The notes under the pieces: model-generated
The model's database searches: none
The model's input: only the letters and a program-made list of their open reading frames with translations
What the model was told of the DNA's origin: nothing
Shown here: positions 1-64,000 of the stretch, piece after piece
Position numbering within the stretch: position 1 is the stretch's first letter
How the letters are laid out: every line of letters begins with the position of its first letter
Translations under genes and position numbers: made by a program
Source of the DNA: Leptogorgia sarmentosa
Lineage: Eukaryota
Assembly (NCBI GenBank): GCA_964658305.1
Contig: OZ210884.1
Location: 7,564,001-7,628,000, forward strand
Direction: 5' to 3'
Length of the DNA stretch: 64,000 bases

Positions 1-1048
1 GAAGGTGAAGCGCAGTCATGCAGCGATCGCGCTCAAGATGCCGTAGGTCCTTGCGCAAATGAACCAATTGCTGCGGTTTGTATTTTAAATTCGCTACTGT
101 TGTCCTTCTCAGACTTGTGACACTCACTGTTGATTATGTTACACTGCACACGTGAATAGATTAGAATGTAGAAACAATGTGCACCATACAATGTCTATAT
201 ACGCATGCATACAAGTATGCGCGTGCATGCGTGCGATTGATTGGTACCATGCAGGTGTTATAGCACATTAAGTAAATTACACATCTCACTTGTGCTTTGT
301 TACGCTATACACACGATTTGATTCCATTTTTATACCGAGTTATGCCGGCAAAGCAACGAAACCGCCGCGTAGCAATGAAACCACTAGCCTGTGTTTACAT
401 GCGTCTGCGAGCAGGCTATGAAACCAAAGAAATCTGAAACATAAGACGGGTTTTCCCAGCAATTTGGGCAAGCAGGATTGCAACTACACCAATTTCGTCT
501 GTAGACAACCGCATTTATTTACGGGAAGGACAAGAAAAGATTTGCGTAAAATCTTCTTTTGCAAAATGCGCAGAACAAATGCTTGAGACTGAAGTGGGTT
601 CCCACTTTGCTCGTTTAAGTTGAACAAAGCCAACCCACAGTTTGCGTCTCCTTTTCGCTTCAGGCCTTTCTTCTCCAGCAAAAGGTATAAAATGGAGTGA
701 AATGCCTTGTTTGGCATCAGCTACATTAGAGCATCCTCCGACAACACATCTATTCGGCATTTTTAAAATTTCGTGACTTTTATTTTCAATATCACTGTCT
801 ATATGCTACTACACGCAATAGTACTTTCTGTATCGCGAGTCAGACGAGTTACTATTTTGACGTCACACACCTAAACTCGTCCCAGTCTCATTTTCGCAAC
901 TTTCATATTTTTCAGAATGCAAATTTTACTAAGAAACGGCTATAACTTTAAAACTAAAAACGCAATCTTAATTCTGTTTTAGAACTTATAAACTTATTTT
1001 GGCTATAGATTTCAAAAATGCAAAAACCCATTTTCTGACATGGGCACT
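1..1048 (-). mobile_element. Terminus of a TTAA-target DNA transposon carrying a THAP domain (Kolobok-like), continuing beyond the left window edge
   Basis: Other array units read ..atacaTTAAcccgctgcga. Here the sequence left of TTAA (1049-1052) is unrelated and on the minus strand begins TTAA|AGTGCCCATG (RR start). A THAP ORF reads inward from this end. TTAA target, RR terminus and THAP are established Kolobok traits. The other end is not visible. Confidence 0.65.
470..760 (-). pseudogene. THAP zinc-finger domain coding segment, interrupted by an in-frame stop
   Basis: MPNRCVVGGCSN..SLHFIP..LWVGFV..R..WEP....ICSAHF...DF is a C2CH THAP signature. After TAA at 515-517 the same frame continues MRLSTDEIGVVAI, which resembles a THAP C-terminal box. 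The left boundary is approximate. Confidence 0.75.
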
Positions 1049-1757
1049 TTAACCCGCTGCGATTTTTCCAGCACGATTCGCATTTGGATTTGATATATGA
1101 AAAGTATCGCAGACTCTAGCGCAAATTTCTTTTCCGTACGCAATGGAAAGCATTTGGGGTGCTAAACCATAAATTAAAATGTGGCTTCTTCACGCGCACT
1201 TACTCGATTGACGCGCACTTACTCGATTGTGTGATTCATGCCAAACTAATCGTAGCATGTAAACGTATCTTTGAAGCATTTTGGTATTATTTTACGCTGC
1301 CTGCGCTGGTCACGTATTGAAGATAGTTATAATTCTCAGATGGTCACTGAGAATTCGTGAACACTAATGTATTACAACACCTTTTATACCATATTACGCT
1401 CTAGATAGCCTTCAGCTCGGTTTATATGTTAGCATATCATCATTCATATAACTAGCATACAGTTACAACCCTTCAGTGTGGTAAATATGTTATTTTCTTC
1501 TTACCTTCCGATACTCAGTAGACAATCTAATACACCCAAACCAGTCTTTGATAAATCCTGCTCAAGACAAGTAATAAAGATGCAATGAACTTGCTGCCAA
1601 TATGAGAATATAATGTCTACACTGAGACAACTCTGGTGGCTCGGAGCGAGGCGGAAGCTAGTATGATTGAAAAATTTTCGTCTTTGCAAAGGCTTATGGG
1701 AAAATTTAGGTCGTTCATTGGTTGCATGGTTCTGGGAATATACATGTTACTAAAGTA

Positions 1758-3388
1758 CTAGGTTACCCACAGGGTAGGAAATGCTGCCTTGGCGCAAGCT
1801 GTAGTCATCGAAAGTATTACTCAAAAATGATATCAATAAAAACAAATGGAATTATTATGAAAATTTTACAGAATGAGTGATTGTTAAGTGGTAAATGGTG
1901 AATGTTAAGTGTAATGTATATATTTGTTATTGCAATATTGTAAGATCTAAACGGGAACAGTTGCGATAAAAACCGTATAAATATTACACTGTTCTTGTTT
2001 AGGTCTTTTTGCCTAACCGTTTTGTCGGTCTACTTGTATGAATCGACTTTAATACGATTGAAATAGCTCTTTATAAACATAAAAATAGGTACACAATGTG
2101 TACATGTATCGGCGCCTATGTAGCTTGGTTACCAACGGTGATCAAATCTTATTTGTTTTCGGCTTTTCGATGCACGCGTCTTATCTGTCCCTAATACGTG
2201 ATCTTGCATGTATAAAATGGTTTACTGCTGGGGAATAGGCGAATAGCGCAAATACTAATTCCTTTCAAGACGTGAGGTTGTGCGTGACTAAAACGTGAGA
2301 CGTATTCAATACTTGATATAAGCTTTCATGACTATCTTGCATTCCGGAATTCGCGCGATCATCTCAAATTGCGTAAGGAATTGAAATTGACGACATATGA
2401 TATCGCATTTCATGTTATTGCGTCTTTAAAATAGAGACAGCGCTTTGCGATAATGCGATTGTTTGTGAAAAATGTGGCTTTCTAAAAACCAAATTACCCT
2501 TTTCAAAAGCATATATTAATAATGATACATTTATATACAGTATATTCTGTCCATTCATGCAGCATTTGCCTAGTCGCTATGCGCGTAGGTTCAGAACAGA
2601 ATAGCTACTTGAAACTATATATTATTTCGTTTGTTTTGTCTCGCGCTTAATAAACGCACAAACCCGTTTTATTACAAGCTACAAAATCTATTTTCCTGGG
2701 ATTGAATGCTTCAACCATTCTGTATGACGAAGCGTCAAAATATAGTAGATATTCCGTGATCACGATGAGACCACGGGCAGTCCAAACATGCATGTACAGT
2801 GTGTCAGTGCCGACACGCTAAAGTATCGTAGGGAAAATATATGCGCAATTGTGTGTTGTATCAAGACATAAACCTTTTTCATAACCTTAAATATTCGCTG
2901 TGTTCAAGGTAATACAATGCATAATTTGCGTCATGATATTTTTGCTTCGATGATTCCATAGCAAACCTCTTTGATATCTTCAAAAGCAATCAGCAATGCG
3001 GTGCCAATGTATAATTTGCGTCATGATTTTTTTGCGTATAAATTTCCCTTGTAAATAGTGTTGTAAAAACGTAAATTCTTAAAAATTAACACTTGTCGCT
3101 GCGGCCATTATATTTTCTTCTTATCTGGTTATTCATGCGAAATAAAATCCACGATCAAAGTGATCAAACGCATCACCACTCTTTAGCTCGCGCCTATACT
3201 GTAGTCACTGTACGAAACGGGAAGAATTAACAGCTGAGAGAAGTCCTGCAAATGCGGGTCGAACACCCTAAATTTACTGGTACCGTCATGCAATGCGCCA
3301 ATAGAAAATTTTGATTTTGATCCACATGATAAATTTAGGATCTGCTGCCTTGCTCGCTCGCTTCAGGCTCGCTCGCTGCGGCAGCAAT
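1758..3388 (-). mobile_element. Non-autonomous Helitron2/Helentron-like element (~1.63 kb)
   Basis: Absent from other units (empty site aaagtagaatctcgc) and no TSD. On the minus strand: a 5' hairpin TGCTGCC..GGCAGCA, a subterminal GGCAGCA near the 3' end, a 3' hairpin TACCC-TGT-GGGTA and terminal CTAG|T. Confidence 0.7.
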
Positions 3389-4255
3389 AATCTCGCTATC
3401 TCGAAGTGAAAGCCAGTTCCTTTGAAACTCATAATACATTTATATCAACCCTCGCTATGTCGAACTCCCGCTATCTCGAACAAATTTTCGTTGCCCTTGC
3501 GCGATTTTACTCTGAACAATTGCATGGAAATAGTACTGGAACAAGTGGCTGCATGCATGGTGCACGTGTATTACCACAAAGCAATGCGTTGCAAAGTTTG
3601 AGATAAATTTCGCCTACGGCACAAATTAGGTCTGCTGCTCAGCGCCGCTACGCTCGCTCGCTCCGCAGCAAATATACACATACATCTGTGACATGTGCGC
3701 ACATTATCATGTATATTTTCGCGATTTTCAAAGCGTGGATAACGTCGTGACTCGTGAGACGTAGTTCTGTGTTTCAGACTTTCAGGTTAAAAAAGTTTGC
3801 CTTATTCTTGTCCATATTTTCACAGTTGTTTAGTCACTCCTTGATGAAATCAAGATAACACAATGCAATATTTTTAAAAGTTTTATTCAGTACAACTATA
3901 CATGGATCTACATATTTAGCTACGTGCATGTTCCTCTCATGCAGCTAATAAGATAGTACAACTTCAATTATATTATTGAATTTTATAACATGTTGTATAG
4001 TCTATACAATTTTTCCAATCATACATGTGATGGTTAAATTACAACAAGAATCCCTTTCTTAAAATAGCTCAGTTCGATTCATTAATATCGACATAGCTAC
4101 ATACAAAGACCTTTTTGTATTTCTAAGACTCATTACCGCATGATCACAACCCGGCATTTGGAAAGTTTTCGGAAGATTCGTTTCGTGATTTGAAATATTG
4201 GCCAAAGACATTCATCTTTTTACAAGAGATACGAGATAATATAAAAGATCCTGAC

Positions 4256-4418
4256 GACCCGGTTGTTCAAAAGCTGCATGGTAAGGTTAACCACGTGTGT
4301 TACATAGTTTGAAACTTTCAAAGCAAAGTTAACAGACGTGCATAAACACACAAACTAAAACGCTGGGTTTTTATTTTAAATCCAGGTTAGCGTTAACCTG
4401 CTGTTAAACAACCGGGTC
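4256..4418. mobile_element. Small TIR element (unclassified MITE) embedded in the spacer; longer versions near 18156-18394, 28253-28488, 38025-38257 and 47625-47860
   Basis: Terminal inverted repeats GACCCGGTTGTT ... AACAACCGGGTC with inner gttaacc/ggttag symmetry, present in five spacer copies. Confidence 0.6.
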
Positions 4419-6358
4419 CTTAGATCATTTTCAGATAGTCAGTAAGAACATGAAAGACTTCCCATCAACCAATATTTGAAATCATAAAAACTTAGGTTAA
4501 TTTCCAAGCTATTGAAAAAAATTAAACGTCTTTTTTGTGTTTTTTCTTTATTTATACAAAAAGGATTCTTCGATCAGTAGCTACAATGCAAAGGAGTAAA
4601 TATCAAAACATAGGAAAATCAATAGATAACATTTAATTGTTTATAATTTTGAGCCGTTGGAGTCAAAGCCAACATAAAATGTGATCATGTCTGATGAGCA
4701 TATACAACCTTTGAAACATTCTCAATCATTACCATAATTCAATTCAAATCGTTCAGGAAAATTATTGAAAAAGATTGGAAAAGGTCTAAAATTAATAGAC
4801 AAACATTGCAACATCTTTCAACATCATTGCTATACGATTAAGCAAAAACAGGAACGAAATTATTCAACTCAGCGTTTGTCTATTTGTATTTCACAAATAT
4901 TCGCAAACTCCTTGGAAACCGAAAGTTTGAATATTTTTTTTATACTCTTATCAGTCCGAATAAAAGAAAATCAGAGAAGATGTGACACTTTTTACAAGTT
5001 TCCATTGAAAAAATTATGTTTTCTTGACAAACTGAACATCTTAACGCTGAGTTAATCCGTCCCTGTCTTCACCTGGAATTATAACGAAATGTTTGAAATG
5101 TCTGCTAGTTAAATTAAATTATACGATACTTAATAAAGGATAATGGCAATAAAAATAATTTAATATAAAAGTAATATTGATTATATTCTCCAAACAAAAA
5201 ACTTATTAAAGAATTTTTGCCTATTCTGCATTAATTAATGATATTATCGTTGATACAAAAAATTCCACTGCATTCCGCCATCTTATTGGATAGCCTACCA
5301 TTGTTAGATATCAATACGAACGTCAAAACCAGCGCAAGTAGTTTTGTACTTTGACATACTCTTGCGTCACGGTTAGTAGCTAAACGTAAAACTATTTATT
5401 TTTCACTTTTAAAGCGTCTATACAGTTGTTGTGAGGTAGATCAAAATTAATTATGAAATACGACAGAAAATTTCAGATAGAAGTTACTATTTGCAACATG
5501 AATTTGCAAGAATTTTCTAAAACAAATTCCGGCCAAAAATAACTTCGGAAAACCACGGAGAAAATCACTCTTTTATTAAAAAATATTCTTAGCAACCGAC
5601 GGTTGTTAGATTGGTTGACCGATCAACAAAAAACGCGATCCTTCATTCCACCCCATTCCAGTCTCATCTTTTGAATAAAAATATTCAATTCAACTTTTAT
5701 AAAATATGAAATATAGAACTTCCCGCTAACGTGGCGCTTTCTCTGAAAGTCTCACAGGATGATAACAGTGTTGAACGTCAAGATGACTTTTTCAGAGATG
5801 AAATAGTGACAACACATTTTGCTCTCATGTTCCTCGACATAAAAATCATGGAAAGTTCTCATTCTGAATAAATGACGTTATACCGACATTGGAAGATGCA
5901 CAATATAGAGGCGATATTTTCTTAGAGGAACTTCTTTCCACATAGCTACTGTAGCTACTGAAATAAGTTATTATTGGCGTTCAATAGGGTATCTGTAATG
6001 CATGCATCTTTTGTTGTTGTTGTTGTTGTCGAGATTGGATTCTGAAAATCAGAAATTCCGATAACCGTATTTGATTTTCTATGGCCGACTGTCTCGATTA
6101 GCATGGTGGTTATTTCAGTAAGCCTCTGCTTATAATAAAACACTTGTGTTAATTGCTTAAATTTATTTTAAAGCAGCGTGTTCTTTTTGATGTACCTGGT
6201 ATAACTGAATGCAAGAAAATATAAAAATGCCATTTAATTTCACAAAGATAGAAAATTATCGAATGAAGAATAATACCACAAATTAATACTGTTATCGTTC
6301 AATTTCTAACCCCGTTGACTGAACATTAATTGCTGCAATTTAGTTGATTACATGCACC

Positions 6359-9300
6359 TTAGCAATTAATAAGAGCTCTAGCGTACTCAATATAACATTG
6401 TTCTGTTGTGGGATGGTTTCGTCCTAGAATTTTCGAATACATTTTGTACGCCAGGCGCAAATTATTGACCACAAGAGTTTTGTTTTTCATTTTAGCAGCT
6501 ATTCTGGCCACAGCGAGGTACAAATTACCTTCAACTTCGCTTCCATCTGGAGAAATATCTTTAACGACAAACAATGCGTCATAATAAAAAGTTAAAGCTT
6601 TTTCATAACACTCTTTAAACCAATAAGCTTTTGCAAGCTCCAGTCGACATTCAAATTCTGCAGATTTGTCAATGACGTCATGAGAAAGTTTTGGGAGCTG
6701 CAGTAATGCGTGACCAAGAGACTCAATTGCTGCATCATATTCCCGCATTCCATTAAAAATACGACCTTTCAAGACATGACACCGAAAGATAGATCGGTGT
6801 TTTCTACATTCTGGGAGTGATTCCGCAATTTCGGTAGCTCGTTCAATTGCTTCCCCCGCCAGTTTAAACTTCCCAACCTCAACTAAGGTTCTCACGATTT
6901 TATCGTAACATTTAATAATGCCATTCCGTAAAAAGACATCACCTAGCATTATTTGGTCCAACGTTATATTAAAAGCTTTTTTAAGGGACTCCAGACCACA
7001 ATCATGGTCCCCAGACTTAAATTTCTTCGCAGCTAATTTCAAATGCAATATTTTCAAAAATGGTTTCATTTCTTGTTTATCTGCATGTGTAGCACTATCA
7101 AACAATTCAGTATACAACTTTTCATCTACCTCCATATCCAGTATTTTGTAACAGGTAAGGAGTTGTACCTGTTCGTCATTGCAATCCGCACAAAATTGAA
7201 GTCCAGTTTGAAGAACATTCAGACTTTCAGTTTTGTTGCCAAGACAGTCATGCACATGTGCAATAACATTGTAACACATAATGACAAAACTCGACGAACA
7301 GCGCTTGTCCGCAGAGAGTTTCACACATATTTCCAAAGCTTGCTGAAATGTCGCTAGCGCTAAAGTGAAGTCATTAAACTGGTACTGTGCCATGCCCAGA
7401 ATCAAAAGAACTTCAGCAATTTCTTTAGTATCTTCATTGGATGATTTCCTTCTTAGTCTAAGTGCTTCTTCAACTGATTCAATGGCTAATTTAGATTTGT
7501 TCATGTATCTGTATACTCCTCCTTTTTCAACATATGCTTTGGACAGGATGTCCATACCATCATCAGTGATTTCCAAAATTCCAATAACCTGATCAAATGC
7601 ATCAAGAGCAGCAGAATAATTCTCCGCAGCTGTCTCAGCCTGGCCCAATTTAAAGAAACAAAACGCGGTGTCTTTGTGTTGTTTCCCATTGAGTTGTAGT
7701 GAAAGGTCAAGAGCGTTACGACATGTCTCAACTTTGTCAATATTCTTTTGTGGATACATATCATCTTCCATATTCAATTTCAATGCATAGCAGTTCAAAA
7801 GCCGCTGAGACAATTGAGGCCTAACTTGATGAGAGAAACTGGGAAATGCGGACAATTCAGACTTTAAAGACTTGTCCAAAAGAACTATCTTCTCATCCAA
7901 AAGAAATTCTTGTTTAAAAATTTTACAGAGGATGGCGGAAATAATATCACTATACATGACCATTGAAAATAAATAATGTGAATTACCAAGCGGCTTGTTG
8001 TCTAGCTGTTGCTCGAAGCTATGCAAAAGGTTTAAGAATTGCGTTGTTGTTTCATCATTTACAAATGCATTTGACCACCAAAACAGAAGAAGGATAAACA
8101 ATATTAATTGCTCTCCTTTAGATTCGTTCAGTCCCGATAACGAAGATTGCTCACAATCATTAATTAAAAAAAGACTTCGGTTACCAATTTCGTCACAAAC
8201 CTCGCTCGCTTTTCGACTGAAGTCGTTTGACTTGCTGTCCTCTTTCAAGTCAGTGTAATACAGAACAAGAAGCTGCAGACATAAGCATTTTATAAATTGA
8301 TGGTCAGGGCGCTCTGACAAACCATCAAGATGTTTTTCGATTTGTTCAACACCTGATTTCCTGTTTCCTTTGACAATGAGTGAAATTCCTTCATAACAAC
8401 CTAGTTTCGCTGCACTACCATCCGAAGACAACAAGACGTCTTCACGGATTTGTTCAGGAATGTTTGAGTGTATATCCGCGACAAGACAAGAAAAGACAAT
8501 ACGACCAAAATACTTGCTGATGTACAACTTGGAGCAATCGTATTCCTGGGCAATACATTTTTCTATAGCTGAATCATACAGATTGGGAATAAACAGTGAT
8601 GACTCGCACGGCAAATCAATCAGAAATAGAAATATTTCACACTTAGACAAAATGCGAACGAGATCTTGCAACATAGTTGTCAGAGACTGACCCATAGCAG
8701 TTGACAGATGCTCCAGCGTGTCTTGCAGTTGGGGACTCTCAATCGACTTTCCTGCCAGGAAATCGTCATTAAACTTTTCAAAAAGAAGTAAGTAATAACT
8801 ACAAAAGCGAAGTCTAGAAGAATTGAGAACATTCTCAAAATCACTTTCTTTTGCTTTTTCCACGACAAACGAATAAATAAGAGGATGGATAGAGTAACTC
8901 TCTCCACTGGAATCTTCATCAATTAACGATTTCTTGACAAGTGTTTTAAGGCAACGTGCGCTTTTCACAACACCTATTTCCGCAGAAAGAACCTTGACAG
9001 CGGCGTCCTTAGTTATTCTGGAGGACCTGAACACTGTTAATGAAATCAATGAATGTTTGTCAGTTATCGTCAGCTGCTCAAACGGAATCTCAAATAATCT
9101 TTTTATGTTTTTCTCGTATGGACTGTCTATCTCCCCCAGTAAATCTCCCGAAAAGCCTAGCTCTTCAAGTATTACATTCGCCATATCTTCAGTGACATTT
9201 TCAACTAACGAAGCAACAAGTTTCATCGCCAGAGGAACATGAGAACAAATTTCAGTCACTTTCGCCACAACATTTTCCGAAATTTTAGGAAGAAGTTGAC

Positions 9301-9852
9301 GAACAAATTTTACAGACGAAACTGGATGGAGGGGTCGAATTCGGATGTTTTGAAAACCATTGATTTGAACGCACGTATAATCCAAAATCTCTCTCGTTGT
9401 ACAGATAATATTAATATTAGCATTAGTGTCTAGCAATTCTTCGAATAAACGCGATAGAGTGGCTGAACCTCTTTCAACGGACAAAAGATCATCAAGGTTA
9501 TCAAATATGAGAAATACTGGACAAGAAATTTCTCTAAAAATACTTACTAGCTTGTCAATAGGTTTTAGACCAAGATCTACTAAGCTACATTTAAAAATAC
9601 TTAAAAGTTTTGATAAAAAATCGTCCACTGTGTTAATACCTTGCAATTTGAAAAAGTAAACAGGATACCCAAGAGAAACAAGATGATGTGCTGCTCCAAT
9701 GGCTGTTGATGTTTTACCAAATCCAGGCGATCCCCAAATGTTCAACAGTCGTGTTGATTGGTCAGTTATGAGGTTCGTAATTTTTTCAACTTCGACTTCC
9801 CTGCCAGTAAAGAAAGGGACAGCACTTGGAACGTATGGCTTGGGTAATGTCT
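6359..9852 (-). CDS. HEPN-STAND-TPR gene 1, exon 2 (NB-ARC-type ATPase, winged helix, TPRs); spliced product ~1419 aa
   Basis: Acceptor tcttttAG|AGACA (phase 1). Motifs in order: PFFTGRE, Walker A GSPGFGKT, Walker B FLIFDNLDD, sensor ICTTR, GxP-like SHVPLA, LVKKSLI and MHD-like SIHPL. TPR units follow (LGMAQ..ALATFQQALEI). Open to the stop at 6359. Confidence 0.92.
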
Positions 9853-10235
9853 CTAAAAGATAAATTATACAATAACTATATTATCACCATACATTTCTAC
9901 AAACGTTTCTCTGAGCGTATGCACCCCCGAGCAAGCAGAAAAACTGGTTGCACGTCAACAGAGACGATATTTTATCATTAGGTAGTTGAAGTTTGACTAC
10001 CGATGCTAATATCAAGATAACCAACTATCCATTCGCTTCGCTAGAAAAAAAGGTTTGGAAGTCTCTCGCATAGCGATGTTAGGCTGGCTTTGAATGTCGC
10101 CAATAAAGACCAAATAAACTTATTCTGAAAATATGTACTTTTTGTTCACAAAAAACGTCTTATGTAATGTCAAAACTTGTTTGTTTCGGCGCTACTTTAT
10201 TCGTTTTGATAACTTACAGTATCGCTTTAAACCAA

Positions 10236-10790
10236 CTACTAAAATGACAAACGGAAGTTGGAACATCGGTATCGGTATATTGGTATCGGAAGTAACACAG
10301 TCTTAATGATTCTTGGAGTGTATATTTCACGTTTGTAGTTTCTTCATAAAAAAGTCTTCATTAAAAGAATCCATTGAAACTCAGAAATCACAATGAGATA
10401 TTCTGGCAAGAACTACAGTACAGTACAGTACATCCAAGGAAAAACTATCATGTTATACCTGCTATATTTCCTTTTTCAACCAAGTTCAACTTTTTAATCA
10501 TCTGCTCCACATTCTCTATTTTCTCCGTTTGTTTTTCCACTACTAAAATGACAAACGGAAGTTGGAACATCGGTATCGGTATATTGGTATCGGAAGTAAC
10601 ACAGTCTTAATGATTCTTGGAGTGTATATTTCACGTTTGTAGTTTCTTCATCAGTAAAAAAGTCTTCATTAAAAGAAGTTTTATGTAAAAATATAAAAAT
10701 CCATTGAAACTGAATCAATTGATTCCTGAATCACAATGAGATATTCTGGCAAGAACTGCAGTACAGTACATCTAAAGAAAAACTATCATG
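10236..10790. repeat. Intronic tandem duplication (~300 bp) in gene 1 that includes a copy of the exon 1 3' end; equivalent in gene 2 at ~24348-24880
   Basis: ctactaaaatgacaaacggaagttggaacatc occurs at ~10236 and ~10540. The exon-end sequence cctgctatatttcc..ttctccgtttg occurs at 10459-10537 and again from 10799. Confidence 0.9.
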
Positions 10791-10798
10791 TTATATAC

Positions 10799-11564
10799 CT
10801 GCTATATTTCCCTTTTCAACCAAGTTCAACTTTTTCATCATCTGCTCCACATTCTCTATTTTCTCCGTTTGTTTCTCTGTCTGTTCTTCAATAGAAGATA
10901 ATTTCTGCTCAATATTCTCGTGAAACATACTGATAGCTTGTAACTCCTTTATACGACTTTCCTCCAGTTTCTGAACTTTCTCTGTAGGAAAATCATCTTC
11001 GCTCATTTGACCGATAACGTCAACAAAACTGGTATCAATCTTCATTGCCGTTAAAGCGTTGATTACCAGCTTTACATAATCATCAAAGTCAGTTTTAACT
11101 ATTTCTGGTTTTGGTGAATGGCAAAGTTTGTTTCTCAATAATCGCAGTTGATCAATTGCCAAAGCGTAGGTTTCATCATGATTTCCTGTTGAGCTTTGAA
11201 CTGAAGAATGAAAAGAACCTGGAACTGGCTTCACTTTCTTCAAATATAAATCGTTCAATGTTGAACCCTTGCTACTCGGAGCACCAAATGTTTTGGCATA
11301 GATTGTTGCTTTAAACAAAGCTGTACAATCCCATTCTTCAATTGATTTCCCTGTTGGCATATCAGTTTTTCCACCTTCAGATGTGAGAAGCAAGTTTCGT
11401 ACTGTAATGCTGTCATCCCAGGGAATGAATCCTGGTTTCATCGAAACTTTACTGTCCCACATGGTGACAAAAATTTCACGCAACACCTTGGGAAACTCAT
11501 CGAGAACAAGTGTAGAAAACTTAAAGAAATTCAATTGTTCCTTAGAAAATGGTTTTGCTGCCAT
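10799..11564 (-). CDS. HEPN-STAND-TPR gene 1, exon 1 (DZIP3/hRUL138-like HEPN domain plus coiled coil)
   Basis: ATG at 11564. Contains WDCTALF and DQLRLLRNKLCH (R-x4-H HEPN motif) and an E/K/Q-rich helical tail. Donor GCAG|GTATA is phase 1, matching the exon 2 acceptor. Confidence 0.88.
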
Positions 11565-11754
11565 TGCGCCTGGGTGTGAAATCTAGACCATTTTTCTTCT
11601 TCTAGTTGTAGGAACTACATAAATCTACAAAAGCAATTAAAATATATGGAAAATATTTGTTCAATAACGGTATGAAAACATACGGTATCTCTTACAACAT
11701 GAAAATAATTGGATTGGCTAAGCAATTTACCGAAATGAAGAAGAATAGAGATAA

Positions 11755-11877
11755 GGAAACCAAAGGTCGCGGGTTTGATTCCCACCGAGGCCAAGCTAAT
11801 TTTTTAGCCTGCCCGGTCTGAGAGTAACATCACAATAACATTCTGCACCTCAGTACTGCACAACATCATGAACATTC
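11755..11877 (+). mobile_element. tRNA-derived SINE-like fragment upstream of gene 1
   Basis: Box-B-like GGTTTGATTCC, flanked by AGAGATAA direct repeats. Absent upstream of genes 2, 4 and 5. Confidence 0.55.
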
Positions 11878-13264
11878 AGAGATAAATATATCTGCGACTG
11901 CAAAATCACTGAAATCTAGCTTAAAAGCAATTTTTAACCATTGCATTTCCTTTCTTGCATCTTTAATTTGAATTCTTGCAAAATCACAGTTTAATGAAAA
12001 CCTTGCAAGTTTCACAACTATGAAAACTTAGCTGTTTTAGAATATCATTTTTCATTTAAACTGAAAAATCTCAGTATATAAGGATACCAAATGACATAAA
12101 ATGAAAATTGCACCACTGTTAGTTAAACGCTAAGCTGGCTGGTTAATAGGAATGTTCTGTTCTTCTACGAAATTCATCGTTGTGCCAATTATTCCTAAAC
12201 AGGCTTGCTGCAGGAAATTCACTGCTTAATGTTGAAATGGGCTACATTGGGCATCAAAAAGTGTACAGTTGAAAAATATTCGCTAAACTATTAAGAGGAT
12301 AATTTTTTCCATGTCGCGTATTTTCGAAGAAATGTGTTCAAAACCCGAAATCTTTTTGGCGTTCCTCTCAAAATCAAATTATTCAGTGATTATTGTCTCG
12401 ACAAAACTATTTGCTATCTTCGAAACTATGTCTGGGTTTTGAGAAACTAAAAGGAATATAAAAATTATGAGCATCAATGTTTGTATAACCAGCGCAATAT
12501 AAATGAAGCCTTGATTTCAACAATAAATGCAAGATTTCAAACGCAACTTTCTCTTTGACGTATCCTCCAAAATCTTTTTATTTTCGTTTTAAATCATTAA
12601 TTATGTTACGCAGGTGCATAATAGTGTGTAAACATTAAAGATAAGTCTCGCAGGTAAACTAAACATTACGCACATAGAGGAGCTGATAAGCGACATTCTT
12701 GCTTCAAAATCCAGATAAAGTAAATAATAAATTTTCGAACCTACGCAGAATGTCAACTACGGTTCCAATTAGGCGGATAGAGAAGATAAGCAATCTTGGA
12801 TACTGTCAAAGTTTGACCGGAATGTGAGGAAAAAAGCCAGAGGTGTTTGAACAGGCTGTGTACATTGCAAAAACAGAAACCTTGTACTTACGCGTGCGTA
12901 TGCTTTGGGTTGCCATCAATCACGCCTCAAGATAATTCGCGCGGTTGAGTAATTACAATAATACGTCATCAAAATCTCAGTTCGTTAAATTCCCTTCTAA
13001 ATTAAGTTAACTTATAAAGCTAAGCCTAGATGTTGCACCTCAACTATTTTGCTATTAGTAAGTAACAAAGTAGGTTAGTCTTAACCTATCTAAGTATCGG
13101 TAGAATGAGCGTAAAACTGACTTGAGAAGTGCGACAACACCTTAAACATACAGAACTGGAGAGCTGGAACGAGGGTTCATAGTACAGCACATGAACGCTG
13201 ATTGGTGGATTCAGTATCGTGCCACCTCGCTGTTCACGTGTGCAAAGATCCCCTCGACCGTCAG

Positions 13265-13271
13265 TATAAAA
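13265..13271 (+). promoter_or_regulatory. TATA box in the 5' LTR (copy at 15906-15912)
   Basis: CAGTATAAAAGG about 200 bp upstream of the LTR 3' end, a typical U3 position. Confidence 0.55.
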
Positions 13272-13477
13272 GGAACTCCCCATCCCAACTTGAGTCAGTG
13301 GACGTAGACCGAAGTAAAAGCGTAACAAATGAAAAGGCTACTGAAACTCAACAGACAAACTCAACGAGAAACCGACCAAACAACGCTAAGAAGAAGAAGA
13401 CGGAAGATTTTTACGAACAGTAGGAATACTATAAGACCAACTGTAACGATTCCCATCCTCGTCGCCATATTTAACAG

Positions 13478-13492
13478 TGGTGGAGGATCGGC
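13478..13492 (+). promoter_or_regulatory. Primer-binding site, tRNA-Ala-like
   Basis: TGGTGGAG lies one base after the LTR end and is complementary to the CUCCACCA 3' end typical of tRNA-Ala. Confidence 0.6.
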
Positions 13493-15016
13493 TTCATAAC
13501 GACAAAAACGGATGAAGAAGCGGTCTACTTCCAATACCTTAAGAAACACAAGTGAAAGATGCGTGGTTTTGCGTGGATGTCTATTCAACTGCTGTGTTTG
13601 GCGCTGATGGTCTTACCCCGTTCCGATCTATCGGATCCTGCGTGCCTGTTCAGGGCGAGAGACGATGCGCCCAGCAAGTTGTTTGGTAGAATGTCACAAG
13701 ATGCCGCCAATCATGGTCTGTGTATTTCTGATGTTGCTGGAGCACACCTTGTTCCGTTACCTTGGGAGCCACCTTGAGTTAACAATGCAATTCCCGCGAA
13801 TTTATGATCCCTTTCCTGATGAACAGTTATATTTTACACGGACATGATAATGGAAACTCCTATACGAACTTACGGTAGCTATTATACAATTATTATAGCT
13901 TTACGTTTTTTGAACTGTACCTGTCTGCAATTCCTTGTCAGTGAGCTTTGTGTATTTTTATAGTACCTTCCTAGTGCATGGTCTATGGACATGAAAACAC
14001 AAGGGAATGATTGTTCAACCAAAATTGCCTAAGTCACACTCACGATGCTTTATAACCTCATGATGCCGTAGGTTAGCGCATGCATGCATTAAGTTGGGTC
14101 AGCAATAAAATATTTTATCGCAATTTTTGTCGTTAATTATATTCACAGCTAAATGTTCTCTCTCCCCGGGACAGTCAAAGGGTACCCCAACCTTGTTATA
14201 ATGGAATACGATATCTTTTCAAGCAAAAAGCTTAAATATTAGGTAAATTCTTGTATTTTCTATGTAGACTCGGTGTTATTTTGTCGATGAAAACCTACAT
14301 TTTAAAGTTTGAAATGCTGAGCATGACATTAATTCAAGAACACAAATTGCGTAATTATCGAAGTTTACAAAAAAGTGTTGTTGCATGTTGAAATAGTTCG
14401 AAATTTATTGAAGACGTATTATTAAAATATTCGAAAGAAAATTAGCTGAGTTCAATTTATTATTATATAGAGAGTATATCTCGGAAGAGCTATATAATAA
14501 CATCCAATTGAAAGTTTAGGTTATTATTATAGAGAGATGTATTTGTCGGAAGAGCTTTATAATAATTTCCAGTTATGCAAAGTGATCAACCAAGAATTTA
14601 AATAAAATTTTCGTTGTTGTACCGAAGGTTATTTTATGAAATTGATATAATGTTGGCATACCTTTTCGATGTCAAGCTTATTTTACCTACTGTCCAATTG
14701 TTTAAGCCCCTGGTACATACTTTTAAGAAAACAAGCAATTTTCTGCCTCTGTTTTCACCATTGATTTTGGTTTGTCTTTATTCGCTTGTGTCTTTATTTT
14801 ACGCATGTATTAAAGTTTTAGTCGACTACCCCTGAGGTGCATATAGACATAAGTATATTATGCTTCGATACCTTATTCTCATGTATAGTCTTTTATGAAA
14901 GTGTTAATCTATATTCTTTTAGTTAGTCAACACGCTATATGCATGGTCTCAGTTATTAGGCAATTGGTAGTTTGCCCGTGATAAGCCACGCCGAGCTTAC
15001 ACATTTTATTCAGTTA

Positions 15017-15158
15017 GGCCTGTTTCAAACGTCGAACTTTAGTCGCGTCGAATGCAATTCAGACAAAGGATAATGAGCTGATAATGAGGCAAGTTATCTC
15101 ATTATCTATTGTTTTAATTGCATTCGACGCGACTAAAGTTCGACGTATGAAACAGGCC
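15017..15158. mobile_element. PIF/Harbinger-type MITE inside the LTR element
   Basis: ~43-bp near-perfect TIR GGCCTGTTTCAAACGTCGAACTTTAGTCGCGTCGAATGCAATT with TTA on both sides. Confidence 0.85.
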
Positions 15159-17255
15159 TTATTGTAGATACTCGCATACACTTAACTTATATATTTTACC
15201 GTCTCCTACTAAGCTGAGGACAGCTTAAACCAGGTGGGAAGGATTGTTACGCAGGTGCATAATAGTGTGTAAACATTAAAGATAAGTCTCGCAGGTAAAC
15301 TAAACATTACGCACATAGAGGAGCTGATAAGCGACATTCTTGCTTCAAAATCCAGATAAAGTAAATAATAAATTTTCGAACCTACGCAGAATGTCAACTA
15401 CGGTTCCAATTAGGCGGATAGAGAAGATAAGCAATCTTGGATACTGTCAAAGTTTGACCGGAATGTGAGGAAAAAAGCCAGAGGTGTTTGAACAGGCTGT
15501 GTACATTGCAAAAACAGAAACCTTGTACTTACGCGTGCGTATGCTTTGGGTTGCCATCAATCACGCCTCAAGATAATTCGCGCGGTTGAGTAATTACAAT
15601 AATACGTCATCAAAATCTCAGTTCGTTAAATTCCCTTCTAAATTAAGTTAACTTATAAAGCTAAGCCTAGATGTTGCACCTCAACTATTTTGCTATTAGT
15701 AAGTAACAAAGTAGGTTAGTCTTAACCTATCTAAGTATCGGTAGAATGAGCGTAAAACTGACTTGAGAAGTGCGACAACACCTTAAACAAACAGAACTGG
15801 AGAGCTGGAACGAGGGTTCATAGTACAGCACATGAACGCTGATTGGTGGATTCAGTATCGTGCCACCTCGCTGTTCACGTGTGCAAAGATCCCCTCGACC
15901 GTCAGTATAAAAGGAACTCCCCATCCCAACTTGAGTCAGTGGACGTAGACCGAAGTAAAAGCGTAGCAAATGAAAAGGCTACTGAAACTCAACAGACAAA
16001 CTCAACGAGAAACCGACCAAACAACGCTAAGAAGAAGAAGACGGAACATCTTAACGAACAGTAGAAATACTATAAGACAAAGTGTAACGATTCCCTCCTC
16101 GTGCAAATAAAGACATATTTAACAATTATGAATCCATCAAACTTTTTAAGTGAGTCTGCCGACTGAAAAACCTCAAAATTTGAAATTTATATTTCGATGA
16201 ATTTGAGTTTTGAGCGCGAGATACGTGACATACAGAAAATTCTCGTCTTAAGCATGCGCAGTCAAGAAAACTAAGAAACACCCGCCCTCTGTGGTCTACC
16301 ACTAAAATTATTTTGAAAACTATAAATGTTTTTGAAGCAGGGAACGTGTTGCTGAGGGAGATTTAGAAATGCATTACCCACAATTTAGTCTTTATTCACC
16401 CAATTTGTTTAATCGAGTAAAAATATGGAATATATTGTAGTAGCTAACAAAGTTTAGACAATTTTGGTGCAGCCTGAGACGAAATTGCGATGTCCAAAAA
16501 CTTGAACCTCAAGAATTAGCTGGCGAATTTTGCATTGTAATTTATGCAACTATCCAAGCATCTGAGCATGAGTATAAATATACATTAACCCGCTGCGATT
16601 TTTCCAGCGCGATTCGCATTTGGATTTGATATATGAAAAATATCGCAGACGCTACCGCAAATTTCTTTTGCGTACGCAATGGAAAGTATCCTAAGCAAGC
16701 AGTAAACCATGATTTGAAATGTGGCTTCTTCACTCGTACTCACTCCGCGCCGATTGTGTTATTCATGTATGCCAAGCTAATCATAGCGCGTGTAAACGTA
16801 TCTTTGAAGCATTTTGGTATTATTTTACGCTGCCTGCGCTGGTTACGTATTGAAGATAGTTATAATTCTCAGATGGTCACTGAGAATTCGTGAACACTAA
16901 TGTATTACAACATTTTTTAGACCATATTACGCTCCAGCCTTCAGCTCGGTTGCTATGTTAGCATTATCATCATTCATGTAACTAGCATACAGTTACAATC
17001 CTTCAGTGCGGTAAATATGTTATTTTCTTCTTACCTTTCGATACTCAGTCGACAATCTAATACAAGCAAACAAGTCTTTGATAAATCCTGCTCAAGACAA
17101 GTAAAATACGCATTAAACTTGCTGCCAATATGAGAATATAATGTCTACACTGGGAAAACGCTGGTGGCTAACTGGTGGCTTGTATAGCCAGGGCTTATGG
17201 GAAAATTTAGGTCGTTCATTGGTTGGTACTGGGCAATATACATGTTACTAAAGTA

Positions 17256-17382
17256 GAATCTCGCTATCTCGAAGTGAAAGCCAGTTCCCTTGAAACTCAT
17301 AATACATTTATATCAACCCTCGCTATGTCGAACTCCCGCTATCTCGAACAAATTTTTGTTGCCCTTGCGGGATTTTACTCTA
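17256..17382. mobile_element. Degenerate pogo/Tc1-like MITE remnant present in every spacer copy
   Basis: (c)AGTAGAATCTCGCTATCTCGAA start, internal repeats of cgctatctcgaa and a matching degenerate end gcgggattttact. Boundaries are approximate. Confidence 0.4.
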
Positions 17383-19197
17383 AACAATTTTATGGAAATA
17401 GTACTGGAACAAGTGGCTGCATGGGTGCACGTGTATTACCACAAAGCAATGCGTTGCAAAGTTTGAGATAAATTTCGCCTACAGCACAAATTAGGTCTGC
17501 TGCTCAGCGCCGCTACGCTCGCTCGCTCCGCAGCAAATATACACATACATCTGTGACATGTGCGCACATTATCATTTATATTTTCGTGATTTTCAAAGCG
17601 TGGATAACGTCGTGAGACGTAGTTCTGTGTTTCGGACTTTCAAGTTAAAAAAGTTTGCCTTATTGTTGTTCATATTTTCACCGTTGTTTAGTCACTCCTT
17701 GATGAAATCAAGATAACACAATGCAATATTTTTAAAAAGTTTTATTCAGTACAACTATACATGGATCTACATATTTAGCTACGTGCATGTTCCTCTCATG
17801 CAGCTAATAAGATAATACAACTTCAATTATACCATTGAATTCTATAATATGTTGTATAGTCTATACCGTCTATCTTCTGATCTATAGCTACAATTTTTCC
17901 AATCATACATGTGGTGGTTAAATTACAATTACATTATCACAACAAGAATCCCTTTTTTAAAATAGCTCAGTTCATTGATATCGACATAGCTACAAAGACC
18001 TTTTACAACTTTTGTATTTCTAAGACTCATCACCGCATGATCATGCACAACCCGGCATTTGAAAAGTTTTCGGAAGATTCGTTTCGAGATTTGAAATATT
18101 GGCCAAAGACATTTATCTTTTTACAAGAGATACGAGATAATATAAACGATCCTGGTGACCCGGTTGTTCAAAAGCTGGTAAGGCTAACCACGTCTTACAT
18201 AGTTTGAAACTCAAAGCAAATTTTCTAACGAATTAAAAAATATTTCGTCAAAAATCTTCGATCTGCATCAAAAATGGTTTTCCTCTTAAAAGTTTCCAAG
18301 TAAACAGGCGTGCATGCATGAATACACAAACTAAAACGATGGGTTTTTATTTTAAATCCAGGTTAGCGTTAACCTGCTCTTAAACAACCGGGTCCTTAGA
18401 TCATTTTCAGATAGTTAGTAAGAAGATGAAAGGCTTCCCATGAACCAATACTTGAAATCATAAAAACATGCGCGAATTTCCAAGCTATCAGAAATTAAAC
18501 GTTGTTTTTTTGTTTTTTCTTCGCATTAGCTACGATCAGTACAATGCAAAGGAGTAAATATAAAAACATAGGAAAATCAATAGATAACATTTAATTGTTT
18601 ATCATTTTGAGCCGTTGGAGTCAAAGCCAACATAAAATGTGATCATGTCTGATGAGCATAGACAACCTTTGAAACATTCTCAATCATTACCATAATTCAA
18701 TTCAAATCGTTCAGGAAAATTATTGAAAAAGATTGGAAAAGGTCTAAAATTAATAGACAAACATTGCAACATCTTTCAACATCATCGCTATAAGATGAAG
18801 CCAAAACAGGAACGAAATTATCCAACTCAGCGTTTGTCTATTTGTATTTTGCAAATTTTTGCAAACTTCTTGGAAACCGAAAGTTTGAAAATTTTCCCCA
18901 TTGACACAAACAACGTGTACTCTTAAGATGTGACACTTTTTACAAGTTTCCATTGAAAAAAATATGTTTTCTTGACAAACTGATCATCTTAACTGTTTGC
19001 TAGTTAAATTAAATTATACGATACTTAATAAAGGATAATGACAATAAAAATAAATTAATATAAAAGTAATATTGATTATATTCTCTAACCCAAAATCTTA
19101 TTGAAGAATTTTTGCCTTTTTTGCATTAATGATATTATCGTTGATATAAAAAATTCCACTGCATTCCGCCATCTTATTGGATAGCCTACCATTGTTA

Positions 19198-19450
19198 AGG
19201 CCTGATTGCACGGGCGATATTTATGGGCGAAATGCGAAAATTTTCGCGCGAAATAATTGTACGCATGCGTCTTAAGAGCTGATAAGATTTCTCGAGAAAA
19301 AATTTCGCTTCACCAGTGAGTAGAAGTCAGTTCTACTCACTGCGAAAGTGAAAAATGTGGGAGAATTCAATGGAATCGTTCATGTGCAACCATCCGCATT
19401 TCGCAGACACAATTTCTCGCGAAAGATTTCGCCGTCGTGGAATCAGGCCT
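19198..19450. mobile_element. PIF/Harbinger-type MITE (253 bp), specific to this unit
   Basis: TIR AGGCCTGATTGCACG / CGTGGAATCAGGCCT with a TTA TSD (19195-19197, 19451-19453). The empty site cattgttagatatc is seen in other units. Confidence 0.88.
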
Positions 19451-20467
19451 TTAGATATCTATACGAACGTCACAAGCAGCGCAAGTAGTTTTGCACTTTG
19501 ACCTACTCTTGCGTTACGGTTAGTACCTAAACGTAAAACTATTTATTTTTCACTTTTAAAGTGTCTATACCGTTGTTGTGAGGTTGATCAAAATAAAATA
19601 ATTAAATACGAAATACGACAAAAAAATTTAGATAGAAGTTATTATTTGCAACATGAATTTGTAAGAATTTTCGAAAACAAATTCCGGCTAAAAATAACTT
19701 CGGAAAACCACGGACAAAATCACTCTTTTATTAAAAAATATTCTTAGCAACCGACGGTTGTTAGATTGGTTGACCGATCAACAAAAAACGCGATCCTTCA
19801 TTCCACCCCATTCCAGTCTCATCTTTTGAATAAAAATGTTCAATTCAACTTTTATAAAATATGAAATATAGAACTTCTTCGTCTCTAACGTGCCGCTTTC
19901 TCTGAAAGTCTCACAGGATGATAACAGTGTTGAACGTCAAGATGACTTTTTTAGAGATGAAATAGTGACAACACATTTTGGTCTCATGTTCCTCGACATA
20001 AAAATCATGGAAAGTTCTCATTCTGAATAAATGACGTTACCGACATTGGAAGATGCACACTATAGAGACGATATTTTTCTTAGAGGAACTTCTTTCCACA
20101 TAGCTACTGTACTGAAATAAGTTATTATTGGCGTTCAATAGGGTATCTGTAATGCATGCATCTTCTGTTGTTGTTGTTGTTGTCGAGATTGGATTCTGAA
20201 AACCAGAAATTCCGATAACCGTATTTCATTTTCCATGGCCGACTGTCTCGATTAGCATCGTGGTTATTTCAGTAAGCCTCAGCTTATAATAAAACACTTG
20301 TGTTAATTGCTTGAATTTATTTTAAAGCAGCGTGTTCTTTTTGATGTACCTGCATGGTATAACTGAATGAAAGAAAATTATTTAATATGAAAATGCCTAC
20401 AAATACTGTTTTCTAACCCCGATGATTAAACATTGCTGCAAAATATACATGGTTGATTACATGCACC

Positions 20468-23400
20468 TTAGCAGTTAATAAGAGCTCTAGCGTACTCATT
20501 ATAACATTGTTCTGTTTTGGGATGGTTTCTTCCTAGAATTTTCGAATACATTTTGTACGCCAGCCGCAAATTATTTACCACGAGACTTTTGTTTTTCATT
20601 TTAGCAGCTATTCCGGTCACTACGAGGTACAAATCACCTTCACCTTCGCTTCCTTCTGGAGAAATATCTTTAACGACAGACAATGAGGCATAATAAGAAG
20701 TTAAAGCTTTTTCATAAGACTCTTTAAACCAATAAGCTTTTGCAAGCTCCAGTCGACATTCAAGTTCTTCAGATTTGTCAATGACGTCATGAGAAAGTTT
20801 TGGGAGCTGCAGTAATGCGTTACCAAGAGACTCAATTGCTGCATCATATTGCCGCATGCCATTAAAAAGACGACCTTTCAAGACATGACACCGAAAGATA
20901 GATCGGTGTTTTCTACATTCAGGGAGTGATTCCGCGATTTCGGTAGCTCGCTCAATTGCTTCCCCCGCCAATTTGAACTTCCCAACCTCAAATAAGGTTC
21001 TCACGATTTTACAGTACCATTCAATAATGTTATTCCGGAAAAGGACATCACCAAGCATTATTTGGTGCAACGTTATATTAAAAGCTTTTTCAAGGGACGC
21101 CAGACCAGAATTGTGGTTTCCAGACTCAAATTCCTTCGCAGCTAATCTCAAATGCATTATTTTCAAAAATGGTTGCATTTCTTCTTTAATTGCATGTGTA
21201 GCACTATCAAACAATTCAGTATACAACTTTTTATCTACCTCCATATCCAGTAGTTGGTGACAGATAGCGAGTTGTACGCATTCGTCATTGCAATCGGCAC
21301 CCAATTGAAGTTCAGTTTGAAGAACATTCAGACTTTCAGTTTTGTTGCCAAGACAGTCATGCACTCGTGCGATAGCATTGTAACACATAATGACTAAACT
21401 CAACGAACAGCGCTTGTCGGCAGAGAGTTTCAAACATATTTCCAAAGCTTGCTGAAATGTCGCTAGCGCTGAAGTGAAGTCATTAAACTGTAACTGTGCC
21501 ATGCCCAGCCAAAAAAGAACGTCAGCAATTTCTTCAGTATCTTCACCGGATGATTTCCTTCTTAGTCTAAGTGCTTCTTCAAAAGATTCAATGGCTAATT
21601 CAGATTTGTTCATGTATCTGTATACTCCTCCTTTTTCAATATATGCTTCGGCTAGGATATCAATTTCTCTACTGTTCCCGTCATCAGAGGTTTCCAAAAT
21701 TCCAATAACCTGATCAAATGCATCAAGAGCAGCACTAAAATTTTCAGCAGCTTTCTCAGCCTTGCCCATCTCAAGATAACAAAACGCACTCGCTTCATGT
21801 TGTTTTCCATTGAGTTTTAGTGAGAGGTGAAGCGCTTTACGACATGTCTCCACTATTTCAAGATTTTTTTTTGGATTCAATGTTTCCTCCATGGACATTT
21901 TTATCGTATAGCAATACAGAAGTCGCTGAGACAATCGAGGCCTAAACTCATGAGATGTCAATTCTGACTTTGTAGACTTGTCCAAAAAATTGATCTTTTC
22001 ATCCAAAAGAAATTCTTGCCCAGCAATTCGGCCAAGAATGGCTGAATTACAATCACAGAACGTTTCCAATGAAAATAAATAACGTGAATTCCTAAGGCCA
22101 TTATTGCTTCCTAGCTGTTGCTCGAGTATGCTCATAAGGTTTAAGAGATGCGTTGCTATCTCACCACTTACAAATGCTTCTGACCAGGAAACCAGAAGAT
22201 GAACAAACAATATTAATTGTTCGCCTTTACATTCGTTTTGTCCCGATAACGAAGATTGCTCGCAGTCATTAATTAAAAAAAGATTATAATTACCAATTTC
22301 GTCACAAACTTCGATCGCTTTTCTACTGAAGTTGTTTGACTTGCTGTATTCTTTCAAATCAGTGTAATACATTGCAAGAAGCTGCAGACATAAACATTTT
22401 ATCAGTTGTTGTTCAGGGCATTTTGCCAAACCGTCAAGATGTTTCTCAATTAGTTCAATACCTGATTTACGATTTCCTTTAAAAATAAGCGAAATTCCTT
22501 CATAACTACCTAGTTTTGCTGCACTACCATCCGTTGACAACATAACATTTTCACGTACTTGCTCAGGTATTTCTGAGTCTGTCTTTGAGACGAAGAAAGA
22601 AGAGATAACACCACGAAAATATTTGCTGACATACAATTTTGAGCAATCGTATTCCTGTGCACTAAATCTTTCTATAGCAGAATCATACAGTTTGGGAATA
22701 AGCTCCAATGACGTCGACGGCAAATCAATCAGAAAAAGAAATATTTCACTTTTGGATAATATTCGACCGAGATCTTGCAAACTGCTTGTCAGAGACAGGC
22801 GCATAGCAGTTGATAGATGCTCCAGGGTGTCTTCCAGTTGGGGACTCTCAACCGACCTTCCAGCAAGGAAATCGTCATTGAACTTTTCAAAAAGAAGTAA
22901 GTAATAACTACAATAGCGATTTCTAGAAGAATTGACAACATTCTCAAAATCACATCCTTTTGCTTTTTCCACGACAAACGAATAAATAAGAGGATGGATG
23001 GAATAATTCCCTCCTCCGGAATCTTCATCAATTAACGATTTCTTGACAAGTGTTTTAAGGCTACGTGTGCTTTCCACAACCCCTATTTCCGCAGAAAGAA
23101 CTCCAACAGCCGCGTCCTTACTTATTCTTGAGGACCTGAACACGGTTAATGAAATCAATGCATGTTTGTCAGTTATCGTCAGCTGCTCAAACGGAATCTC
23201 AAATAATCTTTTTATGTTTTTGTCGTATGGACTGTCTATCTGCCCCAGTAAATCTCCCGAAAGACTTAGCTCTTCAAGTATTACATTCGCCATATCTTCA
23301 GTGTTGTTTTCGACCAATGAAGCAACAAGTTTCATCGCCAGAGGAACATGGGAACAAATTTCGGTCACTTTAGCCGCAACATTTTCCGGAAACGAAGGAA

Positions 23401-23961
23401 GAAGTTGACGAACAAATCCAACAGACGAAACTGGATGGAGGGGTCGAATTCGGATGCCTTGAAAACCTGCTATATGATCGCGCATGCTTTCTAAATGCTC
23501 CCTTGTTGTAAACATTAGATTGATGTTAATATTACTGTCCAACAACTCTTCAAATAAATTTCTTAGTTTAGCAGAACGACTATCGGACGACAGGAGATCA
23601 TCAAGGTTATCAAATATAAGGAAAATTTGACAAGAAATTTCTCTAAAAATACATACTAGTTTGTCGATAGGTTTCAGGCTATGATCAATTAAGTTGCCTC
23701 TGAAAATACCTAAAATCTTTGATAAAAATTCGTCTACTGTGTTAATACCTTGCAATTTGAAAAAATAAACAGGATACCCAAGAGAAACAAGATGATGTGC
23801 TGCTCCAATGGCTGTTGATGTTTTACCAAATCCAGGCGATCCCCAAATGTTCAACAGACGTATTGATTGGTCAGTTATGAGGTTCGTAATTTCTTCAATT
23901 TCGACGTCTCTACCAGTAAAGAAAGGGACAGTACTTGGAACATATGGCTTGGGTAATGTCT
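20468..23961 (-). CDS. HEPN-STAND-TPR gene 2, exon 2; spliced product ~1426 aa
   Basis: Same acceptor, phase and STAND/TPR motifs as gene 1; uninterrupted frame. Confidence 0.92.
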
Positions 23962-24886
23962 CTAAAAGATAAATTATACAATATAATTATATTCTCAGGC
24001 CCTACATTTGTGTCGATGTTTCTCTGAGCATATGTACCCCAAGCAAGCAGAAAAACTGGTTGCACGTCAACAAAGACGATATTTTATCATTAGGTAGTTG
24101 AAGTTTGACTACCGATGCTAATATCAAATAAACAACTACCCATTCGCTTCGCTAGAAAAAAAGGATTGGAAGTCACTCCCACACCGATGTTAGGCTGGCT
24201 TTGAATGTCGCCAATAAAGACAAAATAAACTTATTCTGAAAATATGTACTTTTTGTTCACAAAAAACGTCTTATGTAATGTCAAAGCTTGTTTGTTTTCG
24301 ACGCTACTTTATTCGTTTTGATAACTTACAGTATCGCTTTAAACCAACTACTAAAATGACAAACGGAAGTTGGAACATCGGTATCGGTATATTGGTATCG
24401 GAAGTAACACAGTCTTAATGATTCTTGGAGTGTATATTTCACGTTTGTAGTTTCTTCATAAAAAAGTCTTCATTAAAAGAATCCATTGAAACTCAGAAAT
24501 CACAATGAGATATTCTGGCAAGAACTACAGTACAGTACAGTACATCCAAGGAAAAACTATCATGTTATACCTGCTATATTTCCTTTTTCAACCAAGGTCA
24601 ACTTTTTAATCATCTGCTCCACATTCTCTATTTTCTCCGTTTGTTTTTCCACTACTAAAATGACAAACGGAAGTTGGAACATCAGTATATTGGTATCGGA
24701 AGTAACACAGTCTTAATGATTCTTGGAGTATATATTTCACGTTTGTAGTTTCTTCATAAAAAAGTCTTCATTAAAAGAAGTTTCATGTAAAAATTAAAAA
24801 TTCCAAACTAAAGAATCACAATGCGATATTCTGGCAAGAACTGCAGTACAGTACAGTGGATCTAAAGAAAAACTATCATGTTATAC

Positions 24887-25673
24887 CTGCTATATTTCCC
24901 TTTTCAACCAAGTTCAACTTTTTCATCATCTGCTCCACATTCTCTATTTTCTCCGTTTGTTTTCCCATTGAATTCTCTTGTTTCTCTGCCAATTCTTTAA
25001 TAGAAGATAATGTCTGCTCAATGTTCTCGTGAAACATACTGTTAGCTTGTAACTCCTTGATACGACATTCCTCCAGTTTCTGAACTTTCTCTGTAGGAAA
25101 ATCATCTTCGCTCATTTGACCGATAACGACAACAAAATTGGTATCAATCTTCACCGCCGTTAAAGCGTTGATTACCAGCTGTACATAAACATCAAAATCA
25201 GTTTTAACTACTTCTGGTTTTGGCGAATGGCAAAGTTTGTTCCTCAGTAATCGCAGTTGATCAATTGCCAAAGCGAAGGTCTCATCTTGATTTCCGGTTG
25301 AGCTTTGAACTGAAGAATGAAAAGAACCTGGAACTGGCTTTGCTTTCTTCAAATATAAGTCGTTCAATGTTGAACCCTTGCTACTCGGAGCACCAAATGT
25401 TTTGGCATAGATTGTTGCTTTAAACAAAGCTGTACAATCCCATTCTTCAATTGATTTCCCTGTTGGTATATCAGTTTTTCCACCTTCAGATGTGAGAAGC
25501 AAGTTTCGTACTGTAATGCTATCATCCCAGGGAATGAATCCTGGTTTCATCGAAACTTTACTGTCCCACATGGTGACAAAAATTTCACGCAACACCTTGG
25601 GAAACTCATCGAGAACAAGTGTAGAAAACTTAAAGAAATTCAATTGTTCCTTAGAAAATGGTTTTGCTGCCAT
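24887..25673 (-). CDS. HEPN-STAND-TPR gene 2, exon 1 (HEPN plus coiled coil)
   Basis: ATG at 25673, RNKLCH motif and phase-1 donor GCAG|GTATAA. Confidence 0.88.
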
Positions 25674-26192
25674 TGCGCGTGAGTGTAAAATCTAGACCAT
25701 TTTTCTTCTTCTAGTTGTAGGAACTACATAAATCTACAAAAGCAATTAAAATATACATGGAAATATTTGTTCAATAACGGTATGAAAACATACGGTATCT
25801 CTTACAACATGAAAATAACTGGATTGTCTAAGCAATTTCCCGAAATGAAGAAGAATAGAGATAAATATATTTGCAACTGGAATATGAGCAATTTTTTAAC
25901 CATTGCATTTCCTTTCTTGCATCTTTAATTTGAATTCTTGCAAAATTTAATGAAAACCTTGCACGTTTCACAAGCATGAAAACTTAGCTGTTATATAATA
26001 TCATTTTTTATTTAACCTGAAAAATCTCAGAATAAGGTAGCCAAATGACATTGACATAATGTGAAAATTGCACCACAATGGTCAACTTGAATTGGACTTG
26101 CATGAAACATGATTGTTAGTTAAAGGCTGGCTAGCTAATAGGAATGTTCTGTTCTTCTACGAATTCATTCATCGGAGTGCCAATTAATTATT

Positions 26193-26277
26193 CTGTACAC
26201 TTTTTGATGCACAATGTAGCCCATTTCAACATTAAGCAATAAGCAGTGAATTTCCTGCAGGAAGCCTGTTTAGGAAT
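26193..26277. other. Micro-inversion (~85 bp) relative to the other units
   Basis: Reverse complement of ttcctaaacaggcttgctgcagg..catcaaaaagtgtacag found at ~12192-12268 and in units 3-5. Confidence 0.9.
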
Positions 26278-29200
26278 TGAAAAATATTCGCTAAACTATG
26301 AAGCATGCGCAGCCAAGAAAACTAAGAAAGACCCTCTGGTGTCTAACACTAAAGTTATTTTGAAAACTATATATGTTTTTTGAAGAAGAAAATGTGTTAC
26401 TGAAGGACATTTAGAAATACATTACCCACAAAATTTAGCCTTTATTCACCCAATTTTTTAATTGGGTAAAAATATGGAATATATTGTACTCGCTAACAAA
26501 GTTTAGACAATTTTGGTGCAGCCTGAGACGAAACTGCAACGTCCAAAGACTTGATTCTCAAGAATTAGCTGGCGAATATTGCATTGTAATTTATGCAACT
26601 AATCCAAGCATCTGAGCACGTATAAATATACATTAACCCGCTGCGATTTTTGCAGCACGATTCGCAATTGGATTTGATAGATGAAAAGTATCGCAGAAGC
26701 GCTACCGCAAATTTCTTTTCCGTACGCAATGGAAAGCATTTGGGATGCTAAACCATAAATTAAAATGTGGCTTCTTCACGCGCACTTACTCGATTGACGC
26801 GCACTTACTCGATTGTGTGATTCATGCCAAACTAATCATAGCGTGCGTGTAAACGTATCTTTGAAGCATTTTGGTATTATTTTACGCTGCCTGCGCTGGT
26901 TACGTATTGAAGGTAGTTATAATTCTCAGATGGTCACTGAGAATTCGTGAACACTAATGTATTTCAACACCTTTTATACCATATTACGCTCTAGCCTTCA
27001 GCTCGGTTTATATGTTAGCATATCATCATTCATATAACCAGCATACAGTTACAACCCTTCAGTGCGGTAAATATGTTATTTTCTTCTTACCTTTCGATAC
27101 TCAGTAGACAATCTAATACACCCAAACCAGTCTTTGATAAATCCTGCTCAAGACAAGTAATAAAGACGCATTAAACTTGCTGCCAATATGAGAATAAAAT
27201 CTCTACAGTCTACACTGCACTGAGACAACTCTGGTGGCTCGGAGCGAGGCGGAAGCTAATATGATTGAAAAATTTTCGTCTTTGCAAAGGCTTATGGGAA
27301 CATTTTGGTTGCTCATTTGTTGGTACTGGGCAATATACATGTTACTAAAATAGAATCTCGCTATCTCGAAGTGAAAGCCAGTTCCCTTGAAACTCATAGT
27401 ACATTTATATCAACCCTCGCTATGTCGAACTCCCGCTATCTCAAACAAATTTTCGTTGCCCTTGCGGGATTTTACTCTGAACAATTGTATGGAAATAGTA
27501 GTGGAACAAGTGGCTGCATGGTGCACGTGTATTACCACAAAGAAATGCGTTGCAAAGTTTGAGATAAATTTCGCCTACTGCACAAATTAGGTCTACTGCT
27601 CAGCGCCGCTACGCTCGCTCGCTCCGCAGCAAATATACACATACATCTGTGACATGTGCGCATATTATCCCGTATTTTCGCGATTTTCAAAGCGTGGATA
27701 ACGTCGTGAGACGTAGTTCTGTGTTTCAGACTTTCAAGTTAAAAAAGTTTGCCTTATTCTTGTTCATATTTTCAGAGTTGTTTAGTCACTCCTTGATGAA
27801 ATCAAGATAACACAATGCAATATTTTTAAAAAGTTTTATTCCGTACAAGACTATACATGGATCTACATATTTAGCTACGTGCATGTTCCTCTCATGCAGC
27901 TAATAAGATAATACAACTTCAATTATATTATTGAATTCTATAATATGTTGTATATTCTATACCGTTTATCTTCTGATCCATAGCTACAATTTTTCCAATC
28001 ATACATGTGGTGGTTAAATTACAATCACATTATCACAACAAAGAATCTCTTTCTTATTAAACTAGCTCAGTTCATTGATATCGACATAGCTACAAAGACC
28101 TTTTACAACTTTTGTATTTCTAAGACTCATTACCGCATGATCACAACCCGGCATTTGAAAAGTTTTCGGAAGATTCGTTTCGAGATTTGAAATATTGGCC
28201 AAAGACATTTATCTTTTTACAAGAGATACGAGATAATATAAACGATCTTGGTGACCCGGTTGTTCAAAAGCTGGTAAGGCTAACCACGTCTTACATAGTT
28301 TGAGATTCAACGCAAATTTTCCAACGAATTAAAAAATATTTCTTCAAAAATCTCATCTGCATCAAAAATGGTTTTCCTCTTAAAAGTTTCGAAGTAAACG
28401 GACGTGCTGCATAAATACACAAACTAAAACGCCGGGTTTTTATTTTAAATCCAGGTTAGCGTTAACCTGCTGTTAAACAACCGGGTCCTTAGATCATTAA
28501 GACGATAGTAGAAAGAAGACAAAGGACTTTACATGAACCAATATTTGAAATCATGAAAACATGGGTGAATTTCAAAGCTATCAAAAAATTAAACGTCGTT
28601 TTTGTGTGTTTTCTTCGCATTAGCTACGATCAGTACAATGCAAAGGAGTAAATATCGAAACATAGGAAAATCAATAGATAACATTTAATTATTTGTAATT
28701 TTGAGCCGTTGGGGCCAAAGCCAAAATAAAATGTGTTCATGTCTGATGAGCACATACAACCTTTGAAACATTTTCTATCATTATCATAATTCAAATCGTT
28801 CAGGAAAATTATTGAAAAAGATTGGAAAAGGTCTCAGAATAATAGACAAACATTGCCACATCTTTCAACAACATTGCTATAAGATCAAGCAAAAACAGGA
28901 ACGAAATTATCCAACTCAGCGTTTGTCTATTTGTATTTTGCAAATATTCGCAAACTTCTTGGAAACCGAAAGTTAGAAAATTTCCCCACTGACACAAACT
29001 ACGTGTAAGAAAATCAGAGAAGAAGACTGTGACACTTTTTACAAGTTTCCATTGAAAAAATTATGTTTTCTTGACAAACTGAACATCTTAAAGCTAAGTT
29101 AATCCGTCCCTGTCTTCACCTGAAACTATAACGAAATGTTTGAAATGTCTGCTCGTTAAATTAAATTATACGATACTTAATAAAGGATAATGGCAATAAA

Positions 29201-30394
29201 AATAATTTAATATAAAAGTAATATTGATTATATTCTCCAAACCAAAAACTTATTAAAGAATTTTTGCCTTTTTTGCATTTAATGATATCGTTGATATAAA
29301 AAATTCCACTGCATTCCGCCATCTTACGGATAGCCTACCAATGTTAGATATCTATACGAACGTCACAAACAGCGCAAGCATGCAGTTTTGCACTTTGACA
29401 TACTCTTGCGTTACGGTTAGTAGCTAAACGTAAAACTATTTACTTTTCACTTTTAAAGCGTCTATACCGTTGTTGTGAGGTTGATCAAAATTAATTACGA
29501 AATACGACAAAAAAATTTAGATCGAAGTTACTATTTGCAACATGAATTTGTAAGAATTTTCTAAAACAAATTCTGGCCAATAATAACTTCGGAAAACCAC
29601 GGACAAAATCACTCTTTTATCAACAAATATTCTTAGCAACCGACGGTTGTTAGATTGGTTGACCGATCAACAAAAAACGCGATCCTTCATTCCACCCCAT
29701 TCCAGTCTCATCTTTTGAATAAAAATGTTCAATTCAACTTTTATAAAATATGAAATATAGAACTTCTTCGTCTCCCACTAACGTGCCGCTTTCTCTGAAA
29801 GTCTCACAGGATGATAACAGTGTTGAACGTCAAGATGACTTTCTCAGAGATGAAATAGTGACAACACTTTTTTTGGTCTCATGTTCCTCGACATAAAAAT
29901 CATGGAAAGTTCTCATTCTGAATAAATGACGTTACCGACATTGGAAGATGCACACTATAGAGACGATATTTTTCTTAGAGGAACTTCTTTCCACATAGCT
30001 ACTGTACTGAAATAAGTTATTATTGGCGTTCAATATAGGGTATCTGTAATGCATGCATCTTTTGGTTGTTGTCGAGAATTGGATTCTGAAAATCAGAAAT
30101 TCCGATAACCATATTTCATTTTCCATGGCCGGCTGTCTCGATTAGCATCGTGGTTTTTTCAGTAAGCCTCTGCTTATAATAAAATTCTTGTGTTAATTGC
30201 TTCAAATTTATTTTAAAGCAGCGTGTTCTCTTTGATGTACCTGGTATAACTGAATGCAAGAAAATATAAAAATTCCTTTCAATTTCTCAAAGATAGAAAA
30301 TTATCGAATGAAGAATGATACCACAAATACTGTTATAGTTCAATTTCTAACCCGTTGATGAAACATTGCTGCAATATAGTTGATTACATGCCCC

Positions 30395-33300
30395 TTAGCA
30401 ATTTATAAGAGCTCTAGCGGAATCAATATAACATAGTTCTGTTTTGGGATGGTTTTTTCCTAGAATTTTCGAATACATTTTGTACGCCAGCCGCAAATTA
30501 TTTACCACGAGACTTTTGTTTTTCATTTTAGCAGCTATTCTGGCCACTGTGAGGTACAAATCACCTTCACCTTCGCTTCCTTCTGGAGAAATATCTTTAA
30601 CGATAGACAATGCGTCATAGTAAGAAGTTAAGGCTTTTTCATAAGACTCTTTAAACCAATAAGCTTTTCCAAGCTCCAGTCGACATTCAAATTCTGCAGA
30701 TTTGTCAATGACGTCATGAGAAATTTTTTGGAGCTGCAGTAATGCGTGACCAAGAGACTCAATTGCTGCATCATATTCCCGCATTTCATTAAAAATAAGG
30801 CCTGTCAAAACATAGCAACGAAAGATAGATGGGTGTTTTATACATTCTGGGAGTGATTCCGCGATTTTGGTAGCTCGTTCAATTGCTTCCCGCGCCAATT
30901 TGAACTTCCCAACCTCAACTAAGGTTCTCACGATTTTATCGTAACATTCAACAATGCCATTCCGTGAATAGACATCACCTAGCATTATTTGGTCGAACGT
31001 TATATTAAAAGCTTTTTGAAGGAACTCCAGACCAGAATCATGGTTTCCAGACTCAAATTTCTTCGCAGCTAATTTCAAATGCAATATTTTCAAAAATGGT
31101 TTCATTTCCTCTTTATCTGCATGTGTAGCACTATCAAACAATTCAGGATACAACTTTTCATCTGCCCCCATATCCAGTATTTGGTAACAGGTAAGGAGTT
31201 GACGAGTTCGTCATTGCAATCCGCACAAAATTGAAGTTCAGTTTGAAGAACATTCAAACTTTCAGTTTTGTTGCCAAGACAGTCATGCACATGTGCAATA
31301 ACATTGTAACACATAATGACAAAGCTCGACGAACAGCGCTTGTCGGCAGAGAGTTTCACACGTATTTCCAAAGCTTGCTGAAATGTCGCTAGCGCTGAAG
31401 TGAAGTCATTAAACTGTTCTTGTGCCATGCCCAGACAAAAAAGAACTTCAGCAATTTCTTTAGTATCTTCATCGGATGATTTCCTTCTTAGTCTAAGTGC
31501 TTCTTCAAGAGATTCAATGGCTAATTCAGATTTGTTCATGTACATGTATACTTTCCCTTTTTCAATACATGCTTTGGCCAGGATGTCCATTTCTCTACTG
31601 ATCCCGTCATTAGAGGTTTCCCAAATTCCAATAACCTGATCAAATGCATCAAGAGCAGCACTAAAATTTTCAGCAGCTTTCTCAGCCTTGCCCATCTCAA
31701 GATAACAAAACGCAGTATCTTCGTGTTGTTTTCCATTGAGTTGTAGTGAAAGCTCAAGAGCGTTACGACATGTCTCAACTTTGTCGACACTCTTTTGTGG
31801 ATACATTTCATCTCTCATATTAATCAATTTCAATGCATAGCAGTTCAAAAGCCGCTGAGACAATTGAGGCCTAACTTGATGAGAGAAACTGGGAAATGTG
31901 GACAATTCAGACTTTAGAGACTTGTCCAAAAGAGTTATCTTCTCATCCAAAAGAAATTCTTGTTTTGCAATTTTACACAGGATAGCCGAAATATTATCAC
32001 TATACATCACCATTGAAAATAAATAATGTGAATTACCATGCGGCTTGCTGTCTAGCTGTTGCTCTAAGTTATGCAAAAATTTTAAGAACTGCATTATGGT
32101 CTCATCATTTATAAATGCCTTTGACCAGGAAAACAGAAGATAGACAGATAATATTAATTGCTCTCCTCTACATTCGTTGTTTAGTAAAAGCGAAGATTGC
32201 TCACATTCACAAATTAAAAAAAGACTGCGGTTACCAATTTCGTCGCAAATCTCCCTCGCTTTACGACTGAAGTCGTTTGACTTTCTGTCCTCTTTCAAGT
32301 CAGTGTAATACAAAGCAAGAAGCTGCAGACATAAGCATTTTATAAATTGTTGGTCAGGGCGTTCTAACAAACCGTCAAGATGTTTTTCGATTTGTTCAAC
32401 ACCTGATTTTCTGTTTCCTTTGAAAATGAGTGAAATTCCTTCATAACAACCTAGCTTCGCTGCACTACCATCCGAAGACAACAAGACGTCTTCACGAATG
32501 TTTTCAGGTATGTCTGAGTAGATATCCTCGACAAAAAAAGAAAGGACAATACGACCAAAATACTTGCTGACGTACAACTTCGAACAATCGTATTCCTGGG
32601 CAATACATTTTTCTATAGCTGCATCATACAGATTAGGAATAAACAGTGATGACTCGCACGGCAAACCAATGAGAAAAAGAAATACTTCACACTTAGATAA
32701 TATGCGAACGAGATCTTGCAAAATAATTGTCAGAGACTGACCCATAACAGTTGGCAGATGCTCCAGGGTGTCTTCCAGTTGGGGACTCTCAATCGACTTT
32801 CCTGCCAGGAAATCGTCATTAAACTTTTCAAAAAGAAGTAAGTAATAACTACAAAAGTGAAGTCGAGAAGAATTGAGAACATTCTGAAAATCACTTCCTT
32901 TTGCTTTTTCCACGACAAACGAATATATAAGAGGATGAATAGAGTAATTCTCTCCTCTGGAATCTTCATCAATTAACGATTTCTTGACAAGTGCATTAAG
33001 GCAACGCGCGCTTTTCAAAATCCCTATTTCCGCAGAAAGAACCTCGACAGCGGCGTCCTTACTTATTCTAGAGGACCTGAACACGGTTAATGAAATCAGC
33101 GCATGTTTGTCAGTTATCGTCAGCTGCTCAAACGGAATCTCAAATAATCTTTTTATGTTTTTCTCGTATGGACTGTCTATCTCCCCCAGTAAATCTCCCG
33201 AAAAGCCTAGCTCTTCAAGTATTACATTCGCCATATCTTCAGTGACATTTTCAACTAACGAAGCAACAAGTTTCATCGCCAGAGGAACATGAGAACAAAT

Positions 33301-35392
33301 TTCAGTCACTATAGCCACAACATTTTCCGAAATTTTAGGAAGAAGTTGACGAACAAATTTTACAGACCAAACTGGATGGAGGGGTCGAATTCGGATGTTT
33401 TGAAAACCATTGATTTGAACGCACGTATTGTCCAAAATCTCTCTCGTGGTACAAATAATATTAATATTAGCATTAGTGTCTAGCAATTCTACGAATAAAC
33501 GCGATAGAGTGGCTGAACCTCTTTCAACGGACAAAAGATCATCAAGGTTATCAAGTATGAGAAATATTGGACAAGAAATTTCTCTAAAAATACATACTAG
33601 TTTGTCGATAGGTTTTAGGCTATGATCAATTAAGTTGCCTCTGAAAATACCTAAAAGTTTTGATAAAAATTCGTCTACTGTGTTAATACCTTGCAATTTG
33701 AAAAAGTAAACAGGATACCCAAGAGAAACAAGATGATGTGCTGCTCCAATGGCTGTTGATGTTTTACCGAATCCAGGCGATCCCCAAATATTCAACAGTC
33801 GTGTTGATTGGTCAGTTATGAGGATTGTAATTTTTTCAACTTCGGCGTCTCTGCCAGTGAAGAACGGGACAGCGCTTGGAATATATGGCTTAGGTAATGT
33901 CTCTAAAAGATAAATTGTACAATAATTATATTCTCAGGCCCTACATTTGTGTAGATGTTTCTCTGGGCGTATGCACCATGAGCAAGCAGAAAAACTACTC
34001 GATCTTAACGAGAACTAGTGGCCGCACGTCAAAGGAGAAAAATTTGCCAAGAGTTAAAGCCGATTTTTCGAGAAGTACTTCGCAAATGTAATGCATATAC
34101 ATAGGACAACAATTATCTCTACGTAGTTGAAGTTTCACTTCCTATGCTAATATCAATTATCGAGACAATGGCGAGAAATAACGGATTTTGGGTGCAAAAT
34201 ATAACTTTATTGCAATACATTGCAAGTGAGTGCACACGGCTAATTAATATTCCACGGCCAGTATACTTTCGCTTTCTCGCCATGAAGCAACCGACGATGC
34301 ACTTCGCTTAATAAAAGCATGGAAAGTGCATCGCTGCTTTATTTGTTCTTATAAGTCAACCCTTTAATTTATAGCCTACTAACAAAATGATAAACGGAAG
34401 TTGAAACATAGGTATCTAGCTATAATATTGGTATAGGAATTCAAACTGTTTTAATAATTCTTGTAGTATTTATTTCATGGTTTTAGTTTCTTCATAAAAA
34501 AGTCTCATGTATTTCACAGCATGTTTAATACTTCATGAAAAATTAAAAAATTCCAAACTCAAGAATCACAATGCGATATTCTGGCAAGAACTACAGTACA
34601 TCTAAAGAAAAACTATCATGTTATACCTGCTATATTTCCCTTTTCAACCAAGTTCAACTTTTTCATCATCTGCTCCACATTCTCTATTTTCTCCGTTTGT
34701 TTCTCTGTCTGTTCTTCAATAGAAGATAATTTCTGCTCAATATTCTCGTGAAACATACTGATAGCTTGTAACTCCTTTATACGACATTCATCCAGTTTCT
34801 GAACTTTCTCCGTAGGAAAATCATCTTCGCTCATTTGACCGATAACGTCAACAAAATTGGTATCAATCTTCATTGCTGTTAAAGCGTCGATTACCAGCTG
34901 TACATAAACATCAAAGTCAGTTTTAAGTATTTCTGATTTTGGCGAATGGCAAAGTTTGTTTCTCAATAATCGCAGTTGATCAATTGCCAAAGCGCAGGTT
35001 TAATCTTGATTTCCTGTTGAGCTTTGAACTGAAGAATGAAAAGAACCTGGAACTGGCTTCACTTTCTTCAAATATAAATCGTTCAATGTTGAACCCTTGC
35101 TACTCGGAGCGCCAAATGTTTTGGCATAGATTGTTGCTTTAAACAAAGCTGTACAATCCCATTCATTAATTGATTTCCCTGTTGGTATATCAGTTTTTCC
35201 ACCTTCAGATGCGAGAAGCAAGTTTCGTACTGTAATGCTGTCATCCCAGGGAATGAATCCTGGTTTCATCGAAACTTTACTGTCCCACATGGTGACAAAA
35301 ATTTCACGCAACACCTTGGGAAACTCATCGAGAACAAGTGTAGAAAACTTAAAGAAATTCAATTGTTCCTTAGAAAATGGTTTTGCTGCCAT
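30395..35392 (-). pseudogene. HEPN-STAND-TPR gene 3, pseudogene (exon 1 34627-35392, exon 2 30395-33902)
   Basis: TAA replaces the Glu codon at 35000-35002 (NQD*TCA vs NQDETYA). A 1-bp deletion near 31201 (ttgacgag vs ttgtacgag in gene 4) splits exon 2 into the 897 and 258 aa ORFs. Splice sites are intact. Confidence 0.85.
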
Positions 35393-35592
35393 CTCGCGTG
35401 AGTGTAAAATCTAGACCATTTTTCTTCTTCTATAGTTGTAGGAACTACATAAGTCTACAAAAGCAATTAAAATACAATCATGGAAAATAACTATTTGTTC
35501 AATAACGGTATGAAAACATACGGTATCTCTTACAACATGAAAATAACTGGATTGTCTGAGCAATTTCCCGAAATGAAGAAGAGTAGAGATAA

Positions 35593-35726
35593 GCAAACCA
35601 AAGGCCGCGGGTTCGATTCACACCGAGGCCAGGCTAATTTTTCAGCTTGCCCGGTGAGAATATAGACTCAGAATAACATCACAATAACATTCAGCACCTG
35701 AGTACATCATAACATCATGAACATTC
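35593..35726 (+). mobile_element. tRNA-derived SINE-like fragment upstream of gene 3 (same site as in gene 1)
   Basis: Box-B-like GGTTCGATTC with AGAGATAA flanking repeats. Confidence 0.55.
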
Positions 35727-38700
35727 AGAGATAAATATATTTATATACGACTGCAAAATCAGTCTAGCTCAAAGCAAATTTTTAGTCATTGCATTTTCCT
35801 TTCTTGCATCTTTAATTTGAATTCTTGCAAAATTTAATGAAAACCTCGCACGTTTCACAAGTATGAAAACCTAGCTGTTTTAACCTGAAAAATCTCAGTA
35901 TAAGTTGACCAAATGATCAACTCGCATCATTAACTAGGCTGGCTAATAGGAATGTTCTGTTCATCTACGAAATTCATCGTTGTGCCAATTCCTAAACAGG
36001 CTTGCTGCAGGAAATTCACTGCTTAATGTTGAAATGGGCTACATTGGGCATCAAAAAGTGTACAGTTGAAAAATATTCGCTAAACTATGAAGCATGCGCA
36101 GCCAAGAAAACTAAGAAACACCCTCTGGTGCATGTCTACCACTAAAATTATTTTGAAAACTATAAATGTATTTTGAAGCAGGAAACGTGTTGTTGAGGGA
36201 TATTTAGAAATGCATTACCCACAGTTTAGTCTTTATATGCACCCAATTTGTTAATTGGGTAAAAATATGGAATATGTTATACTCGCTAACAAAGTTTAGA
36301 CAATTTTGGTGCAGCCTGAGACGAAATTGCAACGTCCAAAAACTTGATCCTCAAGAATTAGCTGGCGAATTTTGCATTGTAATTTATGCAACTAATCCGC
36401 GCATCAGAGCATGTATAAATATACATTAACCCGCTGCGATTTTTGCAGCACGATTCGCATTTGGATTTGATATATGAAAAGTATCGCAGACGCTACCGCA
36501 AATTTCTTTTCCGTACGCAATGGAAAGCATTTGGGATGCTAAACCTTAAATTAAAATGTGGCTTCTTCACGCGCACTTACTCGATTGACGCGCACTTACT
36601 CGATTGTGTGATTCATGCCAAACTAATCGTAGCATGTAAACGTATCTTTGAAGCATTTTGGTATTATTTTACGCTGCCTGCGCTGGTTACGTATTGAAGA
36701 TAGTTATAATTCTCAGATGGTCACTGGGAATTCGTGAACACTAATGTATTACAACATTTTTTAGAATATACGCTCTAGCCTTCAGCTCGGTTTCTGTGTT
36801 AGCATATCATCATTCATATAACTAGCATACAATTACAACACTTTGAAGTGAACAGTGTGGTAAATATGTTATTTTCTTCTTACCTTCCGACACTCAGTAG
36901 ACAATCCAACATACCCAAACCAGTCTTTGATAAATCCTGCTCAAGACAAGTAATAAAGATGCATTAAACTTCCTGCCAATATGAGAATATAATCGTGGGT
37001 TGTAGCGAGGCGGAAGCTAGTATGATTGAAAAATTTTTCGTCTTTGCAAAGGCTTATGGGAAAGTTTTGGTTGTTCATTGGTTGGTACTGGGCAATATAC
37101 ATGTTACTAAAGTAGAATCTAGCTATCTCGAATTGAAAGCCAGTTCCCTTGAAACTCATAGTACATTTATGATTTATATCAACCCTCGTTATATGTCGAA
37201 CTCCCGCTATCTCGAACAAATTTTTGTTGACCTTGCGGGATTTTACTCTGAACAATTGTATGGAAATAGTACTGGAACAAGTGGCTGCATGCATGGTGCA
37301 CGTGTATTACCACAAAGCAATGCGTTGCAAAGTTTGAGATAAATTTCGTCTACTGCACAAATTAGGTCTGCTGCTCAGCGCCGCTACGCTCGCTCGCTCC
37401 GCAGCGAATATACACATACATCTGTGACATGTGCGCATATTATCATGTATATTTTCGTGATTTTCAAAGCGTGGATAACGTCGTGAGACGTAGTTCTGTG
37501 TTTCAGACTTTCAAGTTAAAAAAGTTTGCCTTATTGTTGTTCATATTTTCACAGTTGTTTAGTCACTCCTTGATGAAATCAAGATAACACAATGCAATAT
37601 TTTTAAAAAGTTTTATTCCGTACAACTATACATGGATCTACATATTTAGCTACGTGCATGTTCCTCTCATGCAGCTAATAAGATAATACAACTTCAATTA
37701 TATTATTGAATTTTATAATATGTTGTACATTCTATACCGTTTATATTCTGATCTATAGCTACAATTTTTCCAATCATACATGTGGTGGTTAAATTACAAT
37801 TACATTATCACAACAAGAATCTCTTTCTTAAAATAGCTCAGTTCATTGATATCGACATAGCTACAAAGACCTTTTACAACTTTTGTATTTCTAGGACTCA
37901 TTACCGCATGATCACAACCCGGCATTTGGAAAGTTTTTCGGAAGATTCGTTTCGTGATTTGAAATATTGGCCAAAGACATTCATCTTTTTACAAGAGATA
38001 CGAGATAATATAAACGATCCTGGTGACCCGGTTGTTCAAAAGCTGGTAAGGCTAACCACGTCTTACATAGTTTGAGATTCAACGCAAATTTTCCAACGAA
38101 TTAAAAAATATTTCTTCAAAAATCTCAACGGTATCAAAAATGGTTTTCCTCTTAAAAGTTTCGAAGCAAACAGACGTGCATAAATACACAAACTAAAACG
38201 CCGGGTTTTTATTTTAAATCCAGGTTACCGTTAACCTGCTCTTAAACAACCGGGTCCTTAGAACATTAAGACGACAGTAATAAGAAGACAAAGGACTTTA
38301 CATGAACCAATATTTGAAATCATAAAAACATGGGTGAATTTCAAAGCTATCAAAAAATTAAACGTCGTTTTTGTGTTTTTTTCTTCGCATTAGCTACGAT
38401 CAGTACAATGCAAAGGAGTAAATATCGAAACATAGGAAAATCAATAGATAACATTTAATTATTTATAATTTTGAGCCGTTGGAGTCAAAGCCAACATAAA
38501 ATGTGATCATGTCTGATGAGCATATACAATCTTTGAAACATTCTCAATCACTACCATAATTCAAATCGTTCAGGAAAATTATTGAAAAAGATTGGAAAAG
38601 GTCTCAGAATAATAGACAAACATTGCCACATCTTTCAACATCATTGCTATAAGATTAAGCAAAAACAGGAACGAAATTATCCAACTCAGCGTTTGTCTAT

Positions 38701-40113
38701 TTGTATTTTGCAAATCAGTATTCGGAAACTTCTTGGATATGTGACACTTTTTACAAGTTTCCATTGAAAAAAATACGTATTCTTGACAAACTGAACATCT
38801 TAACGCTGAGTTAATCCGTCCCTGTCTTCACCTGAAATTATAACGAAATGTTTGAAATGTCTGCTAGTTATAAATTAAATTATACCATACTTAATAAAGG
38901 ATATTAATGGAAATAAAAATAATTAAATATAAAAGTGATATTGATTATAGTCTCCAACCCAAAATCTTATTGAAGAATTTTTGCCTTTCTTGCATTAATG
39001 ATATTATCGTTGATATAAAAATTCCACTGCATTCCGTCATCTTATTGGATAGCCTACCATTGTTAGATATCAATACGAACGTCACAAGCAGCGCAAGTAG
39101 TTTTGCACTTTGACCTACTCTTGCGTTACGGTTAGTAGCTAAACGTAAAACTATTTATTTTTCACTTTTAAAGTGTCTATACCGTTGTTGTGAGGTTGAT
39201 CAAAATAAAATAATTAAATATGAAATACGACAAAAAATTTTAGATAGAAGTTATTATTTGCAACATGAATTTGTAAGAATTTTCGAAAACAAATTCCGGC
39301 TAAAAATAACTTCGGAAAACCACGGAGAAAATCACTCTTTTATTAAAAAATATTCTTAGCAACCGACGGTTGTTAGATTGGTTGACCGATCAACAAAAAA
39401 CGCGATCCGTCATTCCACCCCATTCCAGTCTCATCTTTTGAATAAAAATGTTCAATTCAACTTTTATAAATATAAAATAGAACTTCTTCGTCTCCCGCTG
39501 TGCCGCTTTCTCTGAAAGTCTCACAGGATGATAACAGTGTTGAACGTCAAGATGACCTTTTCAGAGATGAAATAGTGACAACACATTTTGGTCTCATTTT
39601 CCTCGACATAAAATCATGGAAAGTTCTCATTCTGAATAAATGACGTTATACCGACATTGGACGATGCACACTATAGAGGCGATATTTTTCTTAGAGGAAC
39701 TTATTTCCACATAGCTACTGTACTGAAATAAGTTATTATTGGCGTTCAATATAGGGTATTTGTAATGCATGCATCTTTTGTTTGTTGTTGTCGAGAATTG
39801 GATTCTGAAAATCAGAAATTCCGATAACCGTGTTTCATTTTCCATGGCCGACGGTGTCGATTAGCATCGTGGTTATTTCAGTAAGCCTCTGCTTATAATA
39901 AAATTCTTGTGTTAATTGCTTCAAATTTATTTTAAAGCAGCGTGTTCTCTTTGATGTACCTGGTATAACTGAATGCAAGAAAATATAAAAATTCCTTTCA
40001 ATTTCCCAAAGATAGAAAATTATCGAATGAAGAATGATACCACAAATACTGTTATAGTTCAATTTCTAACCCGTTGATGAAACATTGCTGCAATATAGTT
40101 GATTACATGCACC

Positions 40114-43100
40114 TTAGCAATTTATAAGAGCTCTAGCGTAGTCAATATAACATTGTTCTGTTTTGGGATGGTTTCTTCCTAGAATTTTCGAATACATTTT
40201 GTACGCCAGGCGCAAATTATTTACCACGAGACTTTTGTTTTTCATTTTACTTGCGATTGCGGCCACTGCGAAGTACAAATTACCTTCAACTTCGCTTCCT
40301 TCTGGGAAAATATCTTTAGCGACAGACAATGCATCATAATGAGAAGTTAAGGCTTTTTCATAAGACTCTTTAAACCAATAAGCTTTTGCAAGCCGCAGTC
40401 GACATTCAAATTCTTCAGATTTGTCAATGACGTCATGAGAAAGTTTTGGGAGCTGCAGTAATGCGTGGCCAAGAGACTCAATTGCTGCATCATATTCCCG
40501 CATTTCATTAAAAATACGACCTTTCAAGACATGACACTGAAAGATAGATGGGTGTTTTCTACATTCTGGGAGTGATTCCGCGATTTCGGTAGCTCGTTCA
40601 ATTGCTTCCCCCGCCAATTTAAACTTCCCAACCTCAACTAAGATTCTCACGATTTCACTGTACCATTCAATAATGCCATTCCGTAAATAGACATGACCTA
40701 GCATTATTTGGTCCAACGTTATATTAAAAGCTTTTTTAAGGGACTCCAGACCAGAATTATGGTTTCCAGACTCAAATTTCTTCGCAGCTAATCTCAAATG
40801 CAATATTTTCAAAAATGGTTGCATTTCTTCTTTAATCACATGTGTAGCACTATCAAACAATTCAGTATACAACTTTTCATCTACCTCCGCATCCAGTAAT
40901 TGGCTACAGATAACGTGTTGTACGAGTTCGTCATTGCAATCCGCACCCAATTGAAGTCCAGTTTGAAGAACATTCAAACTTTCAGTTTTGTTGCCAAGAC
41001 GGTCATGCACTCGTGCGATAAAATTGTAACACATAATGACAAAACTCGACGAACAGCGCTTGTCGGCAGAAAGTTTCACATATATTTCCAAAGCTTGCTG
41101 TAATGTCGCTAGCGCTGAAGTGAAGTCATTGAACTGGTGCTGTGCCATGCCCAGCCACAAAAGAACTTCAGCAATCTCTTCAGTATCTTCACCGGATGAT
41201 TTCCTTCTTAGTCTAAGTGCTTCTTCAAGTGATTCAATGGCTAATTCAGATTTGTTCATGTAACTGTATACTTCTCCTTTTTCAATATATGTTTTGGCCA
41301 GGATGTCAATTTCTCTACTGTTCCCGTCATTAGAGGTTTCCAAAATTCCAATAACATGATCAAATGCATCAAGAGCAGCACTAAAATTTTCAGCAGCTTT
41401 CTCAGCCTCGCCCATCTCAAGATAACAAAACGCACTCGCTTCATGTTGTTTTCCATAGAGTTTTAGTGAGAGGTGAAGCGCTTTACGACATGTCTTCACT
41501 ATTTCAAGATTTTTTTTTGGATTCAATGTTTTGTCCATGTACATTTTTATTGCATAGCAATTCAGAAGTCGCTCAGACAATCGAGGCCTAAAATCATGAG
41601 ATGTCAATTCTGACTTTGTAGACTTGTCCAAAAAATTGATCTTTTCATCCAAAAGAAATTCTTGCCCAGCAATTCGGCCAAGAATGGCTGAATTACAATC
41701 ACAGTACATTACCAAAGAAAATAAATATCGTGAATTCCTAAGGCCATTGCTTCCTAGCTGTTGTTCAAGCATGCGCAAAAGGTTTAAGAGATGCGTTGCT
41801 ATCTCACCACTTACAAATGCTCTTGACCAGGAAACCAGAAGATGAACAAACAATATTAATTGTTCGCCTTTACATTCGTTTTGTCCCGATAACGAAGATT
41901 GCTCGCAGTCATTAATTAAAAAAAGATTATAATTACCAATTTCGTCACAAACTTCGATCGCTTTTCTACTGAAGTTGTTTGACTTGCTGTATTCTTTCAA
42001 ATCAGTGTAATACAGAACAAGAAGCTGCAGACATAAACATTTTATCAGTTGTTGTTCAGGGCATTTCGCCAAACCATCAAAATGTTTTTCAATTAGTTTA
42101 ATACCTGATTTACGATTTCCTTTTGAAATAAGCGAAATTCCTTCATAACTACCTAGTTTTGCTGCACTACCATCCGTTGACAACATAACATTTTCACGTA
42201 CTTGTTCAGGTATTTCTGAGTCTGTGTTTGAGACGAAGAAAGGAGAGATAACACCACAAAAATATTTGCTGACATACAATTTTGAGCAATCGTATTCCTG
42301 TGCACTAAATCTTTCTATAGCAGAATCATACAGTTTGGGAATAAGCTGCAATGACGTCGACGGCAAATCAATCAGAAAAAGAAATATTTCACTTTTGGAT
42401 AATATTCGACCGAGATCTTGCAAACTGCTTGTCAGAGACAGGCGCATAGCAGTTGATAGATGCTCCAGGGTGTCTTCTAGTTGCGGACTCTCAACCGACA
42501 TTCCAGCAAGGAAATCGTCATTGAACTTTTCGAAAAGAAGTAAGTAATAACTACAATAGCGATTTCTAGAAGAATTGACAACATTCTCAAAATCACATCC
42601 TTTTGCTTTTTCCACGACAAACGAATAAATAAGAGGATGGATGGAATAATTCTCTCCTCCGGAATCTTCATCAATTAACGATTTCTTGACAAGTGTTTTA
42701 AGGCTACGTGTGCTTTCCACAACCCCTATTTCCGCAGAAAGAACTCCAACAGCCGCGTCCTTACTTATTCTAGAGGACCTGAACACGGTTAATGAAATCA
42801 GCGCATGTTTGTCAGTTATCGTCAGCTGCTCAAACGGAATCTCAAATAATCTTTTTATGTTTTTCTCGTATGGACTGTCTATCTCCCCCAGTAAATCTCC
42901 CGAAAAGCTTAGCTCTTCAAGTATTACATTCGCCATATCTTCAGTGACATTTTCAACTAACGAAGCAACAAGTTTCATCGCCAGAGGAACATGAGAACAA
43001 ATTTCAGTCACTATAGCCACAACATTTTCCGAAATTTTAGGAAGTAGTTGACGAACAAATTTTACAGACGAAACTGGATGGAGGGGTCGAATTCGGATGT

Positions 43101-43604
43101 TTTGAAAACCGCCGATTTGAACGCACGTATTGTCCAAAATCTCTCTCGTGGTACAAATAATATTAATATTAGCATTAGTGTCTAGCAATTCTACGAATAA
43201 ACGCGATAGAGTGGCTGAACCTCTTTCAACGGACAAAAGATCATCAAGGTTATCAAATATGAGAAATACTGGACAAGAAATTTCTCTAAAAATACATACT
43301 AGTTTGTCGATAGGTTTTAGGCTATGATCAATTAAGTTGCCTCTGAAAATACCTAAAAGTTTTGATAAAAATTCGTCTACTGTGTTAATACCTTGCAATT
43401 TGAAAAAGTAAACAGGATATCCAAGAAAAACAAGATGATGTGCTGCTCCAATGGCTGTTGATGTTTTACCAAATCCAGGCGATCCCCAAATGTTCAACAG
43501 TCGTGTTGATTGGTCAGTTATGAGGTTCGTAATTTTTTCAACTTCGGCGTCTCTACCAGTGAAGAACGGGACAGCACTTGGAATATATGGCTTGGGTAAA
43601 GTGT
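40114..43604 (-). CDS. HEPN-STAND-TPR gene 4, exon 2; spliced product ~1424 aa
   Basis: Acceptor cattttAG|ACACT (phase 1), all STAND motifs and TPRs, uninterrupted frame. Confidence 0.92.
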
Positions 43605-44340
43605 CTAAAATGATTGATACAACAATAAGTAGAATGAGTAACAATATTCTCAGGCACTACATTTGTGTCGATGTATCTCTGGGCGTATGCACCATGAGAA
43701 AGCAGAAAAACTACTCGATCTTAACGAAAACTAGTGGCCGCATGTCAAAGGAGAAAAATTTGCCAAGAATTAAAGCCGATTTTTCGAGAAGTACTTCGCA
43801 AATGTAATGCATATACATAGGACAACAATTATCTCTACGTAGTTGAAGTTTGACTTCCTATGCTAATATCAATTATCGAGACAATGGCGAGAAATAACGG
43901 ACTTTGGGTGCAAAATATAACTTTATTGCAATACATTGCAAGTGAGTGCACGCGGCTAATTAATATTCCACGGCCAGTATGCTTTCACAATCATGTTTAT
44001 TTCTCGCCATGATGCACCCAACGATGCACTTCGCTTAATAAAAGCATGACAAGTGCATCGCTACTTTATTTCTTCTTATAAGTATAACCCACTAACAAAA
44101 TGATAAACGGAAGTTGAAACATAGGTATCTATATATTGATATAGGAATTCAAACTGTTTTAATAATTCTCGTAGTATTTATTTCATGGTTTTAGTTTCTT
44201 CATAAAAAAGTCTTCATGTATTTCACTGCATGTTTAATACTTCATAAAAAATAAAAAAATTCCAAACTCAAGAATCACAATGCGATATTCTGGCAAGAAC
44301 TACAGTACAGTACATCTAAAGAAAAACTATCATGTTATAC

Positions 44341-45124
44341 CTGCTATATTTCCCTTTTCAACCAAGTTCAACTTTTTCATCATCTGCTCTACATTCTCTA
44401 TTTTCTCCGTTTGTTTTCCCATTGAATTCTCTTGTTTCTCTGCCAATTCTTTAATAGAAGATAATGTCTGCTCAATGTTCTCGTGAAACATACTGATAGC
44501 TTGTAACTCCTTTATACGACATTCCTCCAGTTTCTGAACTTTCTCTGTAGGAAAATCATCTTCGCTCATTTGACCGATAACGTCAACAAAACTAGTATCA
44601 ATCTTCATTGCCGTTAAAGCGTTGATTACTAGCTGTACATAAACATCAAAATCAGTTTTAAATATTTCTGGTTTTGGCGAATGGCAAAGTTTGTTTCTCA
44701 GTAATCGCAGTTGATCAATTGCCAAAGCGTAGGTTTCATCTTGATTTCCTGTTGAGCTTTGAACTGAAGAATGAAAAGAACCTGGAACTGGCTTCACTTT
44801 CTTCAAATATAAATCGTTCAATGTTGAACCCTTGCTACTCGGAGCGCCAAATGTTTTGGCATAGATTGTTGCTTTAAACAAAGCTGTACAATCCCATTCT
44901 TCAATTGATTTCCCTGTTGGTATATCAGTTTTTCCTTCAGATGCGAGAAGCAAGTTTCGTACTGTAAAGCTGTCATCCCAGGGAATGAATCCTGGTTTCA
45001 TCGAAACTTTACTGTCCCACATGATGACAAAAATTTCACGCAACACCTTGGGAAACTCATCGAGAACAAGTGTGGAAAACTTAAAGAAATTCAATTGTTC
45101 CTTAGAAAATGGTTTTGCTGCCAT
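44341..45124 (-). CDS. HEPN-STAND-TPR gene 4, exon 1 (HEPN plus coiled coil)
   Basis: ATG at 45124, RNKLCH motif and phase-1 donor. Confidence 0.88.
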
Positions 45125-48100
45125 TGCGCGTGGGTGTGATATCTAGACCATTTTTCTTCTTCTAGTTGTAGGAACTACATAAATCTACAAAAGCAATTAA
45201 AATACATGGAAATATTTGTTCAATAACGATATGAAAATATACGGTATCTCTTACAACATGAAAATAACTGGATTGTCTAAGCAATTTACCGAATTGAAGA
45301 AGAATAGAGATATATTTTCAACTGGAATATCAGTAATTTTTAACCATTGCATTTCCTTTGCATCTTTAATTTGAATTCTTGCAAATTTTAATGAAAACAT
45401 TCCACGTTTCACAAGCATGAAAACTTAGCTGTTTTGAATATTATTTAACAATGGAAAATCTCAGTATAAGGTGACCAAATGACATAAAGTGAAAATTGCA
45501 CCACAATGGTAAACTTGGACTTGCATAAAACATGATTGTTATTTAATTAAAGGCTGGTTAATAGAAATGTTCAGTTCTTCTACCAATTATTTATTACCGT
45601 AGTGCCAATTATTCCTAAACAGGCTTGCTGCAGGAAATTCACTCTTTAATGTTTAAATGGGCTACATTGGGCATCAAAAAATGTACAGTATGAAAAATAT
45701 TGAAAAATATTCGCTAAACTATGAAACATGCGTAGCCAAGAAAACTAAGAAACACCCTCTGGTATCTACCACTAAAATTATTTTGAAAACTATATATGTT
45801 TTTGAAGCAGGAAACGTGTTGCTGAAGGATATATTTAGAAATGCATTACCCACAAAATTTAGTCTTTATTCACCCAATTTGTTAATTGGGTAAAAATATG
45901 GAATATATTGTACTCGCTAACAAAGTTTAGACAATTTTGATGCAGCCTGAGACGAAATTGCGATGTCCGAAAACTTGATCCTTAAGAATTAGCTGGCGAA
46001 TTTTGCATGGTAATTTATGCAACTAATCCAAGCATCTGAGCATGTACAAATATACATTAACCCGCTGCGATTTTTGCAGCACGATTCGCATTTGGATTTG
46101 ATATATGAAAAGTTTCGCAGATGCGCTACCGCAAATTTCTTTTCCGTACGCAATGGAAAGCATTTGGGATGCTAAACCATAAATTAAAATGTGGCTTCTT
46201 CACGCGCACTTACTCGATTGTGTGATGCATGCCAAACTAATCATAGCATGCATGTAAACGTATCTTTGAAGCATTTTAGTGTTATTTTACGCTGCCTGCG
46301 CTGGTTACGTATTGAAGATAGTTATAATTCTCAGATGGTCACTGGGAATTCGTGAACACTAATGTATTATAACACCTTTTATACCATATTACGCTCTAGC
46401 CTTCAGCTCGGTTTATATGTTAGCATATCATCATTCATATAACTAGCATACAATTACAACACTTCAGTATGGTAAATATGTTACTTTTTTCTTACCTTTC
46501 GACACTCAGTAGACAAGCTAACATACCCAAACCAGTCTTTGACAAATCCTGCTCAAGACAAGTAATAAAGATGCATTGAATTTGCTGCCAATATGAGAAT
46601 ATAATTGTGGCTTGTAGCGAGGCGGAAGCTAGTATGATTGAAAAATTTTTCGTCTTTGCAAAGGCTTATGGGAAAGTTTTGGTTGTTCATTGGTTGGTAC
46701 TGGGCAATATACATGTTACTAAAGTAGAATCTCGCTATCTCGAAGTGAAAGCCAGTTCCCTTGAAACTCATAGTACATTTATATCACTCCTCGCTATGTC
46801 AAACTCCCGCTATCTCGAACAAATTTTTGTTGCCCTTGAGGGATTGTACTCTGAACAATTGTGTGGAAATAGTACTGGAACAAGTGGCTGCATGGGTGCA
46901 CGTGTATTACCACAAAGCATGCGTTGCAAAGTTTGAGATAAATTTCGCCTACAGCACAAATTACGTCTGCCGCTCAGCGGCGCTATGCTCGCTCGCTCCC
47001 AAGCAAATAATACATCTGTGACATGTGCGCACATTCTCAATCTATATTTTCGTGATTTTCAAAGCGTGGATAACGTCGTGAGACGTAGTTCTGTGTTTCA
47101 GACTTTCAAGTTAAAAAAAGTTTGCCTTATTGTTGTTCATATTTTCACCGTTGTTTAGTCACTCCTTGATGAAATCAAGATAACACAATACATATTTTTA
47201 AAAAGTTTTATTCCGTACAAGACTATACATGGATCTACATATTTAGCTACGTGCATGTTCCTCTCATGCAGCTAATAAGATAATACAACTTCAATTATAT
47301 TATTGAATTTTATAACATGTTGTATATTCTATACCGTTTATATTCTGATCCATAGCTACAAATTTTCCAATCATACATGTGGTGGTTAAATTACAATTAC
47401 ATTATCACAACAAGAATCTCTTTCTTAAAATAGCTCAGTTCATTGATATCGACATAGCTACAAAGACCTTTTACAACTTTTGTATTTCTAAGACTCATCA
47501 CCGCATGATCATGCACAACCCGGCATTTGAAAAGTTTTCGGAAGATTCGTTTCGAGATTTGAAATATTGGCCAAAGACATTTATCTTTTTACAAGAGATA
47601 CGAGATAATATAAACGATCCTGGTGACCCGGTTGTTCAAAAGCTGGTAAGGCTAACCACGTCTTACATAGTTTGAGATTCAACGCAAATTTTCCAACGAA
47701 TTAAAAAATATTTCTTCAAAAATCTCATCTGCATCAAAAATGGTTTTCCTCTTAAAAGTTTCGAAGTAAACGGACGTGCTGCATAAATACACAAACTAAA
47801 ACGCCGGGTTTTTATTTTAAATCCAGGTTAGCGTTAACCTGCTGTTAAACAACCGGGTCCTTAGATCATTAAGACGATAGTAGTAAGAAGACAAAGGACT
47901 TTACATGAACCAATATTTGAAATCATGAAAACATGGGTGAATTTCAAAGCTATCAAAAAATTAAACGTCGTTTTTGTGTGTTTTCTTCGCATTAGCTACG
48001 ATCAGTACAATGCAAAGGAGTAAATATCGAAACATAGGAAAATCAATAGATAACATTTAATTATTTATAATTTTGAGCCGTTGGGGCCAAAGCCAAAATA

Positions 48101-49769
48101 AAATGTGTTCATGTCTGATGAGCACATACAACCTTTGAAACATTTTCTATCATTATCATAATTCAAATCGTTCAGGAAAATTATTGAAAAAGATTGGAAA
48201 AGGTCTCAGAATAATAGACAAACATTGCCACATCTTTCAACAACATTGCTATAAGATCAAGCAAAAACAGGAACGAAATTATCCAACTCAGCGTTTGTCT
48301 ATTTGTATTTTGCAAATATTCGCAAACTTCTTGGAAACCGAAAGTTAGAAAATTTCCCCACTGACACAAACTACGTGTAAGAAAATCAGAGAAGAAGACT
48401 GTGACACTTTTTACAAGTTTCCATTGAAAAAATTATGTTTTCTTGACAAACTGAACATCTTAAAGCTAAGTTAATCCGTCCCTGTCTTCACCTGAAACTA
48501 TAACGAAATGTTTGAAATGTCTGCTAGTTAAATTAAATTATACGATACTTAATAAAGGATAATGGCAATAAAAATAATTTAATATAAAAGTAATATTAAT
48601 TATATTCTCCAAACCAAAATCTTATTGAAGAATTTTTGCCTTTTTTGCATTAATGATATTATCGCTGAAAAATAAAAATAAAAATTCCACTGCATTCCGC
48701 CATCTTATTGGATAGCCTACCATTGTTAGATATCTATACGAACGTCACAAACAGCGCAAGTAGTTCTGTACTTTGACCTACTCTTGCGTTACGGTTAGTA
48801 GCTTAACGTAAAACTATTTACTTTTCACTTTTAAAGTGTCTATACCGTTGTTGTGAGGTTGATCAAAATTAATTATGAAATACGACAAAACATTTTAGAT
48901 CGCGAAGTTACTATTTGCAACATGAATTTGTAAGAATTTTCCGTAAAACAAATTCTGGCCAATAATAACTTCGGAAAACCACGGACAAAATCACTCTTTT
49001 ATTAAAAAATATTCTTAGCAACCGACGGTTGTTAGATTGGTTGATCGATCAACAAAAAACGCGATCCTTCATTCCACCCCATTCCAGTCTAATCTTTTGA
49101 ATTCAACTTTTATAAAATATGAAATAGAACTTCCTCGCCTCCCGCTAACGTGCCGCTTTCTCTGAAAGTCTCACAGGATGATAACAGTGTTGAACGTCAA
49201 GATGACTTTTTCAGAGATGAAATAGTGACAACAAATTTTGGTCTCATGTTCCTCGATATAAAAATCATGGAAAGTTCTCATTCTGAATAAATGACGTTAC
49301 CGACATTGGAAGATGCACACTATAGAGGCGATATTTTTCTTAGAGGAACTTCTTTCCACATATAGCTACTGTACTGAAATAATTAAGTTATTATTGGCTT
49401 TCAATAGGGTATCTGTAATGCATGCATCTTTTGTTGTTGTTGTTGTCGAGAATTGGATTCTAAAAATCAGAAATTCCGATAACCGTGTTTCATTTTCCAT
49501 GGCCGACTGCCTCGATTAGCATCGTGGTTATTTCAGTAAGCCTCCGCTTATAATAAAACACTTGTGGTAATTGCTTAAATTTATTTTAAAGCAGCGTGTT
49601 CTTTTTGATGTACCTGGTATAACTGAATGCAAGAAAATATAAAAATGCCTTTTAATTTCACAAAGATGTAGAAAATTATCGAATGAAGAATGATACCACA
49701 AATACTGTTATAGTTAAATTTCTAACCCGTTGATTAAACATTGCTGCAATAAAGTTGATTACATGCATC

Positions 49770-52700
49770 TTAGCAATTAATAAGAGATCTAGCGTACTCA
49801 ATATAACATAGTTCTGTTTTGGGATGGTTTCTTCCTAGAATTTTCGAATACATTTTGTACGCCAGCCGCAAATTATTTACCACGAGACTTTTGTTTTTCA
49901 TTTTAGCAGCTATTCTGGCCACTGTGAGGTACAAATCACCTTCACCTTCGCTTCCTTCTGGAGAAATATCTTTAACGACAGACAATGCATCATAGTAAGA
50001 AGTTAAGGCTTTTTCATAAGACTCTTTAAACCAATAAGCTTTTCCAAGCTGCAGTCGACATTCAAGTTCTTCAGATTTGTCAATGACGTCATGAGAAAGT
50101 TTTGGGAGCTGCAGTAATGCGTGACCAAGAGACTCAATTGCTGCATCATATTCCCGCATTTCATTAAGAATGCCGCCTGTCAAAACATAGCAACGAAACA
50201 CCCAAAAATGTTGTATAAATTCTGGTAGCGATTCTGCTATCTTGGTAGCTCGGTCAACTGCCTTTTTCGCCAATTTACACTTTCCAGTCAAAAGTAAGAT
50301 CCTTGCCACTTCTACATAACATGCAACTGTGCTCTCCCGAGCAACGACATCACATAGCATTGTGTCGTCTAATTTTATATCAAAAGCTTCCTGAAGAGAC
50401 GCCAGGCCATCTTCATGCTTTCCGGACTTAAGATGCCTTGCAGCTAATTTCAAATGCATTATTGGTAAAAGTGGCCCTTTAAATTTTTCCTTTATCAGAC
50501 GTACAGCATTGTTAAGCCAATCTATGTAAAAGCTTTCATCAACCTCCTTATCTAAAAGTTGGAGACAGATAAAAAATTGTGCTTCTTCGTCATTGCGATC
50601 CACACTCAAATTAAATGCGGTTTTAAGAACATTTACATTTTTAATGTGGTCGCCAAGATCGTCGTGCACTTGTGCTATCATATAGTAAGCATGTACTAGT
50701 CTAGAGGGGTTGCCAGCATTGGGGAGTTTCACCATTATTTCTAAAGCTCGTTGAAATGTTGCTAGGGCTGAAGTGAACTTTTTAAACCGGCGCTGTGCCA
50801 TGCCTAGAGAGAAAAGAACGATAGCAATTCTTGCGCTCTCCTTGCTCAATGATTTCTCTCTTATTCTAAGTGCTTCTTCAAAGGATTGAATGGCTAATTC
50901 AGAATTGTGCATACCGAACGTGTGTACTTTTCCTTTCTCAGCATAGGCATTGGCTAAGATGTCATTAGAACTGCTTATCCTGTCATCATGATCAGTGATT
51001 TCCAAAATTTCAATAACTTGATCAAATGCATCAAGAGCAGCACAATAATTCTCCGCAGCTGTCTCAGCCTGGCCCAATTTAAAGTAACAAAACGCGGTGT
51101 GTTCGTGTTGTTTTCCCTTTAATTGTAGTGAAAGGTCAAGAGCGTTGCGACATGCCTCAACTTTGTCAACATTCTTTTTTGGACACCTTTCTTCCTTGTC
51201 CATATTCAATTTCAATGCATAGCAGTTCAAAAGCCGCCAAGACAATTCAGGCCTAACTTGATGAGAGAAACTGGGAAATGTGGACAATTCAGACTTTAAA
51301 GACTTGTCCAAATGATTTATCTTCTCATCCAAAAGAAATTCTTGTTGAGCAATTTTACAGAGGATAGCCGAAATATTATCACTATACATGACCATTGAAA
51401 ATAAATAATGTGAATTACCAAGCGGCTTGTTGTCTAGCTGTTGCTCTAAGCTGTGCAAAAGGTCTAAGAATTGCGTTGTTGTTTCATCACTTACAAATGC
51501 TTTTGACCAGGAAAACAGAAGATAGACAGACAATATTAATTCCACTCCTCTACATTCGTTTTTTAGTAATAGCGAAGATTGCTCACATTCACAAATCAAA
51601 AAAAGACTGCGGTTACCAATTTCGTCACAAATCTCGCTCGCTTTACGACTGAAGTCGTTTGACTTTCTGTCCTCTTTCAAGTCAGTGTAATACAGAGAAA
51701 GAAGCTGCAGACATAAGCATTTTATAAATTGTTGTTCAGAGCGCTCTGACAAACCATCAAGATGTTCTTTAATCAGTTCAACACCTGATTTGCTGTTTCC
51801 TTCGAGAATGAGTGAAATTCCTTCATAACAACCTAGTTTCGCTGCACTACCATCCGAAGACAACAAGACATCTTCACGAATTTGTTCAGGTATGTCTGAG
51901 TAGATATCCTTGACAAAAAAAGAAACGACAATACGACCAAAATACTTGCTGACGTACAACTTTGAGCAATCGTATTCCTGGGCAATACATTTTTCTATAG
52001 CTGCATCATACAGATTGGGAATAAACACTAATGACTCGCACGGCAAACCAATGAGAAAAAGAAATACTTCACACTTAGATAATATGCGAACGAGATCTTG
52101 CAAAATAATTGTCAGAGACTGACCCATAGCAGTTGACAGATGCTCCAGTGTGTCTTCCAGTTGGGGACTCTCAATCGACTTTCCTGCCAGGAAATCGTCA
52201 TTAAACTTTTCAAAAAGAAATAAGTAATAACTACAAAAGCGAAGTCTAGAAGTATTGAGAACATACTCAAAATCACTTCCTTTTGCTTTTTCCACGACAA
52301 ACGAATAAATAAGCGGATGGATAGAGTAATTCTCTCCACTGGAATCTTCATCAATTAACGATTTCTTGACAAGTGTTTTAAGGCAACGTGCGCTTTTCAC
52401 AACACCTATTTCCGCAGAAAGAACCTCGACAGCGGCGTCCTTACTTATTCTAGAGGACCTGAACACGGTTAATGAAATCAATGCATGTTTGTCAGTTATC
52501 GTCAGCTGCTCAAACGGAATCTCAAATAATCTTTTTATGTTTTTCTCGTATGGACTGTCTATCTCCCCCAGTAAATCTCCCGAAAAGCCTAGCTCTTCAA
52601 GTATTACATTCGCCATATCTTCAGTTACATTTTCAACTAACGAAGCAACAAGTTTCATCGCCAGAGGAACATGAGAACAAATTTCAGTCACTTTCGCCGC

Positions 52701-53284
52701 AAAATTTTCCGAAATTTTAGGAAGAAGTTGACGAACAAATTTTACAGACGAAACTGGACGGAGGGGTCGAATTCGGATGTTTTGAAAACCATTGATTTGA
52801 ACGCTCGTATTGTCCAAAATCTCTCTCGTTGTACAAATAATATTAATATTAGCATTAGTGTCTAGCAATTCTACGAATAAACGCGATAGAGTGGCTGAAC
52901 CTCTTTCAACGGAAAAAAGATCATCAAGGTTATCAAATATGAGAAATACTGGACAAGAAATTTCTCTAAAAATACTTACTAGCTTATCAATAGGTTTTAG
53001 ACCATGATCCACTAAACTACATTTAAAAATACCTAAAAGTTTTGATAAAAAATCGTCCACTGTGTTAATACCTTGCAATTTGAAAAAATAAACAGAATAC
53101 CCAAGAGAAACAAGATGATGTGCTGCTCCAATGGCTGTTGATGTTTTACCAAATCCAGGCGATCCCCAAATGTTCAACAGTCGTGTTGATTGGTCAGTTA
53201 TGAGGTTCGTAATTTTTTCAACTTCGACTTCCCTGCCAGTGAAGAACGGGACAGCACTTGGAACATATGGCTTGGGTAATGTCT
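49770..53284 (-). CDS. HEPN-STAND-TPR gene 5, exon 2; spliced product ~1444 aa
   Basis: Same acceptor and motifs as the other genes; divergent central TPR block; uninterrupted frame. Confidence 0.92.
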
Positions 53285-53841
53285 CTAAAAGATAAATTAT
53301 ACAATAATTATATTCTCACTATACATTTCTACCGACGTTTCTCTGAGCATATGTACTCCGAGCAAGCAGAAAAACTGGTCGCATGCACGTCAAGAGAGAC
53401 GTAGTAGTTGAAGTCAGGCTGGCTCTGAATGTCGCCAATAAAGACAAAATAAACTTATGAAACTCATCTTTTTATAATTTCTGTGCACTGTTAGTCCATT
53501 TTGATCACTAGCAACTAATTCTAATTCTAAAAATATGTACTTTTTGTTCACTAAAAAACATCTTATATAATGTCAAAGCTTGTTTGCTTTTCCACTACTT
53601 AAATGACAAACGGAAGTTGGAACATCAGTATATTGGTATCGGAAGTAACACAGTCTTAATGATTCTCGGAGTATATATTTCACGTTTGTAGTTTCTTCAT
53701 AAAAAGTCTTCATTAAAAGAAGTTTCATGTAAAAATTAAAAAGTTCCATTGAAACCGAATCAATTGATTCCTGAATCACAATGAGATATTCTGGCAAGAA
53801 CTACAGTACAGTGGATCTAAAGAAAAACTATCATGTTATAC

Positions 53842-54661
53842 CTGCTATATTTCCCTTTTCAACCAAGTTCAACTTTTTCATCATCTGCTCTACATTCTCT
53901 ATTTTCTCCGCTTGTTTTTCCATTGAATTCTCTATTTTCTCCGTTTGTTCTTCCATTGAATTCTTTTGTTTTTCTGTCCATTCTTCAATAGAAGATAATT
54001 TCTGCTCAATATTCTCGTGAAACATACTGATAGCTTGTAACTCCTTTATACGACATTCCTCCAGTTTCAGAACTTTCTTTGTAGGAAAATCATCTTCGTT
54101 CATTTGACCGATAACGTCAACAAAACTGGTATTAATCTTCATTGCCGTTAAAGCGTTGATTACTAGCTGTACATAAATATCAAAGTCAGTTTTAACTATT
54201 TCTGGTTTTGGTGAATGGCAAAGTTTGTTTCTCAGTAATCGCAGTTGATCAATTGCCAAAGCGTAGGTTTCATCATGATTTCCTGTTGAGCTTTGAACTG
54301 AAGAATGAAAAGAACCTGGAACTGGCTTCACTTTCTTCAAATATAAATCGTTCAATGTTGAACCTTTCCTACTCGGAGCACCAAATGTTTTGGCAAAGAT
54401 TGTTGCTTTAAACAAAGCTGTACAGTCCCATTCTTTAATTGATTTCCCTGTTGGTATATCAGTTTTTCCACCTTCAGATGCGAGAAGCAATTTTCGTACT
54501 GTAATGCTGTCATCCCAGGGAATGAATCCTGGTTTCATCGAAACTTTACTGTCCCACATGGTGACAAAAATGTCACGCAACACCTTGGGAAACTCATCGA
54601 GAACAAGTGTAGAAAACTTAAAGAAATTCAATTGTTCCTTAGAAAATGGTTTTGCTGCCAT
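53842..54661 (-). CDS. HEPN-STAND-TPR gene 5, exon 1 (HEPN plus the longest coiled coil)
   Basis: ATG at 54661, RNKLCH motif, an extra 11-aa linker repeat and a phase-1 donor. Confidence 0.88.
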
Positions 54662-57600
54662 TGCGCGTGAGTGTAAAATCTAGACCATTTTTCTTCTTCT
54701 AGTTGTAGGAACTACATAAATCTACAAAAGCAATTAAAATATGTGGAAAATATTTGTTCAGTAACGGTATGAAAACATGCGGTACCTCTTACAACATGAA
54801 AATGAGTGGATTGTCTAAGCAATTTACCGAATTGAAGAAGAATAGAGATAAATATATTTGCAACTGGAATATCAGCAATTTTTTAACCATTGCATTTCCT
54901 TTCTTGTATCTTTAATTTGAATTCTTGCAAAATTTAATGAAAACCTTGCACGTTTCACAACTATGAAAACTTAGATTTTTTAGTTAATGCTGTTTCATGA
55001 TTGTTAGTTAAAGGCTAAGCTGGCTAGTTAATAGGAATGTTCTGTTCTTCTACGAAATTTATCGTAGTGCCAATTATTCCTAAACAGGCTTGCTGCAGGA
55101 AATTCACTCTTTAATGTTTAAATGGGCTACATTGGGCATCAAAAAGTGTACAGTTGAAAAATATTCGCTAAACTATGAAGCACGCGCAGCCAAGACAACT
55201 AAGAAACACCCTCTGTTGTATACCACTAAAATTAGTTTCAAAACTATATAATTATGTTTTTTAAAGCAGAAAAAGTGTTGCTGAAGGATATTTAGAAATG
55301 CATTACCCACAAAATTTAGTCTTTATTCACCCAATTTGTTAATCGGGTAAAAATATGGAATATGTTGTACTCGCTAAGAGACAATTTTGGTGCAGCCTGA
55401 GACGAAATTGCGACGTCCAAAACTTGATCCTCAAGAATTAGCTGGCCGGAATTTTGCATTGTAATTTATGCAACTAATCCAAGCATCTGAGCATCAGAGC
55501 ATGTATAAATATCATTGAACTAAAATATACATTAACCCGCTGCGATTTTTCCAGCACGATTCGCATTTGGATTTGATATATGAAAAGTATCGCAGACGCT
55601 ACCGCAAATTTCTTTTCCGTGCGCAATGGAAAACATCCAAAGGAAGCACTAAACCATGATTTGGAATGTGGCTTCTTCACTCGTACTCACTCGCCGATTG
55701 ACGTGTTATTCATGCCAAACTAATCGTAGCGTGTAAACGTATCTTTGAAGCATTTTGGTGTTATTTTCCGCTGCCTGCCCTGGTTACGTATTGAAGATAG
55801 TTATAATTCTCAGATGGTCACTGAGAATTCGTGAACAAATGTATTACAACATTTTTTAAACCATATACGCTCTAGCCTTCAGCTCGGTTTCTATGTTAGC
55901 ATATCATCATTCATATATTAAACTAGCATACAGTTACAACCTTTCAGTCCGGTAAATATGTTATTTTATTCTTACCTTTCGATACTCAGTAGATAATCTA
56001 ATACACCCAAACCGGTCTTGTTCAAGACAAGTAATAAAGATGCATTAAACTTGCTGCCAAAATGAGAATATAATGTCTACACTGGGAAAACTCTGGTGGC
56101 TCGGAGCGAGGCGGAAGCTAGTATGATTGAAAAATTTTCGTCTTTGCAAAGGCTTATGGGTCTAGAATAGAATCTCACTATCTCGAACTGAAAGCCAGCT
56201 GTTCCCTTGAAACTCATAGTACATTTATATCAACCCTCGCTATGTCGAACTCCCGCCATCTCGAACTCGAACAAATTTTCGTTGCCCTTACCGGATTCTA
56301 CTCTAAACAATTGTATGGAAATAGTACCCAGGAACAAGTGGATGAATGGATGCACGTGTATATGGCTGATGTTTTTGCGAACATTTTGCAATGGTCAAAT
56401 TCCGAAAACAGGCCGCCATCTCAATTACTTTTGACGTTATATTTTCGATGAACAACCGCGAAATTTGGAACTGGGGAATTTACATACTAAGAAAGTCAAA
56501 TTCATTTGAAATGTCTTAAGTGATTTTTTGTGTCGTAACTAACGAACTTTTCACGTCCCGAATTTTAAATGTGGAAATCTAGCTATAGCTGTTTATGGAG
56601 AAATCGAAACAGTGCGATTATTGATTGCGTTAAACTGGTTTTTTTGAATGTTTGCATGATAGATAAAATGAAGAAACAGTAACAAAGGTAGCGTGTGCGA
56701 AGGGCTGTACGACGGGACTATAAAACCGTTTCAAGTCTGCAGCTCCCTAATAATTTCTAGAGTTGAGATATAAAAGGGGCACGAAAACTCTACGTTGCGG
56801 CCAGGGTAATTCTGGGTAAATGTTTCATTTTGCGCGCCCTGGCGCGTCTTAGGTTTATAATTGAAATCCAGTTTATTAGGCAGCTATAGGGCCTATACAT
56901 ACAACTAAGAAGAAGACAATACCAACAACATGAGAACGACGATTTTGTTGGGAATTCGTCGTAAAACAAGGTTATAACTAATATTAAATATTATAGTGTT
57001 ATTAATATATTAAGTTAATAATTTTGATATTTGATGTTATTGTCGTTTCTCGGAATATTATTAAAAGTTTAACATTTGTTCAGAAAGAGAAATGTCAGTC
57101 ACCATTTAAGCAGCAGTATAGGATATACTGCCAGCATCGACAACCACGCGTGCAAAGTATTTGCGTCTTGCTCTCGGATTCGTTTTAGCAATCACCACAT
57201 CACCGAACGCTGATCTTCAGGTGACTTTTGGTCGCGATCTTGTCCCCAATGTCGAGAGGTAATGTTGAGTTTCTCTGCCACAGCCACAAAAGGTTGCAAC
57301 AATAACGACATCACATGTTTACCAACAATATTGGATTTCTTTTGATGGCCATGAGTAAGATTAGTTTCACTTTCACCAAATATTGGTCGTCAGTTTTATG
57401 CGGGAAATTTGTTTTTCACGCGGGGCTGGAATATATATAAGATTATAAAAGAATCCAGTTTAGAAAAAATGAAAAAATTATCAAAACAAAAATCAATTGG
57501 GCAGTTGTAAAGTCATCATTCATCATGTGACTTAAGGTTTTGTTTTGAACTGCAAAGTTTGTAAAATACGAACACCTACTGAAAATCTAACAGCGTTATA

Positions 57601-58288
57601 GTTTGCAATATGCTTCTTAGTGGATATAAACCACAGTCTCAATTCAGAAGAATTCTAGACTGCTGAATTTAGACAATTTCTAAATTTGCCGGAGAGCCCG
57701 CCTCTCTGCTCTCTGTTATATGAGCAGAGTAGATGCGCATATTGGACCCGACTTTCACTTCAACAATCCCGATACTTATTCTTTAAACCTGACCAGAAAA
57801 CCTAGCTAAGTTCCAACTGTTTTGGCACAAATCTTAGTGATTATGGTGACACGCACCCTACGCACTCACATCCAAATCCGTTTGAAGCGCATCATCAGCA
57901 TCAACAGTAATTCAGTGTTTTAGAGATCAGTAAAGATCTGAATATAAAACTGGACTACAGTGGACTGCTGTCGCAAAGGTGATTGGGAAATTTTGACCCG
58001 AAGCTCGAAGCTAAGCAGTTTTGTAGTGGTGCGTAGTATTAAGCGATCAAGTGTGTTTTTCATTGATTATTCTCTCTTAAATACTGAGATATTGTTAAGT
58101 ATACAAGACCAGTGAATAATGTGATGCGACGGCAAACAAGACGGTCTGAGTGTTTTGTGTGTGTTTAGATTTTTCTGGCTGATCGCAGCTGACATGTTGC
58201 TTCCTCGAAATATGCATGCACCGTGAGTTGGCGTAAATATCTGTGATTTCAGCAAGACATCTCGCTCGCTTCACACGAATTTTGAAGC

Positions 58289-58525
58289 ATGTATTGCACA
58301 GACGTAATGTCGACTATTCACGAGAATAGTACAGATATGAATGACGATCAAGCTGACGAGGGAAACTTTGAACAACTTATGGTTAATATGCTTGATGAGC
58401 GTGACAAGCTTATGGAATCGTTGCGAGAAACACAAGAAACAGTTGCTTTAACGAAAGCTAAACTCAGTGAAGCCAACAGCGAGAAGGAAGGACTTGTGCG
58501 TCGCTTAGAAATCATTTTAGCCGAG
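58289..58525 (+). CDS. PPFIA: Liprin-alpha, coding exon 1
   Basis: MYCTDVMSTIHE..NFEQLMVNMLDERDKLMESLRETQE matches the recognisable liprin-alpha N-terminus (FEQLMVxMLxERDxLxxxLRETQE). Donor GAG|GTATAT, phase 0. Confidence 0.93.
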
Positions 58526-59018
58526 GTATATGTTTAATTCGTGTTGTATAAATCATTGTAAACATTAGCCATACATCCATCGTTAGTTCTCGCTTAGCAT
58601 ATTTCATTGATTTCTCTTGTATTGACATTAGTTAAGTAAATTGTTCAAAGACATGTTCATGTTTTACTTGTCTGTGTTGTTTAGTTTATTTACAACACAA
58701 TTCCAGTTGACCAATACATATTTTAAACGCGAAGCAAATCATTCTAATTGGGAATGCGAAGACGTGTTTTAATAAACTCGTCATTTCTATAGTTTATGGC
58801 GTATTTAAGCGCTCACTAAATACGTTGTTAATCAAATATAAAACACATTAAGCAGCCGTAGACTTTGTAATTATCCTCGACCATTTGTTGTCGTGAAATT
58901 TGCTTGTCTAAAACGCTTGTGTGACACAGTATGAAGGAGCGATTCTTGAGATTTTTTATTGTGTGTAGCGTGATTAATATTTCCTACTTTAAAATATCTT
59001 TGTTTCGTGTTCGTGTAG

Positions 59019-59129
59019 GCCGATGAGGAGACGTTGGAAAAACTTGCTGGCATAGATGGAGTCAACTATGACGGCGAGTTCAAAAGACGTGAAGGCAAAC
59101 GAGCATCGCACGTCAAAGTATTGTCAGAG
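59019..59129 (+). CDS. PPFIA: Liprin-alpha, probable coding exon 2 (37 aa, phase 0-0)
   Basis: tcgtgtAG|GCC ... GAG|GTTAGA. Open frame ADEETLEKLAGIDGVNYDGEFKRREGKRASHVKVLSE, richer in GC and purines than its flanks. Confidence 0.7.
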
Positions 59130-62100
59130 GTTAGATAATGTTTGCTATCTCTTCACTCAAAACACTCAAGCATTTCCTAAAATCCCAGGCAATTCAGTTT
59201 AAACATTCCCATTACATAGTTTCCTTCCAGTCGGTCGTACATATAACCATCTATTCATCACCTAATGTACAATTTGACATCTTATTTCATTCAAGCCCTC
59301 GCAATAATTCATCATAGTTTTCAAACAGGTTAATAGGCGATCTTTGTGAGGTGTCGATTAAACTTTAATCCAAAATTGTTTCCAGCAAGCCACTGTTGTG
59401 ATTTTGATCTTGTCTTTTGCGCTTAATGCACAGTTGGGTACGAAATCAAATCTTACTTCGTTTATTTCCTCAAAGGTTTAGTCTTACATGTTTGCAATTC
59501 ACAAAGCATTATATACGTTGAAAATGTATATATTTCGCAGTTTTTTCGTCATATTTCAATGGGATATTACTTGTTTAAATATTCCATGCTGAGCATTGGC
59601 GCTAATCATTATACAACTGTAAAATACAGTGTCTGCATGATTGGTTCTGCTCCTATTTTGAAATATTTGAACAGCATGTGGGGTGGTATAATTATTAAAT
59701 TGGCTTATTCCAGAGTCATCCTTTACAGCATATATCAGTGATTAAATCTTCTGGAGAGATAATCCTTTGCCAAAGAGGGAAAAAGTTGAGAATTTGTTTA
59801 CAACGTTTGAAGTATTCAAGGAATTCAATAATTTTTTCCTGTCAAAACGTTCTATTATAGCCTGCCTGGCCACTTATCAGATCTTAAATCAATATAAAGA
59901 AAACAATTTTGGTTGGAATATGAACCATTATACAAGCACACAGTCTTTCTACAAATAACACAATCCGCTCAACATTATCTCAACAATAGCTCAACAATAG
60001 CAGGGAAGTGTTGTCACAGGAGTGACCAGTGCAAGACACACTCCTAAGCTGCAGTGATAAAAAAGTAAAACAATACACATAACAATGAATATTTCAATAG
60101 TTTTATATTTTGGAAAATCTGGAAACTTCTCTCAATAGATTCACAAGGGAAAAACTATGTTTTTCAAACCTGTAAGATTTGCAGGCCTCGATAAACTTTG
60201 AAATGGGTTAAATTGAGTTAATTCCATGCTCATTACATCTCATGCCACAATGCACCCAACAGGTGTATTTCTGTATGTCAGACAATTTCATGGTGGGGGG
60301 AATCATTGCTGTCGAATGGGTTTGTTATTACATATGTACATATGAATAAACTGACAAATTTTCTGTAGTTACCTATTCAACTATTCATATGTGCTCACTG
60401 TTTAATGTCATTTGATTATTCTTATCAAAAGAGTCCTGCCACTTATTTTGTTAAAACAATTTAGAAAATTAATTGCATGTAATAAGCCGAACCATGTGAA
60501 ATACTGTATTGCATTTGCAATAGACTGGTTTAATAAGGGTAAAATTGGTAAACATCCATTCCTCTATTGAGAATGCTTAAATTGCATCATTGACACGGCA
60601 ATTTGAGCACATTTTGATTTTTAAATATCTGCAGCATTGATTTGACTTCCTCTCAAACTCAACTGTCAGTAACGTTTGTGCTCTTTTCCAATATGTGTAT
60701 GATACGTATATGTTGTTTTATAGACAAAATCTATCAGCAACATGATCTTGGTTCTCTCAATGTAAACATTGCCCTTCCTTGTAACCTTGTTCAAACATCC
60801 TCCATACAATTCTTGAAATTCTTGTTGAGTTTCAATTTCTGAATATAAAACAGCGTCGTTTTCCTAGCCTGCAGCATTAAAAGCTAAAAATCCATGTAGG
60901 AAAATATTAAAGCAAAAAACTTACTGTTTGCACAAAATCTAATGTACAACTGGACGGCCGCATTTTTCACAAATTAGCTGTCACTGCAAAACAGTTTACA
61001 CTCCCTGCAGTAATTCACGACATTCAAGTTCTTTTGGAACAATAATAATTGCCCAGGTACCCTTAAATGTCGACACATTTAATTTTATAAAAAAACGTCA
61101 CGCCTATACCATGGCATATAACATGCGAAAATATGTATGTGCAGTTAATCCCACTAACTCGGATAGCCTAGGGGAACGAAAATAATTTCGAGCTAGCATT
61201 TTATAACATAACAAGATTGGGTAAAATGCAAACGTAGCCGACAAAATATCAAAATATAAAAGAGTTATGGAGTGAGACGATAAACACTCAATTTTAGCTT
61301 GAGGCCAGACACATGCACTTTTTTGTATTGGGCGACAGTCCACACTAATACGGAATGTCGGAAAGTTTAAATATATTACACGTATCAATCAGTTACTCTT
61401 TTTTACCTTATGTAGCTGCATCACAACTAGTATAGAAAAGGGTATATAAACTAAACTAGCTAATAAGGATAATATAAAAGCGATAACACATTTCGAAAAG
61501 TAGTAACTGTTGTGTTGTATTCTATTTATTATTCTATATGCTTCTATTTATATACATGATACTTCATATGTTACTATTAATATCAACCCTGTTCAGTTAT
61601 TTACAAATCCCACTACAGTAACGATTTTACTGCGTTATACAAAATTATACAAAATTCACATGATTGTAGTTTACACATTTTACGATAGTTTGCAACCAAA
61701 CGTCACAATTATACTCAATTCAGGAAGTTCTTCACAGCTGTGATAATGATTAATAGCTAATGAATTTTCCAAATTCAAAATTTGTCCAATTGGAGAATCG
61801 TCCGATTGATGACCCGGGCGACCCACTGAAGGCCACTATAAGAGGCAAAAAACTACCTCAAAGTAAATAAGAGGCTTATGTGTAGGAATATTTGCAGATC
61901 TCTTGGGAAACATGCATTTAGAATTTTTTAATGCTACCATGGAAATATTATACATGCACTTGAAGATTTCTGATGCATTTTCTTCCTAAGAATTTCAACG
62001 TCTCATAACACATTGTCGTCACTATTTGTTGATAATTGTAATAGAAACATATCACAAAATTTGGATTTTTTCCGGATGTCTCGTTAATGATGTAGTATGA

Positions 62101-62515
62101 CCGTCTAAGGACACTTCTCAAATTCCACACAGCTGGAAATGAATTCAATTTATTTTCAAAGATAACATTGTCAATGATCGTTTGTTGTCGTTCGTAACTA
62201 TATAAGATAGTATTTTGATAGCACTTGAAATAAAAATGTAGAATATCTTGACACTTTGCGTGTGGTAAGAATATTGAGGAGGGAGTGTTAATCTTATTTT
62301 ACTATTGTTCAGATTTCAGCGGTTTTTCCCACAGGTATTAAAAGGTTGTTTTTTTGACCTGGCTTGTTTGGGTGACATTAAATACTGAAAGATCGTCTAA
62401 CACGCATTCACCAGTTAAATGATGTCTCATTTTTGAGTGGAAATTGCGCACATGTCGAAATTTCCGTGTTGATTAGAAAAATAATCAACTACGTATAAAT
62501 ACAATGAGGTCAATT

Positions 62516-62907
62516 TAATCGAACTTTCCCCTTTTAGAAGAACTTTTGAAGTAGGAAATTTCATTAGCACAGTTAGAAAGAGCATCATAAATTTAGTAAA
62601 ACTGCGAAGTTTGGTTACAAAATATTGTAAAAGTTGTGAAATACAGGCATTTAAAGTTTGCGAATTTTGTTTACTTTTGTATTACGCGCGGCAAAGTTAT
62701 ATAATCACATTTGAAATCTGATTATCACATTGCTGTGCGTGATACAAAAGTATACAAAATTCGCAAACTTGAAATGACTGTACTTTCCATATTTTACGTT
62801 ATTTTGTAACCAAACTTCACAATTTCACTAGATGATGTTTTGCAGCTCTGGGGTCGTAATGAATTTTTCAAAATCGAAAGTTTGACTAAGAGAGGAAACG
62901 GTTCCAT
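62516..62907. mobile_element. Foldback MITE (~390 bp) in a liprin-alpha intron
   Basis: Long imperfect inverted arms, e.g. gaagtttggttacaaaata / tattttgtaaccaaacttc and aagtttgcgaattttg / caaaattcgcaaactt. A fragment resembling the right arm lies at ~61758-61808. Ends are approximate. Confidence 0.7.
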
Positions 62908-63502
62908 GAGCCACACGTATAGGTTCGGTTCGTGCTGGAGGAATTTTTAGTTGTTAATTTTCTCAACCATTTCCGGGTGCATGAAATTTCGACATGTATA
63001 TAATTTCCACTTAATACTATATGGCACATCATTTAACTGGTGAATGTTAAACGATCTTCGGTATTTATAATGTCACCTAAACGAGACATTATAAAAAAAC
63101 AACCCTTTAGTGCACACATTGAACCCAATAGAGTTAGGGATGTTAGGGTTGGTGGTTTATATGGCAACAGTCATCATTTCATGCAAAGTTGTATCTACGT
63201 ATATTTGCAGTCTCTAAACAAATGGAAATGTATTGTACCTATTTCTATTCGAAGGTGGACGAAATTTAAAGCTGATCATTGTAAAGTCCGGATCCGTAAT
63301 GTAAACAAACGCTTTGTCTACACTTCGTATTGCGAAACCCTAACACTAAACACTAACCCTAACACTTGCCATTGTTGATCTACCTGTTTTTTTAATCTTC
63401 GCATTATTTCTTAAAGCACACATCTTTGGAGGATGTAATGCAACACTTGGGGTGGGGGATGCTGATGGTTTTTTATTAATAAAAAGCATTTCTTGTTAAA
63501 AG

Positions 63503-63604
63503 GAGTTTTGTGCAATGGTGAAAGAACTGAACTATGCTAGAGAACAACTGCTGGAGAAAGATGAGGAAATCATTGAATTGAAATCGGAAAGAAATAATAT
63601 AAAA
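63503..63604 (+). CDS. PPFIA: Liprin-alpha, coding exon 3
   Basis: [47 protein letters not shown] matches liprin-alpha EFAALTKELNxCREQLLExEEEIxELKAERNNTR. Confidence 0.93.
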
Positions 63605-63928
63605 GTAAGGAAATTTCCTTTTATGTTTTTCTAAATAGTCAACTTATGTTCTTCTAAATAGCTGCATGCACTAGCTGGAAAAACTCTCCTTGCTTTGATA
63701 GAGAGCAGTCTCGAAGTGTTTATTTTCAGTTTGATTCACAGTAAAAAATTTTAAACTATACATGAACGTCATGAAAATACGTATAAGAAACGCAAGAATT
63801 GGTATTTTGTTTATATACTTGCACGTACATATGTGCATGTTGTTGCTGTTGTGGTTGGTGGTGGTGTTTTGGGCATTTTTAGTGGGATACACCATTCTTA
63901 AAATAAATTACAAGTGCGTTTCTTTTAG

Positions 63929-64000
63929 TTATTATTGGAGCACTTGGAATGTCTTGTGTCAAGACACGAGCGGTCTTTGAGAATGACAGTGGTGAGACGC
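63929..64000 (+). CDS. PPFIA: Liprin-alpha, coding exon 4 (runs off the window)
   Basis: tcttttAG|TTA. LLLEHLECLVSRHERSLRMTVVRR is the highly conserved liprin-alpha motif. Confidence 0.95.

What the first reader, a model, noticed from the sequence alone, without database searches (positions are those of the whole stretch)
6359..54661. Tandem array of HEPN-RNase / NB-ARC / TPR receptors: a candidate animal sensor-triggered ribonuclease immune system
Seen: five two-exon genes whose phase-1 splice joins the separately listed ~260 aa and ~1130 aa ORFs into single ~1420-1445 aa proteins. RNKLCH (R-x4-H), Walker A/B, TTR, GxP-like and MHD-like motifs are invariant across copies while the TPR region varies. 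Established: R-x4-H is the catalytic signature of HEPN RNases (RNase L/Ire1 KEN, Cas13, bacterial toxins), which form the active site at a dimer interface. STAND ATPases oligomerise on ligand binding. Effector-STAND-TPR is the layout of bacterial Avs antiphage proteins and many fungal NLRs, and HEPN-STAND fusions have been noted computationally in invertebrates. Inference: TPR ligand binding drives oligomerisation, dimerises HEPN and cleaves RNA, an enzymatic output that needs no death-fold adaptor. The architecture class is not wholly new, but I know of no functional characterisation of such an animal family.
Basis: partly seen in the sequence, partly recalled or inferred. Interest (0 to 1): 0.88.

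Follow-up and report, generated by a model that had tools for sequence, protein, structure and literature searches.

The report
Coral RNase-tipped immune receptor array
A stretch of what is likely a soft-coral genome holds five tandem copies (four intact, one broken) of a gene predicted to encode an immune sensor that carries its own RNA-cutting domain; this layout is already catalogued in corals, but no test of its activity turned up in the papers searched.

Summary
Mostly confirmed, with one correction. Five tandem minus-strand copies each have a phase-1 GT-AG intron between the two ORFs, but only four give whole proteins (1419, 1426, 1424, 1444 aa); copy 3 has an in-frame stop and a frameshift. 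Splicing was not seen in RNA, but a relative encodes both parts in one ORF (L001), and 37 of 80 longer relatives join the same two domains. Exon 1 is a divergent DZIP3-like HEPN domain plus coiled coil: it falls below Pfam's cut-off, a 70%-identical relative passes it, and R-N-x3-H is kept in 167 of 191 domains. Exon 2 is an NB-ARC-type STAND ATPase plus TPRs. Copies are recombinant mosaics with a faster-changing sensor. Nearest named relatives are octocorals. Best reading: a ligand-gated ribonuclease immune receptor (0.55); activity, dimer and ligand are untested. HEPN/NB-ARC/TPR is already listed for corals (PMC10236652, supplement), and the RNase idea is in print, so this is a new member of a known but untested kind. 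The scan noted a similar array in another genome (unchecked).

The parts
10799..11564 (-). Copy 1 exon 1: HEPN domain (about aa 1-190) + predicted coiled coil (aa 195-255)
   Evidence: Pfam HEPN_DZIP3 E 0.0096, below cut-off; AF2 model pLDDT 91.7; long terminal helix in the single-sequence model
11118..11135 (-). Copy 1 RNKLCH (R144-N145-x3-H149), predicted RNase motif at the end of helix 129-148
   Evidence: residue position (coordinates derived from it); helix; conservation
9853..10798 (-). Copy 1 phase-1 GT-AG intron, 946 nt; holds a duplicated exon-1 3' end
10459..10542 (-). Candidate in-frame cassette exon (81 or 84 nt, phase 1-1, no stop) that would lengthen the coiled coil by 27-28 aa
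   Evidence: splicing untested
6359..9852 (-). Copy 1 exon 2: NB-ARC-type STAND ATPase (Walker A 296, Walker B 370, TTR 407, VPLA 461, IHPL 577 in the joined model) + helical/TPR sensor
24887..25673 (-). Copy 2 exon 1 (HEPN + coiled coil)
24571..24654 (-). Candidate cassette exon in the copy 2 intron, as in copy 1
20468..23961 (-). Copy 2 exon 2 (STAND + TPR); joined protein 1426 aa
34627..35392 (-). Copy 3 exon 1, broken by an in-frame TAA at 35002-35000 (codon 131)
30395..33902 (-). Copy 3 exon 2, broken by a one-base frameshift near 31201; apparent pseudogene
44341..45124 (-). Copy 4 exon 1 (HEPN + coiled coil)
40114..43604 (-). Copy 4 exon 2 (STAND + TPR); joined protein 1424 aa
53842..54661 (-). 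Copy 5 exon 1 (HEPN + longest coiled coil, with a 33-nt tandem repeat at 53894-53993)
49770..53284 (-). Copy 5 exon 2 (STAND + TPR); joined protein 1444 aa; most divergent TPR block (about 69% DNA identity to the others over alignment columns 2401-3000)
1046..5306 (.). Copy of the inter-gene spacer of the repeat unit (also at about 16250-19197, 26301-29346, 36090-39065, 45724-48728, partly 55178-56361); the array may go on left of the window
   Evidence: self-BLASTN; no exon match in 1-6358

Best explanation
Four intact copies of a two-exon gene, likely from an octocoral, are predicted to encode a ~1420-1444 aa NLR-like receptor (divergent DZIP3-like HEPN domain, coiled coil, NB-ARC ATPase, helical/TPR sensor) that would act as a ligand-gated ribonuclease in cell-intrinsic defence. 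Shown here: the array, the splice signals and open frames, the domain families, motif conservation, purifying selection and mosaic exchange among copies. Inferred from STAND and HEPN biology: at rest the protein is a monomer with ADP in the NB-ARC domain and the TPR arm folded back. A foreign or infection-linked ligand binds the TPR arm and nucleotide exchange follows. The NB-ARC domains oligomerise, and the coiled coils bring HEPN domains together so that two R-N-x3-H motifs form one active site. RNA cleavage (host tRNA/rRNA/mRNA or invader RNA) then stops translation or kills the cell, with no death-fold adaptor needed. Tandem copying and exchange of sensor segments would vary what is recognised while the effector stays nearly the same.
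For: Fusion: L001 carries exon-1 (71%) and exon-2 (54%) homologues in one 630-aa ORF, with R-N at 144 and Walker A at 298 against 144 and 296 in copy 1. 37 of 80 longer relatives of exon 1 also match the STAND region and 21 of 80 also the TPR core. Four Paramuricea models join the exon-1 coiled-coil tail to the exon-2 start, three of them directly at the same place. HEPN: P0002 (Dendronephthya, 70% identical) passes Pfam HEPN_DZIP3 at 29.5 bits against a cut-off of 27. 47 of 84 aligned members hit that family at E<=1. Atlas ranks 2-3 are HEPN_DZIP3 clusters at 0.96. The motif sits at the end of a helix followed by a loop and another helix, as described for HEPN (PMC3710099). The top four VIA rows among Foldseek's matches are HEPN proteins (AbiF Z 5.7, rmsd 5.9, 145 aligned). 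R-N-x3-H is present in 167 of 191 domains that cover the motif. STAND: the family profile finds NRC2, AfsR, Apaf-1, Sr35 and the TPR-STAND PH0952 at E 3e-11 to 6e-9. Evolution: dN/dS is 0.35 (0.27-0.46) for aa 1-600 and 0.55 (0.46-0.66) for aa 601-1275. Recombinant mosaic: 234 nearby incompatible site pairs against a shuffle mean of 395, with 0 of 2000 shuffles as low. The same HEPN subfamily is fused to dsRNA-binding, dynamin, IRG-type GTPase and TPR-CHAT modules in other predicted proteins. Precedent: Avs7 uses TPR binding, tetramerisation and effector assembly (PMC13581612).
Against: No RNA, activity, dimer model or ligand was obtained. Exon 1 itself scores 16.2 bits against the HEPN_DZIP3 cut-off of 27. 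Fold matches are weak: Foldseek best E 1.2, and in the wide search no Z reached 8 and the top row was the non-HEPN adhesin SabA at Z 6.3. Exon 2 alone gives NB-ARC E 0.006-0.09, below cut-off, and exon 2 was not folded. Only 1 of 120 closest exon-2 relatives carries HEPN sequence in its predicted protein; most start at or inside the exon-2 boundary, which fits unspliced gene calls but was not shown to be so. 19 of 191 domains lack R or H. No region has a mean dN/dS above 1, so positive selection on the sensor is not shown. One of five copies is broken, and L001 is frameshifted twice downstream.
Confidence: 0.55

Rival explanations
1. Same switch and RNase output, but the trigger is a polymorphic self, conspecific or symbiont protein (allorecognition or guard role, like fungal NB-ARC-TPR incompatibility genes) rather than a pathogen pattern.
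For: Mosaic, fast-changing sensors in a tandem array fit either role. The Atlas's nearest STAND clusters are fungal (Basidiomycota) and bacterial NB-ARC proteins. Allo-incompatibility in colonial cnidarians is named as a cell-death context in PMC8195603.
Against: Relatives of the HEPN domain are fused to dsRNA-binding and IRG/dynamin-type GTPase modules, which point towards infection. No partner gene was seen in the window: no other ORF of 150 aa or more.
Confidence: 0.15
2. The coiled coil keeps the HEPN domains dimerised all the time. Activation is release of an inhibition (TPR arm or a helix blocking the site), and STAND oligomerisation is not what builds the active site.
For: A 61-79 aa coiled-coil-like tail follows HEPN in every intact copy. 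Relatives exist as HEPN + long coiled coil, or HEPN + TPR with no STAND match (e.g. P0024, P0041, P0061, P0066; P0104, P0134). A blocked site was modelled for the related human CXorf38 (10.64898/2026.05.28.728550).
Against: All ATPase motifs are kept in the intact copies and aa 256-600 are under purifying selection (dN/dS 0.34-0.36). The STAND-less relatives may be incomplete gene models.
Confidence: 0.13
3. The HEPN domain is a non-catalytic RNA-binding or adaptor module, and the receptor signals through partners rather than by cutting RNA.
For: H149 (73 of 83) is less conserved than Q139, R141 or W49. Some HEPN families act without catalysis (MtlR, Swt1; PMC3710099). No activity was shown for this family in the papers seen.
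Against: R144 is kept in 82 of 83 and N145 in 79 of 83 rows while residues 146-148 vary freely, the pattern of a catalytic motif. Conserved acidic residues (E23, D79, E131, D138) are present.
Confidence: 0.12
4. The two ORFs are separate genes or mostly unspliced: a small HEPN-coiled-coil protein and a STAND-TPR protein.
For: Exon 1 ends in a stop 3-4 codons past the donor, so intron retention would give a ~257-276 aa protein. 119 of 120 exon-2 relatives lack HEPN in their predicted proteins.
Against: All five introns keep GT-AG and phase 1. The relative L001 has no intron there. Named coral models are fused. The exon-2 frames have no start codon ahead of the Walker A motif.
Confidence: 0.05

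Closest known systems
[quoted passage not shown] 2023, PMC10236652, e.g. orthogroup OG0000193)
   Same: Same three-part layout. 9 of the first 28 NB-ARC rows shown (of 226) in Additional file 17 read DZIP3-like_HEPN / NB-ARC / TPR. Tandem duplication is the paper's theme.
   Different: Those HEPN domains are caught by InterPro/Pfam. This subfamily mostly is not: PF18738 is listed for 1 of 80 relatives (some long lists cut), and the best E among 84 members is 1.4e-4. It has a coiled-coil spacer. Whether it belongs to one of the paper's orthogroups, such as the 'noneDetectedN' NB-ARC-TPR rows of OG0000334, was not tested.
Anthozoan and bivalve HEPN_DZIP3-NACHT NLR expansions (PMC8260672; PMC9646362; PMC8662601)
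   Same: N-terminal DZIP3-like HEPN with Rx4H on a STAND NTPase, in lineage-specific arrays (17-83 genes per anthozoan; more than 50 in pearl oyster), with a proposed RNase role.
   Different: NB-ARC/AP-ATPase rather than NACHT, and TPR rather than LRR.
CXorf38 / DZIP3 HEPN families (Anantharaman et al. 2013, PMC3710099)
   Same: Animal HEPN families fused to NACHT, TPR, dsRBD and ankyrin, expanded in Nematostella and predicted to degrade RNA in defence. The Atlas lists both HEPN_DZIP3 and DUF4559 clusters as neighbours.
   Different: Exon 1 is below both Pfam cut-offs (DUF4559 E 0.033; HEPN_DZIP3 E 0.0096). No death-fold domain was found in these copies.
Bacterial Avs / antiviral STAND receptors (Avs7; PMC13581612)
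   Same: Effector-STAND-TPR layout. TPR binds the trigger and the oligomer scaffolds the nuclease effector. This is the working model used here.
   Different: Prokaryotic and phage-sensing, with a Cap4 DNase in Avs7. No PADLOC Avs model matched at E<=0.1, and no bacterial relative of this HEPN was found by a one-pattern scan. It works like Avs but is not a member.
Apaf-1, plant NB-ARC NLRs, AfsR and PH0952
   Same: Same NB-ARC/AP-ATPase module by profile search, E 3e-11 to 6e-9.
   Different: Different effectors (CARD, CC, TIR, DNA-binding) and sensors (WD40, LRR); only PH0952 and AfsR-type proteins share TPRs.

Membership tests
HEPN superfamily (DZIP3-like) | Rx4-6H motif with a polar residue after R | tested here: met
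   RNKLCH in 4 of 4 intact copies; R-N-x3-H in 167 of 191 relatives' domains covering the motif
HEPN superfamily (DZIP3-like) | Motif at the end of helix 3, before the loop to helix 4, in an all-helical domain | tested here: met
   AF2 model pLDDT 91.7: helix 129-148, loop, helix 157-173; description in PMC3710099. Helix numbering is my assignment.
HEPN superfamily (DZIP3-like) | Significant structural match to solved HEPN domains | tested here: inconclusive
   AbiF Z 5.6 (rmsd 6.0, 146 aligned), Cas13 Z 5.5 (4.5, 105), Csm6 Z 5.2 (4.0, 114). About 10 of 50 rows are HEPN-fold (HI0074 counted from recall), but SabA ranks first at 6.3 and no Z reaches 8. Foldseek E>=1.2.
Pfam HEPN_DZIP3 (PF18738) | Score at or above the gathering cut-off (27 bits) | tested here: not met
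   16.2 bits for exon 1; the 70%-identical P0002 reaches 29.5. So a divergent relative, not a formal member.
HEPN RNases | Dimer with a composite active site and R/H-dependent RNA cleavage | not testable with these tools
   No dimer model and no assay; the requirement is taken from 10.64898/2026.05.28.728550 and PMC3710099
NB-ARC / AP-ATPase STAND | Walker A, Walker B, sensor-1 (TTR), GxP-like and MHD-like motifs in order | tested here: met
   GSPGFGKT 296, LIFDNLDD 370, TTR 407, HVPLAM 460, YSIHPL 575 in copy 1; relatives show xVPLA and [MIV]H[KSPT]L[LI]. The motif names are from recall.
NB-ARC / AP-ATPase STAND | Profile relationship to solved NB-ARC proteins rather than NACHT | tested here: met
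   Profile A2: 19 of 20 hits are NB-ARC-type proteins (NRC2, AfsR, Apaf-1, Sr35, PH0952, Roq1 and others), one is Hsp104. Atlas hits 0.96-0.99, mostly NB-ARC. Relative P0103 (32% identical) passes Pfam NB-ARC; the window's own exon 2 does not.
NLR-like tripartite receptor | C-terminal repeat sensor | tested here: met
   TPR_12 E 7e-25 to 3e-29, above cut-off, in 3 of 3 exon-2 frames scanned. The helical stretch between the ATPase and the TPRs had no Pfam TPR match and was not folded.
NLR-like tripartite receptor | Ligand-induced oligomerisation that activates the N-terminal effector | not testable with these tools
   Inferred from STAND biology (PMC13581612)
Avs antiphage STANDs | Prokaryotic gene matching an Avs model, sensing phage proteins | tested here: not met
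   Intron-bearing gene with anthozoan relatives; no Avs model among PADLOC hits at E<=0.1

The most novel reading that the evidence does not exclude
Anthozoans carry a Pfam-invisible HEPN ribonuclease subfamily used as a plug-in effector on several self-assembling or RNA-sensing modules (NB-ARC-TPR, dynamin, IRG-type GTPase, dsRBD, TPR-CHAT). The NB-ARC-TPR arrays are a true animal counterpart of bacterial Avs: receptors whose sensor segments are reshuffled between tandem copies and that destroy RNA directly on binding an invader protein, with no adaptor or caspase.
Probability: 0.4. Interest if true: 0.75.

Novelty: new member of a known kind. Interest (0 to 1): 0.42.

Why it matters
HEPN-STAND fusions are among the commonest NLR-like proteins of corals and bivalves, and for over a decade they have been predicted to be RNases without a test that my searches could find. 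If the model holds, animals have NLR-type receptors with a built-in enzymatic output, as bacteria do. This array is a convenient test case: two exons, an intact catalytic motif, a confident model of the 200-aa domain, and four natural sensor variants on a near-constant effector. It also suggests that Pfam-based counts understate the repertoire, since most of this subfamily scores below the HEPN_DZIP3 cut-off. The array itself does not change what is known about the architecture.

Tried and rejected
Expression: no RNA holder listed among 6 runs. The four runs laid on 6001-26000 were contigs that cover the intergenic repeats; none of the 15 joints shown (31 more not shown) was at a predicted splice junction. 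This says nothing on splicing either way. No whole genome was held, so genome-wide copy number is unknown. The single-sequence AF2 model of exon 1 was poor (pLDDT 45) and was replaced by the alignment-based one. Sequence searches of PDB with the exon-1 alignment gave only coiled-coil noise, and with the single STAND sequence nothing under E 0.027. No dimer model was obtained, so the composite site is open. Bacterial/archaeal genomes: 5 pattern matches, 0 confirmed, with one peptide pattern only, so a weak negative. PADLOC and NCBIfam had no match to exon 1. Rfam: 0 matches in the window. Assembly artefact (haplotype duplication) rejected: exon-2 copies differ by up to ~30% in blocks and are mosaics. 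Positive selection on the TPR region considered but not shown: no region mean above 1, and single pairs reach 1.0-2.0 on few synonymous changes (Nei-Gojobori on four copies, which recombination distorts). CXorf38/DUF4559 considered as the family: weaker than DZIP3. Earlier findings by sequence and by genome: none.

Full report
Observation. The window (32-39% GC) has ten ORFs of 150 aa or more, all on the minus strand and all from one repeated gene. TBLASTN and self-BLASTN show five copies in a ~10-kb repeat unit that includes the spacer. Each copy has an ATG in the context MAAKPF, a donor after GGAAATATAGCAG and an acceptor ending TTTTAG. All five introns are phase 1. Joined, copies 1, 2, 4 and 5 are open for 1419, 1426, 1424 and 1444 aa. 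Copy 3 stops at codon 131 (TAA, 35002-35000) and has a one-base frameshift near 31201. So there are four intact genes and one apparent pseudogene, not five proteins.

Is the splice real? There is no direct RNA evidence. Indirect evidence is good. A 6114-bp contig (L001, the 1 confirmed locus among 218 pattern matches) holds exon-1 and exon-2 homologues in one ORF with no intron (71% and 54% identity). Its motif spacing is almost the same as in copy 1. It has two frameshifts further down, and I cannot tell whether it is a transcript, a retrocopy or an intronless paralogue. Of 80 longer relatives of exon 1, 37 also match the STAND region and 21 also the TPR core. From the other side the picture is less direct. 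Of the 120 best exon-2 relatives only 1 has HEPN sequence, 80 have an N-terminal extension of 40 aa or less, 33 start inside exon 2 and 7 have a longer extension. This fits gene calls made without splicing on genomic contigs, which I did not verify. Four Paramuricea models do carry the exon-1 coiled-coil tail ahead of the exon-2 start, three of them joined directly at the same place.

Exon 1. Pfam gave no HEPN hit for the whole exon at E<=0.1, only DUF4559 at E 0.033. For aa 1-200 it gave HEPN_DZIP3 at E 0.0096, 16.2 bits against a cut-off of 27. 47 of 84 aligned relatives hit the same family at E<=1. A Dendronephthya protein 70% identical over aa 1-237 passes the cut-off in the homologous stretch. 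The Atlas places HEPN_DZIP3 clusters at ranks 2-3 (0.96) and DUF4559 clusters next, with a recognition value of 2186, slightly under its 2300 guide. AlphaFold2 with an 84-row alignment gives an all-helical domain, pLDDT 91.7, with RNKLCH at the end of helix 129-148. Fold searches are suggestive only. Foldseek's best row is Csm6 at E 1.2. VIA's re-alignment puts four HEPN proteins on top, AbiF first at Z 5.7. The wide search has AbiF, Cas13 and Csm6 at Z 5.2-5.6 behind SabA at 6.3. AbiF, Cas13an, Swt1 and DZIP3 HEPNs are reported as structural neighbours (PMC12165695, one passage), which fits. Across 235 domain hits in 223 fetched proteins, 44 do not cover the motif. Of the other 191, 167 read R-N-x3-H, 5 more keep R and H, and 19 lack one of them. 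After the domain comes a 61-79 aa tail predicted as one long helix. The search of cluster representatives found 229 proteins at E<=0.001.

Exon 2. TPR_12 is strong in the three frames scanned, while STAND-type Pfam families are weak. NCBIfam's best matches are bacterial NB-ARC-TPR proteins and AfsR, all below cut-off. A 19-row family profile finds 20 solved sequences at E<=0.01, of which 19 are NB-ARC-type (NRC2, AfsR, Apaf-1, Sr35, PH0952, Roq1 and others). The Atlas agrees. The module is therefore NB-ARC/AP-ATPase, not NACHT. Exon 2 was not folded.

Origin and evolution. Every named relative is an anthozoan. In a 41-row tree of the HEPN domain (37 chosen relatives plus the four intact copies; copy 3 left out), the copies form one clade (100/96). 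It sits inside a branch with a Dendronephthya protein (100/98), within the octocoral rows. The source is thus likely an octocoral. dN/dS among the four intact copies is 0.35 for aa 1-600 and 0.55 for aa 601-1275, and 0.74 in the TPR core with an interval reaching 1.04. This shows constraint on both exons and a looser sensor, but not positive selection. The copies are mosaics. Copies 2 and 4 are 95-99% identical over exon-2 columns 801-1800 but 76% over 401-600. Copies 3 and 4 are 98-100% over 201-800 but 73-82% over 1201-2200. Copy 5 is about 69% to all others over 2401-3000. Among 293 informative sites, incompatible neighbours are far fewer than in 2000 of 2000 shuffles. Among 19 relatives chosen for unusual partners, the same HEPN subfamily is fused to dsrm, dynamin with ankyrin or kinase, IIGP GTPase, TPR-CHAT, Tudor and TRADD-N-STAND modules. 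These are predicted gene models and some fusions may be artefacts.

Mechanism. The shown parts are the anatomy, motifs, constraint and shuffling. The inferred parts are the resting ADP-bound state, ligand binding by the TPR arm, oligomerisation, HEPN dimer formation and RNA cleavage. They rest on Avs7, where TPR binding gives a tetramer that scaffolds the nuclease (PMC13581612, passages), and on the need of HEPN RNases to dimerise (10.64898/2026.05.28.728550, passages). TPR autoinhibition in PH0952 is recalled and comes from no call. I give this model 0.55. Rivals are an allorecognition or guard trigger (0.15), a pre-formed coiled-coil dimer released from inhibition (0.13), a non-catalytic HEPN (0.12) and unjoined exons (0.05).

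What is known. PMC3710099 (passages) lists DZIP3 and CXorf38 HEPNs fused to NACHT, TPR and dsRBD in cnidarians and proposes RNA degradation in defence. PMC8260672 (passages) counts 17-83 HEPN-NACHT proteins per anthozoan, 83 in Dendronephthya. PMC10236652 (passages and supplement rows) tabulates DZIP3-like_HEPN / NB-ARC / TPR in Acropora and Pocillopora: 9 of the 28 NB-ARC rows I saw, out of 226. Five of its 17 supplementary files were not searched. PMC9646362 (passages and section 4.3) and PMC8662601 (passages) state the RNase or RNA-sensor hypothesis and call for tests. PMC8195603 and 10.1101/2022.07.19.500537 (passages) list HEPN among STAND effectors. Ten searches listed no paper whose title or abstract opening reports a functional test of an animal HEPN-STAND protein. 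The library lacks most subscription papers, so this is not proof of absence. The scan's own index returned one unchecked note on a HEPN-like/NB-ARC/TPR array in another genome.

Verdict. A real, well-supported array of a catalogued but untested class. What this look adds is the broken third copy, the coiled-coil spacer and possible cassette exon, the mosaic history, and the finding that this HEPN subfamily mostly escapes Pfam. Novelty: new member of a known kind. Interest 0.42.

Noticed in passing
window 12604-16124: Non-autonomous LTR-like element in the copy 1-2 spacer. Two ~870-bp direct repeats 99% identical (12604-13476, 15245-16124) have TG...CA ends, ATTA on both flanks, TGG just after the first repeat and a purine tract before the second. 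The longest stop-free stretch between them is 79 aa. Very high contig depth and loose ends at 16124-16125 suggest a high-copy repeat.
   Followed up: partly
window 10235-10542 and 24347-24654: Copies 1 and 2 carry a duplication of the exon-1 3' end plus the start of the intron. It leaves a second donor behind an intronic AG and so a possible 81/84-nt in-frame cassette exon.
   Followed up: partly
window 15016-15159: Short palindromic element (arms 84% complementary) inside the LTR-like element; many loose contig ends at both borders, MITE-like.
   Followed up: no
window 62339-63109: 770-bp imperfect inverted repeat (69% self-complementary), possibly a foldback or MITE remnant.
   Followed up: no
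window 1192-1229, 26778-26815, 36569-36606: Identical 19-bp unit in two perfect tandem copies in three of the spacer repeats; it lies in the conserved block upstream of the genes and could be regulatory.
   Followed up: no
L001 339-4667: Intronless relative of the whole gene with two frameshifts (near 2200 and 2960-3000); retrocopy, transcript or low-coverage assembly error not resolved.
   Followed up: partly
proteins P0012, P0026, P0045, P0065, P0084, P0059, P0002: The same HEPN subfamily in predicted fusions with dsRNA-binding motifs, dynamin + ankyrin or kinase, TPR-CHAT, IIGP GTPase, TRADD-N + STAND and Tudor repeats.
   Followed up: partly
proteins P0232, P0241, P0255, P0258 (Paramuricea clavata): Gene models that begin inside the coiled coil and lack HEPN; either truncated models or real HEPN-less sensor forms.
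   Followed up: no
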